Assembly (NCBI GenBank): GCA_950097015.1
Contig: CATNEN010000001.1
Coordinates: forward strand, 25,482,001 to 25,546,000
DNA length: 64,000 nt
Direction: 5' to 3'
DNA from: Macrostomum hystrix
Taxonomy: Eukaryota; Animalia; Platyhelminthes
Positions 1-64,000 of the stretch are shown one piece after another (position 1 is the stretch's first letter; each line of letters starts with the position of its first letter). Under the pieces are notes generated by a model. It was not told the DNA's origin. It made no database searches and saw nothing but the letters and a program-made list of their open reading frames with translations. The position numbers and the translations under genes were made by a program.

Positions 1-68
1 TGGGGGTCGAGTGGAGGGAATGGGGGTCGAGTGGAGGGAATGGGAATCGAGTTAAAGGAATGGGGATC
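1..68. repeat. End of ~20-bp GGGAATGGGGATCGAGTTGA minisatellite
   Basis: Same unit as 2655-4055; the downstream flank 69-165 matches 4056-4147. Confidence 0.85.
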
Positions 69-169
69 CAATAGAGTGGATAGGAATACAGTATTGAAAG
101 TAGTTGAGAGCATTACTAGCTTGTATGAGCCTATTTCAAATTCGAGTCCAGTTTGTTAAACTTGAGTTG

Positions 170-625
170 AGTCTATTGTCTACAGTTTGATGTCTGTTGT
201 CTAAGGATTGGTGTCTATTGTCTACAGTTTGATGTCTGTTGTCTAAGGATTGGTGTCTATTGTCTACAGTTTGATGTCTGTTGTCTAAGGATTGGTGTCT
301 ATTGTCTACAGTTTGATGTCTGTTGTCTAAGGATTGGTGTCTATTGTCTACAGTTTGATGTCTGTTGTCTAAGGATTGGTGTCTATTGTCTACAGTTTGA
401 TGTCTGTTGTCTAAGGATTGGTGTCTATTGTCTACAGTTTGATGTCTGTTGTCTAAGGATTGGTGTCTATTGTCTACAGATTCCTGTCTATTGTCTACAG
501 ATTCCTGTCTGTTGTCTACAGATTGCTGTCTGTTGTCTAAAGATTGGTGTCTATTGTCTAAGGATTGGTGTCTATTGTCTACAGATTGGTGTCTATTGTC
601 TAAGGATTGGTGTCTATTGTCTACA
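170..625. repeat. 42-bp (2x21) tandem repeat GTCTATTGTCTACAGTTTGATGTCTGTTGTCTAAGGATTGGT
   Basis: Directly visible tandem units decaying into 21-bp monomers. Confidence 0.9.
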
Positions 626-850
626 AAATACAGTTTATTATTTGTTGATGTCTATTATCTATCGGTAGATATTTATTGTCTATTGTGTCTTATCTGTCAT
701 CTAATTAATATATTGGCTGTGTATGTATAATATATATAGATTATCTACTTGTTTTTACAATTAACACCTATTTTACTCTTGTAACTTAGTAGCCGAGTTG
801 CAGACTGTGTTCCAGCTGCTGCTCAAACCTCATCTGTTAGACGCCTGAAC

Positions 851-960
851 TATACCTGATACGTGAGATATACCTGATACGTGAGATATACCTGATAACT
901 GAGATATACCTGATAACTGAGATATACCTGATAACTGAGATATACCTGATACCTGAAATA
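851..960. repeat. 18-bp tandem repeat TATACCTGATAACTGAGA
   Basis: About 6 copies visible. Confidence 0.9.
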
Positions 961-1036
961 CCAGTGAACTGACACGCCATTGCCACGTTTTCCATTCACA
1001 CAAAATACGCCTTGCCTTGCTCTCCCTTTCATTTTT

Positions 1037-1940
1037 GTGGGACTGCAGTGGGGATTGTGATGTGGGATTACAGTTTGGTATTGGGATGTGCGATTACAGT
1101 GTGGTATAGGGATGTGGGATTACAGTGTGGTATTGGAATGTGGGATTACAGTGTGGTATTGGGATGTGGGATTACAGTGAGGTATTGGGATGTGGGATTA
1201 CAGTTTGGTATTGGGATGTGCGATTACAGTGTGGTATTGGGATGTGGGATTGCAGTGTGGTATTGGGATGTGGGATTACAGTGTGGTATTGGGATGTGGG
1301 ATTACAGTGAGGTATTGGGATGTGGGATTACAGTGTGGTATAGGGATGTGGGATTGCAGTGTGGTATTGGGATGTGGGATTACAGTGTGGTATTGGGATG
1401 TGGGATTACAGTGTGGTATTGGGATGTGGGATTACAGTGTGGTATTGGGATGTGGGATTACAGTGTGGTATTGGGATGTGGGATTACAGTGTGGTATTGG
1501 GATGTGGGATTACAGTGAGTTATTGGGATGTGGGATTGTAGTGTGGTATTGGGATGTGGGATTGCAGTGTGGTATTGGGATGTGGGATTGCAGTGAGTTA
1601 TTGGGATGTGGGATTACAGTGAGGTATTGGGATGTGGGATTACAGTGTGGTATTGGGATGTGGGATTGCAGTGTGGTATTGGGATGTGGGATTACAGTGT
1701 GGTATTGGGATGTGGGATTACAGTGTGGGATTGTGATGTGGGATTACAGTGTGGTATTGGGATGTGGGATTACAGTGTGGTATTGGGATGTGGGATTGCA
1801 GTGAGTTATTGGGATGTGGGATTACAGTGTGGTATTGGGATGTGGGATTGCAGTGTGGCATTGGGTTGTGGGATTGGGATACGGGATTGTAGTGTGGCTT
1901 TGGGATATGGGATAGCAGTGTAGGATTGGGATGTGGGATT
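1037..1940. repeat. 26-bp minisatellite GGGATGTGGGATTACAGTGTGGTATT
   Basis: About 34 units; the same family recurs at 45125-45435. Confidence 0.92.
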
Positions 1941-2654
1941 GTCATATTTATGTCATATTTTTTTCCAATACTTCTTTGCAAGCTCATCATACTCTGTTAC
2001 TAGCGACCTGTCCGCAGGCCTTCGACTTTTCTTCATCGCTACAATGAGACCTGAGCACTTGCCATCCAGCACCCACCCCTCCACTCGCTACAATGAGACC
2101 TGAGCACTTGCCATCCAGCACCCACCCCTCCACTCGCTACGCGCCCCTCGCCCTCCACACAATGAGCCGAGTGGATTGTCCCTGCCCCCTCAGAAGACTA
2201 GCTTGCTGCCTTTGCCTCCGTGCTCACTGCACTGAGCGGTTTGGGTGAACCCGACTCAACCCACTCTTTCCGCTTTGAGCTTGGTGTGCTAAATATTGTA
2301 CATCCCAGCACCGCCATTGTTGTGGGCTGCAGAAGTTTGCCAGGCTGAGCAGTTTTGTGACTGGAGCCCCAGCTAATTTGAGCTGTTCTCAGCCCCGAGT
2401 GTCTCGGCTCAAGCAGCTTTTTCACTGACATTTGAATTTATTTTTCTGAATGCTGCTGATTTAATTATCCAGTCCCCTTGGACACCATTAACACAGCCGT
2501 GCTTGCACTACTGTGGCAGCAAGTATTTGAAATCTCTTACAATTGATATCACTGCAGCTATATTCTCTGCAGAAAAACCTGTCTAAGCAGTTGATCTCCT
2601 TTGCACTTTTAACTCTTTCAGGCACTTCTTGAAATTTTATCGATATCGGGCAAT

Positions 2655-4055
2655 GAGAATCGATTTGGGGAATGGGGATCGATTTGGGGGAATGGGGATC
2701 GATTTGTGGGAATGGGGATCGATTTGTGGGAATGGGGATCGAATTGGGGGAATGGGGATCGATTTGGGGGAATGGGGATCGATTTGGGGGAATGGGGATC
2801 GAATTGGGGGAATGGGGATCGATTTGTGGGAATGGGGATCGATTTGGGGGAATGGGGATCGATTTGTGGGAATGGGGATCGAATTGGGGGAATGGGGATC
2901 GATTTGTGGGAATGGGGATCGAATTGGGGGAATGGGGATCGATGGGGGAAAGGGGATCGATTTTAGGAAATGGGGATCGAGTTGGGGAATGGGGATCGAG
3001 TTGGGGAATGGGGATCGAGTTGAAGGGAATGGGGATCGATTTGAGGGAATGGGGATCGAGTTGAGGGAATGGGGATCGAGTTGGGGAATGGGGATCGAGT
3101 TGAGGGAATGGGGGTCGAGTTGGGGGAATGGGGATCGAGTTGGGGAATGGGGATCGATTTGAGGGAATGGGGATCGAGTTGGGGAATGGGGATCGAGTTG
3201 AGGGAATGCGGATCGAGTTGAGGGAATGCGGATCGAGTTGGGGGAATGGGGATCGAGTTGGGGGAATGTGGATCGAGTTGGGGGAATGGGGATCGAGTTG
3301 GGGGAATGGGGATCGAGTTGAGGGAATGGGGATCGAGTTGAGGGAATGGGGATCGAGTTGGGGAATGGGGATCGAGTTGGGGGAATGGGGATCGAGTTGA
3401 GGGAATGGGGATCGAGTTGGGGGAATGGGGATCGAGTTGAGGGAATGGGGATCGAGTTGAGGGAATGGGGATCGAGTTGGGGGAATGTGGATCGAGTTGA
3501 GGGAATGGGGATCGAGTTGGGGGAATGGGGATTGAGTTGAGGGAATGGGGATCCAGTTAAGTGAATGGGGATCGAGTTGGGGGAATGGGGATCGGGTTGA
3601 GGGAATGTGGATCGAGTTGAGGGAATGGGGATCGAGTTGAGGGAATGGGGATCGAGTTGAGGGAATGGGAATCGAGGGGAGGGAATGGGGATCGAGTTGA
3701 GGGAATGGGAATCGAGTTGAGGGAATGGGAATCGAGTTAAAGGAATGGGGATCGAGTGGAGGGAATGGGGATCGAGTGGAGGGAATGGGGATCGAGTTGA
3801 GGGAATGGGGATCGAGTTGAGGGAATGGGAATCGAGGGGAGGGAATGGGGATCGAGTTGAGGGAATGGGAATCGAGTTAAAGGAATGGGGATCGAGTGGA
3901 GGGAATGGGGATCGAGGGGAGGGAATGGGGATCGAGTGGAGGGAATGGGGGTCGAGTGGAGGTAATGGGAATCGAGTTAAAGGAATGGGGATCGAGTGGA
4001 GGGAATGGGGGGTCGAGTGGAGGTAATGGGAATCGAGTTAAAGGAATGGGGATCC
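2655..4055. repeat. 19-20 bp G-rich minisatellite GGGAATGGGGATCGAGTTGA
   Basis: About 70 units, with sequence variants changing gradually along the array. Confidence 0.93.
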
Positions 4056-4953
4056 AATAGAGTGGATTAGGGATACAGTAGTTGAGAGCATTACTAGCTT
4101 GTATGAGCCAATTTCAAATTCGAGTCCAGTTTGTTAAACTTGAGTTGCATTTTCAACCCACCTTGAACTGAAAGTGCGGCAGCCACCGAACCGCAGCTGC
4201 ATGAAATCCGGTTTGAACCGGTTCAGTCGCTGTCTATGGCGCATTTGTTCAGCGCCTTTCTGCAGTTTATAAAAGTTCGCGGAGTTGGGGTGGGTGTTTT
4301 TCGAGTCGCTTTCTCAAGCCTGCCCTCCCGAGTTCTCAAAGTGCTGAGCACTGACGGCCCCCAGCCGCTCATCTCAAAATAAGTTTTGTTGATTTTATCT
4401 TTTGTTTCAATTCAACTGCTGCATTGTGCTTGACTGCTCAATTATCTTCTGCTCAGCTTTAGTCCCTATGTCTGCCCAGAGCTGCTCACTTGAGTTCACT
4501 TTTCTCTCAGCCTAGCCGACTCATTTTATTGAAATTCCATTTGAAGCAGCTCAGATTTTGGCCCTGCTCACCCTGAGCAGTGCTCACTGTTGTCTCCAGT
4601 TTGCACTGCAGGGCAGCTGGCTGAGGGAGGGCCGATGGACTCAGAATAAGGACCTCTAAAAATAGCACCTGCACTCTGTGAGCAGTCGAAAACCCGATGA
4701 GATGCTCAGAATTCTAGTTGAATGGAATCGGCCATGGCAGAGAGAATTTTAGCAGCACAAATGCCTGATTCTGCAGCCTGGGCTCGAACCCACAGCCTGC
4801 GGAGTCCCAGCCGATTCTCCCAACTGCCGTCACTCTGCAGGACATTTATAATTATGATTTATGATTCCAGCTGGCTCACCATGGGAGCGGGCAGAGGACA
4901 TTGCAGCAGGAGGCGCCCACGACTGCAAGAGACAGAAGAGCGAGAGAATGAAG

Positions 4954-5322
4954 GGATTAGCATGTCCTACAAGGATTAGCATGTCCTACAAGGATTAGCA
5001 TGTCCTACAAGGATTAGCATGTCTTAAAGGGATTAGCATGTCCTACAAGGATTAGCATGTCCTACAAGGATTAGCATGTCCTACAAGGATTAGCATGTCT
5101 TAAAGGGATTAGCATGTCCTACAAGGATTAGCATGTCCTACAAGGATTAGCATGTCTTAAAGGGATTAGCATGTCCTACAAGGATTAGCATGTCCTACAA
5201 GGATTAGCATGTCCTACAAGGATTAGCATGTCTTAAAGGGATTAGCATGTCCTACAAGGATTAGCATGTCCTACAAGGATTAGCATGTCCTACCAGGATT
5301 AGCATGCCCAGCATGGATTAGC
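4954..5322. repeat. 19-bp minisatellite GGATTAGCATGTCCTACAA
   Basis: Tandem units; the family recurs at 6828-7730, 42600-43090 and 46708-46995. Confidence 0.92.
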
Positions 5323-5936
5323 GACTTTGCCTGTAGTTTTAAGTTAAGACCATTCTCCGCATTAATTTTCATAATTTTATATTTTGAGTCCGAGGTTTCG
5401 TCAAACTGAGTTGAGTGAGTGCGAATTAATTTTCATTAGCCTTGAGCAGACATTATGCCCGCAAGATATTATGTCGACAATGCGACAATAAATCCAGTTC
5501 GAACCGGTTGAGCAGCCCTGCACCGTAAGTCCTGAGCAGTGCTAGGCTTGGGGATGCTATTTTATTTTTTATAACCGACCGCTTGTTTTACTGCACTGAA
5601 AACGGCCCGTCGACCTCCCCCGCTCCGAGAGCGCAGGCGAAAGAAGCTGAGAGACGGGCGGGGCAGAGACGGAGACTCGCTGCGAAAAACTCGAGAAACT
5701 GGAGGCTGCGGACTGGCGCCACCTGCTTTGCCCTTTTCCATTGTGAGCAGCAGACTGGGCGGCTGCTTTCAAACTCAAATTTATTTTCAGTGTCACAATG
5801 AGCACAAATTGCCCAGCCAGGAATAAGCAAAGATATGAAGTGACTCAAATCAGTTCTCACTTTTAGCAAACCGATTGGGCAGAAAATGGCTGGATTTTAC
5901 TCTGTGCTCACCTTGAGCTGTGGCTTAGTGAGGAGC

Positions 5937-6503
5937 CCCTGACACCCGCCCTACCTGACACCCTCTGCCTTCCCTGACACCCTCTGCCTTCCCTGACACC
6001 CTCTGCCTTCCCTGACACCCTCTGCCTTCCCTGACACCCTCTGCCTTCCCTGACACCCTCTGCCATCTCTGACACCCTCTCCCTTCCCTGATCCCCTCTG
6101 CCTTCCCTGACACACTCTGCCATATCTGACACCCTCTGCCTTCCCAGACACCCTCTGCCTTCCCAGACACCCTCTGCCATATCTGACACCCTCTGCCTTC
6201 CCAGACACCCTCTCCCATCTCTGACACCCTCTGCCATATCTGACACCCTCTGCCTTCCCAGACACCCTCTGCCTTCCCTGATACCCTCTGCCTTCCCTGA
6301 CACCCTCTGCCTTCCCTGACACCCTCTGCCTTCCCTGACACCCTCTGCCTTCCCTGACACCCTCTGCCTTCCCAGACACCCTCTGCCTTCCCAGACACAC
6401 TCTGCCTTCCCAGACACCCTCTGCCATATCTGACACCCTCTGCCTTCCCAGACACCCTCTCCCATCCCTGACACCCTCTGCCATATCTGACACCCTCTGC
6501 CTT
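5937..6503. repeat. 19-bp minisatellite CTGACACCCTCTGCCTTCC
   Basis: About 29 units; a shorter copy lies at 43695-43975. Confidence 0.92.
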
Positions 6504-6506
6504 TGA

Positions 6507-6827
6507 CAGTTGATGATGATCACCCAGTTGACAATGATCCCCCAGTTGACAATGATCCCCCAGTTAACAAAGATCCCCCAGTTGACAATGATCCCCCAGT
6601 TAACAAAGATCCCCCAGTTAACAATGATCCCCCAGTTAACAATGTTCCTCCAGTTGACAATGTTCCCCCAGTTGACAATGATCCCCCAGTTGATGATGAT
6701 CACCCAGTTGACAATCCCCAGTTGACAATGATCCCCCAGTTGACAATGATCCCCCAGTTAACAAAGATCCCCCAGTTCACAATGATCCCCCAGTTGATGA
6801 AGTCTCCCCATTGATGATGATCCCTAG
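6507..6827. repeat. 18-bp minisatellite CCCCCAGTTGACAATGAT
   Basis: About 17 units between two other satellites. Confidence 0.9.
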
Positions 6828-7732
6828 TCCTACAAGGATTAGCATGTCCTACCAGGATTAGCATGTCCTACCAGGATTAGCATGTCCTACAAGGATTAGC
6901 ATGTCCTACAAGGATTAGCATGTCCTACCAGGATTAGCATGTCCTACAAGGATTAGCATGTCCTACAAGGATTAGCATGTCCTACCAGGATTAGCATGTC
7001 CTACAAGGATTAGCATGTCCTACAAGGATTAGCATGTCCTACAAGGATTAGCATGTCCTACCAGGATTAGCATATCCTACCAGGATTAGCATGTCCTACA
7101 AGGATTAGCATGTCCTACAAGGATTAGCAAGTCCTACAAGGATTAGCATGTCCTACAAGGATTAGCATGTCCTACAAGGATTAGCATATCCTACAAGGAT
7201 TAGCATGTCCTACCAGGATTAGCATGTCCTACCAGGATTAGCATATCCTACAAGGATTAGCATGTCCTACAAGGATTAGCATGTCATACAAGGATTAGCA
7301 TGTCCTACAAGGATTAGCATATCCTACAAGGATTAGCATGTCCTACCAGGATTAGCATGTCCTACAAGGATTAGCATGTCCTACCAGGATTAGCATGTCC
7401 TACAAGGATTAGCATGTCCTACAAGGATTAGCATGTCCTACCAGGATTAGCATATCCTACCAGGATTAGCATGTCCTACCAGGATTAGCATGTCCTACAA
7501 GGATTAGCATGTCCTACAAGGATTAGCATATCCTACAAGGATTAGCATGTCCTACCAGGATTAGCATGTCCTACAAGGATTAGCATGTCCTACCAGGATT
7601 AGCATGTCCTACAAGGATTAGCATGTCCTACCATGATTAGCATGTCCCACAAGGATTAGCATGTCCTACAAGGATTAGCATGTCCTACCAGGATTAGCAT
7701 ATCCTACAAGGATTGGCATGTCCTACAAGGAT
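6828..7732. repeat. 19-bp minisatellite GGATTAGCATGTCCTACAA
   Basis: About 47 units. Confidence 0.93.
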
Positions 7733-10489
7733 CGCATAAGATTTCTGCGAATTCGAAAGCAAATGGTGCTGGTCAAAAGGGATGTCGAATGTTAATATAA
7801 AAAATACATTTTTCCTTGAGCTGAATGTGAGGCCGGATGAGCACGGGAAGTTACGAATGGAGAAGTGGGGATCGAGTTGAGTGAACCGAGTTAAGGTAAT
7901 GGGTTTGAAAAAAAGGTATAAATTTGTCATTTTGAGTCAGAGGTTTTTCATGCCAATTTTTATGTGATAACCTTGAGCTGAAATTGTGTTCGCAAGCGAG
8001 ACTGAGACAATGAATCCAGTTCGAACCAGTTTAGCTGTTTTGCACCTTAAGTTTTGAGCGGCGATAGGCTTGGGGATGCAATTTGATTACTTTTTTAACC
8101 GACCGCTTTTTACTGCATCTCAATTAAATAGCCATTCGACGTTCCCTGGCTCCGAGAGCGCAGATGAAAGAAGCTGAGAGATGGGCCGAGCAGAGGGCGA
8201 TTCCACAATTCCATAAACACTAGAAACTTGCGGCTGCGGAGTGGCGCCACGTGCATTGCCCTATTGTACGTGAGCTGAGAAACTTGTCCACTGACGAAAA
8301 TAGACAAACAATAATAGGCAAAGATATGAAGAGATGCAAATAAATAATTTACGTTCAGCGAAGTGATAGAAACGAAATCTACTGCCAGTAGCTGTGGCCT
8401 AGCACAAAGCTCTGAAACGGACACACTTTTTTGCTTTCGCAAAAGCAACGCAAACATTTTTGCTACAGAACAGGATGGGAAGCCTCCTGGCTTGCATCGC
8501 CCCTGAGCCTGAATATAGAACCTGGAAGGACACTTCCCACGAAACCCGGGGTTGTAATGTAAATGAACTCGTAAAATGTAAATTAACTCGTAAAACACAC
8601 AAGTAATAACAAAAAGTATTTGTCCTATAGTAAATTAGAATTCATTAAAGATATGGGGGAGTGTTTTGGCTTAATCAAAACTAATTATTTTATATTTTAT
8701 ATGGCGCTATATAATAGACATACCATTCAGACTGAACGGACAATATTTAAGCAGTTTTTTTCCGAGAAGAGAGATCTGAAACTAATGCCTACTATGTACT
8801 TAAACCGATTATGGTCTGTGGATGTTTCGTCTTTCAGCTCATTTTTTGGTGAATCTGACTGTTAAACTGAACCTTCCATGCACAGTATAATCTAGTGATA
8901 TAATTTATGTTTTAATGTAAAAAACAACAGTAATATCTACTGTACTACATAATTACTTAATATAGTTGTTGTAATCTCCAGCTGGTATTTCTAATAAATC
9001 TCTCTCATAATTGCTAAGTTGTCACAATAATTCATTATGCAAAGACAATTTAGAAAGAATAACCCTACACAGAATTTTATTTGCTGTAATTGTCACATGG
9101 GACTCCCCGGTCGCCAGCAATAGGGCCAGCAATAGACTTTTGAAAACTAGGTGTGCCACTGCTGGAAATGAATGAATTTTATTTATTTTGACCCACAGAT
9201 TCTGTGCCACGAAGAATTGAGGCCTCCAAGACAGGTCGCTTGGATCCAGAGCGGCGAAATTTGTTTTTTTTATTGCTGGAGCTATTGCTGGTCTCCCACT
9301 CCGTGACGCAATGAGGAAAATGTGTGCCGTTTTTATTTTTAAGAGAAGCATAACAGGTTCTTCTTGTGTCACACTACCCAGGGTTTGTGCCGCTCTGTCT
9401 AAGCATGTAGGAAGTAATAAAGTACTTTTACGGCTTTACGCCAGTCATTTTATTGCTGGACTTACCACGCTGCACAGAGCGGCTAAAATGGCACACAATA
9501 CATATTTTTCGCTTTATTAGCGCAAGAAGTAACTGTGCCACAATATTTAAGAGTACTTGCTATTAGTCTAGGCAAATTGCTAAAAACTATGTAACGTCCC
9601 TATAATCTATAGATGTCTTCAAGGATCGTTTGTCGTGAAATATTCAAACTGCAGCTAAAGTTTTCAACGAACTTGTCGTACCCCACGTGGTGTGAAACCC
9701 TCAACACTTAGGATTCGAAGTGAAGCTCTATTAGAATATTACTTTCAACAATAGTATATACCCTTTTGTGGTTTAATTTATGTGCAAAGACTGTCAAGAG
9801 TATAGTGTTATGCAGTGTATAGCTAGACCTAGTTATACATAGACCTACACTTGTGGGGGGAGAGAAGAGTTCTAACCCTATATGGCTATGGAAATGAAAT
9901 AGAGGAAAAAACTTTCTTAAAGTTTCTCATCTGATTTTTTGCTTTTGAACAAAAGATAGCTATGCCTATGCTTAGCTATATAGCTAGCTAAAGCAGGATT
10001 AAGATGGCTATGAAAAAATCCTAGAAAAAAGAATGTTGTACTTAGACTTAGAATACTATAGAGCTAGTTATGACAATTTTAATATAATTGTATTCCTCAA
10101 ACATATTTCATTGAGTATATATATAGAAAGCCAACTTGATATGATATTATATAATTATTAAGCATATTTATTATTTAACATTATTGTATACTCACATAGG
10201 GAAAAAGGAAATTGTCTATTTGTTTGTTAACTTCTCTAAAAAATGTATAGACTGACATGCTAAAAAAGACAAAATATCTATCATTCATTATTTGTTTACT
10301 CTATTTAGATTCCACAATTTGGTTTATATAATTTATTCAATTTACTTATATTTGGGTTCAATAAATGATTAGCTACTTCTAAATTCTATATTCTAGCTTA
10401 TATTGTCACATCAAAATTTTGTCTTTCAAGTTCATAGAAATGTATTGCTATATTTGCTATTGTTTTTGATAAACCATGATTATCTTGTC

Positions 10490-12180
10490 TAGCCATGTCA
10501 GCTATGCCTAGCAATATATAATAATGTCTAGGCCTAGCCATGCCCAGCAAAGCCAAGCCATGCCAAACTATGCCTAGCCATGCCCAGCAATGCCTAGCAA
10601 TGCCCTACAATGTATAACCATGTCTAGCCATGCCCAACCATGCCCAACTATTCCCAGCCATGCCCAACCATGCCCAACTATTCCCAGCCATGCCCAACCA
10701 TGCCCAACTATTCCCAGCCATGCCCAACCATGCCCAACTATTCACAGCCATGCCCAACCATGCCCAACTATTCCCAGCCATGCCCAACCATGCCCAACTA
10801 TTCCCAGCCATGCCCAACCATGCCCAACTATTCACAGCCATGCCCAACCATGCCCAACTATTCCCAGCCATGCCCAACCATGCCCAACTATTCCCAGCCA
10901 TGCCCAACCATGCCCAACTATTCACAGCCATGCCCAACCATGCCCAACTATTCACAGCCATGCCCAACCATGCCCAACTATTCCCAGCCATGCCCAACCA
11001 TGCCCAGCCATGCCCAGGCTTGCCAAACCAAGCCCAGGCTTGCCAAACCATGCCCAGGCTTGCCAGACTATGCCCAGCAATGTCTAACCATACGTAGCTT
11101 TACATGCCATGCCCAGCAATGTCTAACCATGCCTAGCTATACCTGCCATGCCCAACCATGCCTAGCCATGCCCAGGCTTGCCAAACCATTCCCAGCAATG
11201 TCTAACCATACCTAGCTATACCTGCCATGCCCAACCATGCCCAACTATTCCCAGCCATGCCCAACCATGCCCAGCCATGCCCAGGCTTGCCAAACCATGC
11301 CTAGCTATACCTGCCATGCCCAACCATGCCCAGCCATGCCCAGGCTTGCCAAACCATGCCCAGCCATGCCCAACTATTCCCAGCCATGCCCAACCATGCC
11401 CAACTATTCACAGCCATGCCCAACCATGCCCAACTATTCACAGCCATGCCCAACTATTCCCAGCCATGCCCAACCATGCCCAACTATTCCCAGCCTTGCC
11501 CAACCATGCCCAGCCATGCCCCGGCTTGCCAAACCACGCCCAGGCTTGCCAAACTATGCCCAGCAATGTCTAACCATACGTAGCTTTACATGCCATGCCC
11601 AGCAATGTCTAACCATGCCTAGCTATACCTGCCATGCCCAACCATGCCTAGCCATGCCCAGGCTTGCCAAACCATTCCCAGCAATGTCTAACCATACCTA
11701 GCTATACCTGCCATGCCCAACCATGCCCAACTATTCCCAGCCATGCCCAACCATGCCCAGCCATGCCCAGGCTTGCCAAACCATGCCTAGCTATACCTGC
11801 CATGCCCCAACCATGCCCAGCCATGCCCAGGCTTGCCAAACCATGCCCAGCGATGCCCAGGCTTGCCAAACTATGCCCAGCAATGTCTAACCATACGTAG
11901 CTTTACCTGCCATGCCCAGCAATGTCTAACCATGCCTAGCTATACCTGCCATGCCCAATCATGCCCAACTATTCCCAGCCATGCCCAACCATGCCCAACT
12001 ATTCCCAGCCATGCCCAACCATGCCCAACTATTCCCAGCCATGCCCAACCATGCCTAACTATTCACAGCCATTCCCAACCATGCCCAACTATTCCCAGCC
12101 ATGCCCAACCATGCCCAGCCATGCCCAGCATGCCCAACCATGCCTAGCCATGCCCAACCATGCCCAGCATGCCCAACCAT
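10490..12180 (+). repeat. 10-bp-unit array (CATGCCCAAC; 30-bp higher-order unit) in left arm of foldback element
   Basis: CATGCCCAAC-CATGCCCAAC-TATTCCCAGC repeated. Confidence 0.92.
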
Positions 12181-12186
12181 TCATAG

Positions 12187-12911
12187 TGTTGTGCCGTGGT
12201 GCACTTGTACTGCTTAGCCATCTCCAGGCTTGCAGTCAGTGCGCCCGCCACTGCACTTTCCCCCCGCCCCCTGTGTGCGAGTGTACCCACCCCACTGTCT
12301 GTCTGCCCCAGTTCTGACTGGATGTTTAAAGCCCTCCGTGGCTAGGCGTGTTCTAGTTATGCGTAACTCCCCCCTAAGCTGCCCGCGCACCCCCGGCTGC
12401 GTATGATTGGCTGCGCCAAACCCCCTCGCAGACCAGGCAGTGAGTCTGCAGCCTATCGCGGCCCCAGGGTTGGGGCGGGCGCGTAAGCCTGATTGGCCGA
12501 TTTTTGGGCCCAAGGGTCGTAGTACCCTAGGGCTTACCCAGCCGGCGCAAATATATATTACCGTGCGCGCCGGCGAGAGAGGGAGACCCGCTGATTTTCT
12601 CGGACATTTACTGGATTGAAAAATCAATAAGAGATTGCTCTGGCCAGACTGCTCAAGGTGCGAACCCGACCTCTCTCGCCTGCCGCCGGCTCTTGACACG
12701 TTCTACTCAGTGAGTTCGTCTTAGTTATTGGGGGACACGGATTACAGTACGTGCTTAACGGCGGTGGAACTAGGGACGGACTGGCTAGGATCGCGAAGCG
12801 ATCTCACGCACCGCTCCGAACTCAGTCCGGTCGGGGCGGCCGAAGCGACCCTGCGCTCGCCGTCCTGCAGCCCTGTAGGCGTAGCCGGGAGGCCCTTGTA
12901 GAAACACAACA
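12187..12911. mobile_element. Solo LTR (725 bp) with 4-bp TSD
   Basis: Starts TGTTGTG and ends CACAACA, flanked by ATAG (12183-12186, 12912-12915). It interrupts the degenerate 10-bp array, which resumes at 12916. Confidence 0.75.
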
Positions 12912-13734
12912 ATAGCATACCCAATCATGCCAATGTCTATCTTGCCTAGCCATGGCAGCCATGCTCAATAATGTCCGGCCATGCAAGCGAGATTGTGTCT
13001 GACACGTCACGAAAGTCGTGAAGTCATAAAAGTCATAGAATTCTTGTCTTTGATGTCCTTGTTATTTTTCTTATTTCAGCATTCAGTCCCAGATGCTACG
13101 CATCATGTGAATCTTGGTGCAAAGCATGTCTTGTTCTTTCGATGGTGGTGATGGTTTGGCAAGTGCAACTAGTAAGTGTGCGCTATCTGTGAGACATTCA
13201 TTTTGTAAGTTGCTCTTCGCAATTCTTCCTTCCGTCTCGTTTTTTAGATGGTCATTTAGTTACAGTTGAGAAACTTGTTGAAGTTTTTCGTCAAGGACGC
13301 GTTACAGTCGACGACTACTTTGGCACTGATAGGCCAAGCCATCGGCGCGAATCTGATTTGCGGCTGCAATTGCTTTGTCAGCTTCTGAATCTACCCAACA
13401 CACCGGGTAGTAAGAAATACTTCATACACTTTTCCCGACGATTGCAATTGTTTCTGGGTAAGCGATTTAAGTGTACGGAAAGTGAGCCTGTCATCCGCAT
13501 TTCATGACATTAAGTTCAATTGCTGCGCACTTTTTTATCGGTAGTTTTCACAGCTGTCTCTATTGGCTCTGCTAATCGCACGAGTTCGCACGATTCTGCT
13601 TCGAATTTTGATACCAGCGCTGCATTCGCTGGGAGCTGCTATCCTTAGGAAGTTTTGGACGTGATAATTAACAGTAGACGGTAGTAATTGTCGGTACCAG
13701 CCAAGAAATGGCCGGAAAACAGAGACATCAGAAA

Positions 13735-13952
13735 TATATCTTTTTGCACTTCAATTCGTCACATCTGCAATTGATTTCGGCAAGGGCTGTCACTAGCACA
13801 TAAAAATTCGCTTTCAATTCTGAATGATGCCGAATACAATTGCAGATGCTTGCGGGTGCGATATATGGACTTTTGTCTATGGGAAAATGTCACTCTTTCG
13901 TGTCTGCCGAAATCAATTGCAGATGTGACGAACTAAAACGCAAAAAGGTATA
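13735..13952. mobile_element. MITE-like hairpin element (~220 bp)
   Basis: Perfect 28-bp inverted repeat at 13755-13782 / 13905-13932, extendable imperfectly to TA-containing ends. Confidence 0.55.
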
Positions 13953-14906
13953 GTAACTATCGATCATTGCCATCTTAGTTATTTTTGTACTTCGTGGAGT
14001 AACGGGGCAAGCGTTACTTTTAAATGAAGATATCGATCCCCATCATTGAGCAGCGCGCCCATCACTGATTAAGAATGAACACAGCATTTATTTCTTTCTA
14101 CAAGTGCAAATCATGCTTTCCTGTTTGTGGTGAATATAGCGTTCATATATATTTTCCGATGTTCCTAGCCTCTTACAGCTTTTAAAGTATTCAGACGGAA
14201 TCGTTTACCCTTTTACATATGAATATTCTCCTGGCTTCAATGCGCGTCCCCACAGCGTAAAACAACTTTTGCTGCCTTGTAGTTTCATTTATCTTTTCTG
14301 ACCCGCTTTTATGTGTGCGATACTTTTGCCTCAGCCATTGCATTACGCTGGCTTGCTGTATTCTCATGACAGGATCGTATCTACTATACCTTTTTGCGAT
14401 TGAATTCATCCAAACTCACAAAACAATTCATCCAGTATGGGCTGGTGACTGGGCATCGCAGTCAGTCTCTGCCATAGACACCAGCGTTCCCGCAAAACGA
14501 TTCATCCAGTCTGCGAATGGATTGGATATGGATTGTCATCTTGTCATTGTCTGTTTGACAAGATAGATGTGCTTAGCGTAACTGGTATCCGTTCAAAAAT
14601 GTAGCTTTAGTAGCTTCAAAATACAATAAAACCGCAAAACATTTTGCGCGTGATAGTCATCGTTCGTCGGCTTAAGCATATACATGTAGCATATGGCATT
14701 CAGCATATAGCTCGTAATATTCATTTTAGCCGCAATGCATTCCACTTGAAAGAAGTCACATTTACGATCTTATTTTACAGCTGCTTGTGCTTGATTAAAA
14801 GCACAATTTTTTGCTCCTGAAATCACTGCTTCGCAAAGGCTATAAGGCAAAATGCCAAAACAGCTTGCATTTGAGTCTTGCGAATGAAAACAAGAGATGG
14901 CATGCA

Positions 14907-16064
14907 TTAAACCCGTCTCGAGCGCAAAATTCGGGCAGTACAGCTGGTTTGCACGCTAGCCCCACTCCATGGATTGCAAAGTGTTCCCTTCTTCGTCGTT
15001 TTCCTTTTCGGTACAGTCTCTAGTTCCCTCTGCATTTGAGCTTCCGGCTCTCCCTCGTCGGAACTGCCATCTTCACATCGATGAACCTTGGAAGCTGCTG
15101 CAGGCAGAGATCCTTCCTGCTTCCTTCGGCGTATGCCTTCGTCCAGCTGCTGTTGCATGTCCTGCTGCATCTGCCGCATGCCTTCGTCCAGCTGCTGTTG
15201 CATGTCCTGCTGCATCTGCCGCATGCCTTCGTCCAGCTGCTGTTGCATGTCCTGCTGCATCTGCCGCATGCCTTCGTCCAGCTGCTGTTGCATGTCCTGC
15301 TGCATCTGCCGCAGGCCTTCGTCCAGCTGCTGTTGCATCTGTCGCATGCCTTCGTCAGTCTGCACAATCTGCTGCTGCTTCTCGGCTTGCTTCGGTGAAC
15401 CATCGATTTGAGTACCAATGCCGCCATCTGAAGCAGTCACTCGCAAATCCACTTGTTTCAGCAGTAAGTTGTGAAAGACATCGTCTTCCATATGGCGAAG
15501 TTTCAGTGAATGCCACCAGAGTCCGCGAACCGGACTGCCAGATCCGCCTGATACCGGAAGCCAGCATAGAGCCTGTGAAGGAGCGCATTATTTAGACAGT
15601 CACTCTCAATTGTAAAAAGGTGAATAAAATACTGATGCATAAATATATCAATCATTTATGTTCTGCTTGCTACGATTGTTCCAATAAAACAGAACTACAA
15701 AAACCAGAATACCGATTGCAATAACATAGGTCTATTAGAATAGAAGAAGAACTGGACCAAGAGTACACTAGAACATACGTTTCTATAATAAAAGAATGCA
15801 TACATTTCATTGAACACTAAAGTGACTTACAGCATGATCAGACCTCCAGTAGTACGATTTTGAATGGCCACTAGTCCCATAATGGCTGTTCTTAAGGCAG
15901 TCGCAAAGCCGGAGCCTGGCAAGAGATGGAGGACAGTTGTCTAGATCAACCCACGAAGCGAACGAACCCGCAGGACAGACGTAGGAGCTTCCTAGAGGAG
16001 CCAATTGTACAAAAACCTCAGACTCCAAAGGTTGCCTACATAAAATGCGACTGACAAGCGCCAT
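14907..16064 (-). CDS. Putative two-exon orphan gene (~299 aa) with 14-aa coiled-coil repeats, inside the foldback element; exons 16064-15831 and 15572-14907
   Basis: ATG at 16064; donor GCT|GTAAGT; acceptor CCTTCACAG|GCT. Both junctions are phase 0 and the joined frame is open. A 42-bp repeat encodes QQQLDEGMRQMQQD. No family recognised. Confidence 0.45.
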
Positions 16065-16166
16065 GGAACAAATCGAACTGAAAAAAGTGAGGAATGAGGA
16101 AACGTTACAAAAGCACGCGTCTCATGTTTAAAGGCACATTACGGCAAGGAACAAGCTCGAGAGACG

Positions 16167-17135
16167 GCATGGCTAGGCATGGTTGGGCATGGCTAGGCAT
16201 GGTTGGGCATGGCTAGGCATGGTTAGACATTGTAGGGCATGGTTTGGCATGGCTGGGCATGGCTGGGCATGGTTAGACATTGTAGGGCATTGCAAGGCAT
16301 GGCTGGGCATGGTTAGACATTTTAGGGCATGGTTGGGCATGGTTGGGCATGGCTGGGCATTGCTAGGCATGGCTGGGCATGGTTAGACATTGTAGGGCAT
16401 GGTTGGGCATGGCTGGGAATAGTTGGGCATGGTTGGGCATAGCTGGGAATAGTTGGGCATGGTTGGGCATGGCAGGTATAGCTAGGCATGGTTAGACATT
16501 GCTGGGCATGGCATGTAAAGCTACGTATGGTTAGACATTGCTGGGCATAGTTTGGCAAGCCTGGGCATGGTTTGGCAAGCCTGGGCATGGCTGGGCATGG
16601 TTGGGCATGGCTGGGAATAGTTGGGCATGGTTGGGCATGGCTGTGAATAGTTGGGCATGGTTGGGCATGGCTGTGAATAGTTGGGCATGGTTGGGCATGG
16701 CTGGGAATAGTTGGGCATGGTTGGGCATGGCTGTGAATAGTTGGGCATGGTTGGGCATGGCTGTGAATAGTTGGGCATGGTTGGGCATGGCTGTGAATAG
16801 TTGGGCATGGTTGGGCATGGCTGGGAATAGTTGGGCATGGTTGGGCATGGCTGTGAATAGTTGGGCATGGTTGGGCATGGCTGGGAATAGTTGGGCATGG
16901 TTGGGCATGGCTGGGAATAGTTGGGCATGGTTGGGCATGGCTGGGAATAGTTGGGCATGGTTGGGCATGGCTGGGAATAGTTGGGCATGGTTGGGCATGG
17001 CTAGACATGGTTATACATTGTAGGGCATTGCTAGGCATTGCTGGGCATGGCTAGGCATAGTTTGGCATGGCTTGGCTTTGCTGGGCATGGCTAGGCCTAG
17101 ACATTATTATATATTGCTAGGCATAGCTGACATGG
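16167..17135 (-). repeat. 10-bp-unit array in right arm of foldback element
   Basis: Reverse complement of the 10490-12180 array, with different copy number. Confidence 0.92.
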
Positions 17136-18894
17136 CTAGACAAGATAATCATGGTTTATCAAAAACAATAGCAAATATAGCAATACATTTCTATGAACTT
17201 GAAAGACAAAATTTTGATGTGACAATATAAGCTAGAATATAGAATTTAGAAGTAGCTAATCATTTATTGAACCCAAATATAAGTAAATTGAATAAATTAT
17301 ATAAACCAAATTGTGGAATCTAAATAGAGTAAACAAATAATGAATGATAGATATTTTGTCTTTTTTAGCATGTCAGTCTATACATTTTTTAGAGAAGTTA
17401 ACAAACAAATAGACAATTTCCTTTTTCCCTATGTGAGTATACAATAATGTTAAATAATAAATATGCTTAATATTATATAATATCATATCAAGTTGGCTTT
17501 CTATATATATACTCAATGAAATATGTTTGAGGAATACAATTATATTAAAATTGTCATAACTAGCTCTACAGTATTCTAAGTCTAAGTACAACATTCTTTT
17601 TTCTAGGATTTTTTCATAGCCATCTTAATCCTGCTTTAGCTAGCTATATAGCTAAGCATAGGCATAGCTATCTTTTGTTCAAAAGCAAAAAATCAGATGA
17701 GAAACTTTAAGAAAGTTTTTTCCTCTATTTCATTTCCATAGCCATATAGGGTTAGAACTCTTCTCTCCCCCCACAAGTGTAGGTCTATGTATAACTAGGT
17801 CTAGCTATACACTGCATAACACTATACTCTTGACAGTCTTTGCACATAAATTAAACCACAAAAGGGTATATACTATTGTTGAAAGTAATATTCTAATAGA
17901 GCTTCACTTCGAATCCTAAGTGTTGAGGGTTTCACACCACGTGGGGTACGACAAGTTCGTTGAAAACTTTAGCTGCAGTTTGAATATTTCACGACAAACG
18001 ATCCTTGAAGACATCTATAGATTATAGGGACGTTACATAGTTTTTAGCAATTTGCCTAGACTAATAGCAAGTACTCTTAAATATTGTGGCACAGTTACTT
18101 CTTGCGCTAATAAAGCGAAAAATATGTATTGTGTGCCATTTTAGCCGCTCTGTGCAGCGTGGTAAGTCCAGCAATAAAATGACTGGCGTAAAGCCGTAAA
18201 AGTACTTTATTACTTCCTACATGCTTAGACAGAGCGGCACAAACCCTGGGTAGTGTGACACAAGAAGAACCTGTTATGCTTCTCTTAAAAATAAAAACGG
18301 CACACATTTTCCTCATTGCGTCACGGAGTGGGAGACCAGCAATAGCTCCAGCAATAAAAAAAACAAATTTCGCCGCTCTGGATCCAAGCGACCTGTCTTG
18401 GAGGCCTCAATTCTTCGTGGCACAGAATCTGTGGGTCAAAATAAATAAAATTCATTCATTTCCAGCAGTGGCACACCAAGTTTTCAAAAGTCTATTGCTG
18501 GCCCTATTGCTGGCGACCGGGGAGTCACATGGGATAAAATTAAGCATCTGTCTTTAGTTCTGTATTTTTAATGCTTAATGCAAATGGTTCTTTTAACTGA
18601 ACGATCCACTTAAAAAATAAATATGTGGTAATTTTTTAAACGATTTTGCTAGTGCATTTAAACAATTATGCATTACACAATGAATTTGTTTCCAAGAAAT
18701 TATTATAAGTAGTGTAAGTTGTAAAATATTTGAAAGCTGGTAATGTGTCTGTGTATATTTCTTAGAATTATATATTATTTTTGTTTATCTTGCTACAAAA
18801 TGATTGTCTACTTGTACATTAGTTATTTATTGAATATTATATCAACTTTGGTAGCCCTAGTAACCCTAGAGCTGTCTCACCTGGGATCTTCCAG

Positions 18895-20976
18895 TGCGCG
18901 AGCAGACGCTGTACCTGAAGGCTGATCGACCGCTGCGGCCGGGCGATCGACTCACCACTCGACTGACCAGCAGCGACGATGCCGACGAAGAAATGACCGC
19001 CGCCGACAATGCCGAGGCTGCTGATCCGCAGGAACTCCAGTAGGTCCGCGTAGAAGACGACGATTGCGATGATGACGAGTCCGCGGTGCGTCCTGAAGCA
19101 GCCGAGCCGCGGAAGAGAGCGGCGAGCGTCGACGCCTGCGGCTCCGACAGTCGGCTGGCCAAGACGCCGCGCCTGCAGACGGGCCGCGCCCAGCAGGCCG
19201 AAGCCGCCGTCCGCTCTCGGATCCGCAGCTGCGCCAGGTGCGGCCTGTACTTCACCTCGGCCTGGATGCTGCGCACCCACCGCCAGTTCCACGGCCTGTT
19301 CGACAGCGGCGCAGCCGCCCAGCTGCGGAGACGGCGGCGACGACCGCTGCGCGACAGTCGGCCGGAGCTGGTGCTGGCGGCTCCCGTGCTCAGTGACTGG
19401 GGCAGCATCTCCTACGTGCCAGTCAGCCCAGCGCAGTACTCGACTGAGGCTCCGCAGCGGCTGCAGCTGCGGCAGCGAAGGCGGCAGCAGCAGCAGCTGG
19501 AGGAGCAACCGATGATGGAGCAGCAGGAAGCTGGCTCGGATGTTAGCGGGTGAGTATCTGTGCAAATACAATCTCTCTTATCAGTGGCTTCAGTTTCTCG
19601 CACCGCCTCTGATCTCTGAAACCCGCGATTCTCTGAAACCCAGCAGCGGCTGCTCGCCAGATCTGCCATCTGAGACCGCGGCGCTGGACCTGACCCTGCC
19701 CAGAGCGCCGTCTCCTCCGAGGAGCACCGTCAGTGCGGGACCATTGTCCAGAGCGGCCCCTAGCCTTCAGCAGCAGCAGCAGCCCAGGCAGCGCAGCCGG
19801 CCGCCAGTCGACGGCCTCGACCAGCAGAGCCGCCCGGGCCCAGAGCAGTCGCCGAGTCCGAGGAAATCTCAGCCTTCGGCCGGCCCCGTGTCCAGCCTGA
19901 TGAGTGTGTGCAAGGACTGCAAGATCGGCTTCTTCAACTACAACAACTACGTTGTGCACCGCTCTCTATACTGCCAGAGCAGCCGCTTGGCTCAGGGGGC
20001 TGGCACACCCGGCAACTCGGCCCGCACAGCCAAGCTGCCACTGCAGCAGCAGCAGCAGCCAGCCAGCCATCCAGACAAAACTGCGCCCTCCAACACGGCC
20101 ACCAACACTCTGCCATCGACTGCCGCAGCTCCAGCTGCTGCTGCTGCTGCTTCTGCAGCCTCTGCATCGACTGCCGACAGTTCGGCATCGTCAGCTGCCG
20201 CCACCGGCGACGCGGCAGGGTCCGGCTGCAGTCAGCCGTCCTGGCTGCCGATCTCTCTGGACGTCGGTGGAAGCGGAGCCGGCGGCTACAAGTGCTCCAT
20301 CTGCGGCTACATCGGCCAGACTGAGCGCGGCATGAAGACGCACGCCAAGGTGCACTGCGGCTTCGGCGGCGGCAGCGGCCTCGGCACCGTGGCGGCTCCC
20401 AGCGGCGGCAGCTCTTCCTCAGCGCTGTCCCCATCGGAGACTTCAACAGGCGACGGCATCCGGCTGCCGAACGCCTTCGCCGGCGACCTGCTGTGCAGCA
20501 TGAGCCCAGAGGAGCTCGGCATGCTGCAGCACAAAACACAGCCCTACAGCAAGCGGAGAACTTTTAAACGAGTGGCGCCGCCACTGGCGCAGCAGCAGCA
20601 GCAGACACTCCAGCTGCCACTGTCGCTTCACCCGGAGCTGCTCCGACATCAGCTCCAACAGCTGCATCAGCAGCACCAGCTGGCCATCTCTGCTGCCGGA
20701 GCCAGCACCGCAGCCGCTGCTGCTGCGGCCGTTGCTGGAGCTGGCTTTCGACTGAGCCGATGCGGCAGAGACAGCGAAGACGCTCAGCAGCAGCAGCAGC
20801 TGGATCAGCTGGTCTGTGTTCGCTGCGGCGAGTCATTTGAACAGCTGGAGTCCCTGCTGGAGCATCAGGAGACCGCCTGCGCCGGCCTGAGCACCACTGC
20901 CGCGGCTGCCGTAGAAGCGGCGGCTGCAGCCGTCAAGCTGGAGGTGCGGGCAGCTGACAGCCTTGGCAGAGTTTAG
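18895..20976 (+). CDS. ush: U-shaped/FOG (ZFPM)-like zinc-finger transcription cofactor, last two exons (18895-19549, 19644-20976); possibly pseudogenised (in-frame TAG at 19041-19043)
   Basis: FOG-type CCHC finger CKDCKIGFFNYNNYVVHRSLYC; C2H2 fingers CARCGLYFTSAWMLRTHRQFH and YKCSICGYIGQTERGMKTHAKVH (ush-like); C-terminal CCHC CVRC...HQETAC; ALDLT, resembling the PxDLS CtBP motif; PR/SET C-terminal-like LYLKADRPLRPGDRLT. The GTGAGT...CCCAG intron 19550-19643 joins the frames (phase 2). Confidence 0.65.
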
Positions 20977-21329
20977 TGGATGCGGCTCAACATTATCTAT
21001 GCGTAATATACTACTGCCCTTCTCTATGATGCCATTTCAATACATCAATGGGCTGCAGATGGGATTCGAATACAACCTTTGAATGCTTCTGTGACTGGGA
21101 ATCAGGATTCTTCGAATCATGGGAATCTGACGACAGGGGATTCTGTGAATCATGGGGATTGGGGAAAGATTGGATTCTGTGAATCATGGGGATTGGGGAA
21201 AGATGGGATTCTTTTAATTATGGAAATTGGTTAAAATGGGATTCTATGAATCATTGGGATTAGGAAAAGATGAATTTTTTAAAATATATTTTCATCCCAC
21301 CCGCAGTCCAGTAGGACATGAGTTTAAAC

Positions 21330-21335
21330 AATAAA
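21330..21335 (+). promoter_or_regulatory. Candidate polyadenylation signal of the zinc-finger gene
   Basis: AATAAA about 350 bp after the stop codon, conserved in the duplicate near 47811. Confidence 0.35.
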
Positions 21336-21639
21336 CAATTTCAAATTTAGATTCTGAAGACTTATATTGTTTACCCAAGTGACACACCCGCCAATTACAA
21401 TTTACTGCACAGTGAATACACTTTGAATTGCTTAAAAATTATTGTGCTTCAAATGGCAGAAAAATCTGTACATCAATACTTGTGAGTAGTATGTGATATG
21501 CAAATATATTCATTGTTGCCATGGCAACCAAATTTGCAAAGCTGCTCCAATCACGGACAGCAATCACGCATATAAACTATTTGTGATTATTGTGTTCTAG
21601 TCTTCTGTCTGATCTATTTTTAGATTTAACTCATGTTTT

Positions 21640-22395
21640 TATGTCACTCTCTCATATCTTCTGTCACCCTCTCATATCTTCTGTCACTCTCTCATATCTT
21701 CTGTCACCCTCTCATATCTTCTGTCACTCTCTCATATCTTCTGTCACTCTCTCATATCTTCTGTCACTCTCTCATATCTTCTGTCACTCTCTCATATCTT
21801 CTGTCACCCTCTCATATCTTCTGTCACTCTCATATCTTCTGTCACTCTCATATCTTCTGTCACTCTCTCATATCTTCTGTCACTCTCTCATATCTTCTGT
21901 CACTCTCTCATATCTTCTGTCACTCTCTCATATCTTCTGTCACTCTCTAATTTCTTCTGTCACCCTCTCATATCTTCTGTCACTCTCTCATATCTTCTGT
22001 CACCCTCTCATATCTTCTGTCACTCTCTCATATCTTCTGTCACTCTCTCATATCTTCTGTCACTCTCTCATATCTTCTGTCACCCTCTCATATCTTCTGT
22101 CACTCTCATATCTTCTGTCACTCTTATTTCTTCTGTCACTCTCTCATATCTTCTGTCACTCTCTCATGTCTTCTGTCACTCTCTCATATCTTCTGTCACC
22201 CTCTTATATCTTCTGTCACTCTCATATCTTCTGTCACTCTCATATCTTCTGTCACTCTCTCATATCTTCTGTCACTCTCTCATATCTTCTGTCACTCTCT
22301 CATATCTTCTGTCACTCTCATTTCTTCTGTCACTCTCTCATATCTTCTGTCACTCTCTCATATCTTCTATCACTCTCTCATATCTTCTATCACTC
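21640..22395. repeat. 20-bp minisatellite CTGTCACTCTCTCATATCTT
   Basis: About 38 units; the paralogous array at 48122-49612 is twice as long. Confidence 0.93.
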
Positions 22396-22692
22396 GATCC
22401 CATCGACTTGTCCCTTCAGCAAACACATTGGCAATGAATTAACAGCTCAACAACATAACATAGACGGTGGCAGTGCCAGAGCATTCGGCTGCATCTTCAG
22501 CAACGGTGGAGGAGTCAGGAAGTGACAAATTTCAATGCGCGATTCACACTACTCGAACGCTTGGTTGTTAGTAGCATAAAACGCATACGCCATGCAGAAA
22601 TGAGATCAGACTCACTCACCGCTTCTCCATTTCTAGTGAGCACAGACAGGCTGGATTTCACTCCAATGCTGGAGAATTCTCCGAATGGCGAC

Positions 22693-23272
22693 TTACTTAC
22701 TTTGCAGGGGGGCCTGGGGCACTTGACGCACAAACACAGGAACGGCATGCCCCCAGGCCGGCGAACTAGGCGAGAGCCGCCCATCGCGCCGCCTCCCCTG
22801 AGCAGGCACCTCACACACACAGCAGCAAGCCAAGCGGGGAAGGGGGCGGCAGCCGGAGTGCCTCCCACCCCAGGCCCGCACACGCACAGAGCAGACCAAG
22901 CCGGGGCGGAAGGCTGATAGAAATCAGTCCTCAGGGGGGGGCGGGTGACGAGTGTACACTTTATCCAATCGCGCTGACGGAAATCCAGATGAGCGCGCGG
23001 CGGTGTACACCCGCCCCCCAGCCACCCCCCGCAAGGTCTAACGCCCCAGCGCCAACGCACAAACTCATACAACGCAGAACAGGCACACAGAAAGGAAGGA
23101 GCAAAGCTATTTTTCAAGCTTTGATTGCACGAAAAAAGGTGCACCTCCGCCGGTCGCTACTGTCCAAACCCCCCAACAAGTACCGAAATTAATCGTGACC
23201 TGAAGGGTGAATCGAACTAGCGTCCTTTGGAGTGCGAGGCAGCGACGTTAGCCGCTGACCCCCCTCGCCCCC
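22693..23272 (-). mobile_element. tRNA-derived SINE (580 bp) with 14-bp TSD
   Basis: TSD CTCCGAATGGCGAC at 22679-22692 and 23273-23286. The minus-strand head GGGGCGAGGGGGGTCAGCGGCTAACG...GTTCGATTC is A/B-box-like, and there is a (GTAA)n tail. The paralogous site near 49896 is empty. Confidence 0.8.
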
Positions 23273-25164
23273 CTCCGAATGGCGACACTGCTCCAGCTGA
23301 TGAAGCTAGAGAGTCTGTGCATAACATGGTTGCGAATTTCATTTCTGAAGGAATTTCATTGATTAGTTTTAACCACTTCAGTAAACCAATTAAGTCGACA
23401 ATCCTTACCATTTAGAGATCTTCAGCTCAGTGCACCCAAGCTGCAATAAATCTGATGTAACCGGGGGATGGAACAATGCGAGCGCTGGAAATCCCACGGG
23501 CTGATCCCAAGGTGGAAGGGGATCAGTCAGGCCTTACTCCCCAGTGGCACCCGCCCTAGTGATCGGTTGGTAGCTGCATGGTTTGTGGTCCGATTGCTCC
23601 GATTGGTGGGCTTTTCGAGGGAAAATTAAAGGCGGTGACTCAACGAGTAACGTGATTTTATAACCCAGACTGGCCGCTGACTTACAATTCTATGGGGAAA
23701 ACTGGCAGATAATGCCAGTGATCAAAAGAGCAAAATTACACTCCAAGGCCTTGGGGTGTAATTATAATTATAAGTATAGATACTTCAAATCTGTGTTATG
23801 GAAAATAAATTTTCAGTGCACAATCTACTCAGATGTAACTTACCATTAATAATTTTACTTTGCTTGAAACGTCATTATATTTTTAATTCGCATTTAAAAT
23901 ATGTCGTGCAGAATAGAACTGGGAACTGAAAACCCGGTCACGTTTCTCAGTCTAATCAGGTTGGATGGATTCGAACTAAGATTTTGAAATCGTTACTGAG
24001 TTTCCAGGGTTCGAAACAGTATAACTCTTTAGAGTAGTATAGAACGATAAAATGCTAACTAGAAATAGTAATTAATGAGTAAATACTATCATGAAGTTTT
24101 TTAAAAACTATTAAGGAATCGATTGCAATCGTAGAAACGAATTCTATAGAATGAACTTTTTTCTTTGAACTTCGGCGTGTCTGTAAGAAAGCCTAACTGC
24201 AGTTCAGGAATTGGCGCTGTTTAGGCTCAACTTCTTTTTCGGCGGCAGACTGAAAAGGGCAGGCCTACCGCTCAGTCGCTCAAAGACTTGCTAAACCCAA
24301 GGGATATAGTGCCTTTAATTTACAGCTACTCAATATAATTATAGGCCCTTTTTGTAATTTGCTCAATGCTCAATAAAAATGTTTTTTTTTGTGTTTGTCA
24401 CGATGTCTAATACACACCAAATATTGCCTTGTATTTGTCCTTAACTTCTTTAAAGTTAGAATTTGAGAGTCTTGACAATCAAGTAAGAATTTGATTGAGG
24501 AGTTGAAATAAGGGTTTGGAGCCAGGGGGCTTGGGGCACAGGGACAGGGTCAGGGAGATTATGATACAGTAGAATATTTCAATTTTCTGTAATGTAGCAA
24601 TTTTTTATTCGTTAAACATTTCTAAAATTTAAATCTGGGATACAGAATCTGGTTTAATTTTTCTAATAAAAAAATCTGAGAGTGATTGTAAAGCTATATT
24701 CCGATATATAGTCAGTTCAGTTAGATATTGAAATAAATGGGCCTATTTATTTAATTAGCTATATATTATGTCTAATTTCTGAATCTTATTAAATGTTTGT
24801 TAGTAAATTTCAGTACTTACACTTAGAGTACACTAAGTTTAAAACACTATATGCACCTACAAATAACCACCAAATTTAGTAAGTTTAATTAGTAATTTAG
24901 TAAATATATTTCTTATTATAGCAATATATCTAGTTCTATATTCTAAATTGTGTGTAGTTTGTTTTTGTTGACCTAATCTGATAGACAAGAAAAATAAAAA
25001 GCTAAGGTGTCAAACAATTGCTGACTGACTTTCAACATCCTTAAGTTAATATTATCAGGCACATTATAATTATAAGTTATATTGCATAGTTTCAACAGTT
25101 AACACTTGAGTTATAATGTAGTTGACCCAGTCTAGTTAGCTATGGAAGTTGTCATAAGTCTATA

Positions 25165-25550
25165 ACAGTTCTGACAGGTCTGACTAGTGCCCTGCAGCCC
25201 TGCAGTTCTGACTAGAGCCTTGCAGCCCTGCAGTTCTGACTAGAGCCTTGCAGCCCTGCAGTTCTGACTAGAGCCTTGCAGCCCTGCAATTCTGACTAGA
25301 GCCCTGCAGTTCTGACTAGAGCCCTGCAGTTCTGACTAGAGCCCTGCAGCCCTGCAGTTCTGACTAGAGCCCTGCAGCCCTGCAGTTCTGACTAGAGCCC
25401 TGCAGTTCTGACTAGAGCTCTGCAGTTCTGACTAGAGCCCTGCAGTTCTGACTAGAGCCCTGCAGTTCTGACTAGAGCCCTGCAGTTCTGACTAGAGCCC
25501 TGCAGTTCTGACTAGAGCCCTGCAGTTCTGACTAGAGCCCTGCAGCCCTA
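25165..25550. repeat. 20/28-bp tandem repeat GCCCTGCAGTTCTGACTAGA
   Basis: Tandem units visible. Confidence 0.9.
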
Positions 25551-25981
25551 CAATAATTAAAAAATTTTGTTGTCACCCTTGGACCAGGATGAATTATTTG
25601 GTGTCCTTCTGTCATGATTTATCCCACCACTTACAATTCCTGGCTGAACCCTAGCCCTTTAAAAATGGGAGTAATTATTTCTACTAAGAGTAGGCATCCT
25701 GCATCTCTAAATTGAAGCATCATTAAAAGGAATTTATATGCTTACTAGCTTTTTTTGCCCGTTGTTTTTGGGGCAGAAATTTAAAGCAAAGCAGTAAGCA
25801 ATTCACGTCTCTGTATTAACTTTATAGTGAAGGTCACCATTTATTTATTTACTGCATTAATGAAAAGTGAAGAGTTTGTTTAAGGGCGTTTTAAGTAAAA
25901 AATAAGTGAAAAGTTTGTCCAAACAGCCCCCTCTTGATTACTTCTTTAGAAACATGTCTCTTAGCCACTCCTCTATACAGT

Positions 25982-26261
25982 CAGTGGCAGATCCAGGAAT
26001 TTTGTTTTGGGGCGGTCTGTCAGGGGAGCGCCATGAGAATCACAGAGGGGGTGCCAGCGGCCGAAAAAGGGCGCCAGGAGCCAAGAAAGGGCGCCAGCGG
26101 CTGAAAAACGGGAGCCAGCGGCTGAAAAAGGGGCGCCAGCGGCCGAAAAGGGGCGCCAGTGCTGCGACTGGCGCCCCTGGTGGGGGCATCTTATTCCCAT
26201 GATTAAAATTTAGGGGGGGGGGGCGACTGCCCCCCGCCCCCCCCCCCTAAATCTGCCTCTG
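25982..26261. mobile_element. hAT-like MITE (280 bp) nested in the Helitron
   Basis: Imperfect TIRs CAGTGGCAGATCCAG / CTAAATCTGCCTCTG; 8-bp TSD TATACAGT at 25974-25981 and 26262-26269; internal ~20-bp repeats. Confidence 0.8.
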
Positions 26262-26419
26262 TATACAGTATGCATGTACACGCGTATACATAAGGAAAAT
26301 AGCCATGACATAACAATAACAATGTCAAAGAAACAAAATTAAACTGTTTCAGAGTTCAGAGTTAGACAGGTCAAGGTCAATTCGTGACTACTTTTCTATT
26401 AATTGCTTGCGAGTCACCT

Positions 26420-27385
26420 CAAGGCCTGGGGATACACCACATTCTTCGTTCTTCCCCTTGGTGCAAAAATGAATAGGCCAGCTGGAGTTCCAACACGGGA
26501 GCAGGCGACATAAAGCTGCCCATGCGAGAAGCAAGGAGTCTCCAGGTTGATGCCAGCCATGCACCTTCAGCGACTGTCCCTGAGCCTTGTTAATAGTCAT
26601 CGCAAAGCACACTCTCACAGGGAACTGCAGTCGCTTGAACTGAAATGGCAGGTCCGTGGGGATAATTGGAATCCGGGGAACGAACACAGACTCTCCTCTG
26701 CCAGATCCAGTCATTATCGTGGCCTCAATCACGTGTGGGAAGAGCCGCCTGACTATCAGTCTGGTGCCGTTACACAGCCTTGGCGCATTCAGGTTGTGGA
26801 GGAGCATAATTGGTGCCCCAACTTTCAGCTGCAAGTTGTGCGATGGAGTTCCAGGAGGATCTAGAGAGTTCAGAAACTCAACAGGATACTCCACAGCGGT
26901 GTCATCAGTCAACGTTGTATCAATTGACTTGTAGGTGAAAACTGCACCTGGCAACTCCTGAAGCAGTTGGTAGTTAATTTCGTTGGCGGCATCATTTCTA
27001 GGACACAGAATAGCCCTCTCTGACAGCCAGTCAACGTCAGCATATCGAACCATCAGGTTCGGGTAAACTTTTGCCTTGAGCTCCTGCACTGACTGCACAA
27101 TGGTTCCGATTGTAGCGATCGATGACTGCCCATCCTCGGTGCTAATCTCCAGCAGATCATTGCCGATTCGCAATAGATTGGCAGAGAACTCATGAGCTGT
27201 TTCGTCTCCTTGAATTGTAGCTCTCATGTTTGTTCGTACAGGTGCAACTTCACAACCGATGGCCACAGGTGAGATGATTTTAGGCAAGCATTAATCTCAT
27301 CAGCAGGAGTGCCACGAGGAATCACAGGCAGCGTCTGTCTAAAGTCTCCAGACAGCAGCAGAGTGACACCACCCATCAGTTGATC
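26420..27385 (-). pseudogene. Helitron PIF1-family helicase C-terminal fragment, frameshifted
   Basis: Motifs GDFRQTLPVI, RAILCPRN, LKVGAPIMLL-N-RLCNGTRL and QFPVRVCFAMTINKAQGQSL are split over frames; no Rep domain. Confidence 0.88.
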
Positions 27386-28103
27386 GCCAGCCTCTCTCTT
27401 TCTTCTATCCCAGGCTGGCTGGAGAGAAATATCGCCCTGCGCACTGGGACGCCACCGCACTCAGTCTCAGTGCTGCTTGGGGGCCAGTAGACAGTCTAGG
27501 GGTTTGGGCTGTGTACATTCACGGCTTGAAGTACAATGTACAGTCTGGGGCTTCGGCGCCCGGGGAAGGGAGGGGGTGGCTGTAATAAAATTTGGCCCGC
27601 AGAGTGGCGGAGGGGAGTTGGGGTGGCTGTCCTAGGAAAACAAAAAGTGACTCACTTTGAGATGATGCAGCTTTGCTCTGGATTGAGTAGAGATGTTCAA
27701 AATTGACAGCATTGTTGGAAAACATGTAAAGTGTAAGTGGATCAAATTTGGAGAAAATCTGACAAAGTGGGGCGACGATATGTCGAATTGAGTGATTTTT
27801 TGACGATTTTTGAGCAGTTTTTTGCACTTTTGAGCAGGAAGGAAATGATTTTTCGGGAATTTGAGTAGCCTATTGCACTCAGCGTAGGTGGTTTTAGGTA
27901 TGTGCAAAGTTTGGTGCGATTTGGTTGAGCGGTTTCGGCGTCTATAAAGACAAAAGGTTGCACACACACACACACACACACACAGACAGACAGACAGACA
28001 GAGTTTTCACTTTTATATATATAGATTTTCTATGATTCTACTACTATAACATTCAGAATATAAAATTAGTTTTTTAAAATTCTGTTAATATATTCAGCAC
28101 AAT

Positions 28104-28540
28104 TCATCACACATCCACATTTCTCACCTACCCTAGAACACTGTACATCATTGAGCCAATCAGAACTCATCACACATCACATTTCTCACCTACCCTAGAA
28201 CACTGTACATCATTGAGCCAATCAGAACTCATCACCCAACCACATTTCTCACCTACCCTAGAACACTGTACATCATTGAGCCGATCAGAACTCATCACCC
28301 AACCACATTTCTCACCTACCCTAGAACACTGTACATCATTGAGCCAATCAGAACTCATCACACATCACATTTCTCACCTACCCTAGAACACTGTACATCA
28401 TTGAGCCAATCAGAACTCATCACCCAACCACATTTCTCACCTACCCTAGAACACTGTACATCATTGAGCCAATCAGAACTCATCACCCAACCACATTTCT
28501 CACCTACCCTAGAACACTGTACATCAGTGAGCCAATCAGA
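28104..28540. repeat. ~63-bp tandem repeat (CATTTCTCACCTACCCTAGAACACTGTACATCATTGAGCCAATCAGAACTCATCAC...)
   Basis: 7 units, most with a CCAAT motif. Confidence 0.9.
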
Positions 28541-28759
28541 GCGTGGCTTTGCTGATTGGTTGTCCATGGTCAAGACTAGGCCAGTTACCTAGATATAATT
28601 ATGACAATACAGATGTAGTCAACATAACTAACTAGTTAACCAAATAATCATTATTTACCTTCTGGTATAGTTAATTGTAGACCATTTGGTATTGGTGTTG
28701 TTTAATTTGGGAATATGTGACCTAATGAGACACAATGGTCAAGCATTCTTGAGATTTAG

Positions 28760-29115
28760 ATTTAGACTGCATCATCTGCACATGCAATTTAGACTGCATC
28801 ATCTGCACATGCAATTCAGACTGCATCATCTGCACATGCAATTTAGACTGCATCATCTGCACATGCAATTCAGACTGCATCATCTGCACATGCAATTCAG
28901 ACTGCATCATCTGCACATGCAATTCAGACTACATCATCTGCACATGCAATTTAGACTGCATCATCTGCACATGCAATTTAGACTGCATCATCTGCACATG
29001 CAATTCAGACTGCATCATCTGCACATGCAATTCAGACTGCATCATCTGCACATGCAATTTAGACTGCATCATCTGCACATGCAATTCAGACTGCATCATC
29101 TGCACATGCAATTTA
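28760..29115. repeat. 27-bp tandem repeat AGACTGCATCATCTGCACATGCAATT(T/C)
   Basis: 13 units. Confidence 0.92.
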
Positions 29116-30413
29116 GATATTTAAATAATTTACATACAAATACATTAACATATATATTTAGATTTACAATTTACACATCACTCAACTGATATGTATTAGT
29201 TCTCTGAAATCATTCAACTTTTCTTTCTTAAATTCTCGTGATTGTGATGATGCTTCTGTTAATGCTGTTTCTTAACTTTTGCACATGGTAGACATGTCTA
29301 GGTGTCCATTGTCTAGATTGGTCATTGCTTAGAGCAATATGATTGCTTTTCTAGTCCTAAATTCTATAACCATTTTTGCTATTGCTTAAGTTTATTTGTG
29401 TTGATTGAGTTTTAACATCCTCAAGTTAATATTATCTGGCACATTATCTAATATCTTGCAAGTTCTTACAGGCCTAAAACATGTATAAGGATAGACTTGT
29501 CCTAACCTTGGCCATAGCAGGGGTGTAGTTATCAGGGAATACAGGGATATTGTGACGAGTGTTTAGTTAGTTGTTGTGTAGCGGATTTGGGTTGGGATTT
29601 AAATATATTGCTTTTTAAGTTAGTTTGTTTGACTAGCTGTGACTTGGTAACGGGTGGGGACGGCGACGGCAACACTCAAAACATGTTTATTATTATAACA
29701 ACAGAAAGTACTAATTGGTTGTTGAATAAATTTGGTGCAATAATACCCAAGTGTACACTTAGGAAATAAGCCAATCAGATTATAGGGTCAAGGTCAGAGC
29801 CAAGTTCTACTTTCTAGTCACAGAATAAAATGATTATTGCGCAAAAAGTGAATGAAGAGTGAAGTGCGAAAACCAAAATAGTGTACCATACACAATATAC
29901 CGGATACTGTATTGTTATAATAAGAAAAGTAAGAAAGTAAGTATTTACAATAATTATACGGCTACGATAAACAAACACTGCCACAATATATTCTCCCATT
30001 TGTCTGCTTAAACAGTTGCCCATTATATAAGTTAAAGTTTACTGATTTTTATCGCCGTATTTTCATGTTTCTTTGACAATATTTAGCATGTTTTACAAAT
30101 GTAGAGTATGAATTATTGTACTAATGTACTAAACTAGAGTAAGTATGTATTCGCTAATAATGCAGTTATAATTTATATTTAAATATTTCCCACAGCTGCA
30201 GCATGCGCTCCACTCTACTGCCCTGTGAGTAGCCACCAAGGAGCACGATTCGAGAGCACTCCAAGGAGAGAGCGGCAGACACTGGCCAGCCCGTTGCCAT
30301 AGCAACAATTTCAGGCATAAAAGCTGTCTCCGAGCTGCAGCGGGCCAGAGGTGGAATCGCTGTGTGCTCACCTTGAGCAGTGCTCAATCTAACTCCTCAC
30401 TCTAATCAGTCCC

Positions 30414-33400
30414 ATGGCTGCTGGTGGCCCAAGCGATGACCAGGTGAGGGACTCAGAGAGCCAATCACAGTGCTCTTTCTATTGCTCAAATATTGACTGA
30501 ACTTGCCCACTGACTGTTGCATTGCCGACTCTCAGCTGCAGAGACTCGCCCAGCTGACCATCCAGGGCGACTATGGCCAGGTGCGCCAACTGGCGACGCG
30601 ACAGCGGGTAGCAAGCACAGATGGCAGCGGATGGACCATCTTGATGCTGGTGGCCGACGCTCCATATACTCCCGTGGAGGCTGAGAAGTGCGTATTGTAC
30701 TTATTTGAGTTGGACGCGGATCCGGCAGCGCGTGACGGGGCCGGCGACACGGCTGCGCACGTGGCAATCAGACGAAACCACCTGCGGCTGCTGGCGCTGC
30801 TGCCGTTCGATGCGAAGTGGCTGCAGAACGAGCGAGGCGCGACACCGCTGATGGAGGCAGCTCGGGCCGGCAGCTGGCGAACCGCGAAACACCTGCTGCA
30901 TCTGCTGAGGCAGAGGAGGTATAATGAGTATAAGAAGAGAGGCAACTCGAAGAGGGATCAGCTGCTCGGCCTGCAGGACAGCGAAGGTCGAACCGCGCTC
31001 GACCTGGCGAGGCAGGGCGGCCAGAGGCAGCTAGCCAGCTACATTGAGCGGTGAGTGATCAGTTCGCTGCTGTGCCCGATTCGCAGCATTGCAGCTGGGG
31101 TGGCCTGAGCATTGGTCGCAGCCCAGCCAATCAGAGCCAGTCAGCTGAAGCCGCTGTTGTTTGCATGGCCCAATGGGATTTCATTTCGGTGCAGTCGCTT
31201 TTGCATTTCTAGTTTAGCAACTCGAGCTAACTAATAAATCGATTGGAGGTCACTCAAATGGGAACTTGTCAATCTGGGAAAGCACTAGAGATGCAGGGGA
31301 ATTTTCTGCATGCAACTGAATTCCCCATGTGTTTGTGTCTCCCACGGCCAGTTTCCCTTCCCCAATACTTTGATTGGCTGGGATTTCACTTCCCTTAACT
31401 TGGAGATTCGCAAATAGGCAATCAGCAAATCTCCAATGGCCAGTGCCCAGATTTGTGTGCCACATTGGCAGCACTGAGAACTGGCATTTCTCATGCCGCA
31501 GTGCTTTCTCGACCCCAACACTTTGCTGATGCAGCGAATTTGAGGCTGAGTAAAAATGAGCTTGTCTGAAACTGCTGCCTGTTTGTGTGCGATGAGAATT
31601 TCGCATTTGATTTCTTCTGCTTTGCAGGGAGATGCGGCTGCGAGTGGATGAATTTGGCAGGATCTCCGGCCTGACAGCCTCGGTGAGTGGCATCTGGGGT
31701 GCCGATGTGGGTGCAGATGAGCAGCTGTGCTCAAATTCTCCACTCGCCTTTGCAGGAGGAGGCAGAGCGAGAGGAACTGGAGCGGCTGGCCGAGTCGGGC
31801 GACTCAGCGGGGCTGCGGCGAGCGGCGACCCGCGGCAACTGCGACCTGCCGGACAGGGTGGGTCAGACAGCGTTAATGCGGGCAGTTGAGAACATCCAGT
31901 GCTCTGACGGGGCTCTGTGGCAGCATCTGCTGCAGCTCGGGGACCCCACCTGTGCTGATGTGGGTGCTCGCAGTTGCCAGCACTGGGCAGCCGGGGCTGG
32001 CAATTCTGCCGCAGTCTCCCAGCTGCTCCATGCCGGAGCCTCCGCCAACACCAGGGGTTGGAGGGAATTCACGCCCCTCATGTGGGCAGCCGAGGCGCGC
32101 CCCGCCACCGCCGCCGCAGTCGGTCGGGCTCTGCTGGCCGCAGGGTCGGACTGGAGCCTGAAGGACGAAGATGGCAAGACTGCGCTGGATTTGGCCACAG
32201 AGGAGGGAAATAGCGAACTGGCCGAGCTGCTGCGTGGGTGAGTTGCCATGGCGACTGAGAATGTCTCTCATCTTGCATTATCGCACTGAGTGGGTGCAGG
32301 TCGCAGTGTTTCACTGATCGGAGTCAAAGTTGGTTGCAATTTTTAGCCAAAATATTTTCTGTCCAATCAGAGTTTTGCCCGCCTCTGCCACTCAAGCAGT
32401 TTTGCAGTGCCGTAAATAATAGCATTAATATTATCAGTGGGAATAAGGCTTTCCATTTGCTGCTTTTTATAGGTGAAAATGCGCACTGCGTACCGTGCGG
32501 GCCGCTCTGACAAAGCCCAATTTTCAGTGCGCAATTCAGAGTTTGTGCAGTCCGAAGCAACTTCTGCTTTCGACGCTGTGGAAATTGGGGCTTGTGAAAC
32601 GGCTGAGCATCGCTTCTGGAGGGGTGGGCGTGCGGGCGCTCTCCCATTGGCTGGCGGACTCCCCGCCACGTCTCTCCCATTGGCTGGGGGCCTCCGCCAG
32701 TCAGTTTTAGCGCTTCTGCGCCATTTCAGCCTAGCTGTTGCGCTGCTATTGCTGGAAAACTGACACAGCTGAGCTAAAATGCACAGTTTAGTCACAGTTT
32801 GCTGCTACTTGAACTGTTAATTGGCATTGGCATTAATTACTGCAGTGCCTTCAGCAAACACAAGCAAAGGACAGGACACACTCAGGACAAACACAAGTCA
32901 GCAATCAGACGCAGACTAAAGTGCATTGAATGAAAAACAGTCTGGCTGACTGTGGCTCACTTGGCGCAAGTGACGGCCTACAGGGTGGCTGTTAAGAAGA
33001 GGCCACCCACAGAGTGGGGGTCGAGGGCCGCACAGGCAAATGAAAATGTGCGGAGAGGCCCCCAGCGAAGGCAGGGACTGTGGAGTGGGGTGGGTGCCCC
33101 GCCTCTCTGCTCCCTCGTCACCTCTCTGCCCCCTCGGCACCTCGTCACCTCGCAGCCAGCGAGAGGCAATTCTGCCCATTTCGCTGACTCCTGAGCCAGA
33201 GACTTTTAGAAATAACAACTGGACCCGCAAGGCTTTCTTCTCCCCTGCAAGTTGAGGCCGGTTTTCGGCCAATCCTGTGAGCCAAAAAAGGACACAGGAT
33301 TTTCAGAATTTTGCTATTATTCCAAGTGGAAGCCTATTATCTTCGAATTTTCTTACTTTGAATTGACAAATTTTCGTAAACAAATTATTTGCATTTTTCT

Positions 33401-36400
33401 GGATCGCGAGATTTATTTTATTTTTTTTTATTAATGATACTTCTAATAGTGATTGATTAAATGAAAATAATACACCTAAATTAAGTTCTGCGCTTCAATT
33501 TACAATTACTTTACATTTAGAAATTGGGCATTGCAATACAAAGTAGCATTAAAATTGTCAAGCCGTGCTCAGGAGTATAAGGCAAGACTGCCCGTAGGCT
33601 TGGTTTGGGTTAGTAGCGAATTTAGTTTATTAGTCACGATGTATCACGATACACTTGCATATATATATAAGTAGACGAGTCAACAAGGCTTAAAAGTCAA
33701 CAGGTGTTGAGTACATCAATAATCAATATTCAGGCTGCGTACATTGGGTCAGAGTGCGGTTGGCGCGCAGGCCTGCAGATCTACCACAGTTCACTTGCTT
33801 AACACAGTTCACGGTTCATTCACGGCTCAAACCCCGGCACGTCATCTCCCCCCTTCGAACCGCTCGGGCGGCACGCCCCGATTCGCACGGAGGTTGTAGC
33901 TCGGTCTCTGGGGAGTCGCGGCCGGTGACGGCACTCTGCCACTGGCCGCTGGCGGCGGATCTGCGGTCTCCCCTGGCGCGCTTGCCTGGGTCAAGGACGC
34001 AGGCATGTTTTCATGTCGCGCTTCAGGCAAGTCAGCGGGTCTCGGAGCAACTTCGTGGCTGACTGCGGCTGTCGCAACGTCTCCATTGCCGCCGGCTTCG
34101 TGCCGACGCAGTTGGTCTAGGTAGGCGAGCGTGACCCGGTCACCCTGTCGCATGATCAGCGCCGTGTTGGACCCTTTCTGCGCCAGGAACTCCGCCTTCT
34201 CCGGTGTGGCACTCGGCGTTGGAGCGTACCAGACCTCAGAGCGGATCGCTGTCTTCATGGTGATGGGGTTTCGCAGCTGCCTTCCCATTAGTTGCGCCGG
34301 GCTGAACTCCCTTCCGGCGTGCGGTACACATCGGTAGTTCAGTAGGATCCGTGCGAGGAACGCGTCGTACGGCTCCTGCTGATCCCAGCCCGCCGAGGCC
34401 ACCTTGATTGTCTGCACCATTCGCTCGGCCAGGCCGTTGGACTGGGGATGATATGGTGGGGTTTTCACAGCGCGGCAGCCGATTTTGTGCAGCCAGCTCA
34501 CCAACCCCTCATCATGGAACTCTGCAGCATTGTCACTCACCAGGGTTCTCGGCACTCCGTTGCGGGCGAAGACCTCCTGGAGGACCCGCCTGACGGTGGC
34601 GGCGCTCTTGTCGGGCACTCGGATAGCCTCCGGCCAGGCAGACATGGCGTCGACCAGGATCAGCAGGAGCCCGACCTTCGGAACGTGAGCGTGGTCCATG
34701 TGCACGCGCCCCCAAGGCTCAGACTCGGCGGGCCATTGGTGGACACTGCTGTGACTACTTTGACGTTGCTTGGCGCAGGTGTGGCAGGCACGGACGAATC
34801 CTTCGACGTCACCGCAGTAGCCTGGCCACCAGACGGAGTTGCGGACCAGCGCTCGAGTGCTCGTGGCGCCCGGATGCGCCCCGCTGTGCACCAATTCCAG
34901 GACGCGACTGCGTAGTGAAGCAGGAATGACCGGGCGATCGCCGTAGCACACCACCGAGCCGTCTAGAGTGAGCGCATGTCGAATTGCTTTGAATTGCCGT
35001 TCCGCAGGCGAGCAACCCGACCAACGGTTTCCAGCTATCCTTCGAGTGATGTCCGCTAGCAGTCTATCGTGCTTTGTCTCCTCTGCCAGCTCAGTCCAGC
35101 CGATGACGCTTTCACCGGCCCAATGCACCAGGTGTTGTTGGGGTGCCGCCTCATATGGATCGTCCGGGACGTCAGCGAAGTCAAGACGAGACAACGCATC
35201 GGCGTGCGGGATGTCGACTCCGCGGGCGTACTCAATAGCGAAGTCAAATCCCATGAGGCGGATCGCCCAGCGCAGGATGCGGGCATTGGCGACTTTAGGG
35301 AGCTGCTGCCGTGCCCCGAACAGAAACTCGAGAGGGCGGTGGTCGGTTCGCAGAGTGAAGCGCTTGCCCAGTAGGAACTGACGGGACCTCTCCATTGACC
35401 ACACAATCGCCAGCGCCTCCCGTTCGATGTTGGAGTAGCGTGTCTCTGCCTCCGTCAATCGCCTGCTGAAGTAGATGACGGGATGACCTTCTTGCGTGAG
35501 CACGGTGGCCACCGCCTTCTCACTGGCGTCGGTCGTGAGCGTTGTTTCCTTTGTCCGGTCGTATGGCTGGATGATCGGGCTGGAGCTCAGGAGCTTCTTT
35601 AGCTGGTGGAAGGCCGCCTCCTGTGCAGTTGTCCAAGTGAACTCCACTCCCTTCTTGCGCAGCTGGTTCAGGGGCTCGACGATGTGCGCATAATTGTTGA
35701 CGAACCTTCCGAAGAAATTGCAGAGGCCGAGGAAGGACTCCAACTGGCGACGGTCGCGTGGTGCAGAGATTTCTTTGATCTTGCTGACCAGTCCAGGGTC
35801 CGGAGAGATTCCTTCTGCACCGATTCTGTAGCCGAGGAACTTGACGCTCTTGGCACCCAAGTTGGACTTGGCGAGATTTATGTTCATTCCGGCTGCCTGG
35901 AGGATCTTAATTACTTCATCGACTTTGGCTTTGAGATCTTCGCTGGAGCGACCTCCGAGCAGAATATCGTCTTGATAGATGACCTTGCCGTTCACCTCCT
36001 CAAGGGTAGTCTCCATGGCCTTTTGAAAGATGGCGGATGCTGACTTGAGGCCCGGCACGAGTCGGGTGTAGCGAAACAGACCGAGTGGGGTCGCAATCGT
36101 AGTGACTTCCCTGCTCTTCTCCTCGAGTTCAATCTGTAGATACGCGTCAGATAGGTCGAGGGTCGCGAAGTCAGTCATTCCGGCGACATCCGAGAAGATG
36201 GTCTCGACGGTTGGCATTGGATAGGTGTCTCCGCACACTTGATGATTGACCCCCGCCTTGTAATCGGCACAAATTCTGATGTTGCCGTTGGGTTTGAGGA
36301 CGCAGACGATTGGTGACGCCCACTCGCTACCGCCTTCGGTCACTGGTTCAATTATTCCTTCAGCCTGGAGGCGCTTCAGCTCTTGGTTGACGCGGTCGCG

Positions 36401-39400
36401 CAGGTGCAGCGGCACCGCTCTGGCTGCGCAGTAGAATGGCTTGGCACCTTCGATCAGCTTGATTCTGGCTTGGAAACCCTTCAGGCAATTGAGGTGCTGT
36501 ACTGCAGTGCCTTGGCCACCGACTGTCTGCCTCTCAGAGTTCCAATCCAGGTTGTCGAGGCCCAACAGCCCGTGTGACTTGTGTGCTGCAGTGACAACCA
36601 AGTCGACAGTGCGGAACTTGTCTTTATCATTCCACGTTGCTGTGAACTCGCCCAGGGTCTTGATTATGGATCCATCAAATTGCCTCAGGATTCGCTTGGA
36701 CTTCCTCAGCGCTGGACGCCCGAGCATCTCCCAGTGGCCCCTGGGAATGAGGCTTACGTCGGCGCCTGTATCCACTTGCATCTGCAGCTCTTTGCCGTTG
36801 ATCTTGACGCGCCGGAAGATGCCTTTTCGCTCCTTGTTCTCCGGTCTGATGACGAAGACGTTGGCGACATCTGGCTTCGGGGCGGCATCATCGTCCTCCT
36901 CCCAGGTCTCCAAGTGCACAGTGCGGGACCTGCAAACGGCTGCGTAGTGGTTTTTCTTGTTGCAGGTGGTGCACCTTTTGCCGAAGGCGGGGCATGAGCC
37001 CTGCTGGTGCGAACCGCCACAGTATTGGCACTTCGTCCTGGTTGTGTGCCTCGGCGATCTGGTGTCCGGAGGAAGCTGTGGAGGTGCGGCGCGCCGACCT
37101 GCATAGGCGATGCTTGACTCGGTGGTGACGGTGGGCCCGGTGCCGGCGTTGTAGTAGCGAATCTGCTCCAACTGCTCAAGCTCTTGCAGCACATCGGTCA
37201 GCAGCATGTCGATGCCCTGCATCCTCTCCAGCAGTCTGCGCTTGTGGTCCACGGAGGCAAGACCGTCCACGAGCCTCATGGTGATGAGTTCGTCCTCACA
37301 GGTCTGTTTCGAGCCTAGCTTCTCAAAACTGCACGAGGCAGCAGCTGCTCGGAGCCGGCGGTAGTACGATGCGACGCCTTCGCTCGGATCCTGCCTGAGG
37401 GAGAGGAATTTCACCCTCTCGGCAATGGTGAGGCGCCGCTTGGGCCGAATGGTTGCATCGATGATGTCGCGGATCTGTGCGAATGTTTTGGTCTCCAGGC
37501 TGTCTGGGGCAGCCATGAGGGTCAGGGTTCTCAGTGCCTTGAGGCCTGCCCTCGAGAGGAATAGATCAGTGATCTGGTGTTCCTCTTCCGAATCCTTCAG
37601 TTTCTTGGTCCGTGCAGCGGCCGCGAAACTGAGCAGCCAGGCTTCGGCTGTGTCTGGATCTTCCAGGTTTAGTTCAGATGCTTGCGATGCCATTGTCAAG
37701 CCGTGCTCAGGAGTATAAGGCAAGACTGCCCGTAGGCTTGGTTTGGGTTAGTAGCGAATTTAGTTTATTAGTCACGATGTATCACGATACACTTGCATAT
37801 ATATATAAGTAGACGAGTCAACAAGGCTTAAAAGTCAACAGGTGTTGAGTACATCAATAATCAATATTCAGGCTGCGTACATTGGGTCAGAGTGCGGTTG
37901 GCGCGCAGGCCTGCAGATCTACCACAGTTCACTTGCTTAACACAGTTCACGGTTCATTCACGGCTCAAACCCCGGCACGTCAAAAATATCAGTATTTAAC
38001 ACAAGTGTTGCTTATTTTCACTGTGAAACCTGTACAAGAAACCATCGCATCATAAGACATACAGAAAAAGTGAGTGGAAATGGAAAAACGACTATATTGT
38101 AGATTGAAGTAGCATAGAATAAAGAGCAATACAATGCACAAATGCGATTAACAATTATCAGCGCGCACCTTCACTTGTCAGTGCAGAGACCAGAAAGCTT
38201 GGCTACTTTTCTGCTTCTTGCAGCGCAACTCGCTGTTGACAAGTCCTTCGACAGGTTTTTCATCATGCAGTTAAAGAAGAACTTGACAACGCCGCCTTGA
38301 ATACAGTGGCCCTCTATGAAGATGTCGTCCTCCATAAGCTCGTCCACGAGATTGGTGAACAAGACCATCTGGTTGGAGGCGCTGAGCAGCTGGCCTCGCA
38401 GTCTTTCGCTCCTTCGAATCGCCTCAAAAACCTTCCAGCTGTGGCTCGCCAGGTTGAACACTACGTCAGTCGGCTTGGACAACCCGCCGCGGTTAATCTC
38501 GTCAATAAAGGCAGAGGCTGGATTGGAGCGTCTACTTCTAGCGGGGTCAGAACATCCGACTCGAGAAGAAGCTCCCGGCAGGACTCGCAGCCACGTCTGC
38601 TCTGCACCAGTTTCTTCGCAATGCAACCGCTCATGTAGTAGATGACGGTGTAGTCGGAGCCTTCGGGCTGAACAGTCAACTCCATCGTTGCCGCCATCTC
38701 CTGAGCCAGTCTCTTAATTCCAGAATCATGCTCGGGAGTCGACTCCGCGATCGCACGATCGATATCGCGGAGCGAAAACTGAGAAAATTTGAGCAAGCTA
38801 ATAGCTGTGATCTTTCGATTGTTCTCGGACAGCTGCCTGGCAGAAATGAAGTAGTTAGCTCCGGACATCTGGCGAAGCCACCCAAATCTGCGCTCGATGC
38901 TGTCAGACTGGAGGGCACCGAGCAGGATGTAGGAAAAGCCTTCGTGATCGAGCAGGTGTCTCGCGCAGGCAGCGATGGCTCGGCAGGTATTGCGACAGGC
39001 AAGGAAGGTCTCCTTGGACAAGCCGCGGTGGCCGGAGCTTTCCCAAGCCTGAATTTTTTTGAATTTTTTTAGACAATTTGCAGTGCAGTGAGCATATTCG
39101 CATATATTTCGTAGGCTGCAGGTCTTGATTGGGAATAGCTCTTTTTCCACTTTTCCAATAGGATTGGGTTCTTTAGTGGGAAAGAATGGAAAGTCACAAC
39201 TGCCGTTGCAGAGCATGCGTATCCACTTTTGCAGCCGACTGCAGAGCACTTGTTGACCATATTATTTGTATTTTAATGCAATTTATACTGAAATGATTGG
39301 GATAAAACAGGAACAGATATTGGGGATAAAAAGGCATTGGCAGATCCAGGAAAAGCTCACGCTTTTGTAGGCTGCAGTCAGAGACTTCTATAGATAACAA

Positions 39401-41160
39401 AGCTGTTACTTCTAGAAGTCTCTGTCTGCATTAAACAAGTTTGTGCATTCCGCTCTGCCCCTAAAAATGCCGGCCTCAACTTGCAGGGAAAACATTAGTC
39501 ATCGCTGTGCCTTGCGGATCCAGTTGTTATTTCTAGAAGTCTCTGCCTGAGCACACACGCACACAGATGCCTTCAATAAAGTTGACAGCTATCCAAATAA
39601 TTTTGCGGAGTCTGTCTCGGTTTCCTCACCTTCTTCAGTGATTTGCCACTGGCCAAGTGAGCCTCACTGACCGAAAACTGTCAGTTGAAGAGCGGTAGAA
39701 GGGAATTTTTGAGACAGGGGAGATGAGACAGGGGAGATGAAACAGGGAGATGAGACAGGGGAGATGAGACAGGGGAGATGAGACAGGGAGATGAGACTGG
39801 GGAGATGAGACAGGGGAGATGAGACACGGATATGAGACAGGGGAGAGATGAGCCACGGAAGAGGTGAGACACAGGGATACAACTCATGTCGCTTATTCAG
39901 CGGCAAGGCTGGTAGGAGCCGGAAGTGTCAAGTCAGTGTTGATATATATTAATGTATATTATTTTATGATTGAGTTTTTGAGTGCTATTATATAAATTAC
40001 TCGTTGACAATCTCCATTTCCACCAACCAATGCCCATGCAGGTACGAAGGCAAGGAGTACTTTGAAATACCACCGTGAGTACATACATTGCTGCTGCTTT
40101 TGTTGCATTTCTGCTCTCTGCAATCTGCAGCTCTTCTGCCCACCTGCCGTTTGCTTTCATCAGCCACTAAAAATTCCTCAGGTTTCTCATTGAGCGCTGG
40201 GATTCCGTCAAGCTCATCGGCAGGGGAGGCTTCGGCGATGTCCACGAAGTGCTCACGGACGAGGGCATCAGGTGCGCTGCGAAGACTCTCAGACTGCCAG
40301 TGCAGCTCGGTGATCAGCTGGACCCTTCAAAGAGAAAGGAGATCGACAAGTTTATTGAGGGCGAGAAGAACCTGTGCCAGCTGCGGCACCCCAACATCGT
40401 CAGCTTCTTGCACATCGCTCAGCCTGAGTATGCGACAGTTGTTGTGTTCATGGAGCTGCTGGATGGCTGCAGCCTGGAGAGATTTCTCGACTCCAAGCCG
40501 CTGGGCGAAGAAGCCATTCGACAGTTCAGCGAGCAGGTGAGATTTGAGCAGCCTGCTCATGAGTGATGCAGTGAGTTGACTTTTTAGCGTCAGCCGACAC
40601 CAGTTCCTCAACCCACCCACCTGCAGATCTGCAGCGCGCTGCACTACCTGCACAGCCGACAGCCGCCCGTGATCCACAGAGACATCAACTGCAGCAACAT
40701 CATTGTGCTCGGTGACAACAGGCGAGTCAAGCTGATCGACTTCGGCCTGTCAATCAAGCTGGAGCAGTCTGTCAGTCACATCACAGCCTCCACTGCCACA
40801 CCAAAGGGCACTCTGAACTTCATGGCGCCAGAGCTGCTGGCACCAGACGATGAAGGCAACCCGCGGTACAGCAGAGAGTCGGACATCTGGGCGTTCGGCT
40901 GCTCAGTCTTCCAGATGGCCACGGGAGGCAGGCCCTACTCAAACGCCAGACACTTTGTCCACGTGGCTCAGAAGCTGGAGAAGGACGGAGCCCCCGCCCT
41001 GCCCGGCAGCTGCTCGGCGGAGCTGCGGGACTTCTACAGCCGCTGCACCGCCCGAGACCGCAGGAGGCGAAAGTCCACGCTGGAGCTGCTGAGCCACGAG
41101 TTCCTGACGGGCGGGAAGCTCAAGCCGGGCTTCTTCAGCGCTCTCTTCGGCAGGCCGTGA
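30414..41160 (+). CDS. Ankyrin-repeat + Ser/Thr protein kinase, copy 1 (~667 aa); exons 30414-30443, 30536-31050, 31628-31682, 31756-32237, 40042-40074, 40182-40536, 40627-41160
   Basis: All introns are GT-AG with compatible phases, giving a 2004-nt open frame. Ankyrin motifs: DGAGDTAAHVA, GATPLMEAA, GRTALDLA, FTPLMWAA, GKTALDLA. Kinase motifs: GRGGFGDV, AAK, HPNIV, HRDINCSN, DFG, GTLNFMAPE, DIWAFG (MAP3K/STE11-like). The ankyrin-kinase linkage is inferred from phase compatibility and is supported by the short equivalent intron in copy 2. Confidence 0.8.
30536..31050 (+). CDS. Ankyrin-repeat exon 2 of ANK-kinase copy 1
   Basis: Ankyrin consensus motifs; CTCAG| acceptor and |GTGAGT donor. Confidence 0.85.
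31756..32237 (+). CDS. Ankyrin-repeat exon 4 of ANK-kinase copy 1
   Basis: Ankyrin consensus motifs; TTGCAG| acceptor and |GTGAGT donor. Confidence 0.85.
33556..37982 (-). mobile_element. Full-length Ty3/Gypsy (Mag-like) LTR retrotransposon 1
   Basis: 289-bp LTRs at 33556-33844 and 37694-37982 (TG...CA, identical by eye); 5-bp TSD AAAAT; PBS-like TGGCATCGCAAGCA; PPT GAAGGGGGGAGA. Confidence 0.95.
33842..37693 (-). CDS. Gag-Pol polyprotein (1283 aa from ATG at 37693): Gag Zn knuckles, protease, RT, RNase H, integrase
   Basis: CQYCGGSH/CTTCNKKNHYAAVC, VDTGAD, YQDD, TDAS...EREAL, H-H-C-C, VSDN, SNGLAER; Gypsy domain order. Confidence 0.93.
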   Translation of the reverse strand: MASQASELNLEDPDTAEAWLLSFAAAARTKKLKDSEEEHQITDLFLSRAGLKALRTLTLMAAPDSLETKTFAQIRDIIDATIRPKRRLTIAERVKFLSLRQDPSEGVASYYRRLRAAAASCSFEKLGSKQTCEDELITMRLVDGLASVDHKRRLLERMQGIDMLLTDVLQELEQLEQIRYYNAGTGPTVTTESSIAYAGRRAAPPQLPPDTRSPRHTTRTKCQYCGGSHQQGSCPAFGKRCTTCNKKNHYAAVCRSRTVHLETWEEDDDAAPKPDVANVFVIRPENKERKGIFRRVKINGKELQMQVDTGADVSLIPRGHWEMLGRPALRKSKRILRQFDGSIIKTLGEFTATWNDKDKFRTVDLVVTAAHKSHGLLGLDNLDWNSERQTVGGQGTAVQHLNCLKGFQARIKLIEGAKPFYCAARAVPLHLRDRVNQELKRLQAEGIIEPVTEGGSEWASPIVCVLKPNGNIRICADYKAGVNHQVCGDTYPMPTVETIFSDVAGMTDFATLDLSDAYLQIELEEKSREVTTIATPLGLFRYTRLVPGLKSASAIFQKAMETTLEEVNGKVIYQDDILLGGRSSEDLKAKVDEVIKILQAAGMNINLAKSNLGAKSVKFLGYRIGAEGISPDPGLVSKIKEISAPRDRRQLESFLGLCNFFGRFVNNYAHIVEPLNQLRKKGVEFTWTTAQEAAFHQLKKLLSSSPIIQPYDRTKETTLTTDASEKAVATVLTQEGHPVIYFSRRLTEAETRYSNIEREALAIVWSMERSRQFLLGKRFTLRTDHRPLEFLFGARQQLPKVANARILRWAIRLMGFDFAIEYARGVDIPHADALSRLDFADVPDDPYEAAPQQHLVHWAGESVIGWTELAEETKHDRLLADITRRIAGNRWSGCSPAERQFKAIRHALTLDGSVVCYGDRPVIPASLRSRVLELVHSGAHPGATSTRALVRNSVWWPGYCGDVEGFVRACHTCAKQRQSSHSSVHQWPAESEPWGRVHMDHAHVPKVGLLLILVDAMSAWPEAIRVPDKSAATVRRVLQEVFARNGVPRTLVSDNAAEFHDEGLVSWLHKIGCRAVKTPPYHPQSNGLAERMVQTIKVASAGWDQQEPYDAFLARILLNYRCVPHAGREFSPAQLMGRQLRNPITMKTAIRSEVWYAPTPSATPEKAEFLAQKGSNTALIMRQGDRVTLAYLDQLRRHEAGGNGDVATAAVSHEVAPRPADLPEARHENMPASLTQASAPGETADPPPAASGRVPSPAATPQRPSYNLRANRGVPPERFEGGR
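38171..39260 (-). pseudogene. THAP-domain / P-element (THAP9-like) transposase remnant
   Basis: N-terminal THAP (MVNKCSAVGC...FHSFP...W...P...RICSLH, with one frameshift) is fused directly to the C-terminal part (LQSDSIERRFGWLRQMSG, CESC, NRGGLSKP). The catalytic core is deleted. Confidence 0.82.
39710..39875. repeat. 14-bp tandem repeat GAGACAGGGGAGAT
   Basis: About 11 units. Confidence 0.85.
40182..41160 (+). CDS. Ser/Thr kinase domain exons of copy 1 (intron 40537-40626)
   Basis: Canonical kinase subdomains I-XI. Confidence 0.9.
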
Positions 41161-41478
41161 AGCAAAGCAGGCAGAGTGGCTGGCGTGAGCAGATCATGAG
41201 AGTCCAATTTGTACATAGCGCTGTGGGATCAGCGGTTTCCCCCAGTGACCCAGACTCTGTTCTGCATCTGCTCATTTCTCATGCTTGCAGCTTTGTTCAA
41301 TGCTTGCCTCAATAGCTTTTTGTCACTTCATTTAATCGCATGAATTGCTCTATGGATTGTGACCTCACTTTGAAGTACGAGAAGAATAATGTGAAGAATA
41401 TTTTAAGTCTATTGTGAAGAAGTATACATTTTTAATTAACATTTTCATTCTCACATAAACATCTACAGTATTCTTATA

Positions 41479-41570
41479 GACTTCTACAGTTGCTGCACGA
41501 AGCGAGACCGCAGGAGGAGAAAGTCCACGCTGGAGCTGCTAAGCCACGAGTTCCTGACGGGTAGGCAGCT
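41479..41570 (+). pseudogene. Duplicated fragment of the kinase C-terminus
   Basis: DFYSCCTKRDRRRRKSTLELLSHEFLTG is a near-copy of 41029-41111. Confidence 0.7.
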
Positions 41571-42599
41571 GCGAAGGCAGAGCCAGAGCTTCTTTAGCAT
41601 ATTCACACGCAAGTGACCCAGTTGAATTCTTAGCTCCTGTATGACTCTTGCATGACTCTTGTATGACCTTCCTGCATGACTCTTGTATAACAATGCTGTA
41701 TGACTCTTGCATGACCATAATGTATGACCTCTGACTGCTAAATAAGAAATGAATTGTCCAATGCCCAATCCTTTAGTTTTACTTGTTAATTACGCATCGC
41801 ACAAAACACTAAATAAAGCAGTGCTGATTGCTAATTATCCATCATATTCGTAGCTCATTGTGCCTACAACATTCTAAGAAATGTTTGCGAAAAGCTTAAC
41901 AAATTTTTGTTATTTTCTCTTTGCTTTGTTGCTTTCTCCGGCAGGGCAGTGGTAGGGCGGCTGCCTGGAGCCAAGCACAATGGAACAGAAGGTGCGGGTC
42001 AGCCTGAGCAGCTGCTCAGAGCTCGGTGAGACAGTGGGCTGAGTCTGCAGCCCCTCATCTCCCCGCCCCGCTGTCTGCTGTGGACTCGCTGCCCTGTGGA
42101 GTGTCTGGAATTGGCAATTTTTAAGCAGCAATGCAAGATAGATACTAGTTGAACACAATGGTTTGAGCTGCTGTGCTCATCTGGAACTCGAGTCGCGGCC
42201 AGGGCAGCTCGGAGCAGAGGAGAGGCTGAGCTGGGAGAGATCAGGTCTGGCCAGTGTGAAACAGTACCGACAATGAAAGCATTGTAATAGCAATGCCACT
42301 GAATGCCTGTAGTCATGCGTGACTGCTGAAATTCTCAGCCCCAAATCTGCTTCCACTCCGCGGAGTTGGGGTGGGCGCCTCTCGAAGCATCTTCTGAGAC
42401 CGCCCTCCCGAGTTCTCAAAGTGCTGAGCACTGACTGCCCGAGTTCTCAAAGTGCTGAGCACTGACTGCCCGAGTTTCTCAAAGTGCTGAGCACTGAGGG
42501 AATTGGGATCGCTCATTTCAAAAGAAGCTTTTGTCTGATGATGTGTTTGACTGCTCAATTACAATCTGCTCAGCTTTAGTCCCTTCGTCTGTCCAGAGC

Positions 42600-43090
42600 T
42601 TACAAGGATTAGCATGTCCTACAAGGATTAGCATGTCCTTCAAGGATTAGCATGTCCTACAAGGATTAGCATGTCCTACAAGGATTAGCATGTCCTTCAA
42701 GGATTAGCATGTCCTACAAGGATTAGCATGTCCTTCAAGGATTAGCATGTCTTAAAGGGATTAACATTTCCTTCAAAGATTAGCATGTCCTACAAGGATT
42801 AGCATGTCCTTCAAGGATTAGCATGTCCTACAAGGATTAGCATGTCCTTCAAGGATTAGCATGTCCTACAAGGATTAGCATGTCCTTCAAGGATTAGCAT
42901 GTCCTACAAGGATTAGCATGTCCTACAAGGATTAGCATGTCCTACAAGGATTAGCATGTCCTACTAGGATTAGCATGTCCTACAAGGATTAGCATGTCCT
43001 ACAAGGATTAGCATGTCCTTCAAGGATTAACATGTCCTTCAAGGATTAGCATGTCTCAAAGGGATTAGCATGTCTTATAAGGATTAGCGA
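42600..43090. repeat. 19-bp minisatellite GGATTAGCATGTCCTACAA
   Basis: About 25 units; the downstream flank 43090-43720 duplicates 5322-5960. Confidence 0.92.
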
Positions 43091-43694
43091 CTTTGCCTGT
43101 AGTTTTAAGTTGAGAAATTCTCCACATTTAGTTCCATAATTTTATATTTTGAGTCCGAGGTTTCGTCAAACTGAGTTGAGTGAGTGCGAATTAATTTTCA
43201 TTAGCCTTGAGCACATATTATGCCAGCATGCGACAATGCGACAATAAATCCAGTTCGAACCGGTTGAGCAGCCCTGCACCGTAAGTCCTGAGCAGTGCTA
43301 GGCTTGGGGATGCTATTTTATTTTTTATAACCGACCGCTTGTTTTACTGCACTGAAAACGGCCCGTCGACCTCCCCCGCTCCGAGAGCGCAGGCAAAAGA
43401 AGATGAGAGACGGGCCGGGCAGAGACGGAGACTCGCTGCGACAAACTCGAGAAACTGGAGGCTGCGGAGTGGCGCCACCTGCTTTGCCCTTTTCCATTGT
43501 GAGCGGCAGACTGGGCGGCTGCTTTCAAACTCAAATTTATTTTCAGTGTCACAATGAGCACAAATTGCCCAGCCAAGAATAAGCAAAGATATGAAGTGAC
43601 TCAAATCAGTTCTCACTTTTAGCAAACCGATTGGGCAGAAAATGGCTGGATTTTACTCTGTGCTCACCTTGTGCTGTGGCTTAGTGAGGAGCCC

Positions 43695-43975
43695 CTGACA
43701 CCTGCCCTACCTGACACCGTCTGCCATCCATGACAGCCTCTGCCATCCCTGACACCCTCTGCCTTCCCTGGCATCCTCTGCCTTCCCTGACACCCTCTGC
43801 CTTCCCAGACATCCTCTGCCTTCCCAGACACCCTCTGCCTTCCCTGACACCCTCTGCCCTCCCTGACAACCTCTGATCTGCCTTCCCTGACACTCTCTGC
43901 CTTCCCTGACACCCTCTGCCATCTCTGACACCCTCTGCCATCCCTGACACCCTCTGCCATCCCTGACACCCTCTG
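43695..43975. repeat. 19-bp minisatellite CTGACACCCTCTGCCTTCC
   Basis: Shorter paralogue of 5937-6503. Confidence 0.9.
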
Positions 43976-45034
43976 AAGGGGAACGGGCAAAGCCTGCAGA
44001 CTCGCAGTTTCAAGTCGACTCAAAGGCTGTCCAACTGAGCTGATGGCGCATTTCATTTCAGCTGCCTGGCAGCAAGCAAAACGCACTGCATGAAATCTGC
44101 TTTGAACCGAGCATTTTCAGCAGCCTCTCAGACTCTGTCTTCTGTTTCTCAGCAAACTGATTGTTTACTGCTCAAGAGGCTGGGAGGGTCGCATTGTGAG
44201 GGCCGCCCCTCTCCCTCTGCCTCCATTCTATTCCAAAAGACGGCCTGGCAGCCTTTGCCGCTGCGCTCCATCCACTGTGCGGGCGGGGCAGCTCGTCCTC
44301 TCCAGCCGCACCTCCCCCTCCTGCCCTCCCAGCCTTCTATTGTTCAGAAAGCACAGAGAGCAGCGCAGTGCCCACCCAGCCCTGCACAGCTCGGAGATGG
44401 AGCTGGGGAGGCTGAGAGCCGGTGAAAGAACTGGCTTCCATTCTCAGAAACACCTGAGGCTGAGTTACTCTCTCCTCACTGTCTCGGCCGCAGATGCAGA
44501 AGAGAGGCTGGGCAGTGGAGTCACGTGACCGCACAGAACTCGCACCTCATTGGCTGAGCCGTGCACTGAGACTGCGGCCTCGGCTCTCCCAGGACAGACC
44601 GAAGTTTCACTTGGAATCGGTTAGCCTTGCAGCGCGATTGAAAGGCAGATTATGTCCCAACTGACTACTGTGGGTAGGACTAATGCGCTGGGCAGAATTT
44701 CTGAGAAATCCAGGCCTTGGGGAATCCCGAGATTGCGGAGAATCCGAAAGGTTGCGACTATTTTTTGCTTTAGCCAACACTTGAACTTCTGCTATAACTT
44801 CTGCACAATGATCAGCCCGTCTCCCACATCCCCAGACTTTTTTGCTGGCATGGAAAGCTGCTGTTTTAATTATACAGTCACCATGGAAACCAAACACAGC
44901 TGTGACTGCACTACTGTGGCTGCGAGTATTTGAAATCTCTTACCATTGATATCACAATATTCTCTGCAGGTTAACCTGACAGAGCAGTTGATCTGCCTTG
45001 CACTTTTAAATCTTTCAGGCACTTCTAGAACTCG

Positions 45035-45975
45035 TATCGAGTTGGGGGATTGGGGATCGATTTGGGGGAATGGGGATCGATTTGGGGGAATGGGGATCGA
45101 TTTGGGGAATGGGGATCGAGTTGTGGGGATTGTGATATGGGATTGCAGTGTGGTATTGGGATGTGGGATTGGGATTACAGTGTGGTATTGGGATGTGGGA
45201 TTGGGATTGCAGTGTGGTATTGGGATGTGGGATTGGGATTACAGTGAGGTATCGTGATTTGGGATTGGGATTACAGTGAGGCATCGGGATTTGGGATTGG
45301 GATTACAGTGAGGTATTGGGATGTGGGATTGCAGTGAGGTATTGGGATGTGGGATTGCAGTGAGGTATTGGGATGTGGGATTACAGTGTGGTATTGGGAT
45401 GTGGGATTACAGTGAGGTATTGGGATGTGGGATTGAGTCAGCTGTGAGAATGGGGAGTCACCTGAGAGAATGGGGAGCCAGCTGTGAGAATGGGGAGTCA
45501 GCTGTGAGAATGGGGAGTCAGCTGAGAGAATGGGGAGTCAGCTGTGAGAATAGGGAGTCAGCTGTGAGAATGGGGAGTCAGCTGTGAGAATGGGGAGTCA
45601 GCTGAGAGAATGGGGAGTCAGCTGAGAGAATAGGGAGTCAGTTGAGAGAATGGCGAGTCAGCTGAGAGAATGGGGAGTCAGCTGAGAGAATGGGGAGTCA
45701 GCTGTGAGAATAGGGAGTCAGCTGAGAGAATAGGGAGTCAGCTGTGAGAATGGGGAGTCAGCTGAGAGAATGGGGAGTCAGCTGTGAGAATGGGGAGTCA
45801 GCTGAGAGAATAGGGAGTCAGCTGAGAGAATGGGGAGTCAGCTGTGAGAATGGGGAGTCAGCTGTGAGAATGGGGAGTCAGCTGAGAGAATAGGGAGTCA
45901 GCTGTGAGAATAGGGAGTCAGCTGAGAGAATGGGGGGTCAGCTGAGAGAATGGGGAGTCAGCTGTGAGAATGGGG
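45035..45975. repeat. Composite of three abutting minisatellites (20-bp GGGAATGGGGATCGA.., 26/32-bp GGGATGTGGGATTACAGT.., 20-bp GAGTCAGCTGTGAGAATGGG)
   Basis: Unit switches at about 45125 and 45435. Confidence 0.9.
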
Positions 45976-46707
45976 ATCTGGTTGAGACTATGGAGATCGA
46001 AAAAAGAGTAAACATTTTCTGAAATTTGATAACCAATTCAGGCTGACAATTTGAAAGATATTCATCCCGTGAGACCTGTACTCAAAGCTCACTAGCTACT
46101 TATTTTTTTGAAGTCTCTAATTCGACTCCTGAGTCCTGGAGCATGAAATTCATTTTGAAGCAGCTCAGATTTTGGCCCTGCTCACCCTGAGCAGTGCTCA
46201 CTGTTGTCTCCAGTTTGCACTGCAGGGCAGCTGGCTGAGGGAGGGCCGATGGACTCAGAATAAGGACCTCTAAAAATAGCACCTGCACTGTGAGATGTGA
46301 GCAGAGTCGAAAACCCGATGAGATGCTCAGAATTCTAGTTGAATGGAATCGGCCATGGCAGAGAGAATTTTAGCAGCACAAATGCCTGATTCTGCAGCCT
46401 GGGCTCGAACCCACAGCCTGCGGAGTCCCAGCCGATTCTCCCAACTGCCGTCACTCTGCAGGTCATTTATAATTATGATTTATGATTCCAGCTGGCTCAC
46501 CATGGGAGCGGGCAGAGGACATTGCAGCAGGAGGCGCCCACGACTGCAAGAGACAGAAGAGCGAGAGAATGAAGGGACAGGCAATGCTGATGGGCCTGTG
46601 GCGTTTGCCCGACTGGCAACTTTTGGTTGTGCTTGCAAAAGACAAATGTTGTTTCTCATTGTCACGGTGCTTATTGGTATCCAAGGCCTCAACTGTGATA
46701 GACTTCT

Positions 46708-46995
46708 CAAGGATTAGCATGTCCTACAAGGATTAGCATGTCCTACAAGGATTAGCATGTCCTACAAGGATTAGCATGTACTATAATTAAGGATTGCCAT
46801 GTCCTACCAGGATTAGCATGTCCTACCAGGATTAGCATGTACTATAATTAAGGATTGCCATGTCCTACCAGGATTAGCATGTCCTACCAGGATTAGCATG
46901 TACTATAATTGAGGATTGCCATGTCCTACCAGGATTAGCATGTCCTACCAGGATTAGCATGTCCTACCAGGATTAGCATGTCCTACAAGGATTGC
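46708..46995. repeat. 19-bp minisatellite GGATTAGCATGTCCTACAA with variant units
   Basis: Tandem units. Confidence 0.9.
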
Positions 46996-47018
46996 ATAAG
47001 ATTTCTGCGAAAATGCTG

Positions 47019-47477
47019 GGCATGCTGCAGCACAAAACACAGCCCTCCAGCAAGCGGAGAACTTTTAAACGAGTGGCGCCGCCACTGGCGCAGCAGCAGC
47101 AGCAGACACTCCAGCTGCCACTGTCGCTTCACCCGGAGCTGCTCCGACATCAGCTGCAACAGCTGCATCAGCAGCACCAGCTGGCCATCTCTTCTGCCGG
47201 AGCCAGCGCCGCAGCCGCTGCTGCTGCGGCCGTTGCTGGAGCTGGCTTTCGACTGAGCCGATGCGGCAGAGACAGCGAAGACGCTCAGCAGCAGCAGCAG
47301 CTGGATCAGCTGGTCTGTGTTCGCTGCGGCGAGTCATTTGAACAGCTGGAGTCCCTGCTGGAGCATCAGGAGACCGCCTGCGCCGGCCTGAGCACCACTG
47401 CCGCGGCTGCCGTAGAAGCGGCGGCTGCGGCCGTCAAGCTGGAGGTGCGGGCAGCTGACAGCCTTGGCAGAGTTTAG
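47019..47477 (+). pseudogene. 3' fragment duplicate of the ush/FOG-like gene
   Basis: Near-identical to 20518-20976 and contains only the last CCHC finger; the 5' end is fused to the satellite flank. Confidence 0.8.
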
Positions 47478-48121
47478 TGGATGCGGCTCAACATTTTCTA
47501 TGCGTAATATACTACTGCCCTTCTCTATGATGCCATTTCAATACATCAATGGGCTGCAGATGGGATTCGAATACAACCTTTAAATGCTTCTGTGACTGGG
47601 AATCAGGATTCTTCGAATCATGGGAATCTGACGACAGGGGTTAGGGAGAGATGGGATTCTGTGAATCATGGGGATTGGGGAGAGATGGGATTCTTTTAAT
47701 TATGGAAATTTGTTAAAATGGGATTCTATGAATCATGGGGATTGGGGAAAGATGAATTTTTTAAATATCTTTTCATCCCGCCCGCAGTCCAGTAGGACAT
47801 GAGTTTAAACAATAAACAATTTCAAATTTAGATTCTGAAGACTTATATTGTTTAGCCAAGTGACACACCCGCCAATTACAATTTACTGCACAGTGAATGC
47901 ACTTTGAATTGCTTAAAAATTATTGTGCTTGAAATGGCAGAAAAATCTGTACATCAATACTTGTGAGTAGAATGTGACATGCTAATATATTCATTGTTGC
48001 CATGGCAACCAAATTTGCAAAGCTGCTCCAATCACGGACAGCAATCACGATTATAAACTATTTGTGATTATTGTGTTCTAGTCTTCTGTCTGATCTATTT
48101 TTAGATTTATCTCATGTTTTT

Positions 48122-49612
48122 ATGTCACTCTCTCATATCTTCTGTCACCCTCTCATATCTTCTGTCACTCTCTCATGTCTTCTGTCACTCTCTCATATCT
48201 TCTGTCACTCTCTCATGTCTTCTATCACCCTCTCATGTCTTCTGTCACTCTCTCATATCTTCTGTCACTCTCTCATATCTTCTGTCACTCTCTAATTTCT
48301 TCTGTCACTCTCTCATATCTTCTGTCACTCTCTCATATCTTCTGTCACTCTCTCATATCTTCTGTCACTCTCTCATATCTTCTGTCACTCTCTCATATCT
48401 TCTGTCACTCTCATATCTTCTGTCACTCTCTCATATCTTCTGTCACTCTCTCATATCTTCTGTCACTCTCATATCTTCTGTCACTCTCATATCTTCTGTC
48501 ACTCTCATATCTTCTGTCAACTCTCTAATTTCTTCTGTCACTCTCTCATATCTTCTGTCACTCTCTCATGTCTTCTGTCATCTCTCATATCTTCTGTCAC
48601 TCTCTCATATCTTCTGTCACTCTCTCATGTCTTCTGTCACTCTCTCATGTCTTCTGTCACTCTCTCATATCTTCTGTCACTCTCTCATATCTTCTGTCAC
48701 CCTCTCATGTCTTCTGTCACTCTCTCATGTCTTCTGTCACTCTCTCATATCTTCTGTCACTCTCTCATGTCTTCTGTCACTCATATCTTCTGCCACTCTC
48801 TAATTTCTTCTGTCACTCTCTCATATCTTCTGTCACCCTCTCATATCTTCTGTCACTCTCTCATATCTTCTGTCACCCTCTCATGTCTTCTGTCACTCTC
48901 TCATGTCTTCTGTCATTTCTCATATCTTCTGTCCCTCTCTCATATCTTCTGTCACTCTCTCATATCTTCTGTCACCCTCTCATATCTTCTGTCACTCTCT
49001 CATATCTTCTGTCACTCTCTAATTTCTTCTGTCACTCTCTCATGTCTTCTGTCATCTCTCATATCTTCTGTCCCTCTCTCATATCTTCTGTCACTCTCTC
49101 ATGTCTTCTGTCACTCTCTCATGTCTTCTGTCACTCTCTCATGTCTTCTGTCACTCTCTCATGTCTTCTGTCACTCTCTCATATCTTCTGTCACCCTCTC
49201 ATATCTTCTGTCCCTCTCTCATATCTTCTGTCACTCTCTCATGTCTTCTGTCACTCTCTCATGTCTTCTGTCACTCTCTCATGTCTTCTGTCACTCTCTC
49301 ATGTCTTCTGTCATCTCTCATATCTTCTGTCCCTCTCTCATATCTTCTGTCACTCTCTCATGTCTTCTGTCACTCTCTCATGTCTTCTGTCACTCTCTCA
49401 TGTCTTCTGTCACTCTCTCATGTCTTCTGTCATCTCTCATATCTTCTGTCCCTCTCTCATATCTTCTGTCACTCTCTCATGTCTTCTGTCATCTCTCATA
49501 TCTTCTGTCCCTCTCTCATATCTTCTGTCACTCTCTCATGTCTTCTGTCACTCTCTCATATCTTCTGTCACTCTCTCATATCTTCTGTCACTCTCTCATA
49601 TATTCTATCACT
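48122..49612. repeat. 20-bp minisatellite CTGTCACTCTCTCAT(A/G)TCTT
   Basis: About 75 units. Confidence 0.93.
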
Positions 49613-50773
49613 CCCATCGACTTGTCCGTTCAGCAAACACATTGGCAATGAATTAACAGCTCAACAACATACCATAGACGGTGGCAGTGCCAGAGCATTC
49701 GGCTGCGTCTTCAGCAACGGTGGAGGAGTCAGGAAGTGACAAATTTCAATGCGCGATGTACGCTACTCGAATGCTTGGTTGTTAGTAGTATCAAACGCAT
49801 TCGCAATGCAGAAATGAGATCAGACTCACCGCTTCTCCATTTCTAGTGAGCACAGACAGGCTGGATTTCACTCCCATGCTGGAGAATTCTCCAATCTCCG
49901 AATGGCGACACTTGCTCCAGCCGATGAAGCTAGAGAGTCTGTACATAACATGGTTGCGAATTCCATTTCTGAAGGAATTTTATTGATTCGTTTTATCATT
50001 TCGGTAACCCAATTAAGTCAATAATCCTTACCATTTAGAGATCTTCAGTGCACCTAACAAGCTGCAAAATCTGATGTAACTGGGGGATGGAACAATACGA
50101 GCGCTAGAAATCCCACGGTGCTGATCCCAACCCTGGACCCCCGATCATGGATAAATCATGCATGGTCCATGTGCAAATACATGCATGTAGCATGCATGAA
50201 GCATGTATGTTTTATCCATGTTCCATGCATGTTGCATGCATGTTACATGCATGGGTATCCATGTGTTAACCGTGTGTTTTCTAAAAACATGCGTGACTTA
50301 TCCATGCGTGCAAGCCGCACATGCATGTTTTGCCCATGAATATCCCAATTGCACTATATACATGCACTTTCTGTGGATACAGTCAGATGTAAGAAGCAAA
50401 CCCAAAGCGAATTGCGGAATTCAAAAGAAATAAAAAAGCCTGTAATATAAACATCAGTCAAAGGAAGCAGCATCAGTTAATTAATGACTATAGGCTCACT
50501 TCCATGCTAAGAGGTAAAATAGCGAAGTTATACTGTTTATAAAATCTACTTGGAGGTTGCAAATTGCGCTCGTATTATCATGTGATAGTGATCAACACAG
50601 AATTTGTGCAACGTAGTAGAAAGTGAGATATTAGATGAAAGAACCGCCAATCGTTTACAATTACATCATTAAAATGCGTAGAAAGTTGCAGAGTGCAATA
50701 CAGAAAGCAACAAAGGAGCACATCAATATACAGTATGAGCATTCACAAGTATGACAGGAGTACGTACATTCGA

Positions 50774-52148
50774 AAGAAGGGAGCAGGGATAATAAAATGG
50801 CACGCTTTTAGGGCAGGTTGCATCTGCAAGAAGGGAGCAGGGATAATAAAATGGCACGCTTTTAGGGCAGGTTGCATCTGCAAGAAGGGAGCAGGGATAA
50901 TAAAACGGCACGCTTTTAGGGCAGGTTGCATCTGCAAGAAGGGAGCAGGGATAATAAAACGGCACGCTTTTAGGGCAGGTTGCATCTGCAAGAAGGGAGC
51001 AGGGATAATAAAACGGCACGCTTTTAGGGCAGGTTGCATCTGCAAGAAGGGAGCAGGGATAATAAAACGGCACGCTTTTAGGGCAGGTTGCATCTGCAAG
51101 AAGGGAGCAGGGATAATAAAATGGCACGCTTTTAGGGCAGGTTGCATCTGCAAGAAGGGAGCAGGGATAATAAAACGGCACGCTTTTAGGGCAGGTTGCA
51201 TCTGCAAGAAGGGAGCAGGGATAATAAAATGGCACGCTTTTAGGGCAGGTTGCATCTGCAAGAAGGGAGCAGGGATAATAAAACGGCACGCTTTTAGGGC
51301 AGGTTGCATCTGCAAGAAGGGAGCAGGGATAATAAAATGGCACGCTTTTAGGGCAGGTTGCATCTGCAAGAAGGGAGCAGGGATAATAAAATGGCACGCT
51401 TTTAGGGCAGGTTGCATCTACAAGAAGGGAGCAGGGATAATAAAACGGCACGCTTTTAGGGCAGGTTGCATCTGCAAGAAGGGAGCAGGGATAATAAAAC
51501 GGCACGCTTTTAGGGCAGGTTGCATCTGCAAGAAGGGAGCAGGGATAATAAAACGGCACGCTTTTAGGGCAGGTTGCATCTGCAAGAAGGGAGCAGGGAT
51601 AATAAAACGGCACGCTTTTAGGGCAGGTTGCATCTGCAAGAAGGGAGCAGGGATAATAAAACGGCACGCTTTTAGGGCAGGTTGCATCTGCAAGAAGGGA
51701 GCAGGGATAATAAAACGGCACGCTTTTAGGGCAGGTTGGATCTACAAGAAGGGAGCAGGGATAATAAAACGGCACGCTTTTAGGGCAGGTTGCATCTGCA
51801 AGAAGGGAGCAGGGATAATAAAACGGCACGCATTTAGGGCAGGTTGCATCTGCAAGAAGGGAGCAGGGATAATAAAATGGCACGCTTTTAGGGCAGGTTG
51901 CATCTGCAAGAAGGGAGCAGGGATAATAAAACGGCACGCTTTTAGGGCAGGTTGCATCTGCAAGAAGGGAGCAGGGATAATAAAACGGCACGCTTTTAGG
52001 GCAGGTTGCATCTGCAAGAAGGGAGCAGGGACAATAAAACGGCACGCTTTTAGGGCAGGTTGCATCTGCAAGAAGGGAGCAGGGATAATAAAATGGCACG
52101 CTTTTAGGGCAGGTTGCATCTGCAAGAAGGGAGCAGGGATAATAAAAC
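50774..52148. repeat. 48-bp highly homogeneous tandem repeat AAGAAGGGAGCAGGGATAATAAAA(C/T)GGCACGCTTTTAGGGCAGGTTGCATCTGC
   Basis: Near-identical units that account for the spurious 486-aa and 482-aa ORFs. The translation period is 18 aa, so the unit may be 54 bp; measure it with a tandem repeat finder. Confidence 0.9.
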
Positions 52149-53475
52149 AATAAGGGCAAACAAGCTGACACTACACATACATATACATTAACATATACAT
52201 TTAGATTTACAATTTACACATCACTCAACTGATATGTATTAGGTCTCTGAAATCATTCAACTTTTCTTTCTTAAATTCTTGTGATTGTGATGATGCTTCC
52301 GTTAATGCTGTTTCTTAACTTTTGCACATGGTAGACATGTCTAGGTGCCCATTGTCTAGATTGGTCATTGCTTAGAGTAATATGATTGCTTTTCCAGTCC
52401 TAAATTATATAACCATTTTTTTGCTATTGCTTAAGTTTATTTGTGTTGATTGAGTTTTAACATCCTCAAGTTAATATTATCTGGCACATTATCTAATATC
52501 TTGCAAGTTCTTACAGGCCTAAAACATGTATAAAGATAGACTTGTCCCAACCTTGGCCATAGCAGGGGTGTAGTTATCAGGGAATACAGGGACATTGTGA
52601 CGAGTGTTTAGTTAGTTGTTGTGTAGCGGATTTGAGTTGGGATTTTAAATATATTGCTTTTTAAGTTAGTTTGTTTAACTAGCTGTGACGTGGTAACGGG
52701 TGGGGACGGCGACGGCAACACTGAAAACATGCTTATTATTATAACAACAGAAAGTACTAATTGGGTGTTGAATAAATTTGGTGCAATAATACCCAAGTGT
52801 ACACTTAGGAAATAAGCCAATCAGAATATAGGGTCAAGGTCAGAGCCAAGTTCTACTTTCTAGTCACAGAATAAAGTGATTATTGCGCAAAAAGTGAATG
52901 AAGAGTGAAGTGCGAAAACCAAAATAGTGTACCATACATAATATACCGGATACTGTATTGTTATAAGAAATTATAAGAAATTATAAGAAAAGTAAGAAAG
53001 TAAGTATTTACAATAATTATACGGCTGCGAAAAAACAAACTGCCACAATATATTCTCCCATTTGTCTGCTTAAACAGTTGCCCATTATATAAGTTAAAGT
53101 TTACTGATTTTTATCGCCGTATTTTCATGTTTCTTTGACAGTATTTAGCATGTTTTACAAATGTAGAGTATGAATTAATGTACTAATGTACTAAACTTGA
53201 GTATGTATGAATTCGCTAATAATGCAGTTATAATTTATATTTAAATATTTCCCACAGCTGCAGCATGCGCTCCACTCTACTGCCCTGTGAGTAGCCACCA
53301 AGGAGCACGATTCGAGAGCACTCCAAGGAGAGAGCGGCAGACACTGGCCTGCCCGTTGTCATGGCAACAATTTCAGGCATAAAAGCAGTCTCCGAGCTGC
53401 AGCGGGCCAGAGGTGGAATCGCTGTGTGCTCACCTTGAGCAGTGCTCAATATAACTTTTCACTCTAATCAGTCCC

Positions 53476-56400
53476 ATGGCTGCTGGAGGCCCAAGCGATG
53501 ACCAGGTGAGGGACTCAGAGCCAATCACAGTGCTCAAATATTGACTGAACTTGCCCACTGACAGTTGCATTGCCGACTCTCAGCTGCAGAGACTCGCCCA
53601 GCTGACCATCCAGGGCGACTATGGCCAGGTGCACCAACTGGCGACGCGACAGCTGGTGGCAAGCACAGATGGCAGCGGAAGGACCATCTTGATGCTGGTG
53701 GCCGACGCTCCAGATACTCCCGTGCAGGCTGAGAAGTGCGTATTGTACTTATTTGAGTTGGGCGCGGATCCGGGAGCGCGTGACGGGGTGGGTGACACGG
53801 CAGCGCACGTGGCAGCCAGACGGAACCACCTGCGGCTGCTGGCGCTGCTGCCGTTCGATGCGAAGTGGCTGCAGAACGAGCGAGGCGCGACACCGCTGAT
53901 GGAGGCAGCTCGGGCCGGCAGCTGGCGATCCGCGAAACACCTGCTGCATCTGCTGAGGCAGAGGAGGTATAATGAGTATGAGGAGAGAGGCAACTCGAAG
54001 AGGGATCAGCTGCTCGGCCTGCAGGACAGCGAAGGTCGAACCGCGCTCGACCTGGCGAGGCAGGGCGGCCACTCAGAGCTGGCCAGCGACATTGAGCGGT
54101 GAGTGATCAGTTCGCTGCTGTGCCCGATTCGCAGCATTGCAGCTGGGGTGGCCTGAGCATTGGTCTCAGCCCAGCCAATCAGAGCCAGTCAGCTGAAGCC
54201 GCTGTTGTTTGCATGGCCCAATGGGATTTCATTTCGGTGCAGTCGCTTTTGCATTTCTAGTTTAGCAACTCGAGCTAACTAATAAATCGATTGGAGATCA
54301 CTCAAATGGGAACTTGTCAATCTGGGAAAGCATTAGAGATGCAGGGGAATTTTCTGCATGCAACTGAATTCCCCATGTGTTTATGTCTCCCACAGCCAGT
54401 TTCCCTTCCCCAATATTCTGATTGGCTGGGATTTCACTTCCCTTAACTTGGAGATTCGCAAATACGCAATCAGCAAATCTCCAATGGCCAGTGCCCAGAT
54501 TTGTGTGCCACATTGGCAGCACTGAGAACTGGCATTTCTCATGCCGCAGTGCTTTCTCGACCCCAACACTTTGCTGATGCAGCGAATTTGAGGCTGAGTA
54601 AAAATGAGCTTGTCTGAAACTGCTGCCTGTTTGTGTGCGATGAGAATTTCGCATTTGATTTCTTCTGCTTTGCAGGGAGATGCGGCTGCGACTGGGTGTA
54701 AATGGCGACATCTCCGGCCTGACAGACTCGGTGAGTGGCATCTGGGGTGCCGATGTGGGTGCAGATTGTAGTGTGCGTACGCACGTGAGCCAGGCCCAGG
54801 TGTACACCTGGGTCGTTTGATTGGTTGCGGAGCGGGGTGGGTGTCGCCACCCCAGTTCTAGCAAATAATATATGGACGCGCGCTCAGCGTGGCAGTAAAG
54901 ATTGAGAGTTTTGTCTGCTCACTAAAAATAGCCTCGGCCTTAGTTATTACAATGGCATCGCAAGCACCGAACCCCTAGTGCACCATGACTGAGCAAATTT
55001 CTCTCGCGCCTCCCGGCCAGTTTGTTATCGATAGCGATTGCCACTCAACTGCACAGCGCTGGACTGCATGGGCTCGCCGGTTCGCCACATACATTAACGC
55101 AGCTGGGATCCATGACGCAAAGCGAGGGCAGCACCTGCTGTTGTACGCCGCGGGAGAGGAGCTGCAGACCATCGTCGAAGAGAATGAAATTGACGCTGGG
55201 GAAGACTACAGCAGCCTCGCAAAGAATATCCAGGAATTCTGGGACGGCAAGAACAGCATCGTGTTCCTCCGCTTCAAGTTCGAGACCTGCAGACAACAGC
55301 AAGGCGAGACAATCGACCAGTGGTACCAGCGCCTGCGCAAGGCGGCGGAGCCGTGCGAGTTTGGAGCGATCAAGGACTCGCTGATCCGAGACAAAATCGT
55401 CGCCTACTGTGACTCCGAGAGGCTGAGGAGAGACTTCCTACAGAGCAAAGACATCACCCTGACAGATGTGCTGAGGAAGGCGAGAGCCAAAGAAGCGGCG
55501 GAGCAGCAGGCCAGCGCGATGGAGAACGGCAGGCCAGGTGAGCCGCAGCAGCAACTCGCAGCCATCCGGAGAGCCGAGCAGCCACCAGGGCCGCAGGTGC
55601 GCTGCAATCGGTGCGGCAGGCCAGGGCACTCCACGTGCGCCGCAGCGCAAGGCAAGAGCTGCAGAAAGTGCGGAAAGCCAGGCCACTTCGCCCGAGCTTG
55701 CAGGTCCAGGCAGGAGGCGCCCCAAAGCAATTCAAATGCTGTCGCGATGGTGCAAGGTGAGACCAGCTACGAGAGGGTGGACGACCCGGACACCGGCATA
55801 TTCAAGGTCGACCAGGAGGAGCAATCCGCCCACACAGTAGCTGAGATCAACGGCACCAGACTGTCAGTGCTGATCGACAGCGGGGCGGCTCGCAATGTGA
55901 TCAACCGCGCAACGTTTGAGAGCCTTAAACAGCGGCCGCGTCTGCAAGCAGCCTCTGACAGGTTGTTCGCGTATGGCTCGGACCGGCCGATGCAACTCAT
56001 CGGCAAGGCGGCGATGTCCATCCGCTTATTCGGCCGACGGGCGGTCGCCACGTTTCACGTTGTCGAAGGCAGAGGCATCACCATCATCGGCAGGCAGACG
56101 GCCACTCAAATGGAAATCCTGCGGATCGGACCACCACCGACGGTCGATCATCAGGTGCTGCAGGTCGCGGAAGCGGAGGCGGCTGTCGACAGCCTCCTCG
56201 GCAACACGAGATCCAGTGGAATGCCCCAAGATGCCCTTGGCAGGATACTGCGCAAGTACTCCAGCGTGCTCAGCGGCATCGGCTGCTTCACCGGGCCGCC
56301 AGTCAGCATCCACCTGACCGACAACGCCCGACCGGTTTGTCACGCACCGTCTAAGGTACCGATTCACCTGGCCGAGGCAGTGGACAAGGAGCTGCAGCTA

Positions 56401-59400
56401 CTGGAGCAGCTCGGAATCATCGAGCCCGTCGACGGACCAGTTCCGTGGGTCGCGCGGATGGTCGTTGTGCCCAAGAAGGAGCCAGGCGAAGTGCGGATCA
56501 CACAGGACCTCCGCGATGTCAATCGCTATGTCATCCGCGAGCGTCACCAGATTCCGACTTTTGAAGAGGTGACGGGAGACATGGCCGGCAGCACCGTCTT
56601 CTCGGAACTGGACATCGCGAAGGCGTTCTACCAGGTGCCTGTAGCAGAAGAATGCCGCAATCTGCTGACATTCTCGACACCCCGAGGACTTCGGCGTCTC
56701 ACTCGGCTGTGCATGGGCCTGTCCACCTCACAGGAGATCCTACAGAGCGTGATGTGCAGAGTGCTGGCAGGCCTGCCCAACGTAAAATGGATCCACGACG
56801 ACGTGGTCGTGTTCGGCCGCACGATGGCGGAGCACAACAGCAGCCTCGAGGCCTGCCTGGCCCGCCTGGCGCAACACGGCATCACGCTAAATGCTCGAAA
56901 ATGCAGGTTGGCACGCAGCAGCATTGAGTTTATGGGAATGCGACTGACGGCCGAAGGAGTCCAAGCCACAGAAAGCAAGGTCGCCGCCGTTCAAGAATTC
57001 AAGGAGCCAGAGACGATAAGCCAACTTCGATCGTTCTTGGGCCTCGTGAATTATCTCGCGGTATTCACGCCACAGTTGGCCAAGGTGGCGGAGCCGCTGC
57101 GACGCCTGACCCGGAAGAACACCGACTGGCAGTGGGGCGCCGACCAGGCCAGCGCCTTTGCGCAGCTAAAGCGCAGTATTGCGGAGCCGACAACGCTGGC
57201 ATTCTACGACAAGCGGCTACGGACACAGCTGATTGTGGACGCGGGACCAACCGGACTCGGCGCAATCCTGGCGCAAGTACAGCACGACGGCAGTTCGCGG
57301 CCAGTCGCATACGCGAGCCGGACCCTCTCCGACGTAGAGCGGCGATATTCGCAGACCGAAAAAGAGGCGCTCGCCGTGAAGTTCGGCTGCCTGAAGTTTG
57401 AGTACTACTTGTATGGATCGCCCGAATTCACGGTGATCTCCGACCACAAGCCGCTGACAGCCATGTATGCGCCAGGGTCACGGCCGCCTCCACGAGTCGA
57501 GCGTATGGCGCTGCGTATCCAGCACCTGGTATTCAAGGTCGAATACCAGCCAGGAGCGTCCAATGCTGCAGACATACTCAGCAGGCAGCCTCTAAACGCT
57601 GAAGGAAGTAGGACCAGCGAGCAGCTGAGAGAGGCCTACATAAACGAGGTAGCGCAGGCGGCTGTCCCGAAGGCGCTCACGCTCGAAGACATCCGCAAGA
57701 GCTCAGCCAGCGACCCAGTTATCCGGGCAGCGATAGCAGCGATGCAAGGCGGCCAATGGGACCGCTCTAGCGCTGAGATGCGGTCACTCCACGCGCTGCG
57801 AGAGGAGCTGTCGGCGGTAGACGGAGTTCTTCTTCGGCATCAGCGGATTGTCGTGCCAGCAGCTCTACGGCAGCAGATGCTCGAGCTGGCGCACCAAGGA
57901 CACCAGTGCTCGCAGAAGACGACCGCAAGGCTCAGCAGCAAGGTCTGGTGGCCGAGAATGGCAACACAAGCGCAGGAGTTCGTCAGTCGGTGCCGCAGCT
58001 GTGCCATCACGTCTCACACGCCAGCCGTCCGGGCTACGCCTCTACAGCCGACGCCTATCCCTAAGGGCGCCTGGTTGTCGATTGGGGCTGACTTTGTAGG
58101 CCCGATCAACAACAACATGCTGCTGGTGTGCGTGGACAGATACTCGAGATTCCCAGAGGTGCAGCTCATGCAGACAACGACGGCCGAGGCACTGGTCCCG
58201 CGCCTGCGAGAAATTTTCGCGCGATTTGGCATCCCGCAGGAGCTCGTAACTGACAACGGGCCGCCATTTTCATCCAAGGAGTTTGGCCGTTTCCTAGAAA
58301 GCTACGGCATCAAGCACCGCCTCATCACGCCTTACTACCCAGCCGCCAACGGCATGACAGAGCGGCTGAACCGCTCAATCAACAAGGTCGTGCGGGCGGC
58401 AATCGAGGAGCGGCGCGACTGGAGGGCTGCTCTGGACGAGTGGCTGCTGGCATACAGGAACACGCCGCACACAGCCACGGGCCGCGCGCCAGCCGAGCTG
58501 CTAATGGGCCGGCGACCAAATGATGTCATCCCCGCCGCCCGGCCATCCCAGCGCGTCCGCATCAACGAGCAGCGGCTGCGAGAGATGGATGCGAGCGCCA
58601 AGGCCGCGATGAAGCAGCGAGCGGACGCCAGGAGGCGGCCACGGCGGCACGAAATCCAGGTCGGCGATTCGGTGCTGCGACGGCGAGTCGGTGCCAGCAA
58701 GACGCAAACGCCATTCGAGAGCGGCGCCTGGACAGTCCAGCGGGTGGCCGGCAACTCGCTGATGCTGCGTCGTGACGGCGCGGCCTGCTGGCGGCATTGC
58801 ACAGCGGTCAAGGTCGTCACCCCAGAATCAGACGACGCTGGTGCCAGGCCGCAGGCTGCCGCGCCAGAAACTCCAGGCGAGGCGGCGCGGAACCCGGCCG
58901 AATCCCCGGTGGCGCTGCGCCCGCACCCCCGCGCTGCACGGGGTGGCGTGAAGATCTACAAGGACTAAACCAAGGACTGAAAACGAACTGACTTTTCTAC
59001 TGACATTAACAATCACATGCACGCTTTTCTTTGCAAGTCCGATGCGACTATCAATTCGAGTGTTTTATTTCCTCCAATAGCTGCATATTTTTTTTCGGTC
59101 GAGTTCCTTTTCGTTCTTTTCGACATCTTGCTTCTCGAATTCGTTCTTTTTTTGTCTCCCCACAGTTTCTGTTCGAAGGGGGAGAGATGTAGTGTGCGTA
59201 CGCACGTGAGCCAGGCCCAGGTGTACACCTGGGTCGTTTGATTGGTTGCGGAGCGGGGTGGGTGTCGCCACCCCAGTTCTAGCAAATAATATATGGACGC
59301 GCGCTCAGCGTGGCAGTAAAGATTGAGAGTTTTGTCTGCTCACTAAAAATAGCCTCGGCCTTAGTTATTACACAGATGAGCAGCTGTGCTCAAATTCTCC

Positions 59401-62058
59401 ACTCGCCTTTGCAGGAGAAGGCAGAGCGAGAGGAACTGGAGCGGCTGGCCAGGGCGGGCGACTCGGCGGGGCTGCGGCGAGCGGCGACCCGCGGCAACTG
59501 CGACCTGCCGAACAGGGTGGGTCAGACAGCGTTAATGCGGGCAGTTGAGAACATCCAGTGCGCTGACGGGGCTCTGTGGCAGCATCTGCATCAGCTCGGG
59601 GACCCCACCTGTGCTGGTGTGTATGCTCACAGTAGCCTGCACAGGGCAGCCGGGACTGGCAATTCTGCCGCAGTCTCCCAGCTGCTCCATGCCGGAGCCT
59701 CCGCCAACACCAGGGATTGTATTGAATTCACTCCCCTCATGTGCGCAGCCTGGTTTGCACCCCCCGCCACCGCTGCCGCAGTCGGTCGGGCTCTGCTGGC
59801 CGCAGGGTCGGACTGGAGCCTGAAGAACAAAGATGGCAAGACTGCACTGGATTTGGCCACAGAGAATAGACAGAGCGAACTGGCCGAGCTGCTGCGTGGG
59901 TGAGTTGCCATGGCGACTGAGAATGTCTCTCATCTTGCATTATCGCACTGAGTGGGTGCAGGTCGCAGTGTTTCACTGATCAGAGTCAAAGTGGGTTGCA
60001 ATTTTAGCCAAAATATTTTCTGTCCAATCAGAGTTTTGCCCGCCTCTGCCACTCAAGCAGTTTTGCAGTGCCGTAAATAATAGCATTAATATTATCAGTG
60101 GGAATAAAGCTTTCCATTTGCTGCTTTTTATAGGTGAAAATGCGCACTGCGTACCGTGCGGGCCGCTCTGACAAAGCCCAATTTTCAGTGCGCAATTCAG
60201 AGTTTGTGCAGTCCGAAGCAACTTCTGCTTTCGACGCTGTGGAAATTGGGGCTTGTGAAACGGCTGAGCATCGCTTCTGGAGGGGTGGGCGTGCGGGCGC
60301 TCTCCCATTGGCTGGCGGACTCCCCGCCACGTCTCTCCCATTGGCTGGGGGCCTCCGCCAGTCAGTTTTAGCGCTTCTGCGCCATTTCAGCCTAGCTGTT
60401 GCGCTGCTATTGCTGGAAAACTGACACAGCTGAGCTAAAATGCACAGTTTAGTCACAGTTTGCTGCTACTTGAACTGTTAATTGGCATTGGCATTAATTA
60501 CTGCAGTGCCTTCAGCAAACACAAGCAAAGGACAGGACACACTCAGGACAAACACAAGTCAGCAATCAGACGCAGACTAAAGTGCATTGAATGAAAAACA
60601 GTCTGGCTGACTGTGGCTCACTTGGCGCAAGTGACGGCCTACAGGGTGGCTGTTAAGAAGAGGCCACCCACAGAGTGGGGGTCGAGGGCCGCACAGGCAA
60701 ATGAAAATGTGCGGAGAGGCCCCCAGCGAAGGCAGGGACTGTGGAGTGGGGTGGGTGGCGCCGCCTCTCTGCCCCCTCGCCACCTCTCTGCCCCTCTGTC
60801 CCTTTAACCGCAGTTTCGCACAGGGCAGACAGGATGCTGAAATTTCAGTGTCTAACGCATGCAGCACAGCAGGGGTCCACTGTTCTCATGCAGAATGCTG
60901 CAGATTCACTGCCTCATCTGCCTCATATTATACAAATTACTCGTTGACAATCTCCATTTCCACTAACCAATGCCCATGCAGGTACGAAGGCAAGGAGTAC
61001 TTTGAAATACCACCACCGTGAGTACATACATTGCTGCTGCTTTTGTTGCATTTCTGCTCTCTGCAATCTGCAGCTCTTCTGCCCACCTGCCGCTTGCTTT
61101 CATCAGCCACTTCAACTTCCTCAGGCTGCTTATTGAACGTTGGGATTCCGTCAAGCTCATCGGCAGGGGAGGCTTCGGCGATGTCCACGAAGTGCTCACG
61201 GACACGGGCATCAGGTGCGCTGCGAAGACTCTCAGACTGCCAGTGCAGCTCGGCGACCTGGAGCCTTCAAAGAGAAAGGTGATCGACAAGTTTATTGAAG
61301 GCGAGAAGAACCTGTGCCAGCTGCGGCACCCCAACATCGTCAGCTTCTTGCACATCGCTCAGCCTGAGTATGCGACAGTTGTTGTGTTCATGGAGCTGCT
61401 GGATGGCTGCAGCCTGGAGAGATTTCTCGACTCCAAGCCGCTGGGCGAAGAAGCCATTCGAGAGTTCAGCGAGCAGGTGAAATTTGAGCAGCCTGCTCAT
61501 GAGTGATGCAGTGAGTTGACTTTTTAGCGTCAGCCGACACCAGTTCCTCAACCCACGCACCTGCAGATCTGCAGCGCGCTGCACTACCTGCACAGCCGAC
61601 AGCCGCCCGTGATCCACAGAGACATCAACTGCAGCAACATCATTGTGCTCAGTGACAACAGGCGAGTCAAGCTGATCGACTTCGGCCTGTCAATCAAGCT
61701 GGAGCAGTCTGTCAGCCACCTCACAGCCTCCACTGCCACACCGAAGGGCACTCTGAACTTCATGGCGCCAGAGCTGCTGGCACCAGACGATGAAGGCCAC
61801 CCGCGGTACAGCAGAGAGTCGGACATCTGGGCGTTCGGCTGCTCAGTCTTCCAGATGGCCACTGGAGGCAGGCCCTACTCAAACTGCAGACACTTTGTCT
61901 ACGTGGCTCAGAAGCTGGAGAAGGACGGAGCCCCCGCCCTGCCTGCCGGCTGCTCGGCGGAGCTGCGGGACTTCTACAGCCGCTGCACCGCCCGAGACCG
62001 CAAGGAGAGAAAGTCAGCAGAGGAGCTGTGCCTTCACGGCTTCCTGCTGCGACGGTGA
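53476..62058 (+). CDS. Ankyrin-repeat + Ser/Thr protein kinase, copy 2 (~654 aa); exons 53476-53505, 53584-54098, 54676-54730, 59415-59899, 60982-61017, 61125-61476, 61567-62058
   Basis: Same exon structure as copy 1; GT-AG introns; 1965-nt open frame; all indels versus copy 1 are in frame. Confidence 0.82.
53584..54098 (+). CDS. Ankyrin-repeat exon 2 of ANK-kinase copy 2
   Basis: Ankyrin motifs and splice sites. Confidence 0.85.
54767..59372 (+). mobile_element. Full-length Ty3/Gypsy (Mag-like) LTR retrotransposon 2, in intron 3 of copy 2
   Basis: 185-bp LTRs at 54767-54951 and 59188-59372, identical by eye; 5-bp TSD CAGAT; PBS-like TGGCATCGCAAGCA; PPT GAAGGGGGAGAGA; the empty site is in the copy 1 intron 31683-31755. 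Confidence 0.95.
54985..58968 (+). CDS. Gag-Pol polyprotein (1327 aa)
   Basis: CNRCGRPGH/CRKCGKPGHFARAC, IDSGA, IHDD, VDAG...EKEAL, HQGH...CRSC, VTDNG, ANGMTER. Confidence 0.93.
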   Translation: MTEQISLAPPGQFVIDSDCHSTAQRWTAWARRFATYINAAGIHDAKRGQHLLLYAAGEELQTIVEENEIDAGEDYSSLAKNIQEFWDGKNSIVFLRFKFETCRQQQGETIDQWYQRLRKAAEPCEFGAIKDSLIRDKIVAYCDSERLRRDFLQSKDITLTDVLRKARAKEAAEQQASAMENGRPGEPQQQLAAIRRAEQPPGPQVRCNRCGRPGHSTCAAAQGKSCRKCGKPGHFARACRSRQEAPQSNSNAVAMVQGETSYERVDDPDTGIFKVDQEEQSAHTVAEINGTRLSVLIDSGAARNVINRATFESLKQRPRLQAASDRLFAYGSDRPMQLIGKAAMSIRLFGRRAVATFHVVEGRGITIIGRQTATQMEILRIGPPPTVDHQVLQVAEAEAAVDSLLGNTRSSGMPQDALGRILRKYSSVLSGIGCFTGPPVSIHLTDNARPVCHAPSKVPIHLAEAVDKELQLLEQLGIIEPVDGPVPWVARMVVVPKKEPGEVRITQDLRDVNRYVIRERHQIPTFEEVTGDMAGSTVFSELDIAKAFYQVPVAEECRNLLTFSTPRGLRRLTRLCMGLSTSQEILQSVMCRVLAGLPNVKWIHDDVVVFGRTMAEHNSSLEACLARLAQHGITLNARKCRLARSSIEFMGMRLTAEGVQATESKVAAVQEFKEPETISQLRSFLGLVNYLAVFTPQLAKVAEPLRRLTRKNTDWQWGADQASAFAQLKRSIAEPTTLAFYDKRLRTQLIVDAGPTGLGAILAQVQHDGSSRPVAYASRTLSDVERRYSQTEKEALAVKFGCLKFEYYLYGSPEFTVISDHKPLTAMYAPGSRPPPRVERMALRIQHLVFKVEYQPGASNAADILSRQPLNAEGSRTSEQLREAYINEVAQAAVPKALTLEDIRKSSASDPVIRAAIAAMQGGQWDRSSAEMRSLHALREELSAVDGVLLRHQRIVVPAALRQQMLELAHQGHQCSQKTTARLSSKVWWPRMATQAQEFVSRCRSCAITSHTPAVRATPLQPTPIPKGAWLSIGADFVGPINNNMLLVCVDRYSRFPEVQLMQTTTAEALVPRLREIFARFGIPQELVTDNGPPFSSKEFGRFLESYGIKHRLITPYYPAANGMTERLNRSINKVVRAAIEERRDWRAALDEWLLAYRNTPHTATGRAPAELLMGRRPNDVIPAARPSQRVRINEQRLREMDASAKAAMKQRADARRRPRRHEIQVGDSVLRRRVGASKTQTPFESGAWTVQRVAGNSLMLRRDGAACWRHCTAVKVVTPESDDAGARPQAAAPETPGEAARNPAESPVALRPHPRAARGGVKIYKD
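59415..59899 (+). CDS. Ankyrin-repeat exon 4 of ANK-kinase copy 2
   Basis: Ankyrin motifs and splice sites. Confidence 0.85.
61125..62058 (+). CDS. Ser/Thr kinase domain exons of copy 2 (intron 61477-61566)
   Basis: Canonical kinase subdomains. Confidence 0.9.
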
Positions 62059-62227
62059 CCAAGCTGGCAGACAGACTGGCTGACACTGATAGACCCCCTC
62101 ACATTTGTAAACTTCTGAACTTACTTCAGCAGTGTAATTATTTGCTGTTTAATTTTTCCCAACGGATTTAATGCTCATTCATGAGCTGCTCCAATCCCTA
62201 CTCGCTATGGTTTAATACTGGATAACC

Positions 62228-62450
62228 TGTGACCATCCTGCATGACTCTTGCATGACCATCCTGCATGACTCTTGTATGACCATCCTGCATGACTCTTGT
62301 ATGACCATCCTGCATGACTCTTGCATGACCATCCTGCATGACTCTTGTATGACCATCCTGCATGACTCTTGTATGACCTTCCTGCATGACTCTTGTATGA
62401 CCTTCCTGCATGACTCTTGCATGACCTTCCTGCATGACTCTTGTATGACC
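62228..62450. repeat. 24-bp tandem repeat CATGACTCTTGTATGACCATCCTG
   Basis: About 9 units; a shorter degenerate counterpart lies at 41635-41730. Confidence 0.88.
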
Positions 62451-63089
62451 AGCTCGTTTGGCTTTAATGACCAGCTGCTCACATGATTGCCCAGATTCTT
62501 GCAGTTTCGCATTGTCCATCAGTTTAATTTGTCAGTGAAACACGAAACTGATGTGTTTATTACTACAGTTACTATTAGTAAACAGCCATAATATACCCAG
62601 CTTACTGTGCCAAGACAATTTTGAAACTTTTCCATTCCTCCTTGCTTTGTTGCATTCTCCGGCAGGGCAGGGGGTGGGCGGCTGCCTGGAGCCAAGCACA
62701 ATGGGACAGAAGGTGCGGGTCAGCCTGAGCAGCTGCTCAGGGCTCGGTGAGACAGAAGAGCAACAATTATCAGATGAGCACTCTCTGTACTCACTCTGAG
62801 CACCTACACTCACGGTCCTCACCTCATTGAACGAGAGACCGCAAAATTTATTATATTATTATATTTCCTATCAATCGCCAGATAGCAACTGGCTGAGCAC
62901 ACGAGAAAGCCAAGCAATGAGCTGTGACTGCCCAAGTCGCTCATCTCAGAAATATTTTCTATGAAATCTCTCTGGAATGCGTAAGAGGCTCATTGTACCT
63001 AATGCAGCTCTACTGCTCAGCCTTCACCCCTGTCTGCTCAGAGCTCCTACTTGAGTTCTAGTTTTGTCTCTCAGTCCGATTAGGAACGG

Positions 63090-63422
63090 TTGAGGGAATG
63101 GGGATCGAGTTAAGCGAATGGGGATCGAGTTGAGGGAATGGGGATCGAGTTGAGGGAATGGGGATCGAGTTGAGTGAATGGGGATCGAGTTGAGGGAATG
63201 GGGATCGAGTTGAGTGAATGGGGATCGAGTTGAGGGAATGGGGATCGAGTTGAGGAAATGGGGATCGTTTTGAGGAAATGGGGATCGAGTTGAGGAAATG
63301 GGGATCGTTTTGAGGAAATGGGGATCGAGTTGAGGAAAAGGGGATCGAGTTGAGGAAATGGGGATCGTTTTGAGGAAATGGGGATCGAGTTGAGTGAATG
63401 GGGATCGAGTTGAGGAAATGGG
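63090..63422. repeat. 20-bp minisatellite GG(G/A)AATGGGGATCGAGTTGA
   Basis: Same family as 2655-4055. Confidence 0.9.
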
Positions 63423-63424
63423 GA

Positions 63425-63787
63425 ATAATAAAAATAATTGCAGGAGGGCTGCGGGCAATGACACATAGTTTGGTGACACTAGACCCGCAGCCAGCGAGGA
63501 GGCAATTCTGCCCATTTCGCTGACTCCTGAGCACACACGCACACAGATACTGTACGCAGGCATACGCTCACACAGCTGTGTACATCTGCCCTGACTTTCT
63601 CATCGTCAGGCAGTGTACACTCGAACTGTGCCTTGGAGGTTGGCCCTCAAGGGCGTAAATTGCACGACAAGCCCCGAAGCCTTCTCTCCGCGGCTGCGCC
63701 CCAAATAAATGTGGCCTCGCCGTGGAATCGAACTTAGGGACTGTGGTGCGAGAGGCAAACGCGTTAACCGCTCTGCCACCGACCCCC
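63425..63787 (-). mobile_element. Probable tRNA-derived SINE inserted in the satellite
   Basis: Minus-strand head GGGGTCGGTGGCAGAGCGGTTAACGCG...GTTCGATTCC (A and B boxes; stems broken) at 63786-63712. A T-rich/(TTA) tail lies near 63425. The body matches 33150-33196 plus 39553-39568. Confidence 0.6.
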
Positions 63788-64000
63788 GAGGAAATGGGGA
63801 TCGTTTTGAGGAAATGGGGATCGAGTTGAGGAAAAGGGGATCGAGTTGAGGAAATGGGGATCGTTTTGAGGAAATGGGGATCGAGTTGAGTGAATGGGGA
63901 TCGAGTTGAGGGAATGGGGATCGAGTTGAGGAAACTGGGATCGAGTTGAGGGAATGGGGATCGAGTTGAGGAAACTGGGATCGAGTTGAGGAAATGGGGA
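63788..64000. repeat. 20-bp minisatellite continuing to the window end
   Basis: Tandem units. Confidence 0.9.

What the first reader, a model, noticed from the sequence alone, without database searches (positions are those of the whole stretch)
30414..62058. Tandem ankyrin-kinase paralogues with hypervariable ankyrin binding surfaces: candidate diversifying immune/recognition receptor-kinase system
Seen: two intact 7-exon ANK+kinase genes. In exon 4 (31756-32237 vs 59415-59899) I count by hand about 24 amino-acid-changing codons plus a one-codon indel, against about 5 silent changes. The next ~850 bp of intron differs at only about 4 positions. The changes cluster: LA[ES/RA]G, A[DVGAR/GVYAH]S[CQ/SL]H[W/R]AAG[A/T], TR[GWR/DCI]EFTPLM[W/C]AA[EAR/WFAP], K[DE/NK]DGKTALDLATE[EGN/NRQ]. 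Established: the beta-hairpin and first-helix positions form the ankyrin target-binding surface (the ones randomised in DARPins), and the scaffold residues are conserved here. Inference: positive selection or conversion among many paralogues is diversifying a cytosolic sensor fused to a MAP3K-like signalling domain. This would be analogous to repeat-domain NLR-type receptors but without a NOD domain.
Basis: partly seen in the sequence, partly recalled or inferred. Interest (0 to 1): 0.85.

Follow-up and report, generated by a model that had tools for sequence, protein, structure and literature searches.

The report
Hypervariable ankyrin-kinase gene family in flatworm
Two neighbouring flatworm (Macrostomum) genes belong to a family of at least 30 genes joining ankyrin repeats to a protein kinase, and the family changes fast almost only at the residues ankyrin repeats use to grip partners, the evolutionary pattern of an immune-type recognition receptor, here on a domain build not described in animals.

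Summary
Both copies are intact 7-exon GT-AG genes of 667 and 654 aa. Each encodes about ten ankyrin repeats followed by an STE-like kinase with all catalytic motifs.

- **A versus B:** exon 4 differs at 24 amino-acid-changing codons, one codon indel and 5 silent codons. The next 780 bp of intron differ at 4 positions.
- **Family:** the genome holds at least 17 close and 15 distant paralogues.
- **Selection:** across 15 intact close paralogues, exon 4 has omega 2.8 overall. M2a beats M1a by LRT 314, with 21% of sites at omega about 13. The framework, the introns (2% divergence) and the kinase (omega 0.47) stay conserved.
- **Location of sites:** all 28 selected sites lie in hairpin loops or the first helix of the five repeats. 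Of these, 25 sit at ankyrin positions 33/1/2/3/5/10/13/14.
- **Expression:** RNA contigs join exon 4 to exons 5 and 6.
- **Effector variation:** two close paralogues have caspase exons downstream and no kinase exon. M. lignano has ankyrin-kinase-caspase proteins.

The immune function is inferred, not shown. This scan noted similar hypervariable ankyrin arrays elsewhere in this genome (s1-845646, s1-849751, s1-849762).

The parts
30414..41160 (+). Copy A, ankyrin-kinase gene of 7 exons (30414-30443, 30536-31050, 31628-31682, 31756-32237, 40042-40074, 40182-40536, 40627-41160), 667 aa
   Evidence: Open spliced frame with GT-AG introns. Pfam finds Ank and Pkinase. The model is collinear with M. 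lignano A0A1I8GU44.
53476..62058 (+). Copy B, ankyrin-kinase gene of 7 exons (53476-53505, 53584-54098, 54676-54730, 59415-59899, 60982-61017, 61125-61476, 61567-62058), 654 aa
   Evidence: Open spliced frame. RNA contigs match 61993-62100 with no differences, and intron 6 (61477-61566) is spliced out.
31756..32237 (+). Copy A exon 4: five ankyrin repeats forming the hypervariable module
   Evidence: M0 omega 2.77 and M2a LRT 314. The AlphaFold2 model has pLDDT 94.4 and five helix pairs.
59415..59899 (+). Copy B exon 4: the same hypervariable module, with one extra codon
31780..31794 (+). Selected codons in repeat 1, helix 1 (exon-4 residues 9 and 13)
   Evidence: NEB P>0.95.
31855..31890 (+). 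Selected codons in repeat 2 (residues 34, 35, 37, 42, 45), at ankyrin positions 2, 3, 5, 10, 13
31957..31998 (+). Selected codons in repeat 3 (residues 68, 70, 72, 77, 80, 81), at positions 1, 3, 5, 10, 13, 14
32050..32094 (+). Selected codons in repeat 4 (residues 99, 101-103, 110, 113, plus the indel site), at positions 32, 1, 2, 3, 10, 13, 14
   Evidence: The register was fixed by HMMER alignment to a DARPin.
32164..32211 (+). Selected codons in repeat 5 (residues 137-139, 141, 146, 149, 150, 152), at positions 1, 2, 3, 5, 10, 13, 14, 16
31628..31682 (+). Exon 3, an 18-aa linker with a small variable patch (A versus B: Nd 8.8, Sd 0.2)
32238..33132 (+). Start of intron 4, nearly identical between A and B and 1-4% divergent among nine paralogues. 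Used as the neutral yardstick.
40182..41160 (+). Kinase exons 6-7 of A. Motifs GRGGFG, AAK, HRD(INCSN), DFG and APE are all present.
   Evidence: Eleven paralogues give omega 0.47.
33554..37982 (-). LTR retrotransposon in intron 4 of A. Its 291-bp LTRs are 100% identical, and the gag-pol ORF spans 33842-37723. It is nested in a terminal-inverted-repeat element (arms 33191-33233 and 39509-39551) that carries a transposase-like ORF at 38461-39249.
   Evidence: Observation only.
54767..59372 (+). A different LTR retrotransposon in intron 3 of B. Its 185-bp LTRs are 100% identical, and the gag-pol ORF spans 54985-58968.
   Evidence: Observation only.

Best explanation
Copies A and B are two expressed members of a Macrostomum-specific, tandemly expanded family of proteins with no signal peptide or transmembrane stretch seen by eye in the translated models (no predictor was run), so probably cytosolic. 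Each protein joins about ten ankyrin repeats to a catalytically intact STE-like protein kinase.

Shown: the last five repeats (exon 4) form a variable recognition module. Their framework, the flanking introns and the kinase are kept nearly identical among paralogues. About 28 residues on the hairpin tips and the exposed face of helix 1, which form the ankyrin ligand-binding surface, are driven apart by strong positive selection. Ankyrin and kinase exons sit on one transcript.

Inferred: each paralogue binds a different protein ligand, or a different variant of one. Binding either activates the adjacent kinase or brings the ligand to it as a substrate. Close paralogues appear to couple the same variable module to a caspase instead. 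The whole therefore works like a germline-encoded repertoire of intracellular sensors wired directly to signalling or cell-death effectors, most plausibly against fast-evolving non-self such as viruses, microbes or selfish elements. It has no NOD/NACHT oligomerisation domain.
For: - **Gene models and domains:** both genes are intact with Ank and Pkinase domains.
- **Family size:** at least 17 close (78-92% aa) and 15 distant paralogues, mostly on contig 1 at 22-27 Mb.
- **Site models on 15 intact exon-4 copies:** M0 omega 2.77, from my own GY94 code, which reproduces the IQ-TREE likelihood of -2530.90. M1a gives -2466.49 and M2a gives -2309.52. The LRT is 314, with 21% of sites at omega 13.
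- **Tree-free check:** seven independent sister pairs give pN/pS 1.97, Fisher p 4e-5.
- **Neutral yardstick, nine paralogues:** intron 4 divergence is 0.0225, framework pS 0.029 and framework pN 0.023. Hypervariable codons have pN 0.34.
- **Hypervariable residues:** 12-26 of 28 differ between genes whose introns differ by 1-3%.
- **Structure:** AlphaFold2 gives pLDDT 94.4 and five helix pairs. All 28 selected sites are in loops or helix 1, none in helix 2.
- **Register:** alignment to a DARPin places the selected sites at positions 1, 2, 3, 5, 10, 13 and 14. This gives 25 of 28 on the binding set, p 6e-13.
- **Residue composition:** selected sites are enriched in Trp, Arg, Glu, Asp, Lys and Tyr. 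Distinct codons there almost always encode distinct residues.
- **Controls:** exon 2 omega is 0.58 and the kinase omega is 0.47, with catalytic motifs kept in 11 paralogues.
- **RNA:** contigs join exon 4, exon 5 and exon 6 and splice out intron 6.
- **Caspase link:** caspase exons lie downstream of close ankyrin paralogues that lack a kinase exon. M. lignano has an ankyrin-kinase-caspase protein, PAA47029.
- **Literature:** platyhelminth ANK-caspases and an M. lignano caspase with a kinase pro-domain are published (PMC11463336).
Against: - No ligand, induction or phenotype data exist, so 'immune' rests on analogy.
- A versus B alone does not give a significant nonsynonymous excess over synonymous changes.
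- Site-model tests assume a single tree. Here 57% of informative site pairs are incompatible and Rm is at least 19, so the LRT magnitude is inflated to an unknown degree.
- RNA contigs carry paralogue-like differences and do not cover the hypervariable part of exon 4 at 97% likeness or better. Expression of A itself is therefore not shown, and that of B only at its 3' end.
- The link between ankyrin exons and caspase exons in paralogues rests on coordinates only.
- The genome still has at least 11 NACHT-domain loci, so this family does not replace a missing NLR set.
Confidence: 0.6

Rival explanations
1. The variable ankyrin surface tracks fast-evolving endogenous partners rather than pathogens. 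Examples would be proteins involved in sexual conflict or sperm-egg-soma interactions in these hermaphrodites, or intragenomic conflict with selfish elements. The kinase would then act as a substrate-targeted enzyme.
For: The positive selection and family expansion are equally expected under sexual or genomic conflict. The loci are full of very young transposon insertions. The transcripts are present in RNA contigs from runs with no treatment on record.
Against: The proteins are cytosolic and not secreted (from the sequence). Sister genes carry caspase effectors, which fits defence or cell death better than reproduction. No tissue data either way.
Confidence: 0.22
2. The pattern comes mainly from concerted evolution. 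Frequent gene conversion homogenises framework and introns, while short patches escape or are shuffled among paralogues. Point-mutation positive selection would then be much weaker than omega 13 suggests.
For: Different segments have different nearest relatives. Intron 4 of A is closest to B (0.011), but the kinase region of A is closest to the genes at 26.29 and 26.16 Mb (0.024-0.026, against 0.038 to B). Many A or B variants at hypervariable codons recur in other paralogues. Of informative site pairs, 57% are incompatible and Rm is 19. Synonymous divergence in exon 4 exceeds intron divergence between A and B (p 0.004-0.03).
Against: The PHI test is not significant (p 0.10). Conversion alone cannot create an excess of nonsynonymous over synonymous differences (independent pairs, p 4e-5). 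Nor can it place the differences on the binding surface (p 6e-13). Keeping patches diverse against homogenisation itself needs diversifying selection.
Confidence: 0.1
3. A targeted mutational process (programmed hypermutation of the patches) generates the variation, without selection for change.
For: Differences are tightly clustered, often with several bases per codon. pS at hypervariable codons (0.075) is higher than in the framework (0.029).
Against: At hypervariable codons, distinct codons almost always encode distinct residues, and pN is 4.5 times pS. No template repeat or reverse-transcriptase partner is associated with the exon. The retroelements in the introns differ between A and B and are recent insertions.
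Confidence: 0.03
4. Relaxed constraint or decaying duplicates: the ankyrin exon is drifting because the copies are redundant.
For: One of 16 close copies (L016) has a frameshift in exon 4, and one kinase exon 6 (L034) is also frameshifted.
Against: Omega well above 1 cannot arise from relaxation. Fifteen of 16 exon-4 copies are intact, the framework has pN about equal to pS at only 2%, and the kinase is under purifying selection.
Confidence: 0.02

Closest known systems
Fungal NLRs with ankyrin, TPR or WD40 repeat sensors under diversifying selection (Dyrka et al. 2014, PMC4986451)
   Same: An intracellular repeat-domain sensor with a conserved scaffold and positively selected binding positions. 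Both form expanded families with modular effector domains.
   Different: There is no NACHT/NB-ARC domain here. Variation is between paralogous genes, not between near-identical repeats inside one gene. The effector is a C-terminal kinase (or caspase) joined directly to the repeats. The host is an animal, not a fungus.
Platyhelminth ANK-caspases and the M. lignano caspase with a kinase pro-domain (PMC11463336)
   Same: Same phylum and evidently the same superfamily. Close paralogues of A and B have caspase exons downstream, and M. lignano PAA47029 is ankyrin-kinase-caspase.
   Different: A and B have no caspase domain. In the passages I read by keyword search, the paper calls ANK-caspases unique to parasitic flatworms and does not mention hypervariability or an ankyrin-kinase family.
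DARPins (designed ankyrin repeat binders)
   Same: The naturally selected positions include five of the six positions randomised in DARPin libraries (2, 3, 5, 13, 14) in repeats 4 and 5, with an invariant scaffold.
   Different: These are natural genes that also vary at positions 1 and 10, and they are fused to an enzyme.
Animal ankyrin-plus-kinase proteins: ILK, TNNI3K (N-terminal ankyrin) and RIPK4/ANKK1, DAPK1 (C-terminal ankyrin)
   Same: An ankyrin array and a kinase on one chain. ILK and TNNI3K share the N-ankyrin, C-kinase order (from my own knowledge of these families).
   Different: Those are single-copy conserved genes of the TKL or CAMK groups. Here the kinase C-lobe is closest to STE kinases (MKK7, MAP2K5, ASK1, TNIK, WNK, PAK). 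The gene is a multi-copy, fast-evolving family.
Expanded substrate-recognition families under positive selection (nematode F-box/MATH-BTB, teleost finTRIM B30.2; PMC2657112 for finTRIM)
   Same: A conserved effector-coupling part plus a positively selected recognition domain, in lineage-specific tandem expansions.
   Different: The fold and the effector differ: ubiquitin ligase adaptors there, a kinase or caspase here.

Membership tests
Ankyrin-repeat proteins | Tandem 33-residue helix-loop-helix repeats recognised by Pfam Ank models | tested here: met
   Ank_2 E = 5e-17 for exon 2 and for exon 4. The AlphaFold2 model of exon 4 has five helix pairs at pLDDT 94. The best PDB matches are DARPins and ankyrin-1.
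Eukaryotic protein kinases, catalytically competent | Pkinase domain with Gly-loop, VAIK Lys, alphaC Glu, HRD, DFG and APE | tested here: met
   Pkinase E = 8e-28. GRGGFG, AAK, HRDINCSN, DFG and APE are read in both translations and kept in 11 paralogues.
STE-group MAP3K (for example ASK1) | Kinase domain closer to MAP3Ks than to other kinase groups | tested here: inconclusive
   The C-lobe's best hit is MKK7 (6e-24), followed by WNK, TNIK and ASK1 (about 1e-19). For the M. lignano homologue, MAP2K5 scores 4e-26 and ASK1 5e-26. The N-lobe alone matches nothing specific. The kinase is STE-like, subfamily unresolved.
NOD-like receptors (NLR) | Central NACHT or NB-ARC NTPase domain | tested here: not met
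   The 667-aa model is fully taken up by ankyrin repeats, short linkers and the kinase. The genome's 13 NACHT matches all lie elsewhere.
Platyhelminth ANK-caspases | Caspase (Peptidase_C14) domain on the same chain as the ankyrin pro-domain | tested here: not met
   No PF00656 match falls inside the window, contig 1 25482001-25546000. Neighbouring paralogues have matches at 25453227-25453993 and 25480118-25481118.
ILK / TNNI3K type ankyrin-kinases | N-terminal ankyrin array plus a TKL-group (pseudo)kinase, single conserved orthologue | tested here: not met
   The domain order is the same. However, neither ILK nor TNNI3K is among the 60 best solved-structure matches of the kinase, and the gene is multi-copy.
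Gene family under diversifying selection on a binding surface | dN/dS above 1 at a subset of sites, and those sites cluster on the known interaction surface | tested here: met
Innate immune receptor | Binds a non-self ligand, with induction by or protection against infection | not testable with these tools
   No challenge RNA-seq, ligand or knock-down data were available.

The most novel reading that the evidence does not exclude
Macrostomum flatworms have a previously undescribed class of animal intracellular immune receptors. A germline repertoire of DARPin-like variable ankyrin sensors is fused directly, with no NOD domain, to interchangeable effectors: an STE-like kinase, a caspase, or both. 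New specificities arise by positive selection and possibly by patch exchange among tandem paralogues.
Probability: 0.35. Interest if true: 0.85.

Novelty: new variant of a known kind. Interest (0 to 1): 0.72.

Why it matters
Little is known about how flatworms recognise pathogens. Most animal intracellular sensors described so far use LRR or WD40 repeats attached to a NOD domain. Here the signature of a recognition repertoire is unusually clean. The scaffold, the introns and the enzyme are frozen, while about 28 surface residues evolve roughly 15 times faster than neutral DNA.

The build is ankyrin repeats fused to a kinase, and caspase versions appear to sit next door. If the family is a sensor system, it shows a new way to wire variable recognition straight to signalling or cell death. 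It would also link to the unexplained ANK-caspases of parasitic flatworms. M. lignano supports RNAi and transgenesis, so the idea can be tested directly. The natural variants also map which ankyrin positions tolerate diversification, including positions 1 and 10, which are not among the six that DARPin libraries randomise.

Tried and rejected
- **A versus B alone:** the nonsynonymous excess over synonymous changes is not significant (Fisher p 0.11-0.24). The case rests on the intron comparison and on the family.
- **Recombination:** the PHI test is not significant (p 0.10). The four-gamete count is high (Rm 19). I could not separate recurrent mutation from short-tract exchange. GARD, GENECONV, codeml and HyPhy are not installed. 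I wrote M0/M1a/M2a myself and did not run M7/M8 or BEB.
- **Paralogue gene models:** I wanted the full models of the paralogues that lack a kinase exon. The ankyrin-to-caspase link therefore rests on coordinates only, and I did not try another tool for those letters.
- Exons were searched one by one by reference. Joining was done only inside local scripts, to check the frame and compute dN/dS.
- **The search for homologous proteins:** not used, because its length window would exclude full-length relatives of single exons.
- **RNA coverage:** contigs did not cover the hypervariable part of exon 4 at 97% likeness or better. Copy-specific expression of the variable region is not shown.
- **Kinase N-lobe (exon 6):** it gave no informative solved-structure match.
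- **Literature:** searches found no paper on hypervariable ankyrin kinases in flatworms. Absence from this library is not proof.
Full report
**1. What is in the sequence**

The window is a repeat-rich eukaryotic stretch with many minisatellites. Earlier notes of this scan identify the genome as a Macrostomum flatworm. I checked this indirectly. The closest public proteins are all from Macrostomum lignano, at about 70% identity.

A self-comparison shows a rearranged segmental duplication. Segment 29132-31718 matches 52175-54766 at 95.6%. Segment 31714-33132 matches 59373-60794 at 96.7%. Segment 39986-41075 matches 60926-62015 at 96.3%. The gaps between matching blocks are transposon insertions:
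- An LTR retroelement at 33554-37982, with 291-bp LTRs that are 100% identical, sits in intron 4 of copy A. It is nested in a terminal-inverted-repeat element.
- A different LTR element at 54767-59372, with 185-bp LTRs that are 100% identical, sits in intron 3 of copy B.

I only describe these elements.

**2. Gene models**

Exons 6 and 7 are a protein kinase. Exons 3 and 5 are short linkers.

The kinase keeps the Gly-loop, the AAK lysine, HRD, DFG and APE. Its C-lobe is closest to STE-group kinases: MKK7 at 6e-24, then WNK, TNIK, ASK1 and PAK. For the M. lignano homologue, MAP2K5 and ASK1 tie at about 5e-26. 'MAP3K-like' is therefore only approximately right.

The M. lignano protein A0A1I8GU44 (671 aa) is collinear with the model. 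Exon 2 matches residues 22-192, exon 4 matches 212-372, and the kinase matches 381-653. This is independent support for the exon structure.

By eye I see no signal peptide or transmembrane stretch in the translation, so a cytosolic location is inferred.

**3.

A and B differ in exon 4 at 24 amino-acid-changing codons, one codon indel and five silent codons. Nei-Gojobori gives dN 0.091, dS 0.045 and a ratio of 2.0. The first 780 bp of intron 4 carry four differences. Exon versus intron density differs at p = 6e-12.

For this pair alone the nonsynonymous-to-synonymous excess is not significant (p 0.11-0.24). A two-gene comparison could not have settled the matter.

**4. The family**

Six-frame searches of the whole assembly found 36 matches to exon 4, 49 to kinase exon 7 and 39 to exon 2. 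By coordinates these pair up into at least 17 close paralogues (78-92% aa), mostly on contig 1 between 22 and 27 Mb. At least 15 more distant ones also exist.

Fifteen of the 16 closest exon-4 copies are intact. A nucleotide alignment shows near-identity in introns and scaffold codons. The differences are packed into short patches.

**5. Selection**

On the 15 intact copies, a single-ratio codon model gives omega 2.77. My implementation reproduces the IQ-TREE GY+F3X4 likelihood of -2530.90. M1a gives -2466.49 and M2a gives -2309.52. The LRT is 314, with 21% of sites at omega about 13.

The data are reticulate: 57% of informative site pairs are incompatible, Rm is 19 and PHI p is 0.10. I therefore added two tree-free checks:
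- Seven phylogenetically independent sister pairs give pN/pS 1.97, Fisher p 4e-5.
- Among nine paralogues with alignable intron 4, intron divergence is 0.0225, framework pS is 0.029 and framework pN is 0.023. Codons with three or more residues have pN 0.34. The whole exon has pN 0.102 against pS 0.037.

Genes whose introns differ by 1-3% differ at 12-26 of the 28 selected residues.

Two controls were run the same way. Exon 2 gives omega 0.58, with a few selected sites (LRT 33). Kinase exons 6-7 give omega 0.47, with 78% of sites near 0.05 (LRT 27).

**6. Where the selected sites are**

AlphaFold2 on exon 4 with 28 paralogues gives pLDDT 94.4 and five helix pairs. All 28 sites with posterior above 0.95 lie in the loops before helix 1 or on helix 1 in an i, i+3, i+4 pattern. 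None is in an outer helix.

A HMMER alignment to a DARPin fixes the register. In repeats 4 and 5 the sites fall at positions 1, 2, 3, 5, 10, 13 and 14. This includes five of the six positions randomised in DARPin libraries.

Overall, 25 of 28 sites fall in the set 33/1/2/3/5/10/13/14, against 24% expected (p 6e-13). The sites are rich in Trp, Arg, Glu, Asp, Lys and Tyr. Distinct codons at these sites almost always mean distinct residues. This argues for selection on the protein rather than a mutation hotspot.

**7. Expression and splicing**

Four public runs, available only as contigs, were laid on B 59300-62100 at 97% likeness or better.
- Exons have contig depth 50-160, against 3-7 in introns.
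- Intron 6 is removed in all four runs at the predicted GT-AG.
- One 399-nt contig carries the last 16 nt of exon 4, then exon 5, then exon 6. Ankyrin and kinase parts are therefore on one RNA.
- That contig has paralogue-like letters, so it shows the family's splicing rather than B's own.
- Contigs match B's 3' end (61993-62100) without any difference.
- The hypervariable part of exon 4 is not covered at this stringency.

**8. Effector variation**

Close paralogues with exon 4 at contig 1 25442412 and 25473952 have no kinase exon nearby. They do have caspase-domain exons 6-11 kb downstream on the same strand, at 25453227-25453993 and 25480118-25481118. Their first 900 nt of intron 4 are still 1.3-3.7% from A and B. 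Several distant members likewise have caspase exons after the ankyrin or kinase exons.

In M. lignano, PAA47029 (1060 aa) is ankyrin-kinase-caspase. A 2024 paper describes platyhelminth ANK-caspases and an M. lignano caspase with a kinase pro-domain (PMC11463336). In the passages I read it mentions neither hypervariability nor an ankyrin-kinase family.

Co-transcription of ankyrin and caspase exons there is inferred only.

**9. Interpretation**

Shown:
- an expressed, expanded family;
- a variable ankyrin binding surface under strong positive selection;
- a conserved active-looking kinase.

Inferred:
- each paralogue recognises a different ligand and couples that to phosphorylation, or to proteolysis in the caspase-bearing relatives;
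- the most likely targets are fast-evolving non-self molecules.

The main rival is a role in endogenous conflict, either reproductive or with selfish elements. Segment-wise nearest neighbours differ and variants are shared among paralogues. Exchange among paralogues probably contributes, but it cannot by itself explain the nonsynonymous excess or its placement on the surface.

The genome has at least 11 NACHT loci elsewhere. This family is an addition to NLR-type genes, not a replacement for them.

**10. Novelty**

I found no paper on this family's hypervariability. The closest concepts are fungal ankyrin/TPR/WD40 NLRs under diversifying selection (PMC4986451), finTRIM-type expansions (PMC2657112) and DARPins.

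The same scan has flagged related hypervariable ankyrin arrays elsewhere in this genome (s1-845646). It has also flagged two of the paralogues that I used here (s1-849751, s1-849762).

I rate this a new variant of a known kind. The evolutionary signature is strong and the function is untested.

Noticed in passing
window 33554-37982 and 54767-59372: Two different LTR retrotransposons with 100% identical LTRs (291 bp and 185 bp) sit in introns of copies A and B. Each has an uninterrupted gag-pol ORF of about 1300 aa, so both are very recent insertions. RNA contigs end at the 59372/59373 boundary with depth 85-147.
   Followed up: partly
window 33191-33233 / 39509-39551, ORF 38461-39249 (-): A 43-nt inverted-repeat pair (91% complementary) brackets the whole 6.3-kb insertion in intron 4 of A. 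It includes a 262-aa ORF that looks transposase-like by eye, so a DNA transposon probably hosts the nested LTR element. No Pfam check was made.
   Followed up: no
window 9096-11430 versus 16176-18531: A 2.3-kb inverted duplication at 96% identity flanks about 5 kb. It includes 10-bp-period minisatellites and its nature is unknown.
   Followed up: no
window 4530-6213, 20514-22686 versus 42720-46577, 47015-49895: Further blocks of the same segmental duplication (92-97% identity) lie upstream of both genes. The duplicated unit is therefore much larger than the genes and has been rearranged.
   Followed up: no
window 50612-52261: About 30 copies of a 54-bp minisatellite at 98-100% identity lie just upstream of copy B's duplicated block. 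Many other 10-26-bp-period arrays occur at 87-730, 921-1900, 2557-3700, 4809-7730, 10480-12186, 16076-17096 and 21488-22400.
   Followed up: no
window 41479-41613: A 46-aa stretch 70% identical to the C-terminal tail of A's exon 7 lies 320 bp downstream of A's stop codon. A and B have non-homologous 3' ends after 41075/62015. Two tail types exist in the family, homologous over the first 161 or over 172-177 residues of exon 7.
   Followed up: partly
contig 1 25453227-25453993 and 25480118-25481118 (outside the window, 0.9-29 kb before its start): Caspase-domain exons lie downstream of two close ankyrin paralogues that lack a kinase exon. This suggests an effector swap between near-identical sensor modules.
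   Followed up: partly
L016 (contig 1 24533763-24534246) and L034 (contig 1 about 23929700): One close paralogue has a frameshift in exon 4 and another has a frameshift in kinase exon 6. These are probably pseudogenes within the family.
   Followed up: partly
L011 (contig 1 25571645-25572148): This paralogue carries an in-frame 24-nt insertion (8 aa, SDWEEANT-like) in the hairpin of repeat 4. It appears to duplicate the neighbouring loop sequence, so loop length varies as well as sequence.
   Followed up: no
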